48,325 nucleotides of DNA, from NCBI GenBank assembly GCA_016935775.1, contig JAFGQF010000278.1:1-48325 (forward strand). Direction: 5' to 3'. Below the pieces are notes generated by a model, which saw only the letters and a program-made list of their open reading frames with translations, did not search any database and was not told where the DNA came from. The DNA is from a candidate division WOR-3 bacterium (GTDB lineage: Bacteria; Hydrothermota; Tepidihabitantia; Tepidihabitantales; Tepidihabitantaceae). A program made the translations under genes and the position numbers. Numbering within the stretch: the stretch's first letter is position 1; each line of letters starts with the position of its first letter. Below, in pieces: positions 1-48,325 of the stretch.

Positions 1-410
1 AGCGCCTCGGCCAGCGCCGGCCCGACCTGCGAATCCTCCACGTCCTGGGCGATGCACCCGGTCAGCACCAGGTCAAATTCCTCTCTCCTGAAGAACCCGG
101 CGAGCGCGCGGGCGAGCGCCAGTCCGTCGGCGTCCTCGAATCCCGAGCTGTCGATGCGCACGCCCCGGGCCGCGCCCTTGGCCAGGCCCATCCTCAGCAC
201 CTCGACCGCCTCCGGGCCGCCGACCGTGACCAGGGTCACTTCGCCGTCCTGGGCTTCCTTCAAGAGCAGCGCCTCTTCCAGCGCGTAATTGTCGGCTTCG
301 TTGATGGTGAACTGGAACCGGTCCTTCACCACGTCCCGGCCCGAGGCGTCGACCTTCACGTCCGCCTCGGAAATGTCGGGGACTCGCTTCACGCAGACGG
401 CGATTTTCAC
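1..410 (-). CDS. etfB: Electron transfer flavoprotein beta subunit, N-terminal part only (gene continues past the left edge)
   Basis: Reverse-strand translation from GTG at 410-408 gives VKIAVCVKRVPDISEADVKVDASGRDVVKDRFQFTINEADNYALEEALLLKEAQDGEVTLVTVGGPEAVEVLRMGLAKGAARGVRI..., a canonical EtfB N-terminus. AGGAGG lies at 420-415, 4 nt upstream. It is absent from the ORF track because it is open at the window edge. Confidence 0.85.
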   Translation of the reverse strand, partial: MKIAVCVKRVPDISEADVKVDASGRDVVKDRFQFTINEADNYALEEALLLKEAQDGEVTLVTVGGPEAVEVLRMGLAKGAARGVRIDSSGFEDADGLALARALAGFFRREEFDLVLTGCIAQDVEDSQVGPALAEA

Positions 411-616
411 TGCGCCTCCTCGGTAACGAAATCGTCGGGCAGGTTGGTTCTTGACAAGGGCGACAAGCATACCGCCGCGATACAACAGGTCAACCCCGCG
501 GGAAAGAAGGGTCCTAGGATTCAAGGGTTCAAGGGTTCGAGTGGCGGAACCGACAGCTCGCGGCCAGGTTGGTTGCCGGTTCATCGTTCATGGTTCATAG
601 TCCATGGTTCTTCGGT

Positions 617-846
617 CCTCACTCTGTCCCCTCTGTGCCTCTGCGGTTCTCTGCTGGGCGCTCTTGGCGGTTGATGGTACTCTCCCCATTCCTCAGTCTT
701 CCCTCCTCACTCCTGTCTTCTCTGTGTCTCTGTGGTTATCTGCTTGGCGCTCTTGGCGGTTGATGGTCCTCTCCCCATTCCTCAGTCTTCCCTCCTCACT
801 CCTGTCTTCTCTGTGTCTCTGTGGTTGACTGGTCCTCTCCGTGGTT
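617..846. repeat. Tandem repeat, 89-bp unit, about 2.4 copies
   Basis: Units 651-739 and 740-828 differ at about 4 of 89 positions (CTGCT[G/T]GGCGCTCTTGGCGGTTGATGGT[A/C]CTCTCCCCATTCCTCAGTCTTCCCTCCTCACTCCTGTCTTCTCTGTGTCTCTGTGGTT..). Partial diverged copies flank them at 617-650 and 829-846. Confidence 0.85.
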
Positions 847-850
847 TACC

Positions 851-879
851 TTGACATTTCCTCCGCGGCAACGTATTCT
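851..879 (+). promoter_or_regulatory. Sigma-70-like promoter for the lipoprotein gene
   Basis: TTGACA (851-856), 17-nt spacer, TATTCT (874-879). GGAGAGG (888-894) follows, then ATG at 900. Confidence 0.45.
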
Positions 880-899
880 CGCCCTACGGAGAGGTGAAG

Positions 900-1325
900 A
901 TGAATCGAACAACGGTTACAGGCCTGCTCATCCTGACCGCCGTCCTGCTGCTCATCGCCGCCTGCGGCGGCACGTCCAACCCGGTCGCCGACTACCTGCT
1001 CGAATCCGAGGTCCGCTGTGAGAACGAAACCCAGCGCTGCAACATCTGCAACGCGCTCCAGGACATCATCCTGCTTGCGCCGGACCAGCTCCGCGAGCGC
1101 CGCTACTGCGACTACGCCGGCTCCCCCAACCGCTGGGACCTGCCCACGCTCGTCCAGCGCCACTTCGTCCCGGCCCGGTCGGGCGCGACCCTCGGCCCGC
1201 AGTTCTACCAGGACGTCAAGGCAACCGAGGTCAGGCAGTGGGCCGAGAAGACCCTGGCCAGGCTCACGGAAATCGCCCCGCTCCCGGTCGAACCCGAAAC
1301 CGCGCCCGAACCGTCGGGCGGGTGA
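900..1325 (+). CDS. Hypothetical lipoprotein
   Basis: ORF 894..1325. ATG 900 is preferred because the GGAGAGG Shine-Dalgarno sits 5 nt upstream. The N-terminus MNRTTVTGLLILTAVLLLIAAC has a hydrophobic core and an I-A-A-C lipobox. Confidence 0.7.
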   Translation: MNRTTVTGLLILTAVLLLIAACGGTSNPVADYLLESEVRCENETQRCNICNALQDIILLAPDQLRERRYCDYAGSPNRWDLPTLVQRHFVPARSGATLGPQFYQDVKATEVRQWAEKTLARLTEIAPLPVEPETAPEPSGG

Positions 1326-1348
1326 GGACTCACAGAAAGGAACTCGAA

Positions 1349-1504
1349 ATGTCGGCACTGCTCGGCTACGTCAACAATGCCATCAACTCCGGCACCCGGA
1401 CGGTCACTGTCCCGCCCGAGATCGTGGCCCAGGCCACCGAAGAAGAGCTCGAAGAAGCCCGCAAGCTCTGCGCCCGCAACGGCATCAAGCTCGAGCTCAA
1501 ATAG
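1349..1504 (+). CDS. Small hypothetical protein (51 aa)
   Basis: ATG 1349 lies within ORF 1238..1504 and gives MSALLGYVNNAINSGTRTVTVPPEIVAQATEEELEEARKLCARNGIKLELK. Its composition is protein-like, unlike the neighbouring Arg/Pro-rich frames. A weak GAAAGGAA lies upstream. No family was recognised. Confidence 0.4.
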   Translation: MSALLGYVNNAINSGTRTVTVPPEIVAQATEEELEEARKLCARNGIKLELK

Positions 1505-1635
1505 CCTCGCCTCCTGACGGCGGAAACGGCTGACGGCTCGCGGCCGACGGGTCACAGCCAACAGCCAGAAGCTGGCGGCTGACGGCCGGTTCGCTCATCG
1601 TGCCTTCGTACACCGTGTCCGACCCCTGGTGCTCC

Positions 1636-1790
1636 TGGTGCCTTGGTGTTTGAATCAACTCCGCGGTCCTGACTTCAGCGCTCTGACTTCTGCCTTCTGA
1701 CCTCACTTCTGGTCTTCCTGCTCTTGGTGCCTTGGTGTTTTGTCCTCGGTCCTCAACCATCATCCTGCTCTTCGTGTCTTCGTGGTTACC
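1636..1790. repeat. Diverged copies of the same 89-bp-period element family
   Basis: The 16-mer TGGTGCCTTGGTGTTT occurs at 1636-1651 and 1725-1740, exactly 89 bp apart. The end GTGTCTTCGTGGTTAC (1774-1789) matches the unit end GTGTCTCTGTGGTTAT (724-739) of the 617-846 repeat at 13 of 15 positions. Confidence 0.5.
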
Positions 1791-1810
1791 TCCGCTTGCC
1801 GCTCGAATTT

Positions 1811-1850
1811 CGCGCGAGTAATGATAAACCGGTTTATCACTCGTCGCGCG
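1811..1850. promoter_or_regulatory. Palindrome; candidate operator or RNA hairpin
   Basis: A perfect 18-bp palindrome TGATAAACCGGTTTATCA (1822-1839) is flanked by the inverted CGCGCGA/TCGCGCG (1811-1817 and 1844-1850). It resembles 7-4-7 TGATAAA..TTTATCA half-sites. Confidence 0.4.
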
Positions 1851-2218
1851 CTGGAATTGTCTCGTAACTGGTTGTCCCGAAATGTCTTATCCCCTCTGTC
1901 GAGTTTCGTGGTCCCCCGTCCCGGGGTAGGTCCCCAGCCGGGTTTCGCTTTCCCGACCCGCTTCCCAATCCGTCCTTGGTTGCAGCTTCGCTGGCGAACG
2001 AAAGTGGCATCGGCTTCCTGCCTGGGAACCGATTGCAGGGCCGGTTCCGCAATGACATCGGGCTGGTCCTCGGGTCGGTAGTTCTTGTCCCGAACGCGAC
2101 TGCGTCCGGGCAAGCGGCCCGCACTCCGACTGCGACAGGGTTCAGGAACCGGCTCCGGCTCTCGAACACGAAGGCAAGCCGGTTTCCCTGCCGGCCCGCC
2201 TTCCCGACCGGGTTCCAG

Positions 2219-2350
2219 CTACCTTTGGATGACGACCTTGAAGATGGCAGTCCTGTCCTGCTCAGCCCTCATCCTTCCGCCTTCCTCCTTGTCCTCATCG
2301 TGTCCCAAGCCCTGGCTGGCGGCCGCAATCATCCACGCCCGGGCCGTCAC
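2219..2350 (-). pseudogene. 43-codon remnant ORF: signal-peptide start fused to a T9SS-linker/CTD-like tail
   Basis: The reverse frame from GTG 2350 gives VTARAWMIAAASQGLGHDEDKEEGGRMRAEQDRTAIFKVVIQR*. A 20-nt stretch GCCGCAATCATCCACGCCCG (2322-2341) duplicates 3174-3193, the 5' end of the upstream lipoprotein gene. A 17-nt stretch TCATCCTTCCGCCTTCC (2269-2285) duplicates 3735-3751 in the protease linker. Confidence 0.35.
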
Positions 2351-2353
2351 GGG

Positions 2354-3199
2354 TCAGTTCTCCCCTTCCCATATCAGCCGCGGGGGGGGCAGATCCCCGC
2401 CCCTGGGGAAAAGCCTCAGCTTCCCGTCCTTCCTTGCCGCTGCGGTCAGGACCCACATGGAATCACACACGCCCGGTAACCGGTAGTGCACCTGAATGAG
2501 GTACGGAAAGCCCGGTGGGATGAAGTATGGGTTGTCGTTGACGTCCGGCGGGACCTCGATGTAGACGACCCGTGTGATTTCCACTTCAGGGAGAACCGGG
2601 TCGGGCGGAACGTCCGCATGCCAGAACCCCCCGCGCAGGTTGCGCAGCATGATCTTCAGCAATACGTCTAGGCGGACCCAGCCAGACAGTTCGTCGGGCA
2701 GGAACTCGCAGCCGCAGTCCTCCAGCAGGAAGTTCAAGTCACTGTCCATGAAATAGAGGCGTTCCCCAAGTGACGCCACCAGTTTATTCTCTGGCGTTAC
2801 GTAGAAGCTGGCTCCAGGCACGACCCTCTCGAAGAACGGGTGCTGCTCGAGCTTCTGCCACAGGCTGTCCTTTCGAACTGCCGGGTAGTAGCTGAACCTG
2901 TCAAGGTACTCCAGGTATGTCATCTGCGCCGGGCCATCAGCCAGGGTGAGCTCGAACTCCTTGTCGTAAAGATCCGACCCCTCATCCGTGTCGACTCGCT
3001 CCAGTCTCGCGGCAGGGTAGACCTCTGGTGAAGTGAGCGGCGGCGGCTCCACCCACCTTGGCGGCTCATGGCTGACCGCAGACTCGCGCGCACTGGTGCT
3101 GCTGTCCCCGGACTGAAGCGACGGCTGCTCGACCGGCGCTTCGACCCCGCCGCATCCCAGCACCACCACCACCGCCGCAATCATCCACGCCCGCAGCAT
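2354..3199 (-). CDS. Hypothetical lipoprotein
   Basis: ORF 2354..3202. The N-terminus MLRAWMIAAVVVVLGCGG has a V-L-G-C lipobox. ATG 3199 is preferred because it lies 6 nt after a -10 box. No family was recognised. Confidence 0.75.
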   Translation of the reverse strand: MLRAWMIAAVVVVLGCGGVEAPVEQPSLQSGDSSTSARESAVSHEPPRWVEPPPLTSPEVYPAARLERVDTDEGSDLYDKEFELTLADGPAQMTYLEYLDRFSYYPAVRKDSLWQKLEQHPFFERVVPGASFYVTPENKLVASLGERLYFMDSDLNFLLEDCGCEFLPDELSGWVRLDVLLKIMLRNLRGGFWHADVPPDPVLPEVEITRVVYIEVPPDVNDNPYFIPPGFPYLIQVHYRLPGVCDSMWVLTAAARKDGKLRLFPRGGDLPPPRLIWEGEN

Positions 3200-3205
3200 C
3201 ACCGC

Positions 3206-3233
3206 ATCATAGTCCGGGCCGGGGATTCGTCAA
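3206..3233 (-). promoter_or_regulatory. Promoter of the leaderless type
   Basis: On the minus strand: TTGACG (3233-3228), 16 nt, TATGAT (3211-3206), 6 nt, ATG (3199). No Shine-Dalgarno is present. Confidence 0.5.
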
Positions 3234-3429
3234 GCGGGAGGTCGCCACACGGGGCACGATGCCGACCGCGACATCACCCTTCTGTCACCCTGAACGCAGT
3301 GAAGGGTCTCAAGCGCGGCCGGGCCAGGGCGGACAGGACAAAGCAGCAGCAGGGCTGCCGCAATCCAAGAAACCCCCTCACCTCCATCCTCTCCCCTTCG
3401 GGGCGAGGAAGGGAATGCCCGGGCGAAGC

Positions 3430-3454
3430 AAAACGGGCGGGAGAGCCCCGCCCG
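3430..3454 (-). terminator. Rho-independent terminator after the metalloprotease gene
   Basis: The minus strand reads CGGGCGGG-GCTCT-CCCGCCCG followed by TTTT(G), 20 nt downstream of the stop at 3475. Confidence 0.55.
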
Positions 3455-3474
3455 CGTGATGGTTTTGCCCGTGC

Positions 3475-5115
3475 TTAGCGGGCTATGACAACCCGGCTGA
3501 GCGCTACTGGATTCTGACTACTGGATGCTGAATACTGCTTGACGAAGTAAACGCCGGGCGCGATTGCGCTGACGTCATTCGCGCCGGGCCGAAGCTGCAT
3601 CACTTCGCGTCCCGTCGCGTCGAGCAGCAGCGCGGGACATGACCCATTTCGGCCCTGCGAAATGGGATCGTGTCCCAAGCCCGCGCCGAGATTGAGCACT
3701 CCCCGCACGACGCTCGGCAACCGGGCCTCCGCCTTCATCCTTCCGCCTTCCGCCTTTTCCTCGATTCCCGTCGCGCTCGCGGTGTAGCGGTAGCCCTGCG
3801 CGCCGTACGGGTAGTGGCTGACCGGCACGAGGTAGACCGACTGGTAGTCGTGGCCGGGCAGGCTGTACTCGCCGTACTGGACCGAGTCGAGCGGGACCGA
3901 ATCGAGCAGCAACCGGTGGCCGACGGTGTCCAGCCCGACGACGTAGAGCCGGAAGTCAGCCGCGTCCGCGCCGTCAAAGGTGAGCGACAGGTCGGTTGCC
4001 TCCTGGAACAGCAGGTACTCACCGGCCCAGCGGTTGAGCGAGCCGTTCCGGTCCACCGGGTAGGTGTAGTGATAGCCCTGGACCGAGAACCGCGGCACGG
4101 TCTCGCCGAAGTAGCCGTACCGGCCGCCGAGGAACGCGGTGTCGTTGATGCGGTTGGCCAGCACCCACTGGTCGAGCACATCCTCGAACCGCTCGACGAG
4201 CCCGGTGTTGGCGAACCCCTCGTCAATGCCGCCGATGCTGACCACCGGCGAGGCGACGATATTACGGATGAGGTCGGTGCCGACGCGGCCGCCGTACTGC
4301 TCGTAGAGGTAGAGGAAGAACAGGTAGGTCTTGATATAGTCCGACCAGTTGCCGTCCCAGCGGGTCAGGTCGTTGTCCGGGTTGCCCGGGAACCCGGATA
4401 TCGGGTCGGGCGCGCCGAACAGCCACATCGCCAGCTCGCAGCCTCCCTCCTGGACCCAGAGCGATTCCGCGCGGTCGTAGTTCCAGCTGATCATGTGCCC
4501 CATCTCGTGGGCGGCGATGGCGACCCGGTAGTCGGACGAGGGGTTGTTCGGGTGGCAGTCGAGGTAGACGCACTCGATCTCGTTCGAGTGGTAGCCGTAC
4601 AGCCGCATCGAGGTGGTGTCGTAGTATTCGTCGAACGCCATCCAGAACCCGTCGAACGAACTGCCCATGAAGGTCCCGATGTTGTAGTAGATGAGGTAGA
4701 TGGCCGAGTCCTGGTCGATTTCGTCCGGCGGCATCCCCAGCACCTCGGTGTTGTGGTCCCAGACGCCCTTGGTCGAGTCGCGCGGGCTGGAATGGTCGAA
4801 CCGCTCGACGATGCGGGCCGCGTCGGCCGAGTCCACCAGGCCCGCGGCCAGCACCGAGTCGTGGACCATCACGTAGCAGTGCGGCCCGTGGTCAAAGACA
4901 ACGAACTCGGCCTGGAACTGGGTAGGCGGCATCACGCTCATGTTCCATATCCAGAGCGTCAGCGTATCGCCGCGCTGGGGCGGCTCGGCCGGCCGGGGTG
5001 AGGTGACGCGGGCCGGGGCGTCGATTCCCCGGGCCATCCGAAGGAACAGCGGGGTGCCGCAGCTCATCGGGGCGGCCGGCTGGGCGACGAGGACCAGTGT
5101 CAGCAGCAGCGTCAT
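3475..5115 (-). CDS. Secreted zinc metalloprotease (HExxH) with a T9SS-type C-terminal sorting domain
   Basis: 546-aa ORF with a signal-like N-terminus MTLLLTLVLVAQPAAP and the motif AAHEMGHM. The C-terminus LPSVVRGVLNL...LLLDATGREVMQLRPGANDVSAIAPGVYFV...RVVIAR is typical of Por/T9SS CTDs. GGGAGGA lies 4 nt before the ATG. Confidence 0.85.
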   Translation of the reverse strand: MTLLLTLVLVAQPAAPMSCGTPLFLRMARGIDAPARVTSPRPAEPPQRGDTLTLWIWNMSVMPPTQFQAEFVVFDHGPHCYVMVHDSVLAAGLVDSADAARIVERFDHSSPRDSTKGVWDHNTEVLGMPPDEIDQDSAIYLIYYNIGTFMGSSFDGFWMAFDEYYDTTSMRLYGYHSNEIECVYLDCHPNNPSSDYRVAIAAHEMGHMISWNYDRAESLWVQEGGCELAMWLFGAPDPISGFPGNPDNDLTRWDGNWSDYIKTYLFFLYLYEQYGGRVGTDLIRNIVASPVVSIGGIDEGFANTGLVERFEDVLDQWVLANRINDTAFLGGRYGYFGETVPRFSVQGYHYTYPVDRNGSLNRWAGEYLLFQEATDLSLTFDGADAADFRLYVVGLDTVGHRLLLDSVPLDSVQYGEYSLPGHDYQSVYLVPVSHYPYGAQGYRYTASATGIEEKAEGGRMKAEARLPSVVRGVLNLGAGLGHDPISQGRNGSCPALLLDATGREVMQLRPGANDVSAIAPGVYFVKQYSASSSQNPVALSRVVIAR

Positions 5116-5124
5116 CGGTCCTCC

Positions 5125-6747
5125 CTACCTGGCCTTGACCAGCTTGCCGGTCCGCAGGCTGTTGCCGACCCGCCAGCGCGCGAGGTAGCAGCCGGGCTGG
5201 ACCTCGCGGCCGGAGCCGTCGCGGCCGTCCCACACGACGGCCGACGGGTCGCGGCCCACGGCCAGGACCCGGACGAGGTTGCCGGCGGCATCGTAGATGC
5301 TGACCGTCTCGGGGCGCCGGCCTGCCGGCTGCAGGCTGATGGCCGTCCCGGCGCGGAACGGGTTGGGCCGCGCGCCAAGCCTTTCGACCCGCTTGCCCGG
5401 CTGTTCGGCGATGCCGGTCACCCGGCCGTGCCACACGCAGACCGGGTTGTCCGAGACCGCGCCCACTTCGTCCACGTTGAACCCGGCGATGACGTCCTGG
5501 ACCCAGCCGACGGCCACCGAGTCGCCCGAGCAGTCGGCGCCGACGTGGGGGAAGCGCTTCGAGGTCTCGTCGGTCGGTGCCAGCAGCTGCGGCTGGCTCC
5601 AGTTCGCGCCCCCGTCGTCGGACCAGGCCAGCCACACGTCGGCCCGCAGCAGGCCGGTGCTCGGCTCGACGTTGGTCGAGTCGAACTCCTCCCACGCGCA
5701 GTAGAGCCGGCCCGAGGCCGGGTCCTGGCCCAGGCTCGGCCGGTCGCAGATGGCCGCGTGCGACCCGAGCCCGCCGGCCAGCGCGTGCGATTCCGCCCGG
5801 CGGACGCGCCGCCACTCGGCCGTGCCCGAGTTGTACATCCAGAGCTGGGCCGGGTTCTGGTACGCCGTGTCGCCCACCACCGGCAGCAGGGTGGTGACAA
5901 GCAGCCAGTTGTCGTCGCGGTCGAAGATGACCGACGCGCCCCGCGCGCCGACCGTCAGGGTATCGCCGCCGTACGCCGGGTAAGGGGTCAGCTCGGTCAC
6001 CGGGTCCCAGCTGGCGCCCGCGTCGCTCGAGAACCGGTACCGGAGCGCGGTCGAGTCGTCGTTGCCGATCATCCAGGTGGCCAGCACCTTTTCGGAGGCG
6101 TGGGAAGCGGTCAGGTTATGACCGTAGGCGCCGGACTGGTTCCAGAACTCCGGGTCGTCCCAGGTACACCAGAAGGTCGAGCGCGAGTAGTAGAGGTTGT
6201 CGGAGGCCTGGAACTTGACGAGCTGGAGGTGGATGTTGGCCGAGGCGTCCACGCCGACGACCGGCAGAAAGTACCCGGCCAGGGTCGGCGCGCCGACGCA
6301 CTCGTCGAACAGCCCGGACCCGGGCGCGAGGTCGCGCTGGACCGTCGGGCAGAACTCCGGAGGCATCCCGCCGGCGCTGTAGTGACCGGTTACCAGCGCC
6401 GCGCCGTCGGCCGGGTCCACGTCAATGGTCCCGTAGCCGGTGCGCCGGGTCTGCGAGTTCATACCCGAGTTCATGTAGTCCGGTTCCACCCAGTTCCACT
6501 CGCCGGTGCCGTAGTCATAGAAGTTGTAGTACATCGTCCGGTCGGGCCACTGCGAGCCACCGGGCTGGACGCTGAAGGTCCAGGCCACGTGGATGCCGAA
6601 CTGGGGGTCACGGTAGAGCATCCGGAGCGATGGCCCCGAGTTCTGGTTATCGAAGGTCGTGCCGCCGACCGTGTCCACCACGCCCGGCAGTTGCGCCGCC
6701 GCGGCCGCCACCAGCGCGGCGAGCGCCAGGAACATCCTCAGTCGCAT
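5125..6747 (-). CDS. BNR/Asp-box repeat protein with a T9SS/FlgD-Ig-like C-terminal domain
   Basis: 540-aa ORF with signal peptide MRLRMFLALAALVAAAAAQ and Asp-boxes SSDAGASW and SDDGGANW. The C-terminus is ARPNPFRAGTAISL...VSIYDAAGNLVRVL...WDGRDGSGREVQPGCYLAR...GKLVKAR. AAGGAG precedes the ATG. Confidence 0.85.
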   Translation of the reverse strand: MRLRMFLALAALVAAAAAQLPGVVDTVGGTTFDNQNSGPSLRMLYRDPQFGIHVAWTFSVQPGGSQWPDRTMYYNFYDYGTGEWNWVEPDYMNSGMNSQTRRTGYGTIDVDPADGAALVTGHYSAGGMPPEFCPTVQRDLAPGSGLFDECVGAPTLAGYFLPVVGVDASANIHLQLVKFQASDNLYYSRSTFWCTWDDPEFWNQSGAYGHNLTASHASEKVLATWMIGNDDSTALRYRFSSDAGASWDPVTELTPYPAYGGDTLTVGARGASVIFDRDDNWLLVTTLLPVVGDTAYQNPAQLWMYNSGTAEWRRVRRAESHALAGGLGSHAAICDRPSLGQDPASGRLYCAWEEFDSTNVEPSTGLLRADVWLAWSDDGGANWSQPQLLAPTDETSKRFPHVGADCSGDSVAVGWVQDVIAGFNVDEVGAVSDNPVCVWHGRVTGIAEQPGKRVERLGARPNPFRAGTAISLQPAGRRPETVSIYDAAGNLVRVLAVGRDPSAVVWDGRDGSGREVQPGCYLARWRVGNSLRTGKLVKAR

Positions 6748-6780
6748 CCGGTCTCCTTTCGGTACGGAAAGCGCCGGCTG

Positions 6781-6808
6781 ATTGTGACCCGATTCCCGGG
6801 CCAGTCAA
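6781..6808 (-). promoter_or_regulatory. Promoter for the BNR-protease operon (leadered)
   Basis: On the minus strand: TTGACT (6808-6803), 16 nt, CACAAT (6786-6781). A leader of about 33 nt containing AAGGAG follows, then ATG 6747. Confidence 0.4.
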
Positions 6809-6817
6809 CCCGCGACG

Positions 6818-6845
6818 TTGACAGGCTGCCCGGCAGCGTTAAATT
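6818..6845 (+). promoter_or_regulatory. Promoter of the leaderless type for the CDF gene
   Basis: TTGACA (6818-6823), 16 nt, TAAATT (6840-6845), 6 nt, GTG (6852). Confidence 0.5.
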
Positions 6846-6851
6846 GACGGC

Positions 6852-7751
6852 GTGACCAGCGAGGCCGGGATCCGCGCCGAGCGCCGGGTAACGGCGCTGT
6901 CCATCGTCGTCAACGCAGGGCTCGGGCTGGGCAAGACCGGCGTCGGTCTCGCCGGGCACTCGACCGCGCTGATTGCCGACGGCCTGCACAGCCTCTCCGA
7001 CCTCGCATCCGACCTGGCCGTGCTCTGGGCCATCCGCGCCGCGCGGCGACCGGCCGACGCCGACCACCACTACGGCCACCAACGTTACGAATCGCTGGTG
7101 ACGCTCTTCGTCGGCTTCCTGCTCGTCGCCGCCGCGCTCTATGTCGGCATCCACAGCCTCGTAACCCTGGGCGAGCGCCACACCGGACCGCTGAACTGGT
7201 GGCCGTTCTGGGTCGCGGTCGCCTCGATCCTGCTCAAGGAGGTCCTGTTCTGGCTAACCCGGACGGTCGGCCGCCGCACCAGCAACCGGGCGGTCATCGC
7301 CAATGCCTGGCACCACCGTACCGACTCGTTCTCATCGGTCGCGGCCGCGGCCGGCATCGCCGGCACGCTGCTCGGCGGCCCGCGCTGGCAGTTCCTGGAC
7401 CATCTCACCGGCGTGGTCCTCGCCACCTTCCTCGTCTACGTCGGGGTCCGCATCGCCCGCGACGCCGCCCGCGAGCTGTCCGACCGCTCGCCCGACCCGG
7501 AAGAACAGCAGAGGATGGCGGCCGTCATCGGCTCGATTCCCGGCATCACCGGCTTCCACGCCCTCAGGGCGCGACGCTCGGGCGGGCTCGTCGAAGTGGA
7601 CATCCACGTGCTCGTTGACGGGAACATCACGGTCCGGGCCGGGCACTCGTTGGCGTCCGAGGTCGAGAGCCGGCTGTACGCCGAGTTCCCCGAGGTTGCC
7701 TCGGTAGTGGTCCACGTCGAGCCGGCCGACTCCCGACCGCCAGGCCCCTGA
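6852..7751 (+). CDS. Cation diffusion facilitator family transporter
   Basis: 299-aa ORF. AERRVTALSIVVNAGLGLGKTGVGLAGHSTALIADGLHSLSDLASD...HHYGHQRYESL... shows the CDF TM2/TM5 metal-site pattern (HSLSD; H-D). A C-terminal cytoplasmic domain is present. Confidence 0.9.
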   Translation: MTSEAGIRAERRVTALSIVVNAGLGLGKTGVGLAGHSTALIADGLHSLSDLASDLAVLWAIRAARRPADADHHYGHQRYESLVTLFVGFLLVAAALYVGIHSLVTLGERHTGPLNWWPFWVAVASILLKEVLFWLTRTVGRRTSNRAVIANAWHHRTDSFSSVAAAAGIAGTLLGGPRWQFLDHLTGVVLATFLVYVGVRIARDAARELSDRSPDPEEQQRMAAVIGSIPGITGFHALRARRSGGLVEVDIHVLVDGNITVRAGHSLASEVESRLYAEFPEVASVVVHVEPADSRPPGP

Positions 7752-7759
7752 CGAAGCTC

Positions 7760-7782
7760 GCGCCCCGGGAGTCCCGGGGCGC
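7760..7782 (+). terminator. GC-rich hairpin after the CDF gene (no U-tract)
   Basis: GCGCCCCGGG-AGT-CCCGGGGCGC is a 10-bp perfect stem 9 nt after the stop. It lacks a T-run, so it is a weak terminator call. Confidence 0.35.
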
Positions 7783-7995
7783 AGCCAGACATTCCAGCCG
7801 AAATTAAAAGGGCCGGCGCCAGGAAGGGTTAGGGTTACAGGGGTGGGTGATGCACGGCGGTGAGCCGTGCATGGGGAGGTGTCCTGGCCTCCGGCCCAAA
7901 TTGCCAACTCAGCTTGTTTCGTTCCCTTCCTTCCCCAACTGGCTGATTATACCCTCCCCCGACCCCCTCGTCAAGTTCCTGTTAAGGTGCCCGGT

Positions 7996-8023
7996 TTGAC
8001 AGCCGCCCATCCCCGGCTATCAT
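7996..8023 (+). promoter_or_regulatory. Promoter of the leaderless type for the TPR gene
   Basis: TTGACA (7996-8001), 16 nt, TATCAT (8018-8023), 6 nt, GTG (8030). Confidence 0.5.
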
Positions 8024-8029
8024 CCCGCC

Positions 8030-8797
8030 GTGGCGCACAAACGTCCCGACCGCCGCCGTGCCGGGAAGAAGAAACGGGAGTTCCCGGGCTGGGTGCTCTG
8101 GGCGATCATCGGCGTGGTGGCCGTGTTCGCCCTGGTGATGTTGGCGCGAACCCTGACCACCGCGACCAATCCCGACATCATCATCCCGGTGCTCGCGTCG
8201 GCCAACCCGGACCTGACCGCGCTGACCCGGATGATGGGCGACATCGAGCCCGACACCGCCGGTTTCCAGCCGCCCGAAGACCTCGCCCCGCGCTTCCTGG
8301 TCGTGGACTCGCTGGTCGCCGAGCGCGACTGGCCGACGGCCATTGACCGCCTGCGGTCGCTGGTCAAGCCGGCTCCCGCGGACAAGCTCGCCTACGTCCA
8401 CGAACTGCTGGGCTACTGCTACTACCAGTCGGCCGCGCCCGACCGGGCCCTCAACGAGTTCCGCAAGGAAATCGCCGCCGCGGGCAGCAATTCTTCGCGC
8501 CAGTTCCGGGCCGCGTTCTGCGCCGGGTACCTGTTCCAGTCGCGCGGGTTCGCAGACAGCGCGCTGGTCTTCTACCAGCAGGCGCGCCACTTCGCGCCCG
8601 AAGACTCGGCCGACCCGCTGCTGCCGGCCACGCTCAACAACCTCGGCCTCGCGTACGAGGCAACCGGCGACTCGACCGCCGCCCTCACCGCCTACGGCGC
8701 GGCCGCGGCGCTGCTCGACACCACGGCCGACTCCCGGGCCGCGCGCGTGCTGCGCGACAACCTGCGCCGCCTCGAACCGGTTGTCGTCCCTGACTAG
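8030..8797 (+). CDS. Membrane-anchored tetratricopeptide-repeat protein
   Basis: 255-aa ORF. A basic N-terminus is followed by the TM helix WVLWAIIGVVAVFALVML. TPR-like helices follow (LLGYCYYQSAAPDRALNEF; LNNLGLAYEATGDSTAALTAYGAA). Confidence 0.75.
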   Translation: MAHKRPDRRRAGKKKREFPGWVLWAIIGVVAVFALVMLARTLTTATNPDIIIPVLASANPDLTALTRMMGDIEPDTAGFQPPEDLAPRFLVVDSLVAERDWPTAIDRLRSLVKPAPADKLAYVHELLGYCYYQSAAPDRALNEFRKEIAAAGSNSSRQFRAAFCAGYLFQSRGFADSALVFYQQARHFAPEDSADPLLPATLNNLGLAYEATGDSTAALTAYGAAAALLDTTADSRAARVLRDNLRRLEPVVVPD

Positions 8798-10656
8798 AAC
8801 AGGCTGACCGGGTCGACGTCGACCCGGACCTCAACCCGCCGGTCGGACTCGACCAGCCGGCCGAGTACGGGACCCGGCCGCCGGTTGCGCGGGCAGCTCA
8901 CCAGCAGCCGCCACCGGAACCGGCCCCGGACCGTGGGTGCCGGTGCGGGCCCGAGCGCCTCGATGCCCGGCTCGCGGGACAGCCGCCGCGCCAGCCGCTC
9001 GAGCCGATTGCGCACCGCCCCCTCGCCCTCGCCGGTCGCCTCGACCACGGCCAGACGCCGGAACGGCGGCATCGCCATCGCCTCGCGCCGTTCCAGCTCG
9101 GCACGGCAGAAACCGGCTGCGTCAAGGGCCAGCGCGGCACCGAGCGCCGGTTCCTCGGGCCGCCAGGTCTGGACAAGCAGCCGCGCCCCCAGCCCACGGC
9201 AGCGCCGCTCGATCTCGGCCAGTCCCTGGAAAGCCCGCTCCCGGGCCCGGAAGTCGGGCAGCGCAAGGTCGTAGTCGAAGTTCACCACTCCAACGAGCCG
9301 GGTTGTCGAGGGCCAGTCCCGGAAGAGCAGCGTCTTCGTCCCTACCACCACGCCGGACTCCATCCCTGCAAGGTTGAGGTCCGCGCCGCCGGTAAGCCGC
9401 TCGACCCTGGCGCCGGATTCGAGCCGCTCCTCGACCGCGCGCGCCACCAGCTCGATGCCCGGGGCCCGGAACCGGAACACCGCCCCGCCACAGGCCGGGC
9501 AGACCTCGGGCGCGGCCCGGCGCGCCCCGCAACTCCCGCAGACCAGCGAACGGTCAGCCTGCAGTACCTCCGGCACACGGCACTCGGGGCACTCTACCAC
9601 CGCGCCGCACTCGCGGCAGCAAACGTTGCGGCTGATTCCGTGCCGGTTGACGTAGAGCAGGGCAACGCCATCCCGGGCTGCGGCCTCGAGCTGGCGAGCT
9701 AGCAACGGCGACAGAACCTCGTCGCGATGCCGCCGCAGGTCCACCACCATCGTCTCGGGCCGGGCGGACGGCCCGGGCAGCGGGTCCAGCTCTTGGTAGA
9801 CGCCGGCGGCGACGTTGCGAAAGGTCTCGAGCGAAGGTGTCCGGCTGAGCAGCAGTACCGGGCAACCCGCCCGCTGCGCGCGCACGACCGCGACGTCGCG
9901 CGCGTTGAACCGCGGATGTCGCTCCTCCTTGAACACGTCCTGATGCTCATCCACAACCACGATGCCGTCCAGCGGCTCCAGCGGCGCCAGCACCGCCGAA
10001 CGGACGCCCAGCACGACGCTGCCCGCGCGCTTGCGCAGTCGGCGCCAGGCCCGCTTGCGCGCGCTCATCGCCAGGCCGGAATGATACTCAACCAGCACGG
10101 CCAACCCGGCCAGCGCCTGCCGCCACCGGGCCAGCTCGTGCTCGGGCACGAGCACCAATGCCTGGCCGCGGACCAGCGCGCCGGCCACGAAGCCGCGGAC
10201 CAGCTCCCCGCGGCCGCTGTCGCGGCCCGAGAACCAGGCCCCGAACCGCCCGTACTCCACCGGCGGCGGAAAAGAACCCGGCCCTGGCCGGGAAGCCGCG
10301 GGCTCTTCCTCCTCTTTGCGCGGCCGGTAGCCGCAGATGCCGCGTGGCAGGGCCGCGCCCAGCGCCTCGCCCCGGTGGCCGGAATAGTAGCCGGCAACCC
10401 AGTCCGCGAGCTCGAGCAAGCCCGGCCCGACCAGCCCGCGCTCCACAACCCGGTCCACCGGCAACACTCGGCTCACCGGGCAGTCGTCCCGCACCCGGAC
10501 GACCACTGCCCGGCGCCTGCTGCCGCGCAGCCGGACCTCGACGCAGTCGCCGGGCGCGGGCGGCGGGTCCACCGTGCCGCAGGCATAGGTCAGCTCGTCG
10601 AGCCGGGCGTGGGGAATGACGACATCACAGTACCGGCAGCCCGGGGAAACGGCCAT
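8794..10656 (-). CDS. priA: Primosomal protein N' (PriA)-like, with degenerate ATPase motifs
   Basis: A PriA-specific Cys-rich zinc region is present (CRECGAVVECPECRVPEVLQADRSLVCGSCGARRAAPEVCPACGG), along with YHSGL, VVDEHQDVFKEERHPRFNARDVAVVRA. ATG 10656 (MAVSPGCRYCDVVIP) is chosen as the start because the first 58 codons of the 678-aa ORF overlap tamB. The gap to the tamB stop is 10 nt. Confidence 0.9.
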   Translation of the reverse strand: MAVSPGCRYCDVVIPHARLDELTYACGTVDPPPAPGDCVEVRLRGSRRRAVVVRVRDDCPVSRVLPVDRVVERGLVGPGLLELADWVAGYYSGHRGEALGAALPRGICGYRPRKEEEEPAASRPGPGSFPPPVEYGRFGAWFSGRDSGRGELVRGFVAGALVRGQALVLVPEHELARWRQALAGLAVLVEYHSGLAMSARKRAWRRLRKRAGSVVLGVRSAVLAPLEPLDGIVVVDEHQDVFKEERHPRFNARDVAVVRAQRAGCPVLLLSRTPSLETFRNVAAGVYQELDPLPGPSARPETMVVDLRRHRDEVLSPLLARQLEAAARDGVALLYVNRHGISRNVCCRECGAVVECPECRVPEVLQADRSLVCGSCGARRAAPEVCPACGGAVFRFRAPGIELVARAVEERLESGARVERLTGGADLNLAGMESGVVVGTKTLLFRDWPSTTRLVGVVNFDYDLALPDFRARERAFQGLAEIERRCRGLGARLLVQTWRPEEPALGAALALDAAGFCRAELERREAMAMPPFRRLAVVEATGEGEGAVRNRLERLARRLSREPGIEALGPAPAPTVRGRFRWRLLVSCPRNRRPGPVLGRLVESDRRVEVRVDVDPVSLF

Positions 10657-10666
10657 CGCCGCGCCG

Positions 10667-13600
10667 CTAGTAGCGCAGGCGGAACCGGTACAGCACCGAG
10701 AACCGCCCGTCCTCGTTGCGGGCGCCGACGATCTCGTTGCGCCGGTCGAGGTAGTACTCGACCCGGAACTCGGGCAGCATGTCGCCGGTGAAATTCTGAG
10801 TGTAGGTGACGTAGATGTTCTGGCCGACATACTTGCCCACCGTCACCTTGTAGCCCTCGCCGCCGGTGAGCTCGCTTTCGAAGCTGAGCGCGTCGAGCGA
10901 TATCCACTTGCGGACCTGCTTGGTCACCTGGGTCTGGAAGATTCCCAGCAGCCGGCCCGACAGGTAGCGGGCGACCTCCTCCCGGTTCTCCAGGGCCGAG
11001 AGCTCGGCGGTGGTGACGTTGAGCGTCAGGTAGGTGATTATCTCGTTCTCATCCCAACCTGCCGGCTCGGAACTGAAACGGAACTCCGGCTTCTCAAGCG
11101 TACCGGATAGGGTCAGCAGGATGCGCTCGGGCAGATTGTCCGCCTTGCCGCTCACCGGCAGCTCGGCGACGATATCGAGCGCCGGGTTCAGTTGCTCGAT
11201 GTTGTCAAAGGCGATGACCCCGCGCGTCACCCGCAGGGTATGGTCGAGGTAGTAAATGTTGCCCTGGCGCGTGGCCAGCTGCCCGGTGTAGAGCGCGCCC
11301 GCCATCGTCTGACGGATGGCCATATCAACCGACAGCTCGATGTCGACCAGCTGGTTGCGCAGCCAGATGTCCCGGTCGCCCCGCACCCGGACGTCAAACA
11401 CCAGCGGCGCGGAATCGCCCGCCGGCGCCGGGGCCGCGGTCTGGCCGAACCCGAAAGCAAGCAGCGCCTCCTCGACATCCACGTCGCCCTCGATCGACAA
11501 CGGCCGGTCCGCGGCCAGGGCCAGGTCAAGCCAGCCGCTGACCACCGCGAATACCTCGGGAATGGGATTGGTGGTCGCCTTATCGGGCCGGACCGAGAAG
11601 AACAACGTGTCTACCTGCCAGTCGCGGCCGAGGTCCACGAAACCCGACGCGGTGATGGTACCGGTGCCCGAGCCACCGGACAGCTTCTCCAGCACGATCC
11701 GGTTGCGCCGCAGGGTGAGTTCGGCGTTGACGTTCTCCGCCACGGTGTTAATCGGCGGAACCGCGAGAACCCCGCGGACTATCCGGGCCCGGCCCGAAAG
11801 GTCCGGGTTCATCAGCTCGCCGCGCAGGGCCAGCTCGGCGTACAGCTTGCCTCGCTCGAGGCGGAGCGTCGGGTCGAGGAAGAACAGCACCCACGGACCG
11901 GGGTCGGCGAGATTGGCGTCAAGGTTCACATCGCCCAGTTCGAATCGCGGCGCCAGCGTGTAGCCGACCGTACCGGTAACGACCGTCGTCTCGACGGCGT
12001 GGACCAGCGCCAGCCGGTCGAGGCTCAGCCATTCGCGGGTCAGGCCTGCAGCGAGCGCCAGCGACTTGAGCTTCAGCCCGATCGCCGGCGCCTCCAGGTC
12101 GCCGCCCTCGAGCGCGAGCGCAAATGTATCCTGCCCGGAAAGCGCCAAGCTCACCGTTCCCCAAAGCTCGAAATCCAGCCCGAGCAATTTCTGCAGCTTG
12201 CGAAGGTCCACCGAGTCGGCACGCAGGTCGACCACCGGGGCCGCACTGCCGGACTGGCTGACGTCAAGCCGCAGCATCCCATCGGCCACCTCGTACTCCA
12301 GCCCGGTCACGGCCAGCCCCTGCGGCCCCCAGCTTGCACGGAAAGGCCGGGCCAGCTCGAGCGTTTCGGTCGGCGCGGCGAACCGGAACATCGTCACGCC
12401 GAGGTCGACGCTGTCGCGGCCGACACTCGCCTCACCCCGGACCAGCAACCGGTCCTGCTCCCGGTCCACACGCAGGTCAAGGTCCGAGTCGAGCAGCGTC
12501 AGCTGGACCGCCTCAAGCACGACCCCGCCGATTGTCGCGTCCTCGGCGCCGACCGCCACGCGCCCCTCAAGCGAGCGGCCCAGCGTCGCGTCGCAGTCCA
12601 TCGCCAGCCGCCGCAGTTCGAACCCTGGACCGGCAACGCCGTGGCCGCTCAGGCCGGCGGCGAGAGCGAAGCTGTCGAGCGTGCCCGAGCCGCGCGCCAC
12701 GCCCCACACGCGGCCGCGGATGTCAATCCCGGCCAGCCGGCCGGCGAGGCCGAGGTTAAACGAATCCAACAGGCACCGGCCGGCCAGCACCCCGCCGTCG
12801 TGGCTGCCGCTCGCCCAGAGCCGGCCGCTGCCGCCGTTCAGCTCGAGCTCGCTCACCCGGACCTGTCCCGACCGGTAGCTGCCCACGAGCCTGAGCGTGT
12901 CAATCCCCAAGTCCGCCAGCTTGCCCTGCAGGCTCATCCCCACCGAGTCGGCCTTCACTCCGCCGAAATCGAGGTCGGCGTCGAACCGCACGTCCGGCAG
13001 GCCCGGGTCCAGCGGGCGCAGCGACGCGCCGCGCAGCCGGGCCGTCCCCGAGTAACGCAACCCGACCACGTCAACCGCGGCGTCAACCCGGAACCGGCCC
13101 AGGAGCGTGTCCTCACCCGCGGCGGTGAACGTCAACCGGTCGCCGTCCAGCTTCAGGCTTCCGTCCAGGCGCGGCGGGAGAAGGCCCTCGAACTCGGACC
13201 CCTCAGCCGAGTAGTCGAGCTCGGCCTTGCGCCCCGTCGTGTCGAGGCTGGCCGAGCCGCTCGCTCGAAACAGGCCCCGGTAGTCGGTGAACTCGGCGAG
13301 GTCGACCCGCAAGCTCGAAACCGTGCCCTCGACACCCGGGCCCGCAAGCCGCAGCCGGAAATCCCCGGCCAGAGCCGACCGGTCGGTGGCAATCTCGGCC
13401 GACACCAGCACCAGCGACTCGGGCGTGGCATACGCCTGGGCGGTCAGTTGACGCAGCCGGATATCTTCCCGGACCAGCCGGGCCGAGAAGCTGCGCACCG
13501 ACAGCCGGGCGCGGCCGGGCACGGAACTCGCCCCGAGTTCGAGGTTGACCGAGTCCAGCCGCGGCTCGCCCAGGTATGACAGCTCGCCGTTTACCAGTGA

Positions 13601-14005
13601 CAGCCGCCGCAAGTTCAGGCGGGGAAACTGCCATTCGAGCCCGGCGGTCGTGTCCGGCCCGGCCAGCGGGCCGAGCGCGACCCGGGGCCGAACGATGACC
13701 AGCTCGGAAACCGGGATGCGACCGCGCAGGAAGCCGAGAGGGTCGTAGCGGATCGCCAGTTCGTCGACCTCGGCCGCGTGGCCGTCCATCGCGAGCCTGA
13801 CGCCGACGAACCGCGGGTTGCGGTAGAGGTTTCCCTCAACCCGCTGGTAGCTCACCTCGACGCCCAACTTGCCGGCGACGACTCCGAGCGCCCGCGCGAG
13901 CACGAACCGGCCGACCGGCTGGCGCAACAGCACCAGCGCGCCGAGCAGCGCCACCGCCGCGAACACGGCAACCAGGCACCCGGTCCGCCACCGTCGCTTC
14001 ACCAC
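10667..14005 (-). CDS. tamB: Translocation and assembly module subunit TamB (DUF490 family)
   Basis: 1112-aa ORF with the N-terminal anchor CLVAVFAAVALLGALVLL and a long beta-rich body. The C-terminus ...GYKVTVGKYVGQNIYVTYTQNFTGDMLPEFRVEYYLDRRNEIVGARNEDGRFSVLYRFRLRY is typical of the DUF490 end. It sits directly downstream of an Omp85 gene. Confidence 0.85.
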   Translation of the reverse strand: MVKRRWRTGCLVAVFAAVALLGALVLLRQPVGRFVLARALGVVAGKLGVEVSYQRVEGNLYRNPRFVGVRLAMDGHAAEVDELAIRYDPLGFLRGRIPVSELVIVRPRVALGPLAGPDTTAGLEWQFPRLNLRRLSLVNGELSYLGEPRLDSVNLELGASSVPGRARLSVRSFSARLVREDIRLRQLTAQAYATPESLVLVSAEIATDRSALAGDFRLRLAGPGVEGTVSSLRVDLAEFTDYRGLFRASGSASLDTTGRKAELDYSAEGSEFEGLLPPRLDGSLKLDGDRLTFTAAGEDTLLGRFRVDAAVDVVGLRYSGTARLRGASLRPLDPGLPDVRFDADLDFGGVKADSVGMSLQGKLADLGIDTLRLVGSYRSGQVRVSELELNGGSGRLWASGSHDGGVLAGRCLLDSFNLGLAGRLAGIDIRGRVWGVARGSGTLDSFALAAGLSGHGVAGPGFELRRLAMDCDATLGRSLEGRVAVGAEDATIGGVVLEAVQLTLLDSDLDLRVDREQDRLLVRGEASVGRDSVDLGVTMFRFAAPTETLELARPFRASWGPQGLAVTGLEYEVADGMLRLDVSQSGSAAPVVDLRADSVDLRKLQKLLGLDFELWGTVSLALSGQDTFALALEGGDLEAPAIGLKLKSLALAAGLTREWLSLDRLALVHAVETTVVTGTVGYTLAPRFELGDVNLDANLADPGPWVLFFLDPTLRLERGKLYAELALRGELMNPDLSGRARIVRGVLAVPPINTVAENVNAELTLRRNRIVLEKLSGGSGTGTITASGFVDLGRDWQVDTLFFSVRPDKATTNPIPEVFAVVSGWLDLALAADRPLSIEGDVDVEEALLAFGFGQTAAPAPAGDSAPLVFDVRVRGDRDIWLRNQLVDIELSVDMAIRQTMAGALYTGQLATRQGNIYYLDHTLRVTRGVIAFDNIEQLNPALDIVAELPVSGKADNLPERILLTLSGTLEKPEFRFSSEPAGWDENEIITYLTLNVTTAELSALENREEVARYLSGRLLGIFQTQVTKQVRKWISLDALSFESELTGGEGYKVTVGKYVGQNIYVTYTQNFTGDMLPEFRVEYYLDRRNEIVGARNEDGRFSVLYRFRLRY

Positions 14006-14071
14006 GGCCCGCCCCCCGCCCGGCCTCTCCGCACAAATGCCACCCGGGGCTTCTGCTGTGCTGCCACTCGC

Positions 14072-15913
14072 CTAGAACGCATGCAGCAATCCCAGGTAGA
14101 AGCGACCCCGGTCCCCGGCCGGCGCGTCCTTCAACCGTTTGCCCCAGTCCACCCGCACCGGGCCGATGGGAGTGCGCACCCGCACCCCGACGCCCGCGCT
14201 GTACTCGAAAGCCGCGAGCGTCAGGCCCTCGTCGGCCGGAGCCACCTCGCCGCCGTCCGCGAACGCGACGAACCCGACCCAACCGAAGATGTATGGCGAG
14301 CGCAGCTCGAGGCTGGTGTTCAGCACCCGCGGGCCGAACCGAAATCCTCCCAGGCTGTCCGGCCCGGTCGAGTCCGGGCCCAACGAACGCTCGGCGTAGC
14401 CACGCAGGCTGTTCCGGCCACCGAGCGTGAACGCCTCGTAGTAGGGTATCGTGGCGGTCCGCTCGCGCGGGAAACCGGCGCCCGCCATCGCCCGGCCGGC
14501 GAGCACGAAACCGGCCGGCAGGGGCAGGAACGCGCGCGCCTCGCCGGTCAACCGGTCGAAGTCGTTAGTCCCGCCCAGCAGGCCGCCGGCCGCCTCGGCC
14601 CCAGCGCGCAGGTAGAAGCCGCGGCGCGAATCGAGCACGTCGTCGCGGTCGTCCCAGGTGGCGTTGAGCGCCAGCGAGTTTGTCAACCCGGAGGTCGTGT
14701 CGGCAACCAGCCGGAACCGGTTGAACAGCCCGAGGCTGAACTCCGGCAGGAAGTTGCGGCTCAAGCCGGTCTCGATGCCGTACTCGCGCCGCACGCTGGT
14801 GTCGGCCAGTTCGTAATAGACGAAAGGGTGAGTCGAGAAGTCCACCCGGGTCAGGATGAGGTAGGGAATCCGGTAGGTCGCGTCCACCGACACCCGGAAG
14901 TCGCCGGTGAAGTTCGGGCTGTACTCGACCCCGGCCTCGAACTGGTGGCCGCGGTTGAACAGGTTGGCGTGCTCCCAGCCGACCGTCGCGAGCGCGCGCC
15001 ACGGCAGCGCCTCGAACCCGCCGCCGAACGACGCGGCCCGGTAGGCCTGCTCGGTCACGTCGAACCGGATGACGACGCTGTCCTTGGTCGAGTCGGGCCT
15101 CAGCACGTAGAACATCACCCGCCGGAACAGCCGGGTGGCGTAGAGCCGGCTCTGGGCGGCGAGCAGCCGGTCGCGACGGAACAGCACGCCCGCCCGCACT
15201 TCGGCCGCGCGCAGGATGGTGGCGGTGCGCACGCTGGTGTTGCCCCGCACCCGGACGGCGGCGACGTGACAGCGACTGCCCTCCTCGACAACGACATCGA
15301 GATACGCCAGCGTGTCCTCGAATCGCCACGCGGCCTCCACCACGGCGAATGGAAACCCCGAGTTCGTGTAGCGCGCGGCAATCGCGTTCTCAGCCGCGAC
15401 GAGCTGGCCAGCCCCGAAACGGTCGCCGGCGCGCACCGGCAACACGGCCAGCAGCTCGGGGTCGGTGAAGAACCGGTTGCCCTCGAACCCGATGCCGGCC
15501 ACCACCGAGCGCGTTCCCTCGCTCACCTGGAAAGTAACGACCTGTTGACGCCGACCGGCCCGGATACCGGGTTCGACCTCGGCCGCTCGGAACCCGTTAT
15601 CACGGTAGAACCGCTCGAGCAACCTGGCATCGGTCGCTGCCCGGGCCTCGACCAAAGGCTGCCCCTTACGTAGGGTAACGACAGTTCGGAGCGCCCGGCC
15701 GGAGAATGCCCGGTTGCCTTCGAACCGCACCGCCTCGACCGTATCGCCGAGCCCGAACTGGCCGGCGACCAGCAATACCAGCAGCAGCGCCGCGCCGGTC
15801 AGCTCAGCTCTCCCTCGAGGCCGGTTCGGGCAAAGCCCGGGCTGATACCATCGCCGGTGATGATACAGTCGGGGTGCGCGGCCTGTCAAACCCCGGCCGT
15901 AATTGACAGGCAT
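14072..15913 (-). CDS. tamA: Omp85-family outer-membrane protein (TamA/BamA-like); start uncertain
   Basis: POTRA-like repeats are present (VEAVRFEGNRAFSGRALRTVV..., VAGIGFEGNRFFTDPELL..., VAAVRVRGNTSVRTATIL...), followed by a C-terminal beta-barrel ending ...GRFYLGLLHAF. ATG 15913 is used here. ORF-track start 16021 would overlap the divergent ATL gene. Promoter logic suggests a possibly later non-ATG start near 15802. Confidence 0.8.
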   Translation of the reverse strand: MPVNYGRGLTGRAPRLYHHRRWYQPGLCPNRPRGRAELTGAALLLVLLVAGQFGLGDTVEAVRFEGNRAFSGRALRTVVTLRKGQPLVEARAATDARLLERFYRDNGFRAAEVEPGIRAGRRQQVVTFQVSEGTRSVVAGIGFEGNRFFTDPELLAVLPVRAGDRFGAGQLVAAENAIAARYTNSGFPFAVVEAAWRFEDTLAYLDVVVEEGSRCHVAAVRVRGNTSVRTATILRAAEVRAGVLFRRDRLLAAQSRLYATRLFRRVMFYVLRPDSTKDSVVIRFDVTEQAYRAASFGGGFEALPWRALATVGWEHANLFNRGHQFEAGVEYSPNFTGDFRVSVDATYRIPYLILTRVDFSTHPFVYYELADTSVRREYGIETGLSRNFLPEFSLGLFNRFRLVADTTSGLTNSLALNATWDDRDDVLDSRRGFYLRAGAEAAGGLLGGTNDFDRLTGEARAFLPLPAGFVLAGRAMAGAGFPRERTATIPYYEAFTLGGRNSLRGYAERSLGPDSTGPDSLGGFRFGPRVLNTSLELRSPYIFGWVGFVAFADGGEVAPADEGLTLAAFEYSAGVGVRVRTPIGPVRVDWGKRLKDAPAGDRGRFYLGLLHAF

Positions 15914-15930
15914 CTCCTCCGGCCTACCCT
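15903..15930 (+). promoter_or_regulatory. Promoter of the leaderless type for the ATL gene
   Basis: TTGACA (15903-15908), 16 nt, TACCCT (15925-15930), 5 nt, GTG (15936). Confidence 0.4.
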
Positions 15931-15935
15931 GAAGC

Positions 15936-16277
15936 GTGCCACCCGGAACCGATGCCGGCCGCCGGCCCGAATCCTTTGGCCAACGGGTCGCGCGGCTGGT
16001 CAAGGCGATACCTTCGGGCAAGGTGGCGAGCTACGGCCAGCTCGCCCGCCTCGCCGGCAACCCGCGCGGCGCCCGGCTCGTGGTCCGGGTGCTGCACGCG
16101 ATGAGCGAGGCCCACGGCCTGCCCTGGCACCGGGTCATCAGCTCGCAAGGCCGCATATCGCTCACCGGCGAAGGCGGTCGCGTCCAGCGTCAGTTGCTCG
16201 AACAGGAAGGCATCAGGGTCGGCCCAGCGGGTGAGATCCCGCTCGATGTCTACGGTTGGCGACCGGACGAAACCTGA
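15936..16277 (+). CDS. Alkyltransferase-like (ATL) protein, MGMT fold without the acceptor cysteine
   Basis: 113-aa ORF. FGQRVARLVKAIPSGKVASYGQLARLAGNPRGARLVVRVL...GLPWHRVISSQGRISL shows the DNA-binding wing of MGMT. The active-site PCHR is replaced by PWHR. Confidence 0.8.
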   Translation: MPPGTDAGRRPESFGQRVARLVKAIPSGKVASYGQLARLAGNPRGARLVVRVLHAMSEAHGLPWHRVISSQGRISLTGEGGRVQRQLLEQEGIRVGPAGEIPLDVYGWRPDET

Positions 16278-16804
16278 TCAACCATCTCCCGGTTCGTTCC
16301 CGCTTCGGCACAATCACCATCCTGTGGCAGGACCGGCCGCGCTTCCGCGTCTTCCGCATCCTTCTCCCCGGCTCAGCCTCCAGATCGCGGACACATTCGT
16401 CACTCGACACTCGCAACTCGTCATTGACCAGGCTCGTCTCACGCCTCGAGCTGTTCCTCGATGGCTCGCCGGTCTGCTTCGACCTCCGCATCCTTGCCCT
16501 CGACCAGTGCACTGACTTCCGGCGCCGGGCCCTGCTCGCTGAATCCCGCGTGCCCCGCGGCCGGGTAACCACTTATGCCCGGCTCGCGGCACGGGTCGGC
16601 GCGCCCTCATCGGCCCGAGCGGTCGGCCGGGCGCTCGCCACCAACCCCTTCCCGCTCGTCATCCCCTGCCACCGGGCCATCCGCTCCGACGGCTCGCCCG
16701 GCGGTTTCCAGGGCGGGCTCACGATGAAACGCGCCCTGCTCGAACAGGAGGACATCCGCTTCTCCCCTTCCGGCCGCGTGGTTCTCGACCAACCGTTCTT
16801 CTGA
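16256..16804 (+). CDS. ogt: Methylated-DNA--protein-cysteine methyltransferase
   Basis: FRRRALLAESRVPRGRVTTYARLAARVGAPSSARAVGRALATNPFPLVIPCHRAIRSDGSPGGFQGG...KRALLEQEDI carries the canonical PCHR active site. TTG 16256 is the only upstream in-frame start seen and overlaps the ATL stop by 22 nt. Confidence 0.85.
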   Translation: MATGRNLINHLPVRSRFGTITILWQDRPRFRVFRILLPGSASRSRTHSSLDTRNSSLTRLVSRLELFLDGSPVCFDLRILALDQCTDFRRRALLAESRVPRGRVTTYARLAARVGAPSSARAVGRALATNPFPLVIPCHRAIRSDGSPGGFQGGLTMKRALLEQEDIRFSPSGRVVLDQPFF

Positions 16805-16942
16805 CCAACCGGGCACCATTTTGTGAGCCGCCGGGTCTAACAACCGGTGAGACCTTATACCATGGCGAGTTGGGTTCTGCTGTTCTTATGTAGACTGGCG
16901 ATCGCCAACCCGCTCGTGGCAATCGAGCAACAGGAGGATAGT

Positions 16943-17419
16943 ATGCAACTGGCCACGTTCGGAGCAGGCTGCTTCTGGGGTGTTGAGAACAGCTTCCGAC
17001 AGGTTGAGGGAGTGAACCGGACCGCGGTCGGCTACGCCGGCGGCACAACCGAGAACCCGACCTACCAACAGGTCTGCTCGGGCACCACCGGACACGCCGA
17101 AGTCGTCCAGCTCGGATACAACCCGGACAAGGTCAGCTACGACAAGCTGCTCGACATCTTCTTCGCCATCCACGACCCCACGACCAGGAACCGCCAGGGT
17201 CCGGACATCGGCTACCAGTACCGCTCGGTCGTATTCTTCCACAACGACGAACAGCAGGCCGCGGCCGAAGCCAAGGTGAAAGAGCTCACTGAGGCGAAGA
17301 GGTTCAACCGGCCGATAGTCACCGCCATCGAACCCGCGCCAACGTTCTGGCGCGCCGAGGAATACCACCAGCGCTACTACGAAAAGAAAGGCATCAAGGG
17401 CGGCTGCCCGATACGATGA
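16943..17419 (+). CDS. msrA: Peptide-methionine (S)-S-oxide reductase
   Basis: [61 protein letters not shown]... contains the GCFWG motif. GGAGGA lies 6 nt before ATG 16943. ORF-track start 16847 would add a non-conserved 32-aa extension. Confidence 0.9.
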
Positions 17420-17930
17420 CGAAAAGCATGACCCGGTGTCGGTACTCCGAAACAGGTCGTGTCTTGAATCCTCTCGGCACAAGAGAACCGGCCGGAGTGC
17501 CCGTGCCGAACCCGTACCGGACGGGTAACTGAAGCCGGACCGAGAGGACAAGGCCGGACCTGAATCCCAGGGCCGAAACCGGGACGCCCGGATTCCACAG
17601 GTGAATCCCGACAGGAACGCGTAACCTTTTCAGGAACTGTCACCTGCACTCGCTTGCCGCGACCACCCGTGTTGAAGTCGGCATCCTGAAGGACCAGGCC
17701 CCTGAGCCCGCAACTGACCCCAGGGGTCACCCCCCTGCTGATAGCTCGGCTCGAAACCGATTGTCAGGCTGAGTGGATGGTTGGCAACTGACCGGCAGGA
17801 AGCGAGCAAGACCCCCTGCCCCGACGGCAGGGCACCATGTCCGACAGTCTGAAGGCCGAGAGTCATCAGCCGCTCATCTAGCCCTCTTGACCTCCGAGAG
17901 GCAACCCCTTCTTTCTGTTCGCCCGCCCGC

Positions 17931-17958
17931 TTGACACCGGTTTCGGGGTCACTATAGT
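17931..17958 (+). promoter_or_regulatory. Sigma-70-like promoter for tRNA-Val
   Basis: TTGACA (17931-17936), 16 nt, TATAGT (17953-17958), 29 nt before the mature tRNA 5' end. Confidence 0.5.
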
Positions 17959-17987
17959 CTGCACACGTGACTTGCTCCTGGACAACC

Positions 17988-18063
<76 letters not shown>

Positions 18064-18118
18064 CTTACCTGGGTGTGCCGGCGAAAGCCGACACACCCGA
18101 TTGCTTTATGGCGGTACG

Positions 18119-18823
18119 GTGAAGCAGCAGTTCATCCAGTTGCGCGCCCTGCAGGAACTGGACACCGACATAAAGACCCTCTCCGACCGCGCCGGCGAGG
18201 TTCCGAATCGCATCGAGAAGCTGCGCTCGGACCTGGACAAGGCACGGTCCCGGCTTGAGACCGCCCAGGCCGGCATCACCGACCGCAAGAAACAGTACAA
18301 ACTGGCCGAGGTCGAACTCAAGGCCGCCGAAGACAAGATAACGACCTACTCGGTCCAGCTCTACTCGGCCAAGACCAACGAGCAGTACAAGGCTTTCCTG
18401 AAGGAAATCGAGGCCCAGAAGAAGGTGAAGTCGGGCATCGAGGACCGGATGATAGTGTTGATGGAGGAATCCGAGGCGCTCGAGCGGGAGCGGGTCGCGG
18501 CCGAGAAGGAGCACGCCGAACTGGCCCAGGATACCGAGGGCAAGGTGAAGTCGCTCGAAACCGAGCTGGCCGAGATCAAGGCCGCGCTGGCCGAACGCGA
18601 AGCGCATCGCAAGGAGCTGGCCGAGTCCCTGCCGCCGGCCCTGCTGAAGCATTACGAACGGGTCCGAAAGAACAAGAACGGCGTGGCGGTGGTGTCGTGC
18701 AAGGGCGACCGTTGCGGCGGCTGTTTCAACCCGGTGCCGGCCCAGCGGGTGCTGGAAATCGGTCGCGAGGACCGCATCTACACCTGCGAGGCCTGCGGCC
18801 GCATCCTTGTCCCGGACAAGTAA
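18119..18823 (+). CDS. Coiled-coil C4 zinc-ribbon protein (COG1579/DUF164-like)
   Basis: A long heptad-rich coiled coil (QLRALQELDTDIKTLSDRAGEVPNRIEKLRSDLDKARSRLE...) ends in CKGDRCGGCFNPVPAQ...YTCEACGRIL. The start is either GTG 18119 or TTG 18101. Confidence 0.8.
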   Translation: MKQQFIQLRALQELDTDIKTLSDRAGEVPNRIEKLRSDLDKARSRLETAQAGITDRKKQYKLAEVELKAAEDKITTYSVQLYSAKTNEQYKAFLKEIEAQKKVKSGIEDRMIVLMEESEALERERVAAEKEHAELAQDTEGKVKSLETELAEIKAALAEREAHRKELAESLPPALLKHYERVRKNKNGVAVVSCKGDRCGGCFNPVPAQRVLEIGREDRIYTCEACGRILVPDK

Positions 18824-18852
18824 CCGCCCGGCCGGCTGACGGCCATCCAGTC

Positions 18853-19254
18853 GTGTTCATCAACGTTGACGGTTCATCGCTCGGCAACCCGGGCCCGGCC
18901 GGCATCGGCGTGGTCGTAACCTCGGCCGACGGCCGGGTGTTGCGCGAGACGAGCCGGTTCATCGGCCGCCGGACGAACAACCAGGCCGAGTACGAGGCGC
19001 TGGTGCTCGCCCTTGAGCAGGCCCGCGAGTGGCCGAATACCGACGTCGTGGTCCGGACCGATTCCGAACTGGTCTTTCGTCAGCTCGACGGCGCGTACAA
19101 GGTGAAGAACCAACTGCTGCGGCCCCTGTACGAGCGAGCGCGGGAACTGCTGGCCGGGCTGCCTTCGGTGCGGCTCTGCCACGTCCCGCGCGAGGAGAAC
19201 CGCCGGGCCGACAAGCTGGCCAAGGACGCGGCCGAGTCCGGCCGCGAAAGCTGA
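18853..19254 (+). CDS. rnhA: Ribonuclease HI family protein
   Basis: VFINVDGSSLGNPGPAGIGVV...NNQAEYEALVLALE...VRTDSELV...REENRRADKLAK gives a D-E-D-D catalytic pattern. The GTG 18853 start lies inside ORF 18697..19254. Confidence 0.85.
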   Translation: MFINVDGSSLGNPGPAGIGVVVTSADGRVLRETSRFIGRRTNNQAEYEALVLALEQAREWPNTDVVVRTDSELVFRQLDGAYKVKNQLLRPLYERARELLAGLPSVRLCHVPREENRRADKLAKDAAESGRES

Positions 19255-20123
19255 TGGCCCGGCGCCGCACGCCGCTGGTGTGGCTGATGCCGCTGGCCAC
19301 GCTGGCCCAGTTCATGCTGCCGCGCTGGATAGTCGTCCGCATCGCCCGGCTGGCCGGCCGGCTCGCGTTTCGCTGGAACCGGCGCCAGCGCGAGCGGCTG
19401 ATCCGGAACTACCGCCATATCCTCGGCCCGGGCGCGGGCGAACCCGCGGTCCGGCAGATGGCGCGGCGCGCCTTCATCAACGTCGTGACCAACTACCTGG
19501 ACCTGCTGCGCGTCCCGGTGCTCCGGCGCCGGGTAACGGAACTGGTCTCGGGCGACCATTCGCTTCTTGCCCGTGCGCTGAAACAGGGGCGCGGCGCGGT
19601 CATCGTCACTGCCCACATCGGCAACTGGGATTTGGCCGGCGCTTGCCTGGGCGCGCTCGGCTACCCGGTCTCGGCGGTCTTTGAACCGGTGCCCTCGGGG
19701 TGGGCCCGGACCTTCAACCGTTACCGGAGCGCAACCGGGCTGCACGCGATACCGATGACCGACAAGGCCGGCATCGGCCGTGCGCTGCGTTCCGGTCGAG
19801 CGCTGGCCCTGGTCTCGGACCGTGACCTGACCGGCCGGGGCGTTCCCTGCCATTCGTTCGACGCGGTGCGCAGCTTCCCGCGCGGCCCGGCCGGGTATGC
19901 GCTGAAGTGCGGCGCCCCGATGCTGCTCGGTGCGGTGCTGTTTGACGGCCGGCACGGCCGGCCGCCCTACCGGATTCACATCGACCCGCCGCTGAGCTTC
20001 GAGGCCACGGGCGACCTCGACGCCGATATCGTTTCCCTGACGCGCCTCATCGCCGGACGCATCAACTCGCTCATTGCCCGGTTCCCGGACCAGTGGCTGG
20101 TATTCCGGGCGGACTGGCGATGA
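19254..20123 (+). CDS. Lysophospholipid/lipid A-type acyltransferase (LpxL/HtrB/PatA family)
   Basis: The MARRRTPLVWLMPLATLAQFMLPRW... membrane anchor is followed by VIVTAHIGNWDL (the H-x4-D-like acyltransferase motif) and ALVSDRD. The ATG overlaps the RNase H stop (TGATG). Confidence 0.8.
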   Translation: MARRRTPLVWLMPLATLAQFMLPRWIVVRIARLAGRLAFRWNRRQRERLIRNYRHILGPGAGEPAVRQMARRAFINVVTNYLDLLRVPVLRRRVTELVSGDHSLLARALKQGRGAVIVTAHIGNWDLAGACLGALGYPVSAVFEPVPSGWARTFNRYRSATGLHAIPMTDKAGIGRALRSGRALALVSDRDLTGRGVPCHSFDAVRSFPRGPAGYALKCGAPMLLGAVLFDGRHGRPPYRIHIDPPLSFEATGDLDADIVSLTRLIAGRINSLIARFPDQWLVFRADWR

Positions 20124-20551
20124 AGTCGCAACGGGTCCGGGTCCGGCTGCTCGCGGGCGGCAACCTGCCCGCCCGCCAGACCCCGGGCTCGTCCGGCTTC
20201 GATCTGGCCGCGGCCGAGGAGTGCGTGGTCGGGCCGGGTTCGTGGCGGGTGGTCCGGACCGGCATCGCGCTCGAACTGCCCGACGGGCTCGAAGCCCAGG
20301 TGCGGGCCCGGTCCGGCCTTGCCGCGCGACACGGCGTCGGGGTGCTGAACGGACCGGGCACGGTGGACTCGGACTATCGCGGCGAGGTGAAGGTCGTGCT
20401 CTTCAACCTCGGCCGGGATCCGTTCGATGTCCAACCCGGCGACCGCATCGCCCAACTGGTTTTCGCATCGCTCACGCCGGTCGAACTCGAGCCCTGCGAC
20501 GAGTTGTCCTCCACCGGGCGCGCGTCGGGCGGTTTCGGCCACACCGGATGA
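20120..20551 (+). CDS. dut: dUTP diphosphatase
   Basis: PGSSGFDLAA...RSGLAARHGVGVLNGPGTVDSDYRGEVKVVLFNLG...GDRIAQLVF...RASGGFGHTG shows all five dUTPase motifs. ATGA overlaps occur at both ends. Confidence 0.95.
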   Translation: MKSQRVRVRLLAGGNLPARQTPGSSGFDLAAAEECVVGPGSWRVVRTGIALELPDGLEAQVRARSGLAARHGVGVLNGPGTVDSDYRGEVKVVLFNLGRDPFDVQPGDRIAQLVFASLTPVELEPCDELSSTGRASGGFGHTG

Positions 20552-21672
20552 AACCCCTGCGGATACTGCTCGCGTCGGCCGCCTACCGGCCTCACCCTTC
20601 AGGCGTTGCCCAACACGTCTGGAACCTGCGCCGCAAACTCGAGCAGCGCGGCCACCTGCCCCACGTCCTGACCCTGGCCTACAACGGGACGTGCCGGGAG
20701 CCGGGCGTGACCCGCATCGCCCGGGCCGCCGTCGTCCCGGCCAACCGGTCGCGCATCACGCTCTCGTTCCACCCGAACCTGCGCGGCCGGGTGCGCCGCT
20801 ATCTCGCGGCCCGCGAGTTCGACGCGATTCACTGCCACGGGCTGTTTCCCCCCGACCTGGGCTACTGGGTGCTGGAGAATGCGCGCCGGCCCTGCGCGGT
20901 CACCTTCCACACCCTCGGCGTGGCCATCCCGAAGCCGGTCCGCAACATCTGGCGCAGGGCCTGTCGGCCGGGCTGGCGCAACATCGCGGCACCGATCGCG
21001 GTCTCGGAAGCCGGCCGCCGATGGGCCGAGACGTGGCTGGAGCGCGACTGCCGGGTGATTCCCAACGGCGTCGCTCTCGACGAGTTCCGGCCCGGTGTCC
21101 CGGCGCCTGCCTGGTTCCCGCACGCGAGACCAGTGCTGCTCTTCGTCGGCCGGCTCGACCCGCGCAAGGGCCTTGCGGTCCTCCTCGGGGCACTGCCGGA
21201 GATCTTGACCGACCACCCGGGAACGAAGCTGGTGGTCTGCGGTACCGGACCCGAACAGGCACGTTGCCGCAAACTGGCTGGCCGCCTCGGCGTCGAACCG
21301 GCGGTGCTGTTCGCCGGCCGGGTGGCATTCGACGAACTGGCCGGCTGCTACGCGAACTCGACGGCATTTGTCTCCCCGGCGCTGGGCAGCGAGGCGATGG
21401 GCATCGTGCTCATCGAGGCGCTGGCCTCGGGCACGCCGGTTGTCGCCTCCCGCATCCCGGGCTATGACGAGGTGGTCCGCGACGGACAGGACGGCCTCCT
21501 ATGTCGGCCCGGTGACCCCCGGGACCTGGCCCGCGCGGTCAAGCGAGTGCTGTCCGAAACTGGACTGCGCAACCAGTTGGCGCAGTCTGCCCGCCCCCGG
21601 GCAGAGGCCTTCTCCTGGGACCTCGTAACCGACAAGCTGCTGCAAGTCTACGAAGAACTGGAACTTGAGTAA
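20548..21672 (+). CDS. GT4 family glycosyltransferase (PimA-like)
   Basis: MKPLRILLASAAYRPHPSGVAQHVWNLRRKLEQRGHLPHVLT... is followed by the C-terminal FVSPALGSEAMGIVLIEALASGTPVVASRIPGYDEVV (the GT-B E-x7-E region). The ATG lies inside ORF 20074..21672. Confidence 0.85.
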   Translation: MKPLRILLASAAYRPHPSGVAQHVWNLRRKLEQRGHLPHVLTLAYNGTCREPGVTRIARAAVVPANRSRITLSFHPNLRGRVRRYLAAREFDAIHCHGLFPPDLGYWVLENARRPCAVTFHTLGVAIPKPVRNIWRRACRPGWRNIAAPIAVSEAGRRWAETWLERDCRVIPNGVALDEFRPGVPAPAWFPHARPVLLFVGRLDPRKGLAVLLGALPEILTDHPGTKLVVCGTGPEQARCRKLAGRLGVEPAVLFAGRVAFDELAGCYANSTAFVSPALGSEAMGIVLIEALASGTPVVASRIPGYDEVVRDGQDGLLCRPGDPRDLARAVKRVLSETGLRNQLAQSARPRAEAFSWDLVTDKLLQVYEELELE

Positions 21673-22801
21673 CCGACTGAAGATCTGCCTGGTATCGGCG
21701 GCATTCCACCCTTACCCGTCCGGGGTGACCGAGCACGTCCACCACCTCGCGCTCGAACTGCATCGGACCGGCCACGATGTCGAAGTGCTGACCACCCGGT
21801 TCAAGCGGCACTCAGACGACTCGCGCCTGCCATTCCCGGTAACCCGGTTCGGCCGGGCCGTGCTCGTGCCGATGAACCGCTCGTTCGCGACCCTGCCGGT
21901 AGGCCTGGGATTGTCTGGCCGGGTTCGCCGTTTCCTTTCCGAACGCGAGTTCGACATCGTCCACTGCCACGGGCTATTCTGGCCCGAGATATCATACTGG
22001 GCTTTGCGCTGGTCCCGGTCGGTCAACCTCATTACGTTCCTCACCGGCGGGTTCCGACTGCACACCGCCGGCTCGGGCATCTATCGGCGGCTGTTCCGAG
22101 GCCAGCTCAGCCGCATCCACGGCCGCATCGCCATCTCCAACCGCGCCCGACAGGCGGCCGAACCGTACGTGCCCGGCGACTTTCGCATCATTCCCTGCGG
22201 CGTCGACCTGAAAAGGTTCCGGCCCGGGCTCGAACCGATGCCCGGCACCGGCGGTCCACGCCTGCTGTTCGTGGGCCGGCTCGACGGACGCAAGGGCATC
22301 CTGGTCCTGCTGCGCGCCCTGCCCGAAGTGCTGGTCCGGTTCCCCGGCGCCCGGCTTGACGTGGTCGGAACCGGACCCGAAGAGAAGCGGGCGCGCGCAC
22401 TCTGCCGCGACCTGGGAATCGAATCCGCGGTCCGATTCTGCGGCCGGCCAACCCGGGACGACCTGCCCCGCTGGTACGCCGGGGCCGGGGTCTACTGCTC
22501 GCCCGCGCTCGGCGGAGAGACTCTCGGAATAGTGCTACTCGAGGCGATGGCGAGTGGCGTGCCGGTGGTTGCCTCGCGCATCCCGGGCTACGACGAAACC
22601 GTAAGGACCGGGGTTGAGGGAATCCTCGTGCCGCCCGGTGAGCCCACACCGCTGGCCGACGCGCTGGTCCGGGTGCTGACCGACACGGACTTGGGCGGCC
22701 GGCTGCGCCGCGCCGGCCTCGAACGGGCCCGGGAATACGCCTGGCCCGACATCTGCCGCCGGACCCTGGGTTTCTACTCGGAGCTGCTCGCGACCCGCTG
22801 A
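21665..22801 (+). CDS. GT4 family glycosyltransferase (PimA-like), paralog of the upstream gene
   Basis: LKICLVSAAFHPYPSGVTEHVHHLALELHRTGHDVEVLT... is followed by YCSPALGGETLGIVLLEAMASGVPVVASRIPGYDETV. The TTG start overlaps the upstream stop by 8 nt. Confidence 0.85.
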   Translation: MSNRLKICLVSAAFHPYPSGVTEHVHHLALELHRTGHDVEVLTTRFKRHSDDSRLPFPVTRFGRAVLVPMNRSFATLPVGLGLSGRVRRFLSEREFDIVHCHGLFWPEISYWALRWSRSVNLITFLTGGFRLHTAGSGIYRRLFRGQLSRIHGRIAISNRARQAAEPYVPGDFRIIPCGVDLKRFRPGLEPMPGTGGPRLLFVGRLDGRKGILVLLRALPEVLVRFPGARLDVVGTGPEEKRARALCRDLGIESAVRFCGRPTRDDLPRWYAGAGVYCSPALGGETLGIVLLEAMASGVPVVASRIPGYDETVRTGVEGILVPPGEPTPLADALVRVLTDTDLGGRLRRAGLERAREYAWPDICRRTLGFYSELLATR

Positions 22802-23619
22802 GCCAGCCGGTCGGCCAGGTCGCGGAATCGCTCACCCTCAACCTGCTCGGCCCGTGCCCCGGGTTCGATGCCGGCCTCAATCAGCAGCGCTACAGCCCCG
22901 GGCTTGTCCAGCCCGAACCCAGCCGCGAGGTTGTTGGATAGCTTCTTGCGCCGCTGGCTGAAGGCCGCCCTGAGCACCCGCCGAAACAGTTCCTCGTCCT
23001 CCGGCTCGTAGCGCGGCCGCTGCCGCCGCCGCAACCGGAAACAAGTCGAGACCACGTCGGGCCGGGGCCGGAATCGGTGAGCCGGGATGTTGAACAGCCG
23101 CTCGCGCTCGCAGACCCGGTCCAGCAGGATGCCGACCGGCGCGTAGTCACGTGTGCCCGGAGCGGACAGCACGCGGACCGCGAACTCACGCTGGCAAGTG
23201 AGCACCGCGACCGTCCATTCGGCGACCGAATCCAGCAACCGGAACAGAATCTGCGACGACACGCTGTAGGGCAAGTTGCCCAGCACCTTGAGCGGGCCGA
23301 GCCCGGCGAGGTCAAACTCGAAGAAATCCCCGCACACCACTTCGACGCCGGGCGAACTGGCCAGCGCCCGTTCGAGCTTGCCCGTGAGCCGAGCGTCCTT
23401 CTCGACCGCAATGACCTGCCGGACCCGACCGGCCAGCCGGCCGGTGAGAATTCCCGGACCTGGTCCGATCTCCAGCACGGTGTCATCAGGACCGGGATCA
23501 AGCGAATTGACGATCCACTCGGCGGTCGGCAGGTGCGTGAGGAATGACTGCCCGAGGCCCTTGCTCGGCCGGAATCGCTTCCCGTCTCCGGCTGCCGGTT
23601 GACGGCAGCCCGATTCCAT
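22774..23619 (-). CDS. rsmA: 16S rRNA (adenine1518/1519-N6)-dimethyltransferase
   Basis: KRFRPSKGLGQSFLTHLPTAEWIVNSLDPGPDDTVLEIGPGPGILTGRLA... matches KsgA. ATG 23619 overlaps the tatD stop (TGATG). Confidence 0.9.
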   Translation of the reverse strand: MESGCRQPAAGDGKRFRPSKGLGQSFLTHLPTAEWIVNSLDPGPDDTVLEIGPGPGILTGRLAGRVRQVIAVEKDARLTGKLERALASSPGVEVVCGDFFEFDLAGLGPLKVLGNLPYSVSSQILFRLLDSVAEWTVAVLTCQREFAVRVLSAPGTRDYAPVGILLDRVCERERLFNIPAHRFRPRPDVVSTCFRLRRRQRPRYEPEDEELFRRVLRAAFSQRRKKLSNNLAAGFGLDKPGAVALLIEAGIEPGARAEQVEGERFRDLADRLAQRVASSSE

Positions 23620-24374
23620 CAGGACACCCGGAAACAGCGCCGGGCGTTCTCCCGGGTAAGATCCCCGCACTCACGGGGTGTCATGTCCAGGAGCCCGGCG
23701 AGGTGACGCACGGTGTGAACCAGGAAGGACGGCTCGTTGCGGCCGCCCCGCTCGGGCACGGGCGGCAGGTAGGGCGAATCGGTCTCAACCATCAAGCGGT
23801 CGCGCGGAACCACCGGCAGCACCGTTCTGAGCCGGTCCTCGTTGTAGGTGATGTTGCCGGCCAGCGAGATGTACAACCCGCGCTCAACCGCCCACTCGGC
23901 CATCTTTCGGTCGCCGGCAAAGCAGTGAAGCACCCCGACGAAGTAGCCGTGCTCCTCCAGGATGGCGCGCGCGCGACCCGAGGCGTCCCGGACGTGGATC
24001 ACCATCGGCAGATCGAGGCTGCGCGCCATATCGATCTGCACCTCGAACGCCACCTCCTGGTTCGGACGCGACGAGATGCTCCGGAAGAAATCCAGCCCGA
24101 TCTCGCCGACCGCCTTGATGCACGGCTCGATGCAGAGCTCGCGCAGCGCCGTGACGTCGAGACCGCGGAAACCATCAGCCTCGTGGGGATGGACCCCGAC
24201 CGAGCAGTACATCCCTTCCTGCCCGAGGGCGAGCGCGACTGCCTCCCTGGCATCAGGCAAGCTCTCGCTGACCGTCATCAGTTCGCGCACGCCGGCCCGG
24301 AAGGCACGCCGCAACACCAGTTTCAGGTCCTCGTGGAACTTGCCGTCGGTCAGGTGACAGTGCGAGTCAAACAT
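23619..24374 (-). CDS. tatD: TatD family metal-dependent hydrolase
   Basis: MFDSHCHLTDGKFHEDL...VGVHPHEA...VGEIGLDF...MVIHVRDA...VLHCFAGD...ETDSPYL is the TatD signature set. ATG 24374 is preferred over the alternative start at 24416. Confidence 0.9.
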   Translation of the reverse strand: MFDSHCHLTDGKFHEDLKLVLRRAFRAGVRELMTVSESLPDAREAVALALGQEGMYCSVGVHPHEADGFRGLDVTALRELCIEPCIKAVGEIGLDFFRSISSRPNQEVAFEVQIDMARSLDLPMVIHVRDASGRARAILEEHGYFVGVLHCFAGDRKMAEWAVERGLYISLAGNITYNEDRLRTVLPVVPRDRLMVETDSPYLPPVPERGGRNEPSFLVHTVRHLAGLLDMTPRECGDLTRENARRCFRVS

Positions 24375-24418
24375 GTTCAGCCCTTCGGGGTTGCCGGCCG
24401 ACCGTCGCGCCCGCAAGG

Positions 24419-26428
24419 TCAGGACACCTCGCTGCCCGGCGCGATCGCCCGGTCCACCGTTACCAACGAGACATCTTCACCCGCGACCGCGGCCAGCAGC
24501 ATCCCGTTAGACTCCACACCGCGGATCTTCGCCGGCTTGAGGTTCGCCACCAGCACGATCGACCGGCCGACCAGGCTCGCCGGGTCGTAAGTCCTACCGA
24601 TGCCGGCGACGACCTGCCGCTGTTCTTCCCCAAGGTCAACCTTCAACTTGAGCAGCTTGTCGGTGCCCTCGACCCGCTCGGCCTCGAGCACCTTCGCGAT
24701 CACCAGCTTGACCCTCCTGAACTCGTCAAACTCCAGCATCTCATCCTCCTCGGCGGCCGGCACGGACGGCTCCGGCGGTGCGCCCAGCTTCGCGACCTGC
24801 GCCTCAATCACCGCATCTTCAATCTTGTTGAAGAGAATCTCGGGCTCGCCCAGTTCGGACGGAACCACGGGCCGGGCCGCGTCATCCCAGCCCCGTCGGC
24901 CCAGGTTCAGCATCCGGCCGAGCTTCGCGCTCGTGAACGGCAGGAAAGGCTGGAACAGCACTTCGAGCGCCGACACCAGCCGAACGCAAGTGTTCATCGT
25001 CCGGTTGCACTGGACCCGGTCGGACTTGAAGGTTCGCCACGGCGCCTGGCCGTCAAAGTAGCGGTTGCCCAGCGCCGGCAGGTTCATCAGCTCGCGCGCC
25101 GCATCCTTGATGCGGAAACCATCAATCATCTTGCCCACCCGGACCGTCGTATCCTCGATTGCCTTCAGCACCTCGAGCCCGGCCGCGTCGTCGGCGGTCG
25201 CATCCGGCACCCGGCCGCCGTAGTTCTTGTGCAGGAAGACCGCCACCCGGTTGACGAAATTGCCGAGCACGTCGGCCAGCTCGTTGTTGTTGCGGGCCAG
25301 GTAGTCGTGCCAGGTGAAGTCCACGTCCCGGTTCTCGGGCAGGTTCAGCGCCAGGGCGTAGCGCAGCGGGTCGGGGGGCAGCTCCGCGAGGTACTCGGGC
25401 AGCCAGACCGCCCAGTTGCGCGAGGTCGAAAGCTTCTTCCCTTCGATGTTGAGAAACTCGTTGGCCGGTATCTCGGCCGGCAGCACCCAGTCACCGTGCG
25501 CCATCAGCATCGCCGGCCAGACCATCGCGTGGAAAACGATGTTGTCCTTGCCGATGAAGTGGACCAGCCTCGTGCCCGGGTCCAGCCAGTAATCCTTCCA
25601 CCGGTCCGGCTGGCCGATGCGCGCGGCCCATTCCTTGGTCGAGGAAATGTAGCCGATGGGCGCGTCGAACAGCCAGACGTACAGCACCTTGCCCGCGGCC
25701 TCGGCCAGCGGCACCGGGACGCCCCACTCGAGGTCGCGGGTGACCGACCGGTCCTGGAGCCCGGCCTTGAACCAGCCCTCGCAGAACCGCTTGACGTTCG
25801 GCTTCCAGTCCGGCTTCGACTCGAGCCACTTCCGCAGCGGCTCCTGGAACTCGGACAGCGCGAAGAACCAGTGGGTCGTCTCCCTGGGCTCGGGCGTGTT
25901 GCCGCAGGTCTTGCAGCGCGGCGCTATCAGCTCGGTCGGCTCGGTCCACCGGCCGCAGGCCTCGCACTGGTCGCCGCGCGCGCCGTCGCTGCCGCAGTAC
26001 GGGCAGGTGCCCTCGACGTAGCGGTCGGCGAGCGACATCCGGCACGAAACGCAGTAGAGCTGCCGCGTGACCCGCGGCTTGATGTATCCCTTGTCGTAGA
26101 CCCGGCGGAAGAAGTCCTGCGCGGTCTTCTGGTGCAGGGGCAGCGAGGTCCGCGAGTAGTTGTCGAACTCGATGCCAAGGTCGGCGAACGACTGCTTGAT
26201 GCGCTCGTGGTAGCGGTCGATGATGACCCGCGGCGTGACTCCCTGCCTGGTCGCGGCCTGCGGGATGGCGACCCCGTGCTCGTCCGAGCCGCAGATGTAG
26301 ACTACGTCCGAACCCTTGAGCCGGTGGTACTTGACGTAGATGTCGGCCGGCAGGTAGGCACCGGCGAGGTGACCGAGATGGATATCTCCGTTGGCGTAAG
26401 GCAGTGCGCTCGTAACCAGTATCCGCAC
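24419..26428 (-). CDS. metG: Methionine--tRNA ligase with a C-terminal tRNA-binding (EMAP-like) domain
   Basis: VRILVTSALPYANGDIHLGHLAGAYLPADIYVKYHRLKG... contains HLGH, a zinc knuckle CPYCGSDGARGDQCEACG and KLSTS. The C-terminus is KLLKLKVDLGEEQRQVVAGI. GTG 26428 sits 7 nt after a -10 box. The upstream 297 codons of the 966-aa ORF are Ser/Pro/Thr-rich junk. Confidence 0.95.
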   Translation of the reverse strand: MRILVTSALPYANGDIHLGHLAGAYLPADIYVKYHRLKGSDVVYICGSDEHGVAIPQAATRQGVTPRVIIDRYHERIKQSFADLGIEFDNYSRTSLPLHQKTAQDFFRRVYDKGYIKPRVTRQLYCVSCRMSLADRYVEGTCPYCGSDGARGDQCEACGRWTEPTELIAPRCKTCGNTPEPRETTHWFFALSEFQEPLRKWLESKPDWKPNVKRFCEGWFKAGLQDRSVTRDLEWGVPVPLAEAAGKVLYVWLFDAPIGYISSTKEWAARIGQPDRWKDYWLDPGTRLVHFIGKDNIVFHAMVWPAMLMAHGDWVLPAEIPANEFLNIEGKKLSTSRNWAVWLPEYLAELPPDPLRYALALNLPENRDVDFTWHDYLARNNNELADVLGNFVNRVAVFLHKNYGGRVPDATADDAAGLEVLKAIEDTTVRVGKMIDGFRIKDAARELMNLPALGNRYFDGQAPWRTFKSDRVQCNRTMNTCVRLVSALEVLFQPFLPFTSAKLGRMLNLGRRGWDDAARPVVPSELGEPEILFNKIEDAVIEAQVAKLGAPPEPSVPAAEEDEMLEFDEFRRVKLVIAKVLEAERVEGTDKLLKLKVDLGEEQRQVVAGIGRTYDPASLVGRSIVLVANLKPAKIRGVESNGMLLAAVAGEDVSLVTVDRAIAPGSEVS

Positions 26429-26435
26429 GGCGCAA

Positions 26436-26463
26436 AGAATACGTCGCGCGCCTCCCAAGTCAA
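26436..26463 (-). promoter_or_regulatory. Promoter of the leaderless type for metG-tatD-rsmA
   Basis: On the minus strand: TTGACT (26463-26458), 16 nt, TATTCT (26441-26436), 7 nt, GTG (26428). Confidence 0.5.
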
Positions 26464-26485
26464 GATGGGCGGTGCGCTTGCCGGC

Positions 26486-26513
26486 TTGACAGCGGGACGC
26501 GCGAAAATAGAAT
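26486..26513 (+). promoter_or_regulatory. Promoter of the leaderless type for the rnf operon
   Basis: TTGACA (26486-26491), 16 nt, TAGAAT (26508-26513), 9 nt, ATG (26523). No Shine-Dalgarno is present. Confidence 0.5.
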
Positions 26514-26522
26514 GGCGGTCTG

Positions 26523-27836
26523 ATGCTGACATTCCGCGGCGGCGTCCACCCGCCCGAGTACAAACAGGCCACCGAGCACAAGCCGGTCGAGACGCTGCCC
26601 CTGCCGACCCGGGTTTCCATCCCGATGTCCCAGCACATCGGCACGCCCTCGAAGCCGGTCGTCGCCAAGGGCGACGTCGTCCGGACCGGCACGCTAGTCG
26701 GCGAGCCCACCGGCCGGGTGTCGGTGCCGACCCACGCCTCGGTCTCGGGCACGGTCGCCGACGTGGTGGAGCAGCCCCACCCGCTCACCGCCCAGAAGAC
26801 GGTCTTTGTCGTCATCGACTCCGATGGGCAGGACACGCCGGACGAGGCCATCGGCGAACAGGACCCGGCCGCGCTCTCGCCCGAGCAGCTCGTCGCGGCC
26901 ATCCGCGACGCCGGCGTCGTCGGCATGGGCGGGGCCGCGTTCCCGACCTTCTTCAAGCTCTCCCCGCCCAGAGAGAAGCCCATCAACACCCTGCTCATCA
27001 ACGGCTGCGAGTGCGAGCCGTTCCTGACCGCCGACCACCGGGTGATGCTCGAGCAGCCGGCCGAACTGGTCGAGGGAACCGGGCTGCTGGCCCGCGCGCT
27101 CGGGGTCGACGACGTCATTATCGGGATCGAGAACAACAAGCCCGACGCCATCGAGGCCCTGGCTCGGGCCGTTGCCGGCACCGGCATCAGGGTGCAGGGA
27201 CTGAAGACCAAGTACCCGCAGGGCGCCGAGAAGCAGCTCATCAAGGCCTGCCTATTCCGCGAGGTGCCGTCCGGCGGGCTGCCGATGGACGTCGGCTGCG
27301 TGGTCCAGAACGTCGGCACCGCGGTCGCGGTCCGGGACGCGGTCCGGTTCCGCCGCCCGCTCTACGAGCGGGTCACGACCGTCACCGGCCCGGGCGTCTG
27401 CGACCCGAAGAACCTGCGCGTCCGCGTCGGCACCCCGGTGAGCGAGCTCATCGCCGCCTGCGGGGGCTACAACGGCGAGCCGGCCAAACTCATCATGGGC
27501 GGCCCGATGATGGGTATCGCGGTCCCGGACGACACCGTGCCCGTGCTCAAGGGCACCTCGGGCGTGCTGGTGCTCGACCCGGCCTCGGCCGCCGAGCTCG
27601 AGGACTGCGACTGCATCCGCTGCGGCCGGTGCATCAAGGTCTGCCCGATGGGCCTGGCGCCCCAGCGGCTTTACTACCACATCCGGTCGCGACGGCTCGA
27701 CGACGCCGAGCGGGAACACGTGATGGGCTGCATCGAGTGCGGCTGCTGCGCCTTCGGCTGTCCCGCCCAGATCCGCCTGGTTCACCATTTCAAGTACGCC
27801 AAGTCCGAGGTTTTCGCCCGGCGGAAGAAGAAGTGA
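26523..27836 (+). CDS. rnfC: Rnf electron transport complex subunit C
   Basis: MLTFRGGVHPPEYKQAT...IPMSQHIGTP...GMGGAAFPT...LLINGCECEPFLTADHRVM...CIRCGRCIKVCPMGL...CIECGCCAFGCPAQI matches RnfC. Confidence 0.95.
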   Translation: MLTFRGGVHPPEYKQATEHKPVETLPLPTRVSIPMSQHIGTPSKPVVAKGDVVRTGTLVGEPTGRVSVPTHASVSGTVADVVEQPHPLTAQKTVFVVIDSDGQDTPDEAIGEQDPAALSPEQLVAAIRDAGVVGMGGAAFPTFFKLSPPREKPINTLLINGCECEPFLTADHRVMLEQPAELVEGTGLLARALGVDDVIIGIENNKPDAIEALARAVAGTGIRVQGLKTKYPQGAEKQLIKACLFREVPSGGLPMDVGCVVQNVGTAVAVRDAVRFRRPLYERVTTVTGPGVCDPKNLRVRVGTPVSELIAACGGYNGEPAKLIMGGPMMGIAVPDDTVPVLKGTSGVLVLDPASAAELEDCDCIRCGRCIKVCPMGLAPQRLYYHIRSRRLDDAEREHVMGCIECGCCAFGCPAQIRLVHHFKYAKSEVFARRKKK

Positions 27837-27840
27837 CGCC

Positions 27841-28866
27841 GTGAAACTCACCGTCACCGCCTCTCCCCACCTGCGCTCGGGCGCCTCGGTCCAGCGGGTG
27901 ATGTGGGCGGTCGTAATCGCGCTGCTCCCCGCCTTCGCCGGCTCGGTCTGGTTCTTCGGCTGGCGCGCGCTGATGCTCGTCGGCCTGAGCATCGCCTCGG
28001 CGGTCGGCTTCGATGCGCTCAGCCAGCGGCTGTTCGGCCGCAGGGTAACGGTCAGCGACGGCAGCGCCGTCATCACCGGGCTGCTGCTGGCCTTCAACCT
28101 GCCGCCGGGCGTCCCTTGGTGGATTCCCGTCGTCGGCTCGGCCTTCGCGGTCGTCATCGTCAAGCAGTTCTTCGGCGGCCTCGGCCACAACTTCGTCAAC
28201 CCGGCCCTGGCCGCCCGCGCCTTCCTGATGGTCTCCTGGCCGAGCCACATGACCTCGCTCTGGCTGGCCCCGCGTGGCGGCACCGTTTCTGGGCTTGGTC
28301 TCGACGCCGTCACCGGCGCTACCCCGCTCGGGGTACTCAAGAATGCCGCCGAACTCGTCGGGCCGACCGGCGACGTTCCGGGCCTGCTGGCCCAGGCCCA
28401 GTCGTGGCCGGTCATCGGCAAGCTCTTCATTGGCCAGGTCGGCGGCTGCCTCGGCGAAACCTCGGCCTTGCTGCTCATCGCCGGCGGGCTCTTCCTCATT
28501 CTCTTCCACGGCATCATCGACTGGCGCATCCCGATCGGCTACATAGGCACCGTTCTTCTCCTGACGCTGGTGCTGCCCGGGCCGAAAACCTACCTGCTGC
28601 CCTACCTGCTCTACCACGTCTTCAGCGGCGGCCTGATGCTCGGTGCCTTCTTCATGGCGACCGACTACGTCACCTCACCCATCACCGGCAAGGGACGCTG
28701 GATATTCGCGGTTGGCTGCGGGGTCCTGACCGTCGTCATCCGGCTCTGGGGCGGCTACCCCGAGGGCGTTTCCTATTCCATCCTGCTGATGAACGTCGCG
28801 ACCCCGCTCATCGACCGGTTCACCCGGCCGCGACTCTTCGGCGCGCTGAAGAAGGCGAAGGCATGA
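27841..28866 (+). CDS. rnfD: Rnf complex subunit D
   Basis: The SPHLRSGASVQRVMWAVVIALLPA start, the covalent-FMN motif region DAVTGATPLG, and FFMATDYVTSP match RnfD. GTG start. Confidence 0.95.
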   Translation: MKLTVTASPHLRSGASVQRVMWAVVIALLPAFAGSVWFFGWRALMLVGLSIASAVGFDALSQRLFGRRVTVSDGSAVITGLLLAFNLPPGVPWWIPVVGSAFAVVIVKQFFGGLGHNFVNPALAARAFLMVSWPSHMTSLWLAPRGGTVSGLGLDAVTGATPLGVLKNAAELVGPTGDVPGLLAQAQSWPVIGKLFIGQVGGCLGETSALLLIAGGLFLILFHGIIDWRIPIGYIGTVLLLTLVLPGPKTYLLPYLLYHVFSGGLMLGAFFMATDYVTSPITGKGRWIFAVGCGVLTVVIRLWGGYPEGVSYSILLMNVATPLIDRFTRPRLFGALKKAKA

Positions 28867-29450
28867 GCGCTTCCCAATCCGCCTGGGTGCAGGGCCGGGT
28901 CTGGATGGTCCTCTCGCTGGTTATCGTCTGCATCGCCGCCGCCGTCGGCCTGGCGCGGGTCTACGGCGTCACCAAGCCGGTCATTGACCAGCAGAAGATC
29001 GACGCGGTCAACCAGGCCCTGGCCGCGGTCCTGCCCGGCACCGACCATTTCGAAGAGCAGGTCCCCGGCGAGCTCTGGTACGGCTTCGACGCCCAGGACG
29101 TGCGGACCGGTGCGGTCGTCCGCGTCGCGCCCCGCGGCTACGCCGGCCCGGTCGAAACCCTCGCCGGCGTCGGCCTGGACGGGCTCGTCACCGGCATCGT
29201 CATCACGTCGCTGAAGGAAACTCCGGGGCTCGGGCTCAAGGCCACCCAGGCGTGGTTCCGCGACCAGTTCCGGGGCAAGCCCGCCGCCGAACTGAAACTG
29301 GACAAGGACGGCGGCACGCTCGACGCTATCTCTGCCGCTACGATCACCTCGCGCGCGGTCACCAACGGCGTGCGCGAAGGCATCGAGAAGTACCTCGACC
29401 GACTGCTCCCCGCCCAACCGGGAATGTCCGACACCACCGGCGATGAATAA
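28863..29450 (+). CDS. rnfG: Rnf complex subunit G
   Basis: An N-terminal TM helix is followed by GYAGPVETLAGVGLDG...TPGLG...DAISAATITSRAV, the FMN-binding S(G/A)AT motif. The ATG overlaps the rnfD stop (ATGA). It is in the frame of ORF 27903..29450. Confidence 0.9.
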   Translation: MSASQSAWVQGRVWMVLSLVIVCIAAAVGLARVYGVTKPVIDQQKIDAVNQALAAVLPGTDHFEEQVPGELWYGFDAQDVRTGAVVRVAPRGYAGPVETLAGVGLDGLVTGIVITSLKETPGLGLKATQAWFRDQFRGKPAAELKLDKDGGTLDAISAATITSRAVTNGVREGIEKYLDRLLPAQPGMSDTTGDE

Positions 29451-30063
29451 GAAACCCTCGCGCCTGAGCTACTTCACCTCCGGCATCGTTGTCGAAAACC
29501 CGGTCCTCATCCTGATGATCGGCCTCTGCCCGACGCTGGCGACAACGGTCTCGGCCCGCGACGGCTTCGGCATGGGCCTGGCCGCCAGCTTCGTGCTCAT
29601 CGCCTCGAACGTCGTCGTGTCGCTCGTCCGTCGGTTCGTCCCCAACTCCATCCGTATCCCGATCTTCATCATCATCATCTCGACCTTCGTCACCATCATC
29701 GATTACGTCCTCCAGGCCTACCAGCCCTCGCTCTACAAGGTACTTGGCGTCTTCGTGCCGCTCATCGTCGTCAACTGCATAATTCTCGGCCGGGCCGAGG
29801 CCTTCGCCTACCACCACGGCGTCTGGGACTCGTTCCTCGACGGCCTCGGCAAGGCACTCGGCTTCACCCTCGCTCTCGGCGTGATGGGCATCATCCGCGA
29901 GTTGCTCTCGGCCGGCACCGTCTTCGGGTTTGCGGTCACGCCCGCCGGCTTCCGCGAGTCCCCGGTTCTCTTCATGATCTTCGCCCCGGGCGCCTTCCTG
30001 CTGATCGGAATTCTCAAGAGCATCGTCAACCGGCTGACCGCGAAGAAGGAAGAGAAGGCATGA
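29443..30063 (+). CDS. rnfE: Rnf complex subunit E
   Basis: NPVLILMIGLCPTLATT...GVFVPLIVVNCIILGRAEAFA matches RnfE. Confidence 0.95.
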   Translation: MNKKPSRLSYFTSGIVVENPVLILMIGLCPTLATTVSARDGFGMGLAASFVLIASNVVVSLVRRFVPNSIRIPIFIIIISTFVTIIDYVLQAYQPSLYKVLGVFVPLIVVNCIILGRAEAFAYHHGVWDSFLDGLGKALGFTLALGVMGIIRELLSAGTVFGFAVTPAGFRESPVLFMIFAPGAFLLIGILKSIVNRLTAKKEEKA

Positions 30064-30650
30064 ACCTCAACGCCGGCCAGATACTCCTCGGCGCGTTTCT
30101 GGTCAACAACATCCTGCTGATGCGCTTCATCGGCCTCTGCCCTTTCTTCGGGGTCTCCAACGCGGTCGGCACCGCCACCGGGATGTCGGGCGCGGTGATA
30201 TTCGTGATGCTCCTCGCGACCTGGGTCACCTGGGTACTTTTCCACGTCGTGCTCGTCCCGCTCGGGCTGGTCTTCCTGCGCACGGCGGTCTTCATCCTCG
30301 TCATCGCCGCGCTCGTTCAGTTCGTCGAGATGTTCCTCAGGAAGAACATGCGGGCGCTGTACTCGGCGCTCGGCATCTACCTGCCGCTCATCACGACCAA
30401 CTGCGCCATCCTCGGCGTCACCTTCCTGAATATCGACTACGGCTTCAACCTGCTGAACGCGACCATCTTCTCGGTCGGCACCGGCCTCGGCTTCACGCTC
30501 GTCATCGTCCTCTTTGCCGCCATCCGCGAGCGACTCGCCGACGCGCCGATATCGAGGAGCTTCAAGGGCTACCCCATCGCCTTCGTTGCCGCGTCGCTGG
30601 TGTCGCTCGCCTTCCTCGGCTTCGCCGGCCTCTTCGGGATAGCGTTCTGA
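30060..30650 (+). CDS. rnfA: Rnf complex subunit A
   Basis: LVNNILLMRFIGLCPFFGVS...LGIYLPLITTNCAILGV matches RnfA. ATGA overlap with rnfE. Confidence 0.95.
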   Translation: MNLNAGQILLGAFLVNNILLMRFIGLCPFFGVSNAVGTATGMSGAVIFVMLLATWVTWVLFHVVLVPLGLVFLRTAVFILVIAALVQFVEMFLRKNMRALYSALGIYLPLITTNCAILGVTFLNIDYGFNLLNATIFSVGTGLGFTLVIVLFAAIRERLADAPISRSFKGYPIAFVAASLVSLAFLGFAGLFGIAF

Positions 30651-30738
30651 CCAATGCGCATCACCATAGCGGGCGCAGACGGGGTGACGGTCCCGGCGGG
30701 TTGCGTTCAGCACCCCCGCACGGTCACCCGAAGCTAAG

Positions 30739-31761
30739 ATGGACCTGCTCCTTCTGCTGAAGGCCGCCGCCGGGCTTGGTATTCTCGGCCTACTGCTGGG
30801 CGTCGTCCTGCTCGTCGCCTCGATCAGACTCGCCGTGAAAGTGGACCCGCGCGAGGAGCGTGTCCGTTCCGCGCTGCCCGGCGCGAACTGCGGAGGCTGC
30901 GGCTACCCTGGCTGCGACGGCTACGCCGCGGCGGTCGTAGCGGGCGAGGCGCCCACCAACGCCTGCCCGGTGGGTGGAGCCTCCGTCGCCCGCCAGGTCG
31001 CCGATATCATGGGAACGGACGCTTCGGCGCCCGAACCGGTCGTAGCCAAGCTCATCTGTCGGGGCGGGACCGAGCAGGCCCCGAACCGGTTCCAGTACCA
31101 GGGGGCTACCAACTGCCGCCAGGCCGCGCTGCTGCTCGGGGGCCCCAAGGCCTGCATCTACGGCTGCATCGGCATGGGGCACTGCGTGACCGTCTGCCCG
31201 TTTGGCGCCATCCGGCTGGGCGACGACAACCTCCCGGTAATCGACGAAAAGAAGTGCACCGGCTGCGGCGCCTGCGTGCGCGAGTGCCCGAAGCACGTTC
31301 TCCGACTGCTGCCCGCGTCCAAGCTGGTCTATCTGGCCTGTGCATCCCACGACAAGGGCCGCGCGGTCAAGGCCGTCTGCAAGGTCGGCTGCATCGGCTG
31401 CGGCCTCTGCGTCAAAAACTGCCCGGTCGGGGCCCTGAAACTGGTTGACAACCTGCCCGTGATGGACGAAGCAAAGTGCATTGACTGCGGCATCTGCGTG
31501 CACAAGTGCCCGACAAACAGCTTCATCGACCGCGCCAGGGGCCGACCGCGCGCCGTCATCAACAACAACTGCAATGGCTGCACCCTCTGCGCCACGAAGG
31601 CGTGCAAGTTCAAGGCAATCGAGGGCGAACCAAAGCAGAAACACCGCGTCATCACCGAGAAATGCATCGGGTGCGGAGAGTGCGTCAAGGTCTGCCCCAA
31701 GGACGCAATCGACATGGTCGGCGCGCTGGGCCACGCCCACTCCTCTCCCCGGACCATCTGA
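30739..31761 (+). CDS. rnfB: Rnf complex subunit B, long polyferredoxin form
   Basis: An N-terminal TM helix is followed by CGGCGYPGCDGYA...ACP. At least five canonical CX2CX2CX3C motifs follow (CTGCGACVRECP, CIGCGLCVKNCP, CIDCGICVHKCP, CNGCTLCATKAC, CIGCGECVKVCP), plus one variant. Confidence 0.9.
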   Translation: MDLLLLLKAAAGLGILGLLLGVVLLVASIRLAVKVDPREERVRSALPGANCGGCGYPGCDGYAAAVVAGEAPTNACPVGGASVARQVADIMGTDASAPEPVVAKLICRGGTEQAPNRFQYQGATNCRQAALLLGGPKACIYGCIGMGHCVTVCPFGAIRLGDDNLPVIDEKKCTGCGACVRECPKHVLRLLPASKLVYLACASHDKGRAVKAVCKVGCIGCGLCVKNCPVGALKLVDNLPVMDEAKCIDCGICVHKCPTNSFIDRARGRPRAVINNNCNGCTLCATKACKFKAIEGEPKQKHRVITEKCIGCGECVKVCPKDAIDMVGALGHAHSSPRTI

Positions 31762-31765
31762 AAGA

Positions 31766-31793
31766 CTGCGGGCCACCCGAGGGCGGCCCGCAG
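31766..31793. terminator. Strong hairpin between convergent rnfB and the hydrogenase operon (bidirectional terminator candidate)
   Basis: CTGCGGGCC-A-CCC-GA-GGG-C-GGCCCGCAG forms 9+3 bp of stem. It lies 5 nt after the rnfB stop and 17 nt after the minus-strand stop at 31810. No U-tract is present. Confidence 0.45.
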
Positions 31794-31809
31794 AAACATC
31801 AGCAGAGGG

Positions 31810-32427
31810 CTACTGGCCCCACTGCTCGTTGAGGTACACCTTGCGTCGACACTCCGGGCAGAGGACTCGCATTGTGCCGGACCTGTAGGGAGAATCGTCC
31901 GTGTCGGGCATGGGCGGCAACGAAACACCCAAAGACTCATACTTGGCCAGAAAGAGAGTCGGGTTGGCGCTGGCCAGGTCCCCGACTTTGTGAGACAGGT
32001 AGACGAGGTGAGCCTTGGCGGCAAATGGCTCACCGCACTTCTCGCAGAAGGCGAGCTCCTTCTCAACCGAGGTACTCCAGTCCTCGGACCTTTCGGTGCG
32101 TGCGGTGTCAAACTCAGTCGACTGGTAGATGGCATCGCCGACGGTGCAATAGCGCACGCACTGTCCGCAGTAGATGCAGCGCTCGGCGTGGTGGATATTC
32201 CGGATCACGCCCTTCTCTCGGTCGACCAGTATCTCACGGGCATTGGTCGGACAGACATTGCAGCACGCGCCACAACAGATGCACTTCTCCTCGCGGAACT
32301 TGAGCATGCCGCGGTAGTTGGGATGGACCGAATCAACGGACTTGGGAAACCTCGTGGTGAACGGACCACCGAAAACCGCCCGCAGGGCTTCGCCGAGTTC
32401 ACGCAGCTTGGGCAGGGGGACTCTCAT
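31810..32427 (-). CDS. NuoI/MbhN-like 2x[4Fe-4S] ferredoxin subunit with a Cys4 C-terminal extension
   Basis: CICCGACCNVCP and CIYCGQCVRYC are followed by an extra ~70 aa with FCEKCGEPF...VLCPECRRK. The ATG overlaps the mrpG stop (TAATG). Confidence 0.8.
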   Translation of the reverse strand: MRVPLPKLRELGEALRAVFGGPFTTRFPKSVDSVHPNYRGMLKFREEKCICCGACCNVCPTNAREILVDREKGVIRNIHHAERCIYCGQCVRYCTVGDAIYQSTEFDTARTERSEDWSTSVEKELAFCEKCGEPFAAKAHLVYLSHKVGDLASANPTLFLAKYESLGVSLPPMPDTDDSPYRSGTMRVLCPECRRKVYLNEQWGQ

Positions 32428-32777
32428 TACTGCTCCTCGATAATCGAATCGGCCCCGCGGTCAGCAGTGAATTCGTCTCTGATCGTACCTCTCCAGAGCT
32501 TCACCCCGAACAACAACGAACCACGGGAAAGAGCGTGGGACGCGACCGGCAGGTTGAAGATGACGAACAGCACCGCCACCAAAGCCTTGATACCGAGCGA
32601 GTCAAAGCCGGCGATCAAGAAGATGCCAAAAAGAATGCCGCACGTGCCGAGCGTGACGCTCTTCGTGGCCGCTTGCATCCGGTTGTAGAGGTCCGGGAAA
32701 CGAACCAACCCAAGGCAGCCAAGCAGGTTGAACACCACGCCGGCAACGATGAAGAACCAGCCGATGGTGTCAGTCAT
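32427..32777 (-). CDS. mrpG: Mrp/Mnh antiporter subunit G
   Basis: MTDTIGWFFIVAGVVFNLLGCLGLVRFPDLYNRMQAATKSVTLG is the MnhG signature. The ATG lies inside ORF 32427..32846. Confidence 0.85.
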   Translation of the reverse strand: MTDTIGWFFIVAGVVFNLLGCLGLVRFPDLYNRMQAATKSVTLGTCGILFGIFLIAGFDSLGIKALVAVLFVIFNLPVASHALSRGSLLFGVKLWRGTIRDEFTADRGADSIIEEQ

Positions 32778-33024
32778 CAAGACTCCTCCCGGACAGGTAC
32801 TTTGCCAGCGCAAGGGTTGCGACGAACGATATGATCGCCAGGGCAATCGACAGGTCGAGCAGGTAAGCCAGCCGCAAACGCAACCCCATCAGGGCCGTTA
32901 TGCTCGAGAAGATAACCGCCATGACATCGACCGCGATCACCCGGTCAGGTATGCTGGGTCCGCGCAGCACTCGGTACAGGCAGAAGAACGCCCCCAGCAC
33001 AAGTAGCACAATCAGGATCGTCAT
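32770..33024 (-). CDS. mrpF: Mrp/Mnh antiporter subunit F
   Basis: MTILIVLLVLGAFFCLYRVLRGPSIPDRVIAVDV... contains the MnhF GP-x2-DR motif. Confidence 0.85.
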   Translation of the reverse strand: MTILIVLLVLGAFFCLYRVLRGPSIPDRVIAVDVMAVIFSSITALMGLRLRLAYLLDLSIALAIISFVATLALAKYLSGRSLDD

Positions 33025-33515
33025 TCAAAAATCCTCGCCAACAGTCGCTCAAACGGGCCCTTGATGATCCGCGCGGCCTCGTCAGGGTCGTCGGTGCGGA
33101 CATCAATCCAATGGATGTAGAGAATGTCGCCCTGCATCTCGACTGTCATCGTGCCCGGGGTCAGGGTAATCGAATTGGCCAGGAAGGTCCGCGCCAACTC
33201 GGACTTCAGGCTGGTACGGATCTTCACGATGCCCGGCTTGAGCATCAGGCCCGGGGCTACCACTCGCAACGCCACGTCAATATTAGCCTTGAGACACTGG
33301 TAAGCGAACACGGGAATGTAGACCAGCAGCCAGAACCAACGTCTCGGGTTGAACAGGCGCACCGGGGCAAGCGGAAGTTCGCCGCCGAAGACGATTGCTG
33401 CGAAGAAGCTCAAGATCACGCCGGCAACCAACGATGGCAAACGCACGCTCCAGGTCAGGAGCAACCATATGGCCATTGCGGCAACCCAGTAGACCAGCGT
33501 TCGCGACAATCTCAC
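33021..33515 (-). CDS. mrpE: Mrp/Mnh antiporter subunit E
   Basis: 164 aa, with two N-terminal TM helices followed by a soluble domain. Position and size are typical of MnhE/MbhA. ATGA overlap with mrpF. Confidence 0.75.
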   Translation of the reverse strand: MRLSRTLVYWVAAMAIWLLLTWSVRLPSLVAGVILSFFAAIVFGGELPLAPVRLFNPRRWFWLLVYIPVFAYQCLKANIDVALRVVAPGLMLKPGIVKIRTSLKSELARTFLANSITLTPGTMTVEMQGDILYIHWIDVRTDDPDEAARIIKGPFERLLARIFE

Positions 33516-33518
33516 TCG

Positions 33519-35024
33519 CTACCCCCCCAGCACCATCTGCGCATAAGTAAGCGGAATCGTCAGCACCTTGGCGGCGGGGTTGACAATCCAGTCGAGTACC
33601 GGGCGGAAACCCAGGCCGAATGCCAGTGCCAGGGCAGTAAGCATAACCAGCGCCACGAGAATCGGCGCCGGAGCTTCTCGCACGAGGCTGGAATTCCGGT
33701 CCCGGTTCACGAACAGCACGTTGTTGATTACCTTCAGCAAGTAGCCGAGCGTCAGGACGCTGAACAAACCGGCTACGATCGCAGGCCAGTACATCCGTGC
33801 CTCAACCGCGCCCACGATGATGAACAGCTTTGAGAAGAAACCGGCAAACGGCGGAACGCCGCTCATCGACAGTGACCCGAGGACATAGGACCAGGAAGTC
33901 ACCGGCATGTTCCGTTCGAGTCCGCCCAGGTTGCCGATCTCGCGGGTCCCGGTCTGCCGCTCGATAGACCGCGAGGCCAGAAAGAGAAGTCCCTTGGTAA
34001 CTGCGTGGCTCAGAACATGGAACAGGGCACCGACAATCGCCCAGTAGTTGCCGATGCCCAGACCGAGCACGATGTAGCCGACCTGGCTGACCGTTGAGTA
34101 CGCCAGCAGTCGCTTGTAGTCCTTCTGGTTGATTGCCAGCAGCGATGCGGCGATGATCGACAGCAAACCCAGGCCGACCAGCAAATTGAAGAACTGCGGG
34201 GCCACCGACCTCGTCAACCCGAAGACATTGAACACAACCCGGCTCATCGCGTAAACCCCGAGAACCTTGATGAAAACGCCCGAGAGCATTGCCGAAACCG
34301 GCGCGGGCGCCGAGAGGTGTGCGTCGGGCAACCAGGAGTGGAATGGCATCATCGCCATCTTGATGGAGAACCCGACAAGCATCGTAGCCAGGACGAACCA
34401 GGACAACGGCGTCAGTCCACCCGCCTGCAGAACTCGCGCCATGTCGGCCATGTTCAGCGTCGAGGTGTGAGCGTACAGCATCGCCACCGATAGGAGTATC
34501 AGGAGACTGCCGACCTCGCCCATAACCATGTACTTGAAACCGGATTCGAGCTCCTCGGCCCGCGTCCCGAACGCCACCAGCGCGTAGGAAGCGATCGCCG
34601 CGATTTCGATGAAGACAAACATGTTGAACATGTCACCGGACAGGGCGACCCCGTTCAGACCTGCCAACAGCAACATAAACAGGCTGTAGTACTTCCAGCG
34701 GCCGGTGTACTGGTCCAGGTATCGAGTCGAGAACAGCAGGGCCGGGAAACCTACCAAGTTGGTGATCAGAACGACCAGGGCAGTCAGCGAGTCGTAGACC
34801 AGTACGATGCCGACCGGCGGCATCCAACCGCCCATCGCGTAGACGGCGGGGAGTGATCCGCCCGCCAGCGCGGCGACACCGTATACTGCGAAACCAACCA
34901 GCACCGCGCCCACAAGATTACCAACGACGTCGGCCAAGCCTTTCCAGAGCCTCGACAGCAACGGGATCAGGAACGCTCCACAGAGCGGCACGATTATGAA
35001 GAGCGGCAGCATCCTGGTCAGCAC
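33519..35024 (-). CDS. mrpD: MrpD/NuoM-type antiporter-like subunit
   Basis: 501 aa and polytopic, with the Proton_antipo_M core MPFHSWLPDAHLSAPAPVSAMLSGVFIKVLGVY and LLAYSTVSQVGYIVLG. Confidence 0.9.
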   Translation of the reverse strand: MLTRMLPLFIIVPLCGAFLIPLLSRLWKGLADVVGNLVGAVLVGFAVYGVAALAGGSLPAVYAMGGWMPPVGIVLVYDSLTALVVLITNLVGFPALLFSTRYLDQYTGRWKYYSLFMLLLAGLNGVALSGDMFNMFVFIEIAAIASYALVAFGTRAEELESGFKYMVMGEVGSLLILLSVAMLYAHTSTLNMADMARVLQAGGLTPLSWFVLATMLVGFSIKMAMMPFHSWLPDAHLSAPAPVSAMLSGVFIKVLGVYAMSRVVFNVFGLTRSVAPQFFNLLVGLGLLSIIAASLLAINQKDYKRLLAYSTVSQVGYIVLGLGIGNYWAIVGALFHVLSHAVTKGLLFLASRSIERQTGTREIGNLGGLERNMPVTSWSYVLGSLSMSGVPPFAGFFSKLFIIVGAVEARMYWPAIVAGLFSVLTLGYLLKVINNVLFVNRDRNSSLVREAPAPILVALVMLTALALAFGLGFRPVLDWIVNPAAKVLTIPLTYAQMVLGG

Positions 35025-35025
35025 A

Positions 35026-35364
35026 TCATCCCCTTAGGCGCCGAATCTCGGTGATGTCGAACGTGTGGTACTTCTCATAGATGCGCATGGCGAAGGCAAG
35101 CATGAGTGCCGTGGTGGCCAGCCCGATGACAATCGAGGTCAGCACCAACGCCTGCGGCAGCGGGTCCACGAAGTCCTGCGTCATCCCCAGCCTCGTGATG
35201 ATTGGAGCGATCGCGCCCTGCTTGAAGCCGATGAAAGCGAACAGCAGGTTCACAGCGTACTCCATCAGGCTGAACCCGATGATAATCTTGATGATGTTGC
35301 GCTTGAGAACAATTGCGTACAACCCCAAGAGGAAAAGCAACAGGCAGGCGATGAACGGTACCAC
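35026..35364 (-). CDS. mrpC: MrpC/NuoK-like subunit
   Basis: VVPFIACLLLFLLGLYAIVLKRNIIKIIIGFSLMEYAVNLLF... is the MnhC/NuoK pattern. GTG 35364 lies 2 nt after the upstream stop, within ORF 35026..35853. Confidence 0.8.
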   Translation of the reverse strand: MVPFIACLLLFLLGLYAIVLKRNIIKIIIGFSLMEYAVNLLFAFIGFKQGAIAPIITRLGMTQDFVDPLPQALVLTSIVIGLATTALMLAFAMRIYEKYHTFDITEIRRLRG

Positions 35365-35366
35365 GG

Positions 35367-35807
35367 CTAATCCTTCATCACGAAGCGGGAAGCACCGAGC
35401 GCAAGGAAAATGGCGAAGAGCCCGGCCCCGACCTTCATTGCGATCGCTATATTGGCAAGCGGAATCGTGCCGGCACTGAACAGCGTCAGCGGTTCTCCGA
35501 CCTTCGGCCAGAGGTTTGACAGGAACTGGTGCCCGGCAAGGTAACCGGCAAGCCCTATGGCAAGGAAACCCAACCCGCCGAGGCTTTCGAAGACCGACGA
35601 GAAGGTGTAGCGGTGCTGCTCGACGTTTTCGACAGAACCGAAGGCCAGTGACACGAGAATGAAGGCTGCCGCAATCAGCACGCCCCCGGCGAACCCGCCA
35701 CCCGGGGTTAGATGCCCGTGCAGGACAATATAGCAACCGAACAGGAAGAGCATCCCGGCGACGAGCCTCGTCACCGATTGGACGATCACAGTCATTCCCC
35801 GGCTCAT
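35367..35807 (-). CDS. mrpB: MrpB/MnhB subunit
   Basis: LHGHLTPGGGFAGGVLIAAAF is the MnhB signature. ATGA overlap with the upstream gene. Confidence 0.85.
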   Translation of the reverse strand: MSRGMTVIVQSVTRLVAGMLFLFGCYIVLHGHLTPGGGFAGGVLIAAAFILVSLAFGSVENVEQHRYTFSSVFESLGGLGFLAIGLAGYLAGHQFLSNLWPKVGEPLTLFSAGTIPLANIAIAMKVGAGLFAIFLALGASRFVMKD

Positions 35808-36358
35808 GCGTGCTCCTCCCCGGCATCGGCCTTCCGACCGATCTGCCGGACAATCGTCAGTACACCAACCACGGCGGTGAAGAGGACAACCGCCTCGCCG
35901 ATGGTATCGTACGCCCGGAAATCAAGCACTATCGCGGTCACCAGATTGGCGGCGCCGCTCTGATTCAGGCCGACTGCCAGGTAGTTGCCTGCCACCCGCA
36001 TCAACGGGGAACCGAAAACCGGCAACTCGCGCAGGACACTGGTCATGACGGCAACGAACATCAACACGAAAATCCCGTACAGTACCGCCGGCAGAATCAT
36101 CCGCGACGTTATGCGCAACTGGACGGTGCTGTCGTCATGGGTAGTTCGCAGGATAACAGCCGCGAAGAACACGACCGCCAGGATCTCGACGACGATCTGG
36201 ACGATTGCGAGATCTGGAGCCTGGACGAGGATGAACAGGATGGCCACGCTGAACCCGACCATTCCCATCGAAACTGCCGCTGCAAGCAAATCCTTTATCT
36301 CGATAGCGACCACCGCCGCAGCCAACATCGCCACCAGCAGAACGTATAGCTCAATCAT
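35804..36358 (-). CDS. MbhD/MbhE-like (DUF4040 + MnhB-related) membrane subunit
   Basis: An N-terminal DUF4040-like helix bundle is followed by GAANLVTAIVLDFRAYDTIGE, the motif seen at the MrpA C-terminus and in MbhE. Confidence 0.75.
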   Translation of the reverse strand: MIELYVLLVAMLAAAVVAIEIKDLLAAAVSMGMVGFSVAILFILVQAPDLAIVQIVVEILAVVFFAAVILRTTHDDSTVQLRITSRMILPAVLYGIFVLMFVAVMTSVLRELPVFGSPLMRVAGNYLAVGLNQSGAANLVTAIVLDFRAYDTIGEAVVLFTAVVGVLTIVRQIGRKADAGEEHA

Positions 36359-36365
36359 CGTCGCG

Positions 36366-38270
36366 TTACCTGAGCACCAGGATTAGGTAGAACAGCGCCG
36401 CCCCGAAGAACACCCATGAAACGTAGAGCGGAAGCATGCCGGTCATCAGCTTGGAGACACCGGCACCGACGACCAGCACGAATCGGCCGAGGAGCCCGAA
36501 TGCCTTGTCAATTGTCTCGTCCAGCACAACTCGGAGGGCGCTGCCCAGCCCGCCAAGAACCCCACGCACCCAGTTGAACAGGTCGAACGAGCCAGCCTCG
36601 CCGAACCTGAGCAGGTCGCCAAGCACCGGCAGATTCTTGACCGAGGAATAGAAGGCGGTGCCCGTCACCCGGCTCTCCTCGTTGTCTGCGATCCGCTCAC
36701 CGCCGACGAAGGTGCGGCCGGCAACAGGCTTGCGGGCGGTACCAAGCAGGTAAATCACCGCCCCGACGCCAAGTGCAATGAACATCAGCACCGTAACGAG
36801 CTCCGGTTGCCAGATCCCGATCGGGTCGACATCAAACGGCAGGGACGGATAAATCAAGTGACGCAGCGGGAGCCAGTAGGCAAACACGCCGAAGGCAATG
36901 CAGAGCAGTGCCAACGAAATGGTCGGCAACCACATCGTGAAACCGCCCTCGCGAACACGGCTTAGTTCGGCCGGCCGCTGGCCGAAAAAGACCGCGTGCA
37001 GCAGCTTCAGGAACGAGGCCAGTGTTAACACGCTGCCGAGCATCGCCGCCACCAAGAAGACCGGGAAGAGCCGGTTACCCTCGCGGGCGATTTCAACCAC
37101 GCCCTGGTAGACCATCCACTTGGAAACGAAGCCGTTGAGCGGCGGCACGCCGGCGATCGCCATCGCGCAGACCAAGAACGAGAAGAAGGTCAGCGGCATC
37201 TGCCGGGCGAGGCCTCCGAGCTTGTCGATCTCGTCGGTCTTGGTCCAGTGCTCGACCGTGCCGGAGGAAAGGAACAGGCCGGTCTTGTAGATCGAGTTGT
37301 TGAGCATGTGGAAGAGTCCGCCGGCTATGCCAATCGGCGTGCCGGTGCCGATTCCCAGCACCATGTAACCGACCTGCGACACGGCATGGAATGAGAGCAG
37401 CCTCGTTACCCGCTTCTGGACCAGCGCCATTATGACGCCACCGAGGATTGTGACCGCGCCGACCGCCATCAGAACATTGCGCAGCGCCATGTTGCTGGCG
37501 ATGTTGAACATGCTGACCGAGAGCCGGGTCAGCAGGTAAATGCCGAGCAGCTTGTCGATCGAGGCCGGGATCAACGCCATGACCGTCGCTGGGGAGGTCT
37601 CGGATGCCTGCGGTATCCAGCTGTGCAGCGGCATCGATCCGGCCTTGGCCAGCGCGCCGACAGCCACCAGAACGAAGGCCGTGATCATCAACGGGTCATT
37701 GAGCGGCATCGGGGCACGAGGCACGAGGTCGACCCAGCCGTTCTTCACCAATAACAACGCGACGCCCAGCAGCATCGCGAAATCGCTCAGTCCGACGATC
37801 ACCAGAGCCTTGCTTGCCGCCCGCTCTGCGCCCGTACGACCGACGAGCAGGATGCCGTAAAGCAACACCAGCAACAGTCCCCAGAAGAACAGCAGGGTAG
37901 GCAGGTTTGCGGCCAGCAGGACGCCGTTGGCCCCGGCCAGCGCGAGCATCACGTAAAGGAAGTAACCACGCACGCCCGTCCAGCTCTTCATGTAGCGGAA
38001 CGAGAACAGCGTTACAAGGACGCCGAAGGCGGCAACGAACAGCAACACGAACCCGGACAGGGCATCGAGCCTGAAACTGACATTCAGGCCGGTAAACCTG
38101 ACCAGCTCAAAAACCGCCGGGGATCCCCGCGAACTGATGAACAGGCGAACAGCGAAATAGAGGGTGAGAACCGCCCCGATGAAGCTGAACTCGTTCCTCA
38201 ATCGGCCAATCAGCCAACCAAACAGCCCGGCCGCGATTGGAACCAGGACAACCAACAGCAACGGCGTCAT
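36366..38270 (-). CDS. NuoL/MrpA-type antiporter-like subunit (divergent)
   Basis: 634 aa and polytopic. It has the Proton_antipo_M-like core MPLHSWIPQASETSPATVMALIP and LLSFHAVSQVGYMVLG, plus a long C-terminal extension as in NuoL/MrpA. Confidence 0.8.
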   Translation of the reverse strand: MTPLLLVVLVPIAAGLFGWLIGRLRNEFSFIGAVLTLYFAVRLFISSRGSPAVFELVRFTGLNVSFRLDALSGFVLLFVAAFGVLVTLFSFRYMKSWTGVRGYFLYVMLALAGANGVLLAANLPTLLFFWGLLLVLLYGILLVGRTGAERAASKALVIVGLSDFAMLLGVALLLVKNGWVDLVPRAPMPLNDPLMITAFVLVAVGALAKAGSMPLHSWIPQASETSPATVMALIPASIDKLLGIYLLTRLSVSMFNIASNMALRNVLMAVGAVTILGGVIMALVQKRVTRLLSFHAVSQVGYMVLGIGTGTPIGIAGGLFHMLNNSIYKTGLFLSSGTVEHWTKTDEIDKLGGLARQMPLTFFSFLVCAMAIAGVPPLNGFVSKWMVYQGVVEIAREGNRLFPVFLVAAMLGSVLTLASFLKLLHAVFFGQRPAELSRVREGGFTMWLPTISLALLCIAFGVFAYWLPLRHLIYPSLPFDVDPIGIWQPELVTVLMFIALGVGAVIYLLGTARKPVAGRTFVGGERIADNEESRVTGTAFYSSVKNLPVLGDLLRFGEAGSFDLFNWVRGVLGGLGSALRVVLDETIDKAFGLLGRFVLVVGAGVSKLMTGMLPLYVSWVFFGAALFYLILVLR

Positions 38271-38279
38271 CTCATCTCC

Positions 38280-39698
38280 TCAAACACCTGCGACACCCGT
38301 TGTTGCCTCGAGGAAACGTCCGAGGAACGGGAGTATCACTCCCAAGGCAACGGTCGCCGCCGCTAGCAACACGACGATTGCGGTCATCAGACCCGACTCG
38401 CGCCCGACAACTCCGGGACGCGGCTCGCCGAGGAAAATCCTGTAGAGCCTGATCATGTAGAGAGCAGTCATCACGGCGGCGATGAGAGCACCGATTGCAA
38501 TCACGAGATTGCCACGGACCGCGGCCAGAATCACATACAACTTTGCCCAGAAACCAAGAAAAGGAGGGAACCCGATGACCGAAAGCATCAGCACCGCCGT
38601 CGCCGCAGCGGTCACAGGCATCGACTTCGCCAGCCCGCTCAACTCAGCGAGCCGATGCTGCCCGGTCGACCTTTCCACCACTCCCATTGCCATGAACAGC
38701 CCGGCCTTCGCCAGGCAATGAGCGACAATGTATGCAAGTCCGGCCGCCAGGCCGAACGACGAAACAAAGGCGAAACCGATGAAGATGTAACCCAGCTGGC
38801 TGATAGTGGAATAGGCCAGCACGCGCTTGTAGTCACGTGCCTGGAGTGCGCCCCCGGCTGCCAGCAGGGAGCTGACAACCCCCACGCCACCTATCAGCAG
38901 GGGCCACCAGTCCGGCAGCACTATCGGGCTGAGGATAAAGAGCCTGACATAGACGATCAACCCGGCCTTCTCGACAACACCGGAAAGCAGCGCACCGACC
39001 GACAACGGGGCGGCACTCTGGGCATCGGGAACCCAGATGTGCATCGGAACACTGGCCGACTTGGTCAGGATACCCAGCAAGATCAGGAACATCGCCCACG
39101 GACTGATCGTCGGCCCGGTCAACTGGCCCGGGCTGAAGGTCTGGTGCTGGACGAACACGAAGGCGAAGCCAATCAACATCAGGACCGAACCGGCGAAGGT
39201 AATCAGCAGGGCCTTCTGGGCTGCGGCAATCTCCTTCTCCGAACGGTAGAAGGCCACCAACCGCCAGGTCGCAATGCCGGCGAGCTCCCAGAACAGGTAC
39301 ATCGCCAGCAGGTTGCGGGCGAAACAGAGACCAACAATGGCACCCAGCATGACCAACAGGAAACCGAAGTAGTCGTCCTGGAATTCGTGGTCCTTGAGGT
39401 AGCTGGTCGAGTAGAGGGTAGCCAGCAACCACACGAACGCGAAGACGCTCGCCAGCAGCAACCCGACCCCGTCGACGACCATCAGCGGTGACGGAAGCAC
39501 GCGAAGAATGCCCATCTGCCAGAGGGCATGGCTTCCGGACCCGGCCCGGAACCAGAGCATCACGACAAGGACCAGCGTGGTTGCGCTTGCCAGGACTGCG
39601 ATGGTGTTGCGTGCCGCCCTGGGCAAGCGTCGGAACAGGACTAGCAACGAGCCGACAACAATCGGAACCAGAATTGCCGCTGCCAGGAAGGCGCTCAC
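38280..39698 (-). CDS. MbhH/NuoN-type antiporter-like subunit
   Basis: VPMHIWVPDAQSAAPLSVGALLSGVVEKAGL and VLAYSTISQLGYIFIG are present. GTG 39698 overlaps the upstream stop (GTGA), within ORF 38280..39818. Confidence 0.85.
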   Translation of the reverse strand: MSAFLAAAILVPIVVGSLLVLFRRLPRAARNTIAVLASATTLVLVVMLWFRAGSGSHALWQMGILRVLPSPLMVVDGVGLLLASVFAFVWLLATLYSTSYLKDHEFQDDYFGFLLVMLGAIVGLCFARNLLAMYLFWELAGIATWRLVAFYRSEKEIAAAQKALLITFAGSVLMLIGFAFVFVQHQTFSPGQLTGPTISPWAMFLILLGILTKSASVPMHIWVPDAQSAAPLSVGALLSGVVEKAGLIVYVRLFILSPIVLPDWWPLLIGGVGVVSSLLAAGGALQARDYKRVLAYSTISQLGYIFIGFAFVSSFGLAAGLAYIVAHCLAKAGLFMAMGVVERSTGQHRLAELSGLAKSMPVTAAATAVLMLSVIGFPPFLGFWAKLYVILAAVRGNLVIAIGALIAAVMTALYMIRLYRIFLGEPRPGVVGRESGLMTAIVVLLAAATVALGVILPFLGRFLEATTGVAGV

Positions 39699-40876
39699 CG
39701 TCCCATCCTCGCGCGAACACGCTCGGTCTTCTGCCAGGAAAGCTTCAAGAGTTCGTTCCAGGTGTACTTCAGCCGTCCGTCCTCGAACGCCGCCATCCGC
39801 TCGGTGCAGCAGTAGCACGGGTCCACCGCCGCCAGCGTGAGCGCGGCATCAGCGATGGTCCCGCCGACGCAGGCAACCTTGTTGGAAGCGATGTTCATGT
39901 AGCTGGGTGCCCGGACTTTGTGCCGCAGCGGCCGATTGGTCCCGTCGGAACGCATGTAGTGGAAGACTTCGCCGCGCGGGGCCTCGGTCCGGCCACAACC
40001 CTCACCCGGCGGGACCTCCTCGATCCGGGCCTCGATCGGTCCCTCCGGGATACGATCGAGGCACTGCCGGATAATCTTCACCGACTCGATCATCTCCAAC
40101 ATCCGAACCTTGGTCTTGGCAAGCACGTCACCTTCCGGGAAGCAGATCACGTTCCAGTCGACCAAGCCGTAGGCGGCGTGCGGCTCGTCACGTCGGACGT
40201 CCCAGGGAACCCCGGACCCGCGCGAAGTCGGCCCGGTGGTCGAGTATGCCAGGGCCTGCGCCCGGGTCAGGATACCGACCCCCTCGAGCCGCGAGAGAAT
40301 CACCGGGTCATCGAGCACTGCCTTAGTCAACATCCAGACCTTCTTCTCGACCAGGTCCATCGCGTCCCGGATCGGCTTGACCATTTCGGGCCTGAGGTCG
40401 TGCCGAACTCCGCCCGGCTTGTTCATCGCGTAGTGGTTACGGTTGCCGACCAGCATCTCGAACACCTCGAGGACGTGCTCGCGATACTTCCAGGCCCACA
40501 TCCACACCGTGTTGTAGCCGATGAAGTGGCCGGCCAAGCCAACCCAGAGCAGGTGCGAGTGAATCCGCTCGAGTTCGTGGACGATGGTTCGGAGGTACTT
40601 CGCCCGCTCCGGGATCTCGAGGTTGCAGATGTCCTCAACCGCCATCACCGCAGCCATCGGGTGCGAGTTCGAACAGATACCGCAGATCCGCTCGACCAAG
40701 AACGGAACCTGGTCATAGGTCAGCTCTGGCGAGATGAACTCGTGTCCACGGTGGTTGTAGCCGATGTGGATCTCGATGTCCACCACTTTCTCGCCCTCGA
40801 CAACCAGCTTGAAGAACTCCGGTTCTTCCTGCAGAGGATGGTACGGGCCGATCGGGACGATTCGCCTACCGGCCAT
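39695..40876 (-). CDS. Group-4 [NiFe]-hydrogenase large subunit (NuoD/MbhL/HycE-like)
   Basis: The N-terminal Ni-Fe motif ERICGICSNSH and the C-terminal motif DPCYCCTER are both present. The latter is followed by a 33-aa tail. Confidence 0.9.
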   Translation of the reverse strand: MAGRRIVPIGPYHPLQEEPEFFKLVVEGEKVVDIEIHIGYNHRGHEFISPELTYDQVPFLVERICGICSNSHPMAAVMAVEDICNLEIPERAKYLRTIVHELERIHSHLLWVGLAGHFIGYNTVWMWAWKYREHVLEVFEMLVGNRNHYAMNKPGGVRHDLRPEMVKPIRDAMDLVEKKVWMLTKAVLDDPVILSRLEGVGILTRAQALAYSTTGPTSRGSGVPWDVRRDEPHAAYGLVDWNVICFPEGDVLAKTKVRMLEMIESVKIIRQCLDRIPEGPIEARIEEVPPGEGCGRTEAPRGEVFHYMRSDGTNRPLRHKVRAPSYMNIASNKVACVGGTIADAALTLAAVDPCYCCTERMAAFEDGRLKYTWNELLKLSWQKTERVRARMGR

Positions 40877-41318
40877 GCTTCTCCGCCCTTCGTTCGTAGT
40901 CCCGTCGCAGGGGCTTCCAGTCCGGGTTCCAGTCGGTGTCGGAAGTCAGTAGCGGCTGCATGTCCGGGTGACCAGGAAAATCAATGCCCAGCAGTTCGTG
41001 CATCTCCCGCTCGATCCAGTCGGTGGAAGGGAACCACCCGGCCTGCGAGTCAACCTGAGGGTCATCCTTGGGAACAACGACCTTCAGGGTGTAGAGCCCG
41101 CCGCTGTCGTCGTCCGAGAAATGGTAGAGCACCTCGAAGCCCTCGCGGGTATCGATGCCGGTGCAGATGCACAGCCTCATGCCGCGCTCCTGGTGCAGGA
41201 ACCGACAGGCATCGGTCAGCCTCTCACGGGGAACGCGGATGTAAAGCCGGTTCTCATTGTGCCGGTGGTAGTCGGCTTCCGGGAACCGCTCGCGCAGCTT
41301 AGACTCGGCTTCTCTCAT
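40866..41318 (-). CDS. NuoC/MbhK-like subunit
   Basis: 150 aa. ...LCICTGIDTREGFEVLYHF...WIEREMHELLGIDFPGHPD is the NuoC pattern. ATGA overlap with the NuoB-like gene. Confidence 0.85.
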   Translation of the reverse strand: MREAESKLRERFPEADYHRHNENRLYIRVPRERLTDACRFLHQERGMRLCICTGIDTREGFEVLYHFSDDDSGGLYTLKVVVPKDDPQVDSQAGWFPSTDWIEREMHELLGIDFPGHPDMQPLLTSDTDWNPDWKPLRRDYERRAEKHGR

Positions 41319-41731
41319 AGCTTACTCAGCGCCTTCACCACGCCGAGTATCATCGCCTCCGGCTTGGGCGGGCAGCCGGGTATGTAGGCGTGGACCGGCA
41401 GGTGCTTGTCATAGGGACCGACCACGTTGTAGGAATTGCGGAAGATGTGGGTGTTGCACGTGCAGGAACCGATACAGATGACCAGGCACGGCTTCGCGGC
41501 CTGCTCGTAAACCTCGAGCACGCGGGGCAGGCTCTTGCGATTGATCACGCCAGTCACCAGCAGTGCGTCGGCGTGACGGGGCGACCCCACGAGCACGACC
41601 CCGAAGCGCTCCACGTCGTAGCGCGGGGTGAGCAGTTCGAGAATCTCGATGTCGCAGTTGTTGCAGGGCGCGGCCGCCAAGTGATAGACCCACGGCGACT
41701 TCTTCAGGCCCCAGAGTCCGAGTTTGCTCAT
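41315..41731 (-). CDS. Hydrogenase small subunit (NuoB/MbhJ/HycG-like)
   Basis: MSKLGLWG...APCNNCDIE...CIGSCTC...IPGCPPKPE carries the four Cys of the proximal [4Fe-4S]. The ATG lies inside ORF 41315..41884. ATGA overlap. Confidence 0.9.
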   Translation of the reverse strand: MSKLGLWGLKKSPWVYHLAAAPCNNCDIEILELLTPRYDVERFGVVLVGSPRHADALLVTGVINRKSLPRVLEVYEQAAKPCLVICIGSCTCNTHIFRNSYNVVGPYDKHLPVHAYIPGCPPKPEAMILGVVKALSKL

Positions 41732-42690
41732 AGTCTCGCGTATGCCAGAATCACGGCGAGTATACCGAATCCCCCGAGCAGAAGCCAGAAGAACCTCAGT
41801 GCGTGGTCGATACGGAGCCGTGGATTGGTGTTGCGAATCAGGATCACGAGCACGACAATCGCCAGGAACTTGAGAATCGCCCACCAGTCACCGAACCCGC
41901 CCCACAGCACGGTGATCAGGAACAGCGGCAGCAGGAACAGCATCATCGCCCGGGTGATTTTGAACATCGCCAGAGCGACGCCGGAATACTCGGCGTAGAC
42001 GCCGGTCATAATCTCCTGCTCGGCCTCTGCCTGGTCGAACGGCACCAACCCGAGCTTGGCCTGGACAGCCAGCAGCACCAACACGGCGGCAATGACACCG
42101 GAGACCGAGTACAAGAACGGTCCTGCCTGCTGCTGGGCCATCACGATGTGACCGAGCCGGATGGTCCAGATGCCGCCCGAGACCTGGGCGGTCTTGATGA
42201 TCGGCACGACCAACGCCAGCAGGAAGGGAAGCTCGTACCCGAAGTACAGTGTCATCTCCCGCGAGGCACCGACTGCGGACAAGGGGTTTCGGCTGGCCGA
42301 GGCGCCGATGATCAGTCCCAGCGGCGGCAACGCAAAGAGATAGACCAGCACTATCAGGTCGCCGACAAAGGACCCCTGCGGGTTGAGGTTGACGTTGAAC
42401 AGCAGCACGGCGGTGATCGTCATCGAGATCATCCCGAGCATCGGGGCGAGCAGAAAGACCAGACGGGATGCCCCCTCAGGTACGATCGTCTGCTTGAGCA
42501 GCAGCTTGAACAGGTCGGCGAACGGCTGAACGAAAGGCGGCCCCTTGCGGTACTGGACCCGGGCTGTCACTACCCGGTCCACCCAGCTCAGCACGAAGCC
42601 TATAACCACCGAAAAAAGGAATCCGGGGAACACCAGCAGGCTGAAAGCCAGCCGCCAGCCGGTCCAGGCGCCCTGCCAGAACCCGCTCAC
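41728..42690 (-). CDS. NuoH/MbhM/HycD-like membrane subunit
   Basis: RVQYRKGPPFVQPFADLFKLL...ASREMTLYFGYELP...PFDQAEAEQEI..GVYAEYSG is the NuoH signature. The GTG 42690 start gives a GTGA overlap. Confidence 0.9.
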   Translation of the reverse strand: MSGFWQGAWTGWRLAFSLLVFPGFLFSVVIGFVLSWVDRVVTARVQYRKGPPFVQPFADLFKLLLKQTIVPEGASRLVFLLAPMLGMISMTITAVLLFNVNLNPQGSFVGDLIVLVYLFALPPLGLIIGASASRNPLSAVGASREMTLYFGYELPFLLALVVPIIKTAQVSGGIWTIRLGHIVMAQQQAGPFLYSVSGVIAAVLVLLAVQAKLGLVPFDQAEAEQEIMTGVYAEYSGVALAMFKITRAMMLFLLPLFLITVLWGGFGDWWAILKFLAIVVLVILIRNTNPRLRIDHALRFFWLLLGGFGILAVILAYARL

Positions 42691-43154
42691 GGCCGCCTCC
42701 AGTGAACCGACCGGGCGGCGATGCCGACCCCGGTCTTCACTTCCTTGAGCTCCGACTCCTCGACGTACTGCAACGCGCCGGTCGGGCATGATGCCGCGCA
42801 CCGCGGCCCGCCCGCGCGGTCCGAGCAGAGGTTGCACTTCTGCGAGGTGCTGCGCAGCAGGTAGGTGTCCATCACGCCAAACGGACAGGCCAGCACGCAG
42901 GACCGACAGCCGACGCAGTGGAAACTGGAGCGCGAGACGATACCTGTGTCCGGGTCCTTGCGGATGACCTCGAACGGGCAGGCGGCCATGCACAGCGGCT
43001 CAGCACAGTGCCGGCAGGAGAGCGGGAAATATGCATCCGGCGTGACCTCGGCGTAGCGGACCCGCGCCTCGTGTTTGAACCGGCTCTGGCAGGCCGCCTC
43101 GCACGACCGGCAGCCGATGCAGTAGTCCATCCGCAGCACGAGTCGCTTCGCCAT
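42687..43154 (-). CDS. HycB/FdhB-like 4x[4Fe-4S] ferredoxin subunit
   Basis: MAKRLVLRMDYCIGCRSCEAAC...CRHCAEPLCMAACP...CVGCRSCVLACPFG...CNLCSDR...CAASCPTGA matches a HycB-type ferredoxin. Confidence 0.85.
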   Translation of the reverse strand: MAKRLVLRMDYCIGCRSCEAACQSRFKHEARVRYAEVTPDAYFPLSCRHCAEPLCMAACPFEVIRKDPDTGIVSRSSFHCVGCRSCVLACPFGVMDTYLLRSTSQKCNLCSDRAGGPRCAASCPTGALQYVEESELKEVKTGVGIAARSVHWRRP

Positions 43155-43155
43155 C

Positions 43156-44808
43156 TCAGTGTAGCATGTAGCGAGCGCCGCGGCGGTCCGGGGCATGCTC
43201 GGACGGCGCCTGAACCCTGGACGCCAGCTTCTCGATCTTCACATTGACCGGGGCGACCGTGGTCATCCCGGAAACCTCATCAACCGCGAGCGGAAACAGC
43301 GCGCGATTCTCGTGCACGTTGGTACCGACCGTCGCCGTCCCGGCGGGAATCTGCCCGGAAACGAGAACGCCGAAATCGCGTGCCCCGACCGGGCTGGTGA
43401 CACGGACAAAGCTGTCGCCGTCAACTCCCAGCGACCCGGCATCAGTCGGGTTCAGCGCCAGCCGGTCCTCGGGCTCGTAGAAACCCCGCAGCCCGATTGC
43501 CTTCTTCTCACCCAGCAACAGGACGCCCTCGCCGCCCCGTTTCAACCCGGCCGCCTTGTGCGCCATCTCGACGACCGCAGCGGGCTTGTGCTCGACCCGG
43601 GCAGGCAGGTCCGCCTCGGCTGCGGTCCCGAGCAACTCGACAACCCGGCCGAAATCGCGACTGCCGCTCAAGGGAGGCGCCAGCGGCTCGCGGCTGGCCG
43701 GGCCCCAGTAGGTCGAGGCGGTCGCGGCCCGCTCGAGCTCCGCGGTCACCGGCAGGACCAGCCCGGGCACCGGCGGGTCGGGCACGAAGATCGAAGTCGC
43801 GACCCGGTACTCGGCCCTCGCCGCCTCCGGGAACACCTCGGCATAACTGTCGGGATACATCCCGCCGGTCCAGAACAGCAGCCGGACCTCGCCGGCCTTG
43901 AGCGCCGCGCGCAGGGCGGTGAAATCTTCGCCCCCCGGCGGCAGGGAAGTCTCCCGGAAACCGACGAACGGCTTGCCGGCGGCCTTCGCAACCAGCTGGC
44001 CAGCCAGGCTGTGCAGCAACGGGTGGAAGACGCGCCCGAAATGGGCCGCGACCCCGACGAAACCCGGGACGGCGGGCGCCAGCATCGCCGCCGCGGCTTC
44101 CAGTTGCCCGCGAGCAACCCCGGCCGCCGTCGCCAGCTTGTCCAGATCGGCCTTGATATTCTTGTCCAGCAAGGCGGCCAGGGCAACCATCGCCAGCGGC
44201 TCGGTTCCCGGCCGGACCTGGATGAATGAGTGGGCGAAACCGGACTGCCGGGTGCGGACCGAGTCGATAACCACCAGCCGGTTCTTCCGGTCGGCGTAGC
44301 GCGCGTCTAGCATCCGCCAGACCGCCACCGGGGAGGTGTTGAACACGTCGCCGACCAGCAGCATCGCCTTGGCGAACTCGACGTCGGCCAGGGTGGCGTC
44401 CTTCGTTCCCTCGAGCCGGCAGCCGAGCGCGTTCTCGGGTTCGATGTGGCCGCAGACAACGTGCTTCGTGCCAATCTCCCTGGCCAGGCCGAACAGCCGC
44501 CGGACTTCGTCTTCGCCCCGGCCTCGGCTGTACACGAGTGCAACCTGCTCCGGCCTGACCGCCGCGCGCCAGCCCCGCACCAGGTTCGCCGCCTCGTCCC
44601 AGGAAATCGCCCGGCCATCAAGCAACGGGTAGGCCAGCCGCTTCGGGTGGTCGATGACTATGCTCGCCGAGTTGCCGCGCGGGCAGAGCCGACCCCGGTT
44701 GACCTCGGCCTCGGACGGATACTCCATCCGGTACTGGTAGCCGTCAAACACCACCGCCGAGGTGCAGCCGTTGAGGCAGAACGGGCAGGTGGTCTTCCTG
44801 GTTTCCAT
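43156..44808 (-). CDS. Molybdopterin (Mo/W-bisPGD) oxidoreductase family subunit, FdhA/FdhH-like, non-canonical
   Basis: METRKTTCPFCLNGC...(26 aa)...LCPRG is the N-terminal [4Fe-4S] motif. It has a MopB-like body and a C-terminal beta-barrel-like end (FVRVTSPVGARDFGVLVSGQIPAGT). At 550 aa it is shorter than typical Fdh, and there is no in-frame TGA. Confidence 0.75.
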   Translation of the reverse strand: METRKTTCPFCLNGCTSAVVFDGYQYRMEYPSEAEVNRGRLCPRGNSASIVIDHPKRLAYPLLDGRAISWDEAANLVRGWRAAVRPEQVALVYSRGRGEDEVRRLFGLAREIGTKHVVCGHIEPENALGCRLEGTKDATLADVEFAKAMLLVGDVFNTSPVAVWRMLDARYADRKNRLVVIDSVRTRQSGFAHSFIQVRPGTEPLAMVALAALLDKNIKADLDKLATAAGVARGQLEAAAAMLAPAVPGFVGVAAHFGRVFHPLLHSLAGQLVAKAAGKPFVGFRETSLPPGGEDFTALRAALKAGEVRLLFWTGGMYPDSYAEVFPEAARAEYRVATSIFVPDPPVPGLVLPVTAELERAATASTYWGPASREPLAPPLSGSRDFGRVVELLGTAAEADLPARVEHKPAAVVEMAHKAAGLKRGGEGVLLLGEKKAIGLRGFYEPEDRLALNPTDAGSLGVDGDSFVRVTSPVGARDFGVLVSGQIPAGTATVGTNVHENRALFPLAVDEVSGMTTVAPVNVKIEKLASRVQAPSEHAPDRRGARYMLH

Positions 44809-44811
44809 CGC

Positions 44812-45627
44812 CTAGACGAACGGGTCCGGGATACCCTTGACCTGGTCCCAGGTGAGGACCGGGCCGTCCTTGCAGGTGAAGTACGGTCCCAGCTTGCAGT
44901 GGCCGCACTGGCCGAGGCCGCAGGACATGTTGGTTTCCATCGACAGGTAGATGTTCTGGCCCTGGAAACCGGCCTCGAGCAGCTTCATCGTCACGAACTT
45001 CATCATTATCGGCGGCCCGCAGACCACGGCGATGCTCTCCGCCTCGTTGCAGGGTATCTCGTCCATCAGGCAGGTGACGACGCCGACCTTCTTCATCCAC
45101 TTCTCGTCCGAGACGTCCACCGACAGGTCGATGTCGACCTTCTTCAGCTTCTCCCATTCCGGGATCAGGTACTTGTAGACGATATCGGCCGGGGTCCGCG
45201 CGCCGTAGCGGAGAAAAACCCGGCCGTACTTGTCGATCTCGTGGGTCAGAGCGAGGAAGAGCGCGCGCAGCGGGGCCAGCCCGACGCCGCCGCCGACGAT
45301 GTAGATATCCCGTCCCTCGAACTTCTCGAGCGGGTAGCGGGCACCGTACGGCCCGCGGATGCCGACCTTGTCCCCGACCTTGAAATTGAAGAGCGCGCCG
45401 GTCGCCCGGCCCACCTTCATTATCGTCATCTCGATGAGGTCGCGGTTGAAATGGGATGAACTGGGCGTGAACGGCGCCTCGCCGAACCCGGGCATCGTCA
45501 GTTCGATGAACTGCCCGGCAAGAAACGGCACCTCCTGCTCGGGTCTGAGCACGAAGGTACGGATGTTCGGGGTCTCGTCAATCGTCTTGATGATCTCGGC
45601 CGAGATGGGCTGGAAGATGTTGGTCAT
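44812..45627 (-). CDS. FAD/NAD(P)-binding oxidoreductase with a C-terminal [2Fe-2S] (AsrB / sulfhydrogenase gamma HydG / PyrK-like)
   Basis: The sequence runs MTNIFQPISAEIIKTIDETPNIRTFVL...APFTPSS...IVGGGVGLAPL...MSCGLGQCGHCKLG. The ATG lies inside ORF 44812..45933. ATGA overlap. Confidence 0.85.
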   Translation of the reverse strand: MTNIFQPISAEIIKTIDETPNIRTFVLRPEQEVPFLAGQFIELTMPGFGEAPFTPSSSHFNRDLIEMTIMKVGRATGALFNFKVGDKVGIRGPYGARYPLEKFEGRDIYIVGGGVGLAPLRALFLALTHEIDKYGRVFLRYGARTPADIVYKYLIPEWEKLKKVDIDLSVDVSDEKWMKKVGVVTCLMDEIPCNEAESIAVVCGPPIMMKFVTMKLLEAGFQGQNIYLSMETNMSCGLGQCGHCKLGPYFTCKDGPVLTWDQVKGIPDPFV

Positions 45628-46667
45628 TGCAGGACGTCCAGGACCACCTTGCGCACATCGATCTTGCCCATACAGACCGCGGTACAGCGACCGCAACCCG
45701 AGCAGGCGGGCATCCCCTGCCAGGTCTTGAAATGGCTGAACTTGCAGAAAAAACGGTTGTAGAACCGCTTGACGAACTCGGCGCGCGGGTTGGCCCCGCC
45801 GCCGACCCGGGCATAAGCCGCGATGTAGCAGGCGTCCCAGACCTTGGTCCGCTCCATCTCGCCCTGCCCCCTGGCCTTGTCGTAGAGCAAGAAGCAGTAG
45901 CAGGTCGGGCAGGCCATCAGGCAGCCGTAACACTCGACGCAGTCGGCCGCGTGCTTCGACCAGAACTCCTTGTCCTGGTTCCGTTGCCAGATCCGGTCGG
46001 CCGTGTCCGGGGCGAAGCGCTTCGGGTTCACCTCGGCCAGCCGCTTGCCGGCGGCCTCGCGGCTCGCCTGTCGCGCCGCGAGTTGGGCCTCGGTCGCCTC
46101 GACCGCTTGGGAACTCCCCAGTAATTCCTCGCCCCGCCCGGTCAGCGGCTCCAGCACCCAGCCGCCCTCGACCACCGACAGGGCGACATCGGCCTCGTCC
46201 TTCTCCTCGTCGCCGGCAAAGGGCCGGTTGCCGACGAGGTTGCAGAAACAGGTGTCGGCCGGGCTCGGGCAGTCGGCGACGACAACGCAGGTCGCTGCGC
46301 GGCGCCGGGCGTAGGCTTCATCCTTGAAATCGCCCTCGACGAACATCTTGCGGTTCACGCGCAGGGCGACCGCGTCGCAGGCTGAAGCCCCGAACAAAAC
46401 CCGTTTCTCGGGCTCGGGCGAGACGAACTTGTCCGGGAAGGTGGCGACCTTCTCGCGCGGGTTGAAGAAGAAACTCTTGACCGGCTCCGACGCCCGGATG
46501 CGCTCGAGTCCCCACTCCGGTGCGTCGGCTGCGCCCAACATCCCGGGGTCGAGCCGCTGCCAGTGGACCTGGTCCTTGATTATCGCCGGGAAAAACACCA
46601 CCCGGTCCGCGACAAGAACCGACAGCCAGGCCTTCTGCTTCTCTGTCGGGAGAAACCGGGGCTTCAC
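45624..46667 (-). CDS. 4Fe-4S protein of the AsrA / sulfhydrogenase beta (HydB) type
   Basis: 347 aa from GTG 46667. CVECYGCLMACPTCYCF and CSGCGRCTAVCMGKID are present. The upstream part of the 514-aa ORF is Arg/Gly/Asp-rich junk and contains the promoter. Confidence 0.8.
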   Translation of the reverse strand: MKPRFLPTEKQKAWLSVLVADRVVFFPAIIKDQVHWQRLDPGMLGAADAPEWGLERIRASEPVKSFFFNPREKVATFPDKFVSPEPEKRVLFGASACDAVALRVNRKMFVEGDFKDEAYARRRAATCVVVADCPSPADTCFCNLVGNRPFAGDEEKDEADVALSVVEGGWVLEPLTGRGEELLGSSQAVEATEAQLAARQASREAAGKRLAEVNPKRFAPDTADRIWQRNQDKEFWSKHAADCVECYGCLMACPTCYCFLLYDKARGQGEMERTKVWDACYIAAYARVGGGANPRAEFVKRFYNRFFCKFSHFKTWQGMPACSGCGRCTAVCMGKIDVRKVVLDVLQ

Positions 46668-46677
46668 GTGGACGCCA

Positions 46678-46705
46678 AAAATACAGATTTTGACCTGGAT
46701 GTCAA
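46678..46705 (-). promoter_or_regulatory. Promoter of the near-leaderless type for the 18-gene hydrogenase operon
   Basis: On the minus strand: TTGACA (46705-46700), 16 nt, TATTTT (46683-46678), 10 nt, GTG (46667). Confidence 0.5.
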
Positions 46706-46744
46706 GCCGAACATCGCCCGCGCGTTGACGAGCCGACGCGCGGC

Positions 46745-46772
46745 TTGACCGGGTCTCCGCCGACAGCAGAAT
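46745..46772 (+). promoter_or_regulatory. Promoter of the leaderless type for the DUF1893 gene
   Basis: TTGACC (46745-46750), 16 nt, CAGAAT (46767-46772), 6 nt, ATG (46779). Confidence 0.4.
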
Positions 46773-46778
46773 AGTCCA

Positions 46779-47243
46779 ATGCAGCAACCGCACGGCCGGC
46801 CCCTGTCCCCCGCCGACACGGCGCTGCTCGACCGCCTTGAAGCCGAAGGGCTGACGGCCCTGGTGGTCAGCAAGAACAGCGAGCTGCATCGTTCCTCGGC
46901 GCCCGGCGTGGCCCCGCTGCTCGAACTGCTGGAGCGATTCCCGCAGGGACTCGCCGGCGCGACGGTCGCCGACCGCGTGGTCGGGACCTGCGCCGCCCGG
47001 GTATTCATCCACCTGCGTGTCAACCGGGTGCTGGCGCTTGTCGGTTCGGTCGGCGCGCGGGCCATCCTCGACGCCGCCGGTGTCGAGTTCCACGCCCGGC
47101 GCGGAGTCCTCGAGATCCGCAACCGCGCCGGCACCGACGCCTGCCCGTTCGAACAGCTCGCCCGGCACCTGCGCCGGCCCGCAGAACTCATTCCCGCGAT
47201 GCGCCGGCGGCTGGCCGAGCTCAGGTCAGGTGCAACCCGATGA
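46779..47243 (+). CDS. DUF1893 (TM1506-like) domain protein
   Basis: 154 aa. ...GVAPLLELLERFPQGLAGATVADRVVGTCAARVFIHLRVNRVLALVGSVGARAILDAAGVEFHARRGVLEIRNRAGTDACPFEQL matches the DUF1893 pattern as I recall it. Confidence 0.6.
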   Translation: MQQPHGRPLSPADTALLDRLEAEGLTALVVSKNSELHRSSAPGVAPLLELLERFPQGLAGATVADRVVGTCAARVFIHLRVNRVLALVGSVGARAILDAAGVEFHARRGVLEIRNRAGTDACPFEQLARHLRRPAELIPAMRRRLAELRSGATR

Positions 47244-48325
47244 CCAGGCACCTGCTGGTCGTGCTGCTGCTCGCGACCGCCGCCCCGGCGCTCGAAGGCG
47301 GTCGCTACCTCATCATCTGCGACGACGACTTCTCGCCGGCGCTGGCCCCGCTGGCCGAATGGAAAACCCGCAAGGGCGCGGCCGCGCGGGTCGTACCGCT
47401 CTCCGAGGCGGGCGCGACCCCGGCCGCAGTCCAAGACTACATCCGCGACGCCTGGGCGAACTGGCCGGTCCGCCCCGAATTCGTTCTGCTCGCCTGCTCG
47501 CCCGCGCGCCTGCCCGGCGACGGCTTCGAGGACGACTGCTTCTACGGCGACATTGCCGGCGACTACCGGATGGAAATCCCGGTCGGCCGCTTTCCTGCGG
47601 CCACGGCCCGCGAATGCAGCACGATGGTCAACCGTACGCTCCGCTACGAACTCGCGCCCGACTCGGCCGACACGCTCTGGCTCACCCGGGCGACAACCGT
47701 GGTCTGCGAGGAGACCCCGCCCGACTCATACTACCAGGCCGACTCTCGTCTCGCCCGGTCCTACTGGCAACAGCACGGCTACACCCTGACCGAGAGCCTG
47801 GCGAACTTCCGCGGCCACACCGCCTACCACGTCACCGCCGCGCTCAACCAGGGCCGCTCGGTCATCACCTACCGCGGGCTGGCCGGCGGGTTCTGGACCG
47901 ACCCGTTCTGGCAGTTCCACCCGTACGGCTACCCGTGGATCAACGGCAGCCGCACGCCGGTGTTCGTGTCGGCCACCTGCGCCACGGTCACGGTCGCGCC
48001 CGGCGAGGAGATGCTCGGCAACCTGGCCCTGCGCCGGGGCGCGCCTGACAGCCTGCACGGCGCGCTCGCCTTCTTCGGCACGACCCGGCTGTCAAACAAC
48101 TGCTCGCGCCAGCGCTCAACCTGCTACCGGGGCTTCTTCGACGCGGTCTATCGTGACTCGGTGCTCAATCTCGGCGCGGCCACGGTCCGGGCCCGCAACC
48201 GGGTGGACTCGCTGTTCCACGAGGAGTTCTGGTACACCGAGTGGTGCCTGCTCGGCGACCCGGAGCTGAATCTCTGGACCGCCCGGCCGCGTGACATCGA
48301 AGTCGAACACGACACGCTCATCCTG
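47240..48325 (+). CDS. Peptidase C25 (gingipain)-family protein, N-terminal 362 codons (continues past the right edge)
   Basis: My own translation from ATG 47240 (ATGA overlap with the upstream stop) gives MTRHLLVVLLLATAAPALEGGRYLIICDDDFSPALAPLAEWKTRKGAAARVVPLSEAGATPAAVQDYIRDAWANWPVRPEFVLLACSP...FYGDIAGDYRMEIPVGRF...VITYRGLAGGFW...PVFVSATCATV.... It is not in the ORF track because it is open-ended. ORF 47017..48048 is a different frame. Confidence 0.75.
   Translation, partial: MTRHLLVVLLLATAAPALEGGRYLIICDDDFSPALAPLAEWKTRKGAAARVVPLSEAGATPAAVQDYIRDAWANWPVRPEFVLLACSPARLPGDGFEDDCFYGDIAGDYRMEIPVGRFPAATARECSTMVNRTLRYELAPDSADTLWLTRATTVVCEETPPDSYYQADSRLARSYWQQHGYTLTESLANFRGHTAYHVTAALNQGRSVITYRGLAGGFWTDPFWQFHPYGYPWINGSRTPVFVSATCATVTVAPGEEMLGNLALRRGAPDSLHGALAFFGTTRLSNNCSRQRSTCYRGFFDAVYRDSVLNLGAATVRARNRVDSLFHEEFWYTEWCLLGDPELNLWTARPRDIEVEHDTLIL

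Follow-up and report, generated by a model that had tools for sequence, protein, structure and literature searches.

The question raised by this locus is why promoter-like sequences in the DNA of an uncultured bacterium should end only 5–10 nt before a start codon, and what kind of mRNA such an arrangement would produce. The bacterium belongs to candidate division WOR-3 (Caldifarciminota), an assignment taken from the names of MetRS homologues and the NCBI taxonomy. The window, i.e., the whole stretch of DNA that was analysed, is 48,325 nt long and was studied together with its 1.85-Mb MAG (297 contigs, 87% complete). An initial annotation had described eight first-in-unit genes in which a TTGAC box, a 16-nt spacer, and a TAnnnT box directly precede the start codon, and had read these as a sign of widespread leaderless translation. 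Literature searches found no papers on leaderless genes in WOR-3 or Caldifarciminota and none on WOR-3 transcription start sites. The strict motif used here is TTGACN-16-TANNNT; the form with a 17-nt spacer was counted too, and relaxed motifs were counted separately. Gene calls were home-made and comprise 1514 5′-complete ORFs in the MAG.

The window contains 11 copies of the strict motif, while 0.22 ± 0.48 are expected on the basis of 100 dinucleotide shuffles, and seven of the 11 end 5–10 nt upstream of a gene start. All eight layouts are present as originally written, seven of them with the strict motif. TTGACG-16-TATGAT (3206..3233, reverse strand) lies 6 nt upstream of ATG 3199, the start of a gene without a Pfam match (2354–3199, reverse strand); the longest-ORF start, GTG 3202 on the same strand, is merely 3 nt from this −10 box. 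Two forward-strand promoters share the 6-nt distance: TTGACA-16-TAAATT (6818..6845) precedes GTG 6852 of a cation-efflux CDF gene (6852–7751), and TTGACA-16-TATCAT (7996..8023) precedes GTG 8030 of a gene encoding a TPR protein (8030–8797). TTGACA-16-TACCCT (15903..15930, forward strand) ends 5 nt before GTG 15936 of an MGMT-fold/ATL gene (15936–16277), for which the next in-frame start is 29 codons downstream, inside the domain.

The genes metG (24419–26428, 669 aa) and rnfC (26523–27836) have divergent promoters, with TTGACT-16-TATTCT (26436..26463, reverse strand) located 7 nt upstream of GTG 26428 and TTGACA-16-TAGAAT (26486..26513, forward strand) located 9 nt upstream of ATG 26523. The hydrogenase operon begins with a gene for an AsrA-like Fer4_22 protein (45624–46667), which starts at GTG 46667, 10 nt from TTGACA-16-TATTTT (46678..46705, reverse strand). 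In the eighth case, TTGACC-16-CAGAAT (46745..46772, forward strand) lies 6 nt upstream of ATG 46779 of a DUF1893 gene (46779–47243). Its −10 is without the first T, as had been stated, and the variant TTGACN/[not T]ANNNT has its distance peak at 6 nt genome-wide as well. GTG is the start codon in five of the eight cases, in agreement with the initial count, and the remark that several starts differ from the longest-ORF start applies to three of them (3199, 26428, and 46667).

The same boxes are also found farther from their genes. Three leadered promoters had been listed, and all are present, except that the spacer at 851..879 is 17 rather than 16 nt. This promoter, TTGACA-17-TATTCT on the forward strand, is followed by GGAGAGG and GTG 894. 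TTGACT-16-CACAAT (6781..6808, reverse strand) is followed by AAGGAG and ATG 6747, and TTGACA-16-TATAGT (17931..17958, forward strand) lies 29 nt upstream of tRNA-Val (17988–18064). A fourth leadered promoter, beyond the three listed, is TTGACC-16-TATGCT (466..493, reverse strand), with GAGGAGG ~50 nt downstream and GTG 410.

Across the MAG, TTGACN and TANNNT are separated by 15, 16, 17, 18, and 19 nt in 3, 315, 111, 25, and 24 cases, respectively, such that 426 of the 478 matches have a spacer of 16 or 17 nt, a bipartite spacing of the sigma-70 type. C is preferred just upstream of the −10 (65% at position −13), and an extended −10 (TGn) is absent from the position matrix of promoter-adjacent sites. 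The first gene caller, which chose the best suffix by codon log-odds, joined metG to sequence antisense to rnfC and the asrA-like gene to sequence antisense to the DUF1893 gene, and in both cases Pfam supported the promoter-adjacent start. Because of these fusions, distances were counted from the motif, independently of called starts. A flat genome-wide distribution of distances had been named in advance as an outcome that would refute the initial interpretation. The distribution instead has a sharp peak, with 126 of the 315 motifs with a 16-nt spacer and 43 of the 111 with a 17-nt spacer ending 5–9 nt before the start of a coding ORF. The counts at 5, 6, 7, 8, and 9 nt are 30, 42, 23, 17, and 14 against a background of ~5 per position, and the modal distance is 6 nt.

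In the MAG, ~40% of the strict promoters abut a coding-ORF start. Counted by gene, 166 strict sites fall in 163 of the 1514 5′-complete ORFs (~11%), and with relaxed motifs ~200–257 genes (13–17%) have the layout, the upper figure of ~257 including ~197 above local background. Position within the transcription unit matters: the strict layout is present at 78 of 280 genes in a divergent context (28%) and at none of the 603 genes that follow a co-directional gene by ≤20 nt.

The initial annotation held that these first-in-unit genes have no Shine-Dalgarno site while genes inside operons can have GGAGG-like ones, and the MAG as a whole bears this out. GGAG or GAGG precedes 1% of promoter-adjacent starts versus 10% of internal NTG codons. 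Before the starts of other genes, GGAGG peaks at spacings of 4–7 nt (125, 102, 66, and 50 occurrences versus ~11), and 555 of these 1351 genes have a 5-mer Shine-Dalgarno site.

The promoter-adjacent codon also marks a boundary in coding potential. Among the 60 cases whose frame stays open upstream, the codon-usage log-odds per codon is −0.29 upstream and +0.31 downstream of this codon, and GC3 is 0.66 before it and 0.85 after it. The codon-usage switch has the expected direction in 98% of the cases, and none is seen at internal NTG codons, which served as the control. GTG makes up 43% of promoter-adjacent starts, and TTG is occasional (5%, versus 25% of random in-frame NTG). The Pfam profiles of MetRS, RnfC_N, and MGMT start only a few residues from the proposed N-termini: the MetRS profile begins at residue 3 of the 669-aa metG product, whose homologues are ~665–670 aa long, and position 2 of RnfC_N corresponds to residue 3 of the rnfC product. 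The layout had been proposed as an independent way to fix start codons, and it performs as such, since 68 of the 166 promoter-adjacent starts (41%) do not coincide with the longest-ORF start, and the MetRS of the window is 64 codons too long in the public annotation. An excess of GTG at a distance of 5 nt was considered as a possible result of mis-called starts. This was rejected for the MGMT-fold/ATL gene, which has no alternative start that keeps the domain. In an AT-rich relative (G045), the 5-nt distance is common and the promoter-adjacent starts are nearly all ATG.

For metG, rnfC, and the asrA-like gene, the positions of promoter and start are kept in relatives of 29–68% GC, and the spacer sequence varies. 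The metG and asrA-like promoters keep their positions across family, order, and class. The rnfC layout recurs in G001, G004, G008, G017, and G018 with a distance of 8–10 nt; the RnfC N-terminus reads ML(T/K)F.GG in four of these and MSNFRGG in G018. The promoter and start position of the asrA-like gene are kept in 13 relatives, where the start codon is GTG or TTG and the distance is 7–10 nt. A survey of the phylum compared motifs located 5–8 nt from the −10 to the start with those at 15–18 nt and included a reversed-pattern control. The short distances are 2.4–4.9-fold more frequent in every family, order, and class genome surveyed, and in genomes of high GC the control finds almost nothing. 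An ORF-linked distance peak is also present in the relatives G045 (42 of 88 promoters) and G008. The 16-bp spacer outnumbers the 17-bp spacer by ~3:1 in the MAG and by 2–5:1 in the sampled relatives from the family, class, and phylum. Outside WOR-3, the nearest MetRS relatives are in the FCB group.

The MAG encodes a primary sigma factor. This RpoD, a 597-aa ORF on G000:C114 with a match to PF00140, has region 1.2 and canonical regions 2.4 and 4.2, including ATWWIKQAITRAIADQSR and a second 30-residue stretch. Bipartite boxes are also located ~115 nt upstream of the 16S rRNA genes of G006, G008, G010, and G021. A search of the MAG for a 16S rRNA gene found none; therefore, an intact anti-Shine-Dalgarno tail is deduced from the 16S rRNAs of four relatives, which keep the CCUCC tail and end in GGATCACCTCCTTT.

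The recurrent promoter/start-codon layout is confirmed: its motif and geometry, its statistics, the lack of Shine-Dalgarno sites, the coding boundary, and the conservation are directly established. Where transcription starts and how translation is initiated are inferred from these. Very probably, RpoD promoters are fused to the starts of first genes and give rise to leaderless or near-leaderless mRNAs, in a style that would be genome-wide and shared across the class rather than a local element. The promoters would be those of the housekeeping sigma-70 factor (RpoD), with a −35 of TTGACa, a −10 of TAnnnT, and a preferred spacer of 16 bp. The usual initiation point, 6–8 nt past the −10, would lie on, or a few bases from, the initial A or G of the start codon, and since the modal distance is 6 nt, the canonical +1 would fall on the first base of that codon. 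First genes would thus be transcribed as mRNAs with a leader of 0–4 nt and translated without Shine-Dalgarno pairing, presumably via 70S or IF2-dependent binding to a 5′-terminal AUG or GUG. Downstream operon genes and leadered units would rely on GGAGG-type Shine-Dalgarno sites or stop/start overlaps.

By a rough estimate, 25–35% of transcription units (between one-quarter and one-third of operons) have a leaderless-type promoter; with home-made gene calls, this share is approximate. The initial interpretation of widespread leaderless-type genes is supported in that its sequence-level predictions hold, namely the distance peak, the lack of Shine-Dalgarno sites, the restriction to first-in-unit genes, the coding switch, and the conservation. 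A broader generalization is offered tentatively, as possible but rather doubtful: the WOR-3/Caldifarciminota class may have unusually uniform promoters with a 16-bp optimum, a third to half of them start-fused, may tolerate leaderless GUG and UUG, and may have exchanged ATG for GTG or TTG starts with rising GC while keeping the geometry.

The promoters may also be real and produce leaders of 2–5 nt without Shine-Dalgarno sites, on which initiation is not strictly 5′-terminal and involves, for instance, scanning or standby 30S binding that unstructured 5′ ends assist. This is unlikely, although the start codon is 8–9 nt away from the −10 at about one-quarter of the strict sites, and relatives keep the 8–10 nt of rnfC and the 7–10 nt of the asrA-like gene. 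The 6-nt mode, which places the canonical +1 at the first base of the codon, argues against it, as does the short interval itself, in which no sequence signal is seen among promoter-adjacent strict sites; in addition, leaders of ≤5 nt are conventionally grouped with leaderless mRNAs. At the 9–10-nt sites of the window (rnfC and the asrA-like gene), initiation at the usual seventh position would leave a short leader. These mRNAs may therefore carry 2–4 nt and not be strictly leaderless, with ~3–4 nt possible for the asrA-like gene.

AT-rich sequence upstream of start codons promotes initiation in many bacteria. It could be supposed on this basis that TAnnnT acts on longer mRNAs as an AT-rich signal for translation, either bound by S1 or unstructured, and that TTGAC is coincidental or belongs to another element. 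This is very improbable given that TTGAC occurs at a fixed 16 or 17 nt (315 and 111 cases versus 3 at 15 nt) and that the −10-only excess near starts (~170) is about equal to the bipartite excess. Moreover, the bipartite motif is also found upstream of tRNA and rRNA genes, RpoD retains its DNA-recognition regions, and the boxes are conserved whereas the spacer sequences are not. Chance, composition, or a selection of starts to fit the motif is not supported and has next to no probability: at high GC, many open frames and in-frame GTG codons make a start codon often available near any motif, but 11 copies are observed versus 0.22 in shuffles, the reversed-pattern control yields 0 versus 184, the motif-anchored distance histogram is peaked, and both the coding-potential switch and the N-termini of homologues are independent of the motif.

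Fusion of RpoD promoters to first-gene starts opens no new mechanism. Its main value would be in annotation, with the promoter serving as an independent, conserved start-codon marker in the WOR-3 lineage, since wrong start calls in an uncultured phylum spread as wrong N-termini to its structure predictions and to protein databases. Recognisable promoters may also aid operon and regulon prediction and the heterologous expression of WOR-3 genes, for instance those of the Rnf and Mrp-hydrogenase clusters in the window. 5′-terminal GTG and the occasional TTG support leaderless initiation poorly in E. coli. If the proposed fusion is true, WOR-3 would provide an independent, deep-branching, and partly thermophilic lineage for testing whether leaderless initiation at non-AUG codons is efficient and whether RNA polymerase/sigma geometry departs from the 17-bp rule.

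The layout itself is well known in other phyla. Group C of GeneMarkS-2, characterized by frequent leaderless transcription affecting 25–50% of operons, includes Actinobacteria (Mycobacterium tuberculosis) and Deinococcus-Thermus (Deinococcus deserti), and WOR-3 is not in its list of taxa (bioRxiv 10.1101/193490). WOR-3 (Caldifarciminota) would be an addition to these phyla. As in group C, the −10 is at a short fixed distance before first-in-operon starts (about 6–8 nt there; 5–9 nt with a mode of 6 here), the genes concerned have no ribosome-binding site, internal and leadered genes are well described by a Shine-Dalgarno model, and starts are mis-set by gene callers that know only ribosome-binding sites. 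The affected fraction, a quarter to half of operons in group C, is comparable as far as an approximate figure allows (28% of divergent-context genes with the strict layout). The lineage and the spacer optimum of 16 bp set WOR-3 apart from group C. The very strong −35 (TTGAC) alongside the −10 distinguishes it from mycobacterial promoters.

TA-led genes have TANNNT ~10–12 bp upstream of the translation start, which was read as a leaderless −10 box, and in high-GC genomes its three middle positions are little informative; the survey that described them covered 953 genomes and is earlier than any WOR-3 genome (Zheng et al. 2011, PMC3160421). The WOR-3 motif shares this position and the uninformative middle and adds a −35 and conservation over 29–68% GC. 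The FCB group is assigned to group B in 90% of cases (bioRxiv 10.1101/193490). In contrast to group B (Bacteroidota, non-Shine-Dalgarno, often with an altered 16S tail), GGAGG is used in WOR-3, the 16S tail of relatives is intact, and the motif comes with a −35 and does not occur before genes inside operons. In contrast to archaeal group D, with its TATA box ~26 nt upstream, the frequency of TANNNT peaks at 5–8 nt only and is flat over 20–40 nt.

A 17-bp spacer predominates in sigma-70 promoters across 49 species (PMC12641261). The WOR-3 promoters resemble the canonical form (TTGACA-17-TATAAT) in having two hexamers, an RpoD with regions 2.4 and 4.2, and boxes before stable-RNA genes. They differ from it in lacking a TG extended −10, in the C upstream of the −10, and in favouring a 16-bp spacer ~3:1 over one of 17 bp.

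TTGACN-16-TANNNT, a strict form of the promoter motif, has 11 copies in the 48.3-kb window, whereas 100 dinucleotide-preserving shuffles yield 0.22 ± 0.48; 7 of the 11 end 5–10 nt upstream of a gene start. Re-reading of the sequence matches exactly the eight layouts described in the initial annotation, in which first-in-unit genes lacking a Shine-Dalgarno site carry such a promoter directly before the start codon; the eighth of these has CAGAAT as its −10 element. Strict motifs are also found upstream of tRNA-Val (17931–17958), upstream of a leadered gene with GAGGAGG (493–466, minus strand), where the ribosome-binding site lies between promoter and start, and inside the hydrogenase operon, where TTGACG-16-TACCTT (45581–45554, minus strand) falls in the second gene, shortly past the asrA-like gene that heads the operon. 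The last of these could be an internal promoter or a rare chance match. Ahead of GTG 894, two promoter-like motifs overlap at the edge of a pyrimidine-rich repeat region (825–852 and 851–879, plus strand). The first is the remaining strict copy, and only 851–879 is sensibly placed relative to GGAGAGG. The three leadered promoters proposed earlier are all present, with two amendments of detail: the spacer at 851–879 is 17 nt, and the −10 element at 6808–6781 is CACAAT.

In the divergent pairs metG/rnfC (26436–26513) and asrA-like/DUF1893 (46678–46772), the two promoters stand back to back, the intergenic region being 94 bp long in the first pair and 111 bp in the second. Only 22 and 39 bp, respectively, separate their −35 boxes, leaving scant space for regulators.

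The source MAG (G000; 1.85 Mb, 297 contigs, 68% GC, 86.7% completeness), of which the window is one entire contig (C23), contains 3, 315, 111, 25, and 24 copies of TTGAC…TANNNT with hexamer spacers of 15, 16, 17, 18, and 19 nt, respectively. Distances between the end of the −10 element and the start codon (d) were measured from each motif to start codons opening an ORF that is at least 60 codons long and scores positively for codon usage. For the 16-nt spacer, coding starts at d of 5, 6, 7, 8, and 9 nt number 30, 42, 23, 17, and 14, compared with ~5 per position elsewhere; the 17-nt spacer behaves in the same way (7, 12, 6, 10, and 8). Thus, ~40% of strict promoters adjoin a coding start. The genome-wide distance distribution, on which the proposal of a recurrent layout had been made to depend, is peaked rather than flat. 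Counted from the ORFs, 163 of the 1514 that are closed at the 5′ end carry a strict site, 166 sites in all; with one deviation permitted in either box, the number of sites rises to ~257, ~197 over the local background.

The promoter-adjacent starts are predicted to be the real gene starts, a reading on which four independent lines agree: Pfam profiles, homologues, codon usage, and the start-codon mix. Position 1 of the Pfam MetRS profile corresponds to residue 3 counted from GTG 26428 of metG, and position 2 of RnfC_N to residue 3 from ATG 26523 of rnfC. The longest metG ORF (966 aa, 24419–27319, minus strand) would run antisense across rnfC. The promoter-based start yields 669 aa, and MetRS relatives are mostly 660–690 aa, many of them 664–670; the database call for this protein (P0001) is 733 aa, 64 codons over the promoter-defined length. 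At the 60 promoter-adjacent starts whose frame stays open for 15 codons or more upstream, the codon-usage log-odds per codon change from −0.29 upstream to +0.31 downstream and GC3 rises from 0.66 to 0.85, with the expected direction in 98%; no such switch occurs at internal in-frame NTG codons. The 166 strict sites use ATG (86), GTG (72), and TTG (8), TTG thus making up 5% of promoter-adjacent starts as compared with 25% of random in-frame NTG codons. That promoters can correct start codons, as the initial annotation had held, is borne out by 68 of the 166 starts, which differ from the longest-ORF start.

Codon choice varies with distance in G000, such that GTG is used in 29 of 35 starts at d = 5 nt and ATG in 20 of 28 at d = 7 and 18 of 23 at d = 9. 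G045, an AT-rich relative, often has d = 5 even though its starts are almost all ATG. One possibility is that the preference stems from the choice of initiating nucleotide by the polymerase.

Shine-Dalgarno statistics and operon context indicate that the genome employs two modes, as had been suggested: many first genes have a start fused to the promoter, and the others rely on a Shine-Dalgarno site or an overlap. GGAG or GAGG is present at −18 to −4 in 1% of promoter-adjacent starts versus 10% of internal NTG codons. In other genes, GGAGG shows a sharp peak at spacings of 4–7 nt ahead of candidate starts (125, 102, 66, and 50 versus ~11), and a 5-mer Shine-Dalgarno site precedes 555 of the 1351 genes without the promoter-adjacent layout. 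The 16S gene is absent from the 86.7% complete MAG; in four relatives (family and order), the 16S 3′ end is GGATCACCTCCTTT, an intact anti-Shine-Dalgarno tail. On simple, home-made gene calls, which underlie all per-operon percentages, 78 of the 280 genes with a divergent upstream neighbour (28%) have the layout, whereas none of the 603 genes that follow a co-directional gene by no more than 20 nt does.

MetRS homologues at 58–71% identity carry the name "candidate division WOR-3 bacterium", a taxid now assigned to Caldifarciminota (NCBI taxonomy). The MetRS sequences of the own lineage come from uncultured MAGs (67–73% identity), and the nearest outside it are from Calditrichota, Cloacimonadota, Latescibacterota, and Gemmatimonadota (~46–57%). 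The metG promoter adjoins the start codon in all genus-level relatives examined, in nearly all family-level genomes (exception G012), in most families of the order across 29–68% GC (exception family f5), in G045, the only genome examined at class level, and in two more families elsewhere in the phylum. Six other families instead have metG behind a Shine-Dalgarno site or within an operon. For metG, rnfC, and the asrA-like gene, the boxes and distance are kept while the spacer sequence is variable. The start codon of the asrA-like gene aligns in 15 relatives, and in 13 of them (genus and family) the promoter is also kept against it. GTG serves as this codon in nine genomes, G000 among them, ATG in two order-level genomes, and TTG, directly behind the promoter, in five family-level genomes (G005, G006, G007, G009, and G013). 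The genes divergent from this promoter vary among genomes, most still having promoter-fused starts. At the metG and asrA-like loci (L082–L107 and L193–L209), the start codon follows GC with the geometry kept: ATG at 29–47% GC and GTG or TTG at 46–68%.

A scan of 121 WOR-3 genomes compared TTGACN{17,18}TANNNTN{5,8}RTG with a control having N{15,18} in place of N{5,8}. G000 has 184 sites versus 44 in the control; the ratio is 2.4–4.0 fold in the family, 2.9–4.9 fold in the order, 2.6–3.6 fold in the class (280–409 sites per genome), and 1.4–2.9 fold in most other WOR-3 families. Families f17, f20, f22, f24, f29, f31, and f32 reach at most ~1.5 fold with few sites, although one f22 genome is higher. 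When anchored on ORFs, 42 of 88 spacer-16 promoters of G045 (same class, 41% GC) lie at 5–8 nt, with starts nearly all ATG; the peak recurs in G008, from the same family, and in weaker form in G062 (another class, 31% GC). The 16-nt spacer is preferred over 17 nt in all three (88:19, 52:26, and 67:16 for G045, G008, and G062, respectively).

The aligned sites read cTTGAC(a/t)-16-(C)TAnnaT, with C favoured (65%) immediately 5′ of the −10 element and no TG extended −10 among the promoter-adjacent sites. The same boxes occur upstream of tRNA-Val in the window and ~115 nt upstream of the 16S genes of relatives. G000 encodes an RpoD of 597 aa in which region 1.2 is present and regions 2.4 and 4.2 have canonical recognition helices. 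Its gene (contig C114, ~17290–19085, minus strand) is itself leadered, with the Shine-Dalgarno site GGAGAGGAG ahead of ATG, and the protein has a lysine/arginine-rich N-terminus. With the −10 element at −12 to −7, the modal d of 6 nt would place +1 at the first base of the start codon. This geometry, together with the behaviour of group C genomes in the GeneMarkS-2 classification, suggests that the mRNAs are leaderless and that initiation at AUG, GUG, or UUG would be independent of a Shine-Dalgarno site; where d is 9–10 nt, leaders of 2–4 nt may be present. The original reading of the promoter/start layouts is supported.

The WOR-3 layout is that of the group C genome type, in which a Pribnow box lies 6–8 nt from the start of operon first genes, a ribosome-binding-site model serves the remaining genes, and 25–50% of operons are affected (bioRxiv 10.1101/193490). 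Group C comprises 90% of Actinobacteria and 97% of Deinococcus-Thermus, and 90% of the FCB group belongs to group B (bioRxiv 10.1101/193490). The layout also equates to the "TA-led" gene class of Zheng et al. 2011 (PMC3160421). A literature search found no paper joining WOR-3 or Caldifarciminota with leaderless. In a promoter survey of 49 species, 17 bp is the predominant spacer (PMC12641261); in contrast, G000 prefers 16 bp by 3:1, which is thus a small peculiarity of the WOR-3 lineage. The layout is a known kind of architecture, with a real practical use in start-codon annotation in the WOR-3 phylum.

What the first reader, a model, noticed from the sequence alone, without database searches (positions are those of the whole stretch)
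43156..46667. Unusual electron-input module: AsrA/AsrB-like pair plus a short FdhA-like subunit lacking the canonical (Sec/Cys)-His
The first three genes resemble anaerobic sulfite reductase AsrA/AsrB, or sulfhydrogenase beta/gamma, followed by a MopB protein in the position where AsrC or a hydrogenase would sit. The MopB protein keeps the N-terminal CX2CX3C...X26...C [4Fe-4S] motif. It is only 550 aa and has no in-frame TGA. Where formate dehydrogenases read ...GTNNVD..(U/C)H..., it reads GTKHVVCGHIEPEN, i.e. Cys-Gly-His. It may therefore be a Cys-type variant with unknown substrate. Alternatively it may be a cofactor-less scaffold analogous to the NuoG C-terminal domain, wiring NAD(P)H through AsrAB-like and HycB-like subunits to the hydrogenase.
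Basis: partly seen in the sequence, partly recalled or inferred. Interest (0 to 1): 0.7.

Follow-up and report, generated by a model that had tools for sequence, protein, structure and literature searches.

The report
NAD(P)H-type input module on membrane hydrogenase
This operon encodes an ion-pumping membrane [NiFe]-hydrogenase whose electron-input arm combines an NAD(P)H-binding flavoprotein pair with a degenerate formate-dehydrogenase-like subunit; similar clusters have been seen in uncultured bacteria, but none has been characterised.

Summary
On the minus strand, 43156-46667 encodes three proteins:
- a HydB/AsrA-like poly-FeS protein;
- a HydG/AsrB-like FAD/NAD(P)H/[2Fe-2S] protein;
- a 550-aa MopB protein with an intact N-terminal [4Fe-4S] motif and no in-frame stop.

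A HycB-like 4x[4Fe-4S] protein and a complete Mrp-Mbh-type group 4 [NiFe]-hydrogenase follow directly.

C119 and H121 vary within the family. No alignment puts a conserved Cys, Sec, Ser or Asp at the Sec140 position. The ligand loop is about 4 residues shorter than in FdhH and matches NuoG in length. The Arg333 equivalent is not conserved. It is therefore not an ordinary Cys-type formate dehydrogenase.

The gene order is identical in every one of 33 WOR-3 loci that reaches that far. It recurs in a much more divergent sister clade. A similar cluster was called "enigmatic" in Saganbacteria in 2019.

Most likely this is an NAD(P)H-linked, ion-translocating hydrogenase in which the MopB is a fossil, FeS-bearing adaptor like NuoG. 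Whether it still binds Mo/W-bisPGD is unresolved. I rate it a new variant of a known kind, interest about 0.6.

The parts
45624..46667 (-). HydB/AsrA-like poly-FeS subunit (347 aa, GTG start)
   Evidence: Pfam Fer4_22 2e-23. NCBIfam sulfhyd_ShyB 5.6e-36 and AsrA 1.2e-23, both far below the equivalog cut-offs. Best solved relative is P. furiosus sulfhydrogenase I beta, 9nez_B, 7.8e-31. Start set by alignment to the L001 gene.
44812..45627 (-). HydG/AsrB-like FAD / NAD(P)H / [2Fe-2S] subunit (271 aa); overlaps the upstream stop by 4 nt
   Evidence: Pfam FAD_binding_6, NAD_binding_1 and DHODB_Fe-S_bind. TIGR02911 201 bits (cut-off 288.6). 9nez_C sulfhydrogenase gamma 5.1e-46. The GGGVGLAP motif and the C-terminal Cys cluster are visible in the sequence. 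Mean 80.6% identity across WOR-3 loci.
43156..44808 (-). Degenerate FdhH-like MopB subunit (550 aa) with the FS0 [4Fe-4S] motif and no Sec/Cys-His dyad
   Evidence: AF2 model pLDDT 93.6. Foldseek TMq 0.75-0.77 to FDH/Nap and 0.65-0.67 to NuoG/Nqo3. hhalign score 625 against an FDH profile and 359 against a NuoG profile.
42687..43154 (-). HycB/CooF-like ferredoxin, 16 Cys = four [4Fe-4S] motifs (155 aa from the ATG at 43154; a longer ORF starts at 43196)
   Evidence: Pfam Fer4_11 1.3e-18. PDB hits HDCR HycB3 7.4e-21 and E. coli HycB (7z0s_B) 5.8e-16. Start by alignment to L001.
41728..42690 (-). NuoH/MbhM/HycD-like membrane subunit
   Evidence: Pfam NADHdh 9.3e-59; start candidate is the GTG at 42690.
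41315..41731 (-). NuoB/MbhJ-like hydrogenase small subunit
   Evidence: Pfam Oxidored_q6 1.7e-26; 88% mean identity across loci.
40866..41318 (-). NuoC/MbhK-like subunit
   Evidence: Pfam Complex1_30kDa 2.1e-27.
39695..40876 (-). [NiFe]-hydrogenase large subunit (NuoD/MbhL/HycE-like) with both CxxC pairs
   Evidence: Pfam Complex1_49kDa 4.3e-70 and NiFeSe_Hases 6.8e-16. RICGICSNSH and DPCYCCTER in the translation. Closest solved are MbhL 6cfw_L 2.6e-78 and HycE 7z0s_E 1.2e-72.
32420..39560 (-). Mrp-type membrane module: two MrpD/NuoN-like subunits, one MrpA/NuoL-like subunit, MbhD/E, MnhB+NuoK-like, MnhE, MrpF and MnhG
   Evidence: Pfam Proton_antipo_M (three times), MbhD, MbhE, Oxidored_q2 and MNHE. 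Small MrpF- and MnhG-like ORFs seen in translation. Same genes in L001 and L002. Boundaries are approximate.
31810..32427 (-). NuoI/MbhN/HycF-like 2x[4Fe-4S] subunit; last gene of the operon
   Evidence: Pfam Fer4_21, Fer4_7 and Fer4. An equivalent gene ends the operon in L002, L035 and L046.

Best explanation
**What it is.** The region is the 5' part of a single operon of about 15 kb (31810-46667, minus strand). The operon encodes an Mrp-Mbh-type (group 4) membrane-bound [NiFe]-hydrogenase. Its cytoplasmic arm is not a ferredoxin, CO or formate module. It is a four-protein redox module.

**Proposed mechanism (inferred, not shown).**
1. NAD(P)H binds the HydG/AsrB-like flavoprotein.
2. Electrons pass FAD -> [2Fe-2S] -> the FeS clusters of the HydB/AsrA-like subunit.
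3. They continue through the FS0 [4Fe-4S] cluster of the MopB subunit and/or the four clusters of the HycB-like subunit.
4. They then pass the NuoI-like and NuoB-like clusters to the NiFe site.
5. The Mrp module couples the reaction to H+/Na+ translocation.

**Direction.** The complex would either use the ion gradient to drive NAD(P)H -> H2 at low H2, or conserve energy from H2 -> NAD(P)+ at high H2.

**Role of the MopB subunit.** It descends from a formate dehydrogenase but has lost the Sec/Cys-His-Arg catalytic set. It most likely serves as an FeS-bearing adaptor or scaffold, as the C-terminal domain of NuoG does in complex I.
For: **Domain content and operon structure**
-.
- Overlapping or abutting start and stop codons between asrA-like/asrB-like, MopB/hycB-like and hycB-like/nuoH indicate one transcription unit.

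**Synteny**
- The order Fer4_22 - AsrB-like - MopB - HycB-like - NuoH - NuoB - NuoC - NiFe large subunit - Mrp is the same in every one of 33 WOR-3 loci that reaches that far.
- The same order is found in sister-clade loci L045, L046 and L048.

**Loss of the FDH catalytic set**
- Positions 119/120 read CG, SG, SS, CS, ST, SC, RS, AS or CV across the family.
- HMMER, MAFFT and hhalign never put a conserved Cys or Sec opposite U140.
- hhalign deletes the FdhH segment A-R-V-U, while the loop aligns without a gap to NuoG.
- The column aligned with R333 holds Arg in only 2 of 37 family sequences.
- TIGR01591 scores 68.6 bits against a cut-off of 666.

**Conservation pattern**
- The FS0 cysteines and R44 are invariant.
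- MopB (mean 55.7% identity) and the AsrA-like subunit (54.3%) are the least conserved soluble subunits. AsrB-like is 80.6%, NuoB 88.0%, NuoD 78.6% and HycB 70.3%.

**NAD(P)H module**
- FNR-type domains with a GGGxGxxP motif; closest to the NADPH-binding gamma subunit of sulfhydrogenase I.
Against: - No experiment exists and no coordinates were available, so the FeS path is inferred from homology only.
- Residues at the classical dinucleotide-binding motif positions stay near-invariant down to 25% identity. These are G153/D154/P160, D182, E203 and P353/E359, which correspond to FdhF G174/N176/P182, D202, N223 and P444/E450.
- An acidic residue in the ligand loop is present in 30 or more of 37 sequences.
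- The fold and profile are closer to FDH than to NuoG.
- All of this would also fit a still cofactor-bearing enzyme.
- NAD(P)H -> H2 is uphill under standard conditions, so the physiological direction is uncertain.
- Ferredoxin could still be a co-substrate through the NuoI-like or HycB-like subunits.
Confidence: 0.5

Rival explanations
1. The MopB subunit still binds Mo/W-bisPGD but with a non-canonical, acidic (Glu/Asp) or absent protein ligand. It catalyses oxidation or reduction of an unknown substrate. Electrons are shared between H+ (via the hydrogenase) and NAD(P)+ (via the AsrAB-like pair).
For: - Near-invariant residues sit at the classical MGD-motif positions, and FS0 plus R44 are invariant.
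- A near-invariant acidic residue (E125 here, Asp in the sister clade) lies in the ligand loop. From my own knowledge, NarG-type enzymes use an Asp ligand.
- Fold TMq is 0.75-0.77 to FDH/Nap against 0.65-0.67 to NuoG. hhalign scores 625 (FDH) against 359 (NuoG).
- A size of 550 aa equals FwdB+FwdD, which bind a full cofactor (own knowledge). JGI annotates some homologues as FwdB/FwdD.
Against: - The loop is 4 residues shorter than in FDHs and has NuoG's length.
- E. coli NuoG, which has no cofactor, also keeps the FS0 Cys, the Arg after the fourth Cys, G-E/D after the beta-strand, E615 (E359 equivalent) and a Glu in the same loop column.
- Two segments of about 66 and 86 residues are missing relative to FDHs.
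- The Pfam Molybdopterin and Molydop_binding scores are below gathering.
- This is the least conserved soluble subunit together with AsrA.
- No Moco, fdhD or transporter genes were found in the window.
Confidence: 0.3
2. It is an ordinary formate hydrogenlyase (Fdh-Mrp-Mbh, as in Thermococcus onnurineus) with a Cys-type formate dehydrogenase.
For: - The best sequence and fold matches of the MopB are formate dehydrogenases.
- The HycB-like partner and the Mrp-Mbh hydrogenase follow the FHL layout.
Against: - No conserved Cys or Sec at the ligand position, no His141 and no conserved Arg333.
- TIGR01591 scores 68.6 against a cut-off of 666.
- No formate transporter was found in the window.
- The extra NAD(P)H module is not part of known FHLs.
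Confidence: 0.05
3. It is a sulfur-compound reductase. H2 or NAD(P)H would reduce polysulfide/S0 or sulfite at the AsrA/HydB-like or MopB subunit. This would be a membrane-bound counterpart of sulfhydrogenase, AsrABC or Psr.
For: - AsrA/AsrB and sulfhydrogenase beta/gamma are the nearest named families.
- From my own knowledge, MopB enzymes include polysulfide and thiosulfate reductases.
Against: - No AsrC/siroheme subunit is encoded in the operon.
- All NCBIfam equivalog scores are far below their cut-offs.
- PsrA-type enzymes need a Cys ligand, which is not conserved here.
- The NiFe ligands are intact, unlike in Mbs/Mbx.
Confidence: 0.1

Closest known systems
Fdh-Mrp-Mbh formate hydrogenlyase (Thermococcus onnurineus Fdh2-Mfh2-Mnh2) and E. 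coli FHL-1 (FdhF-HycBCDEFG, PDB 7Z0S/7Z0T)
   Same: - A MopB subunit with a single FS0 cluster sits next to a HycB-type four-cluster ferredoxin.
- Together they feed a group 4 [NiFe]-hydrogenase with NuoH/B/C/D/I homologues and, in Thermococcus, Mrp subunits.
- The large subunit is closest to MbhL (2.6e-78) and HycE (1.2e-72).
   Different: - The MopB here lacks Sec/Cys140, His141 and a conserved Arg333, and is 165 aa shorter than FdhF.
- An NAD(P)H-binding HydB/HydG-like pair is added.
- No formate channel gene is present.
NuoG / Nqo3 C-terminal domain of respiratory complex I (cofactor-less MopB)
   Same: - It is a MopB fold inside a complex-I-type machine next to an NAD(P)H-oxidising module.
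- It keeps the FS0/N7 cysteines and the Arg after the fourth Cys.
- The ligand loop has the same length and lacks Cys.
- G-(E/D) replaces G-x-N.

   Different: - It has no N-terminal 2Fe-2S/4Fe-4S NuoG domains.
- TIGR01973 scores 31 bits against a cut-off of 470.
- The profile is nearer to FDH (625) than to NuoG (359).
- The NADH module is AsrAB/HydBG-type (FAD), not NuoEF (FMN).
Sulfhydrogenase I/II (group 3b) beta and gamma subunits, P. furiosus (PDB 9NEZ); AsrA/AsrB of anaerobic sulfite reductase
   Same: - The first two proteins are homologous over nearly their full length.
- They show the same cofactor motifs: poly-FeS, and FAD/NAD(P)H/[2Fe-2S].

   Different: - They are attached to a membrane-bound group 4 hydrogenase, not a soluble group 3 hydrogenase, and not to a siroheme AsrC.
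- All equivalog scores are far below their cut-offs.
'Enigmatic' Mrp-Mbh-type hydrogenase cluster of Saganbacteria RX5A (Matheus Carnevali et al. 2019, PMC6349859, Supplementary Note 5)
   Same: [quoted passage not shown]
- The authors suggested it forms an 'oxidoreductase module'.
   Different: - It is known only from annotation, and no residue-level analysis or function was given.
- It comes from a different phylum. I could not retrieve those sequences, so direct orthology with this WOR-3 family is untested.
FDH-like OmeA/'FdhA' subunit of the Dehalococcoides organohalide-respiration complex (own knowledge, not tested here)
   Same: It is an FDH-derived MopB without the catalytic Sec/Cys. 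It is thought to act as an electron-transfer adaptor attached to a hydrogenase.
   Different: - It is periplasmic, partners a Hup-type (group 1) hydrogenase and has no NAD(P)H module.
- Only a weak N-terminal match to a Dehalococcoidia MopB was seen (L036, 29%).

Membership tests
Formate dehydrogenase H-type MopB (FdhF/FdhA) | N-terminal FS0 [4Fe-4S] motif CX2CX3C...C followed by a basic residue (K44) | tested here: met
   C8, C11, C15 and C42 are invariant. R44 stands in place of K44.
Formate dehydrogenase H-type MopB (FdhF/FdhA) | Sec/Cys metal ligand followed by His (U140-H141 in FdhH) | tested here: not met
   - HMMER, MAFFT and hhalign give three different local alignments. None places a conserved Cys or Sec at U140.
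- The loop is 2-4 residues shorter.
- C119 and H121 vary within the family.

Formate dehydrogenase H-type MopB (FdhF/FdhA) | Conserved active-site Arg (R333 in FdhH) | tested here: not met
   R285 of the window protein aligns with R333. The column reads G/V/A/F/Y/L/P in the family, with Arg in only 2 of 37 family sequences.
Formate dehydrogenase H-type MopB (FdhF/FdhA) | Score above the curated family cut-offs (TIGR01591; Pfam PF00384 and PF01568) | tested here: not met
   TIGR01591 68.6 against 666.25. PF00384 19.1 against 24. PF01568 26.1 against 26.8.
Formate dehydrogenase H-type MopB (FdhF/FdhA) | Binds Mo/W-bis(pyranopterin guanine dinucleotide) | not testable with these tools
   - Model coordinates could not be inspected.
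- Motif positions are conserved, but NuoG keeps several of them without a cofactor.
NuoG (complex I 75-kDa subunit) | N-terminal 2Fe-2S and 4Fe-4S ferredoxin-like domains ahead of the MopB part; equivalog score | tested here: not met
   No Fer2_4 or NADH-G_4Fe-4S_3 hits. TIGR01973 31.2 against 470.
NuoG (complex I 75-kDa subunit) | MopB fold without a metal-ligand residue; short ligand loop | tested here: met
   hhalign aligns the loop to NuoG without a gap, whereas the FDH profile needs a 4-residue insertion.
Group 4 membrane-bound [NiFe]-hydrogenase, Mrp-Mbh type | Large subunit with N- and C-terminal CxxC NiFe ligands, NuoB-like small subunit, NuoH/C/I homologues and Mrp antiporter-like subunits in one operon | tested here: met
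   - RICGICSNSH and DPCYCCTER.
- Pfam hits.
- MbhL 6cfw_L at 2.6e-78.
- The HydDB subgroup could not be assigned with these tools.
Anaerobic sulfite reductase AsrABC | AsrA and AsrB equivalogs together with the siroheme subunit AsrC | tested here: not met
   TIGR02910 83.9 against 323. TIGR02911 201.2 against 288.6. No AsrC-like gene in the operon.
Sulfhydrogenase (group 3b) HydBGDA | Beta and gamma subunits associated with group 3 alpha and delta hydrogenase subunits | tested here: not met
   Beta/gamma-like proteins are present but far below the equivalog cut-offs: 124 against 690 and 163 against 650. The hydrogenase is group 4 type.

The most novel reading that the evidence does not exclude
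**Main novel reading.** The short MopB family is a previously unrecognised class of Mo/W-bisPGD enzyme. The family comprises the WOR-3 clade plus a wider sister clade with a 'P-x-D' loop. Its metal would be ligated by, or adjacent to, an invariant Glu/Asp instead of Cys, Sec or Ser. It would act on an unknown substrate. A three-way junction would distribute electrons between NAD(P)+ and an ion-pumping hydrogenase.

**Alternative, equally unexcluded.** The complex is a living intermediate between formate hydrogenlyase and complex I.
Probability: 0.25. Interest if true: 0.85.

Novelty: new variant of a known kind. Interest (0 to 1): 0.6.

Why it matters
- **Origin of complex I.** Complex I is thought to have arisen from a membrane-bound hydrogenase or formate hydrogenlyase that acquired an NADH module and kept a dead formate-dehydrogenase domain (NuoG).
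- **What this complex shows.** It has that combination with different parts. It keeps a working NiFe site and an Mrp pump. It carries an FDH-derived subunit that has lost its catalytic residues and has a NuoG-length ligand loop. Its NAD(P)H module comes from the sulfhydrogenase/AsrAB lineage.
- **If the proposed activity is confirmed.** It would be an NAD(P)H-linked, ion-translocating hydrogenase, a type I do not know to have been shown biochemically. That would give fermenters a route to dispose of NAD(P)H as H2, or give hydrogenotrophs a route to make NAD(P)H from H2, without electron bifurcation.
- **Distribution.** It is fixed in gene order in 33 WOR-3 species-level genomes. It recurs in a much more divergent sister clade whose organisms I could not identify. 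It is therefore likely to matter for H2 budgets in anoxic sediments, hot springs and bioreactors.

Tried and rejected
1. **Genome scan with alignment A3.** The search for related loci with the very diverse alignment A3 failed because no conserved 7-10 column stretch exists. It worked with the closer alignment A4.
2. **Mo/W cofactor question through genome content.**
   - No Moco, fdhD, formate-channel or Mo/W transporter genes turned up among the window's larger ORFs, which were scanned with Pfam.
   - The WOR-3 survey's Table S4 lists tup/wtp transporters as patchy. The stored table is truncated to 44 genomes that I could not map to operon carriers, so this is inconclusive.
   - The tools do not allow browsing the closed genome CP070680.1 beyond +/-10 kb.
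3. **Literature.** WOR-3 papers (PMC12542636, PMC12285271, PMC7382037) do not discuss this complex. Group 4f/Ehf papers concern a different complex.
4. **PDB entry 9MQX.** It holds the best HycB-like hit but is a tungsten aldehyde oxidoreductase nanowire, which is irrelevant here.
5. **R44 as evidence for the cofactor.** I considered the invariant Arg after the fourth FS0 Cys as evidence for pterin contact. I rejected it because E. coli NuoG also reads C-D-R-G.
6. **'LP...EK.GT' motif.** I considered its retention as evidence for the cofactor. I rejected it because NuoG keeps it too.
7. **Small size.** I considered it as evidence for cofactor loss. I rejected it because FwdB+FwdD have the same combined size and bind a full cofactor (own knowledge).
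8. **Residue-level structural superposition.** It was not possible. Foldseek returns only global scores, and the model coordinates are not exposed.

Full report
**1. What is in the sequence**

The flagged region lies on the minus strand and holds three genes.
- An AsrA/HydB-like gene, 45624-46667 (GTG start, 347 aa).
- An AsrB/HydG-like gene, 44812-45627 (271 aa). Its start overlaps the upstream stop by 4 nt.
- A 550-aa MopB gene, 43156-44808, with no internal stop.

Pfam assigns:
- Fer4_22 to the first protein.
- FAD_binding_6, NAD_binding_1 and DHODB_Fe-S_bind to the second.
- Three weak hits to the third: Molybdop_Fe4S4 at 29.4 bits; Molybdopterin at 19.1 bits, below the gathering score of 24; and Molydop_binding at 26.1 bits, below 26.8.

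One correction: two genes, not three, precede the MopB gene.

**2. Surroundings**

The three genes open an operon of about 15 kb that runs down to 31810.
- A HycB/CooF-like protein with 16 Cys, enough for four [4Fe-4S] clusters.
- NuoH-, NuoB- and NuoC-like subunits.
- A NuoD-like [NiFe] large subunit that keeps both CxxC pairs (RICGICSNSH, DPCYCCTER).
- Three MrpA/D-like antiporter subunits, then MbhD/E, MnhB/NuoK-like, MnhE, MrpF and MnhG.
- A NuoI-like 2x[4Fe-4S] protein at the end.

The large subunit is closest to P. furiosus MbhL (6cfw_L, 2.6e-78) and E. coli HycE (7z0s_E, 1.2e-72). This is an Mrp-Mbh/FHL-type group 4 hydrogenase.

A complete rnfCDGEAB cluster (26523-31761, plus strand) converges on the operon end. 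A DUF1893/TM1506 gene is divergently transcribed upstream. No molybdenum-cofactor, fdhD or formate-channel gene turned up among the window's larger ORFs.

**3. The two flavoprotein-module subunits**

Their best solved relatives are the beta and gamma subunits of P. furiosus sulfhydrogenase I: 9nez_B at 7.8e-31 and 9nez_C at 5.1e-46.

NCBIfam finds the ShyB/HydB, AsrA, AsrB and HydG/ShyC models, all far below their equivalog cut-offs. The proteins belong to the wider HydB/AsrA and HydG/AsrB lineages. They are neither a sulfite reductase (no AsrC) nor a group 3b hydrogenase.

The AsrB-like protein has the GGGVGLAP nucleotide-binding motif and a C-terminal Cys cluster of the PyrK type. Of the four input-module subunits it is the most conserved, at a mean of 80.6% identity across WOR-3 loci.

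**4. The MopB subunit: what it keeps and what it has lost**

*Distribution.* Homologues of 520-570 aa are abundant and, where named, come almost only from candidate division WOR-3.

*Fold.* An AlphaFold2 model built on 95 sequences is confident (pLDDT 93.6, pTM 0.92). It matches formate dehydrogenases and Nap with TMq 0.75-0.77, and NuoG/Nqo3 with 0.65-0.67.

*Conservation across the family, down to 25% identity.*
- The four FS0 cysteines, R44 and G45 are invariant.
Positions 119/120 read CG, SG, SS, CS, ST, SC, RS, AS or CV. Position 121 is His or Tyr.

*Alignment to FDHs.* Four alignment approaches were used: HMMER against PDB FDHs, HMMER against E. coli FdhF, MAFFT and hhalign profile-profile. 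They disagree by a few positions in this loop. Depending on the method, U140 falls opposite E123, P124 or a 4-residue deletion. None puts a conserved Cys, Sec, Ser or Asp at the ligand position.
- hhalign needs a 4-residue insertion (A-R-V-U) in the FDH profile.
- It aligns the loop to a NuoG profile without any gap.
- R285 of the window protein aligns with FdhH R333. In the family that column is G/V/A/F/Y/L/P, with Arg in only 2 of 37 family sequences.
- Relative to FDHs, about 66 and 86 residues are missing in two segments.

The protein is therefore not an ordinary Cys-type formate dehydrogenase.

**5. Is it still a molybdo- or tungsto-enzyme? Unresolved**

Evidence for loss of the cofactor:
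- the points in section 4;
- the sub-threshold Pfam scores;
- MopB (55.7%) and the AsrA-like protein (54.3%) are the least conserved soluble subunits, against 70-88% for HycB-like, NuoD-like, AsrB-like and NuoB-like;
- several features are shared with cofactor-less E. coli NuoG: the C-x-R-G motif, G-(E/D) where FDHs read G-x-N, Glu in the same loop column, and E615 as the equivalent of E359.

Evidence for retention:
- G153/D154/P160, D182, E203 and P353/E359 are near-invariant. They sit at the motif positions of FdhF G174/N176/P182, D202, N223 and P444/E450. NuoG has lost D182, E203 and P353.
- An acidic residue in the loop (E125 here, Asp in the sister clade) is found in 30 or more of 37 sequences.
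- The overall profile is nearer to FDH (hhalign 625) than to NuoG (359).

I put the scaffold reading at about 0.5 and the cofactor-bearing reading at about 0.3.

**6. Conservation of the module**

- In the closed WOR-3 genome CP070680.1 (L001, 51% MopB identity) and in a 35%-identical homologue (L002) the gene order is identical.
- A scan of GTDB species genomes returned 33 WOR-3 or unnamed-MAG loci. Every locus with enough flank has AsrA-like - AsrB-like - MopB - HycB-like - NuoH - NuoB - NuoC - NuoD - Mrp.
- A profile search of 1.84 billion representatives found 200 proteins at E <= 1e-30. About 95 of the best 150 are short (450-620 aa) MopBs that also lack Cys-His and read 'x-(Y/F)-(L/I)-P-P-x-D'.
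- I looked up five of these. Three contigs show the same arrangement (L045, L046, L048). A fourth (L047) shows the HycB-like neighbour. The fifth (L049) is too short to tell. L046 ends with the HycI endopeptidase gene.

The module is therefore a fixed unit in a family much wider than the WOR-3 clade. I could not name the sister-clade organisms.

**7. Prior knowledge**

Matheus Carnevali et al. (2019, PMC6349859; preprint 10.1101/328856) described a similar cluster in Saganbacteria RX5A. They also noted related hydrogenases in Zixibacteria and Omnitrophica.
- They called it an 'enigmatic' Mrp-Mbh-type group 4 hydrogenase.
- It has an fdhH-like molybdopterin protein that phylogeny could not classify, plus asrA-like, asrB-like and cooF-like genes.
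- They suggested these form an oxidoreductase module and assigned no function.

Recent WOR-3 surveys do not discuss the complex. The arrangement is thus known from annotation only. The residue-level picture and its breadth are, as far as I could find, not described.

**8. Mechanism I consider most likely (inferred)**

Electrons would flow NAD(P)H <-> FAD and [2Fe-2S] (AsrB-like) <-> FeS clusters (AsrA-like) <-> FS0 of MopB and/or the four clusters of the HycB-like subunit <-> NuoI-like <-> NuoB-like <-> NiFe. The Mrp module would couple this to ion translocation.

- **Shown:** the cofactor motifs, the operon unity and the co-inheritance.
- **Inferred:** the docking order, the direction, the ion coupling and the passive role of MopB.

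H2 -> NAD(P)+ has a standard potential difference of about 94 mV (my own estimate), enough for roughly one ion per 2 e- at high H2. The reverse direction would consume the gradient to vent NAD(P)H as H2 at low H2. The adjacent Rnf cluster would link this to ferredoxin.

The architecture parallels complex I: an NAD(P)H module, a dead FDH domain and a NuoI/B/D/H core with antiporter subunits. Here, however, the NiFe site is live and the flavoprotein has a different origin.

**9. Verdict**

This is a real, strongly conserved and uncharacterised variant of the membrane-bound group 4 hydrogenase/FHL family.
- The 'Cys-type variant' reading is rejected.
- The 'NuoG-like scaffold wiring NAD(P)H to the hydrogenase' reading is the best-supported, but it is not proven.

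Noticed in passing
window 26523-31761 (+): A complete rnfCDGEAB cluster converges on the 3' end of the hydrogenase operon. Pfam hits: RnfC_N/Complex1_51K, NQR2_RnfD_RnfE, FMN_bind, two Rnf-Nqr, and FeS plus polyferredoxin for RnfB. The adjacency was not seen in L002 or L035, where the operon end is visible.
   Followed up: partly
window 46779-47243 (+): A DUF1893/TM1506 gene is divergently transcribed from the asrA-like gene. The same arrangement occurs in at least 16 WOR-3 loci and in L001. Its function and any link to the complex are unknown.
   Followed up: partly
window 35026-35853 (-): A single 275-aa ORF joins an MnhB-like N-terminal part to a NuoK/MnhC-like C-terminal part (Oxidored_q2 at residues 168-274). 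These are two separate genes in L001. It could be a fusion, or two genes in the same frame with an internal GTG start at 35364.
   Followed up: partly
window 32000-40000: GC falls to 0.59-0.62 (against 0.65-0.72 elsewhere) and AT skew rises to +0.2 to +0.3 over the membrane-subunit genes. This probably reflects the codon composition of hydrophobic proteins encoded on the minus strand.
   Followed up: no
L045 10001-11695; L046 1557-3347; L048 595-2343: A sister clade of short MopBs reads 'P-P-x-D' in place of (U/C)-H and has F/Y/L in place of Arg333. They sit in the same AsrA/AsrB/HycB/group 4 hydrogenase context. In three of them the third FS0 Cys is replaced by Asp. The source organisms were not identified.
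   Followed up: partly
window 43156-43200 (C-terminus of MopB, residues 537-550): The C-terminal tail (PDRRGARYMLH) has pLDDT below 50 and is present only in the closest relatives. The longer alternative start of the hycB-like gene (43196) would overlap it by 41 nt.
   Followed up: no
window 24419-27319 (-): The methionyl-tRNA synthetase ORF is 966 aa, but the catalytic domain begins at residue 300. The upstream 300 codons overlap the rnfC gene on the other strand, so they are probably not translated.
   Followed up: no
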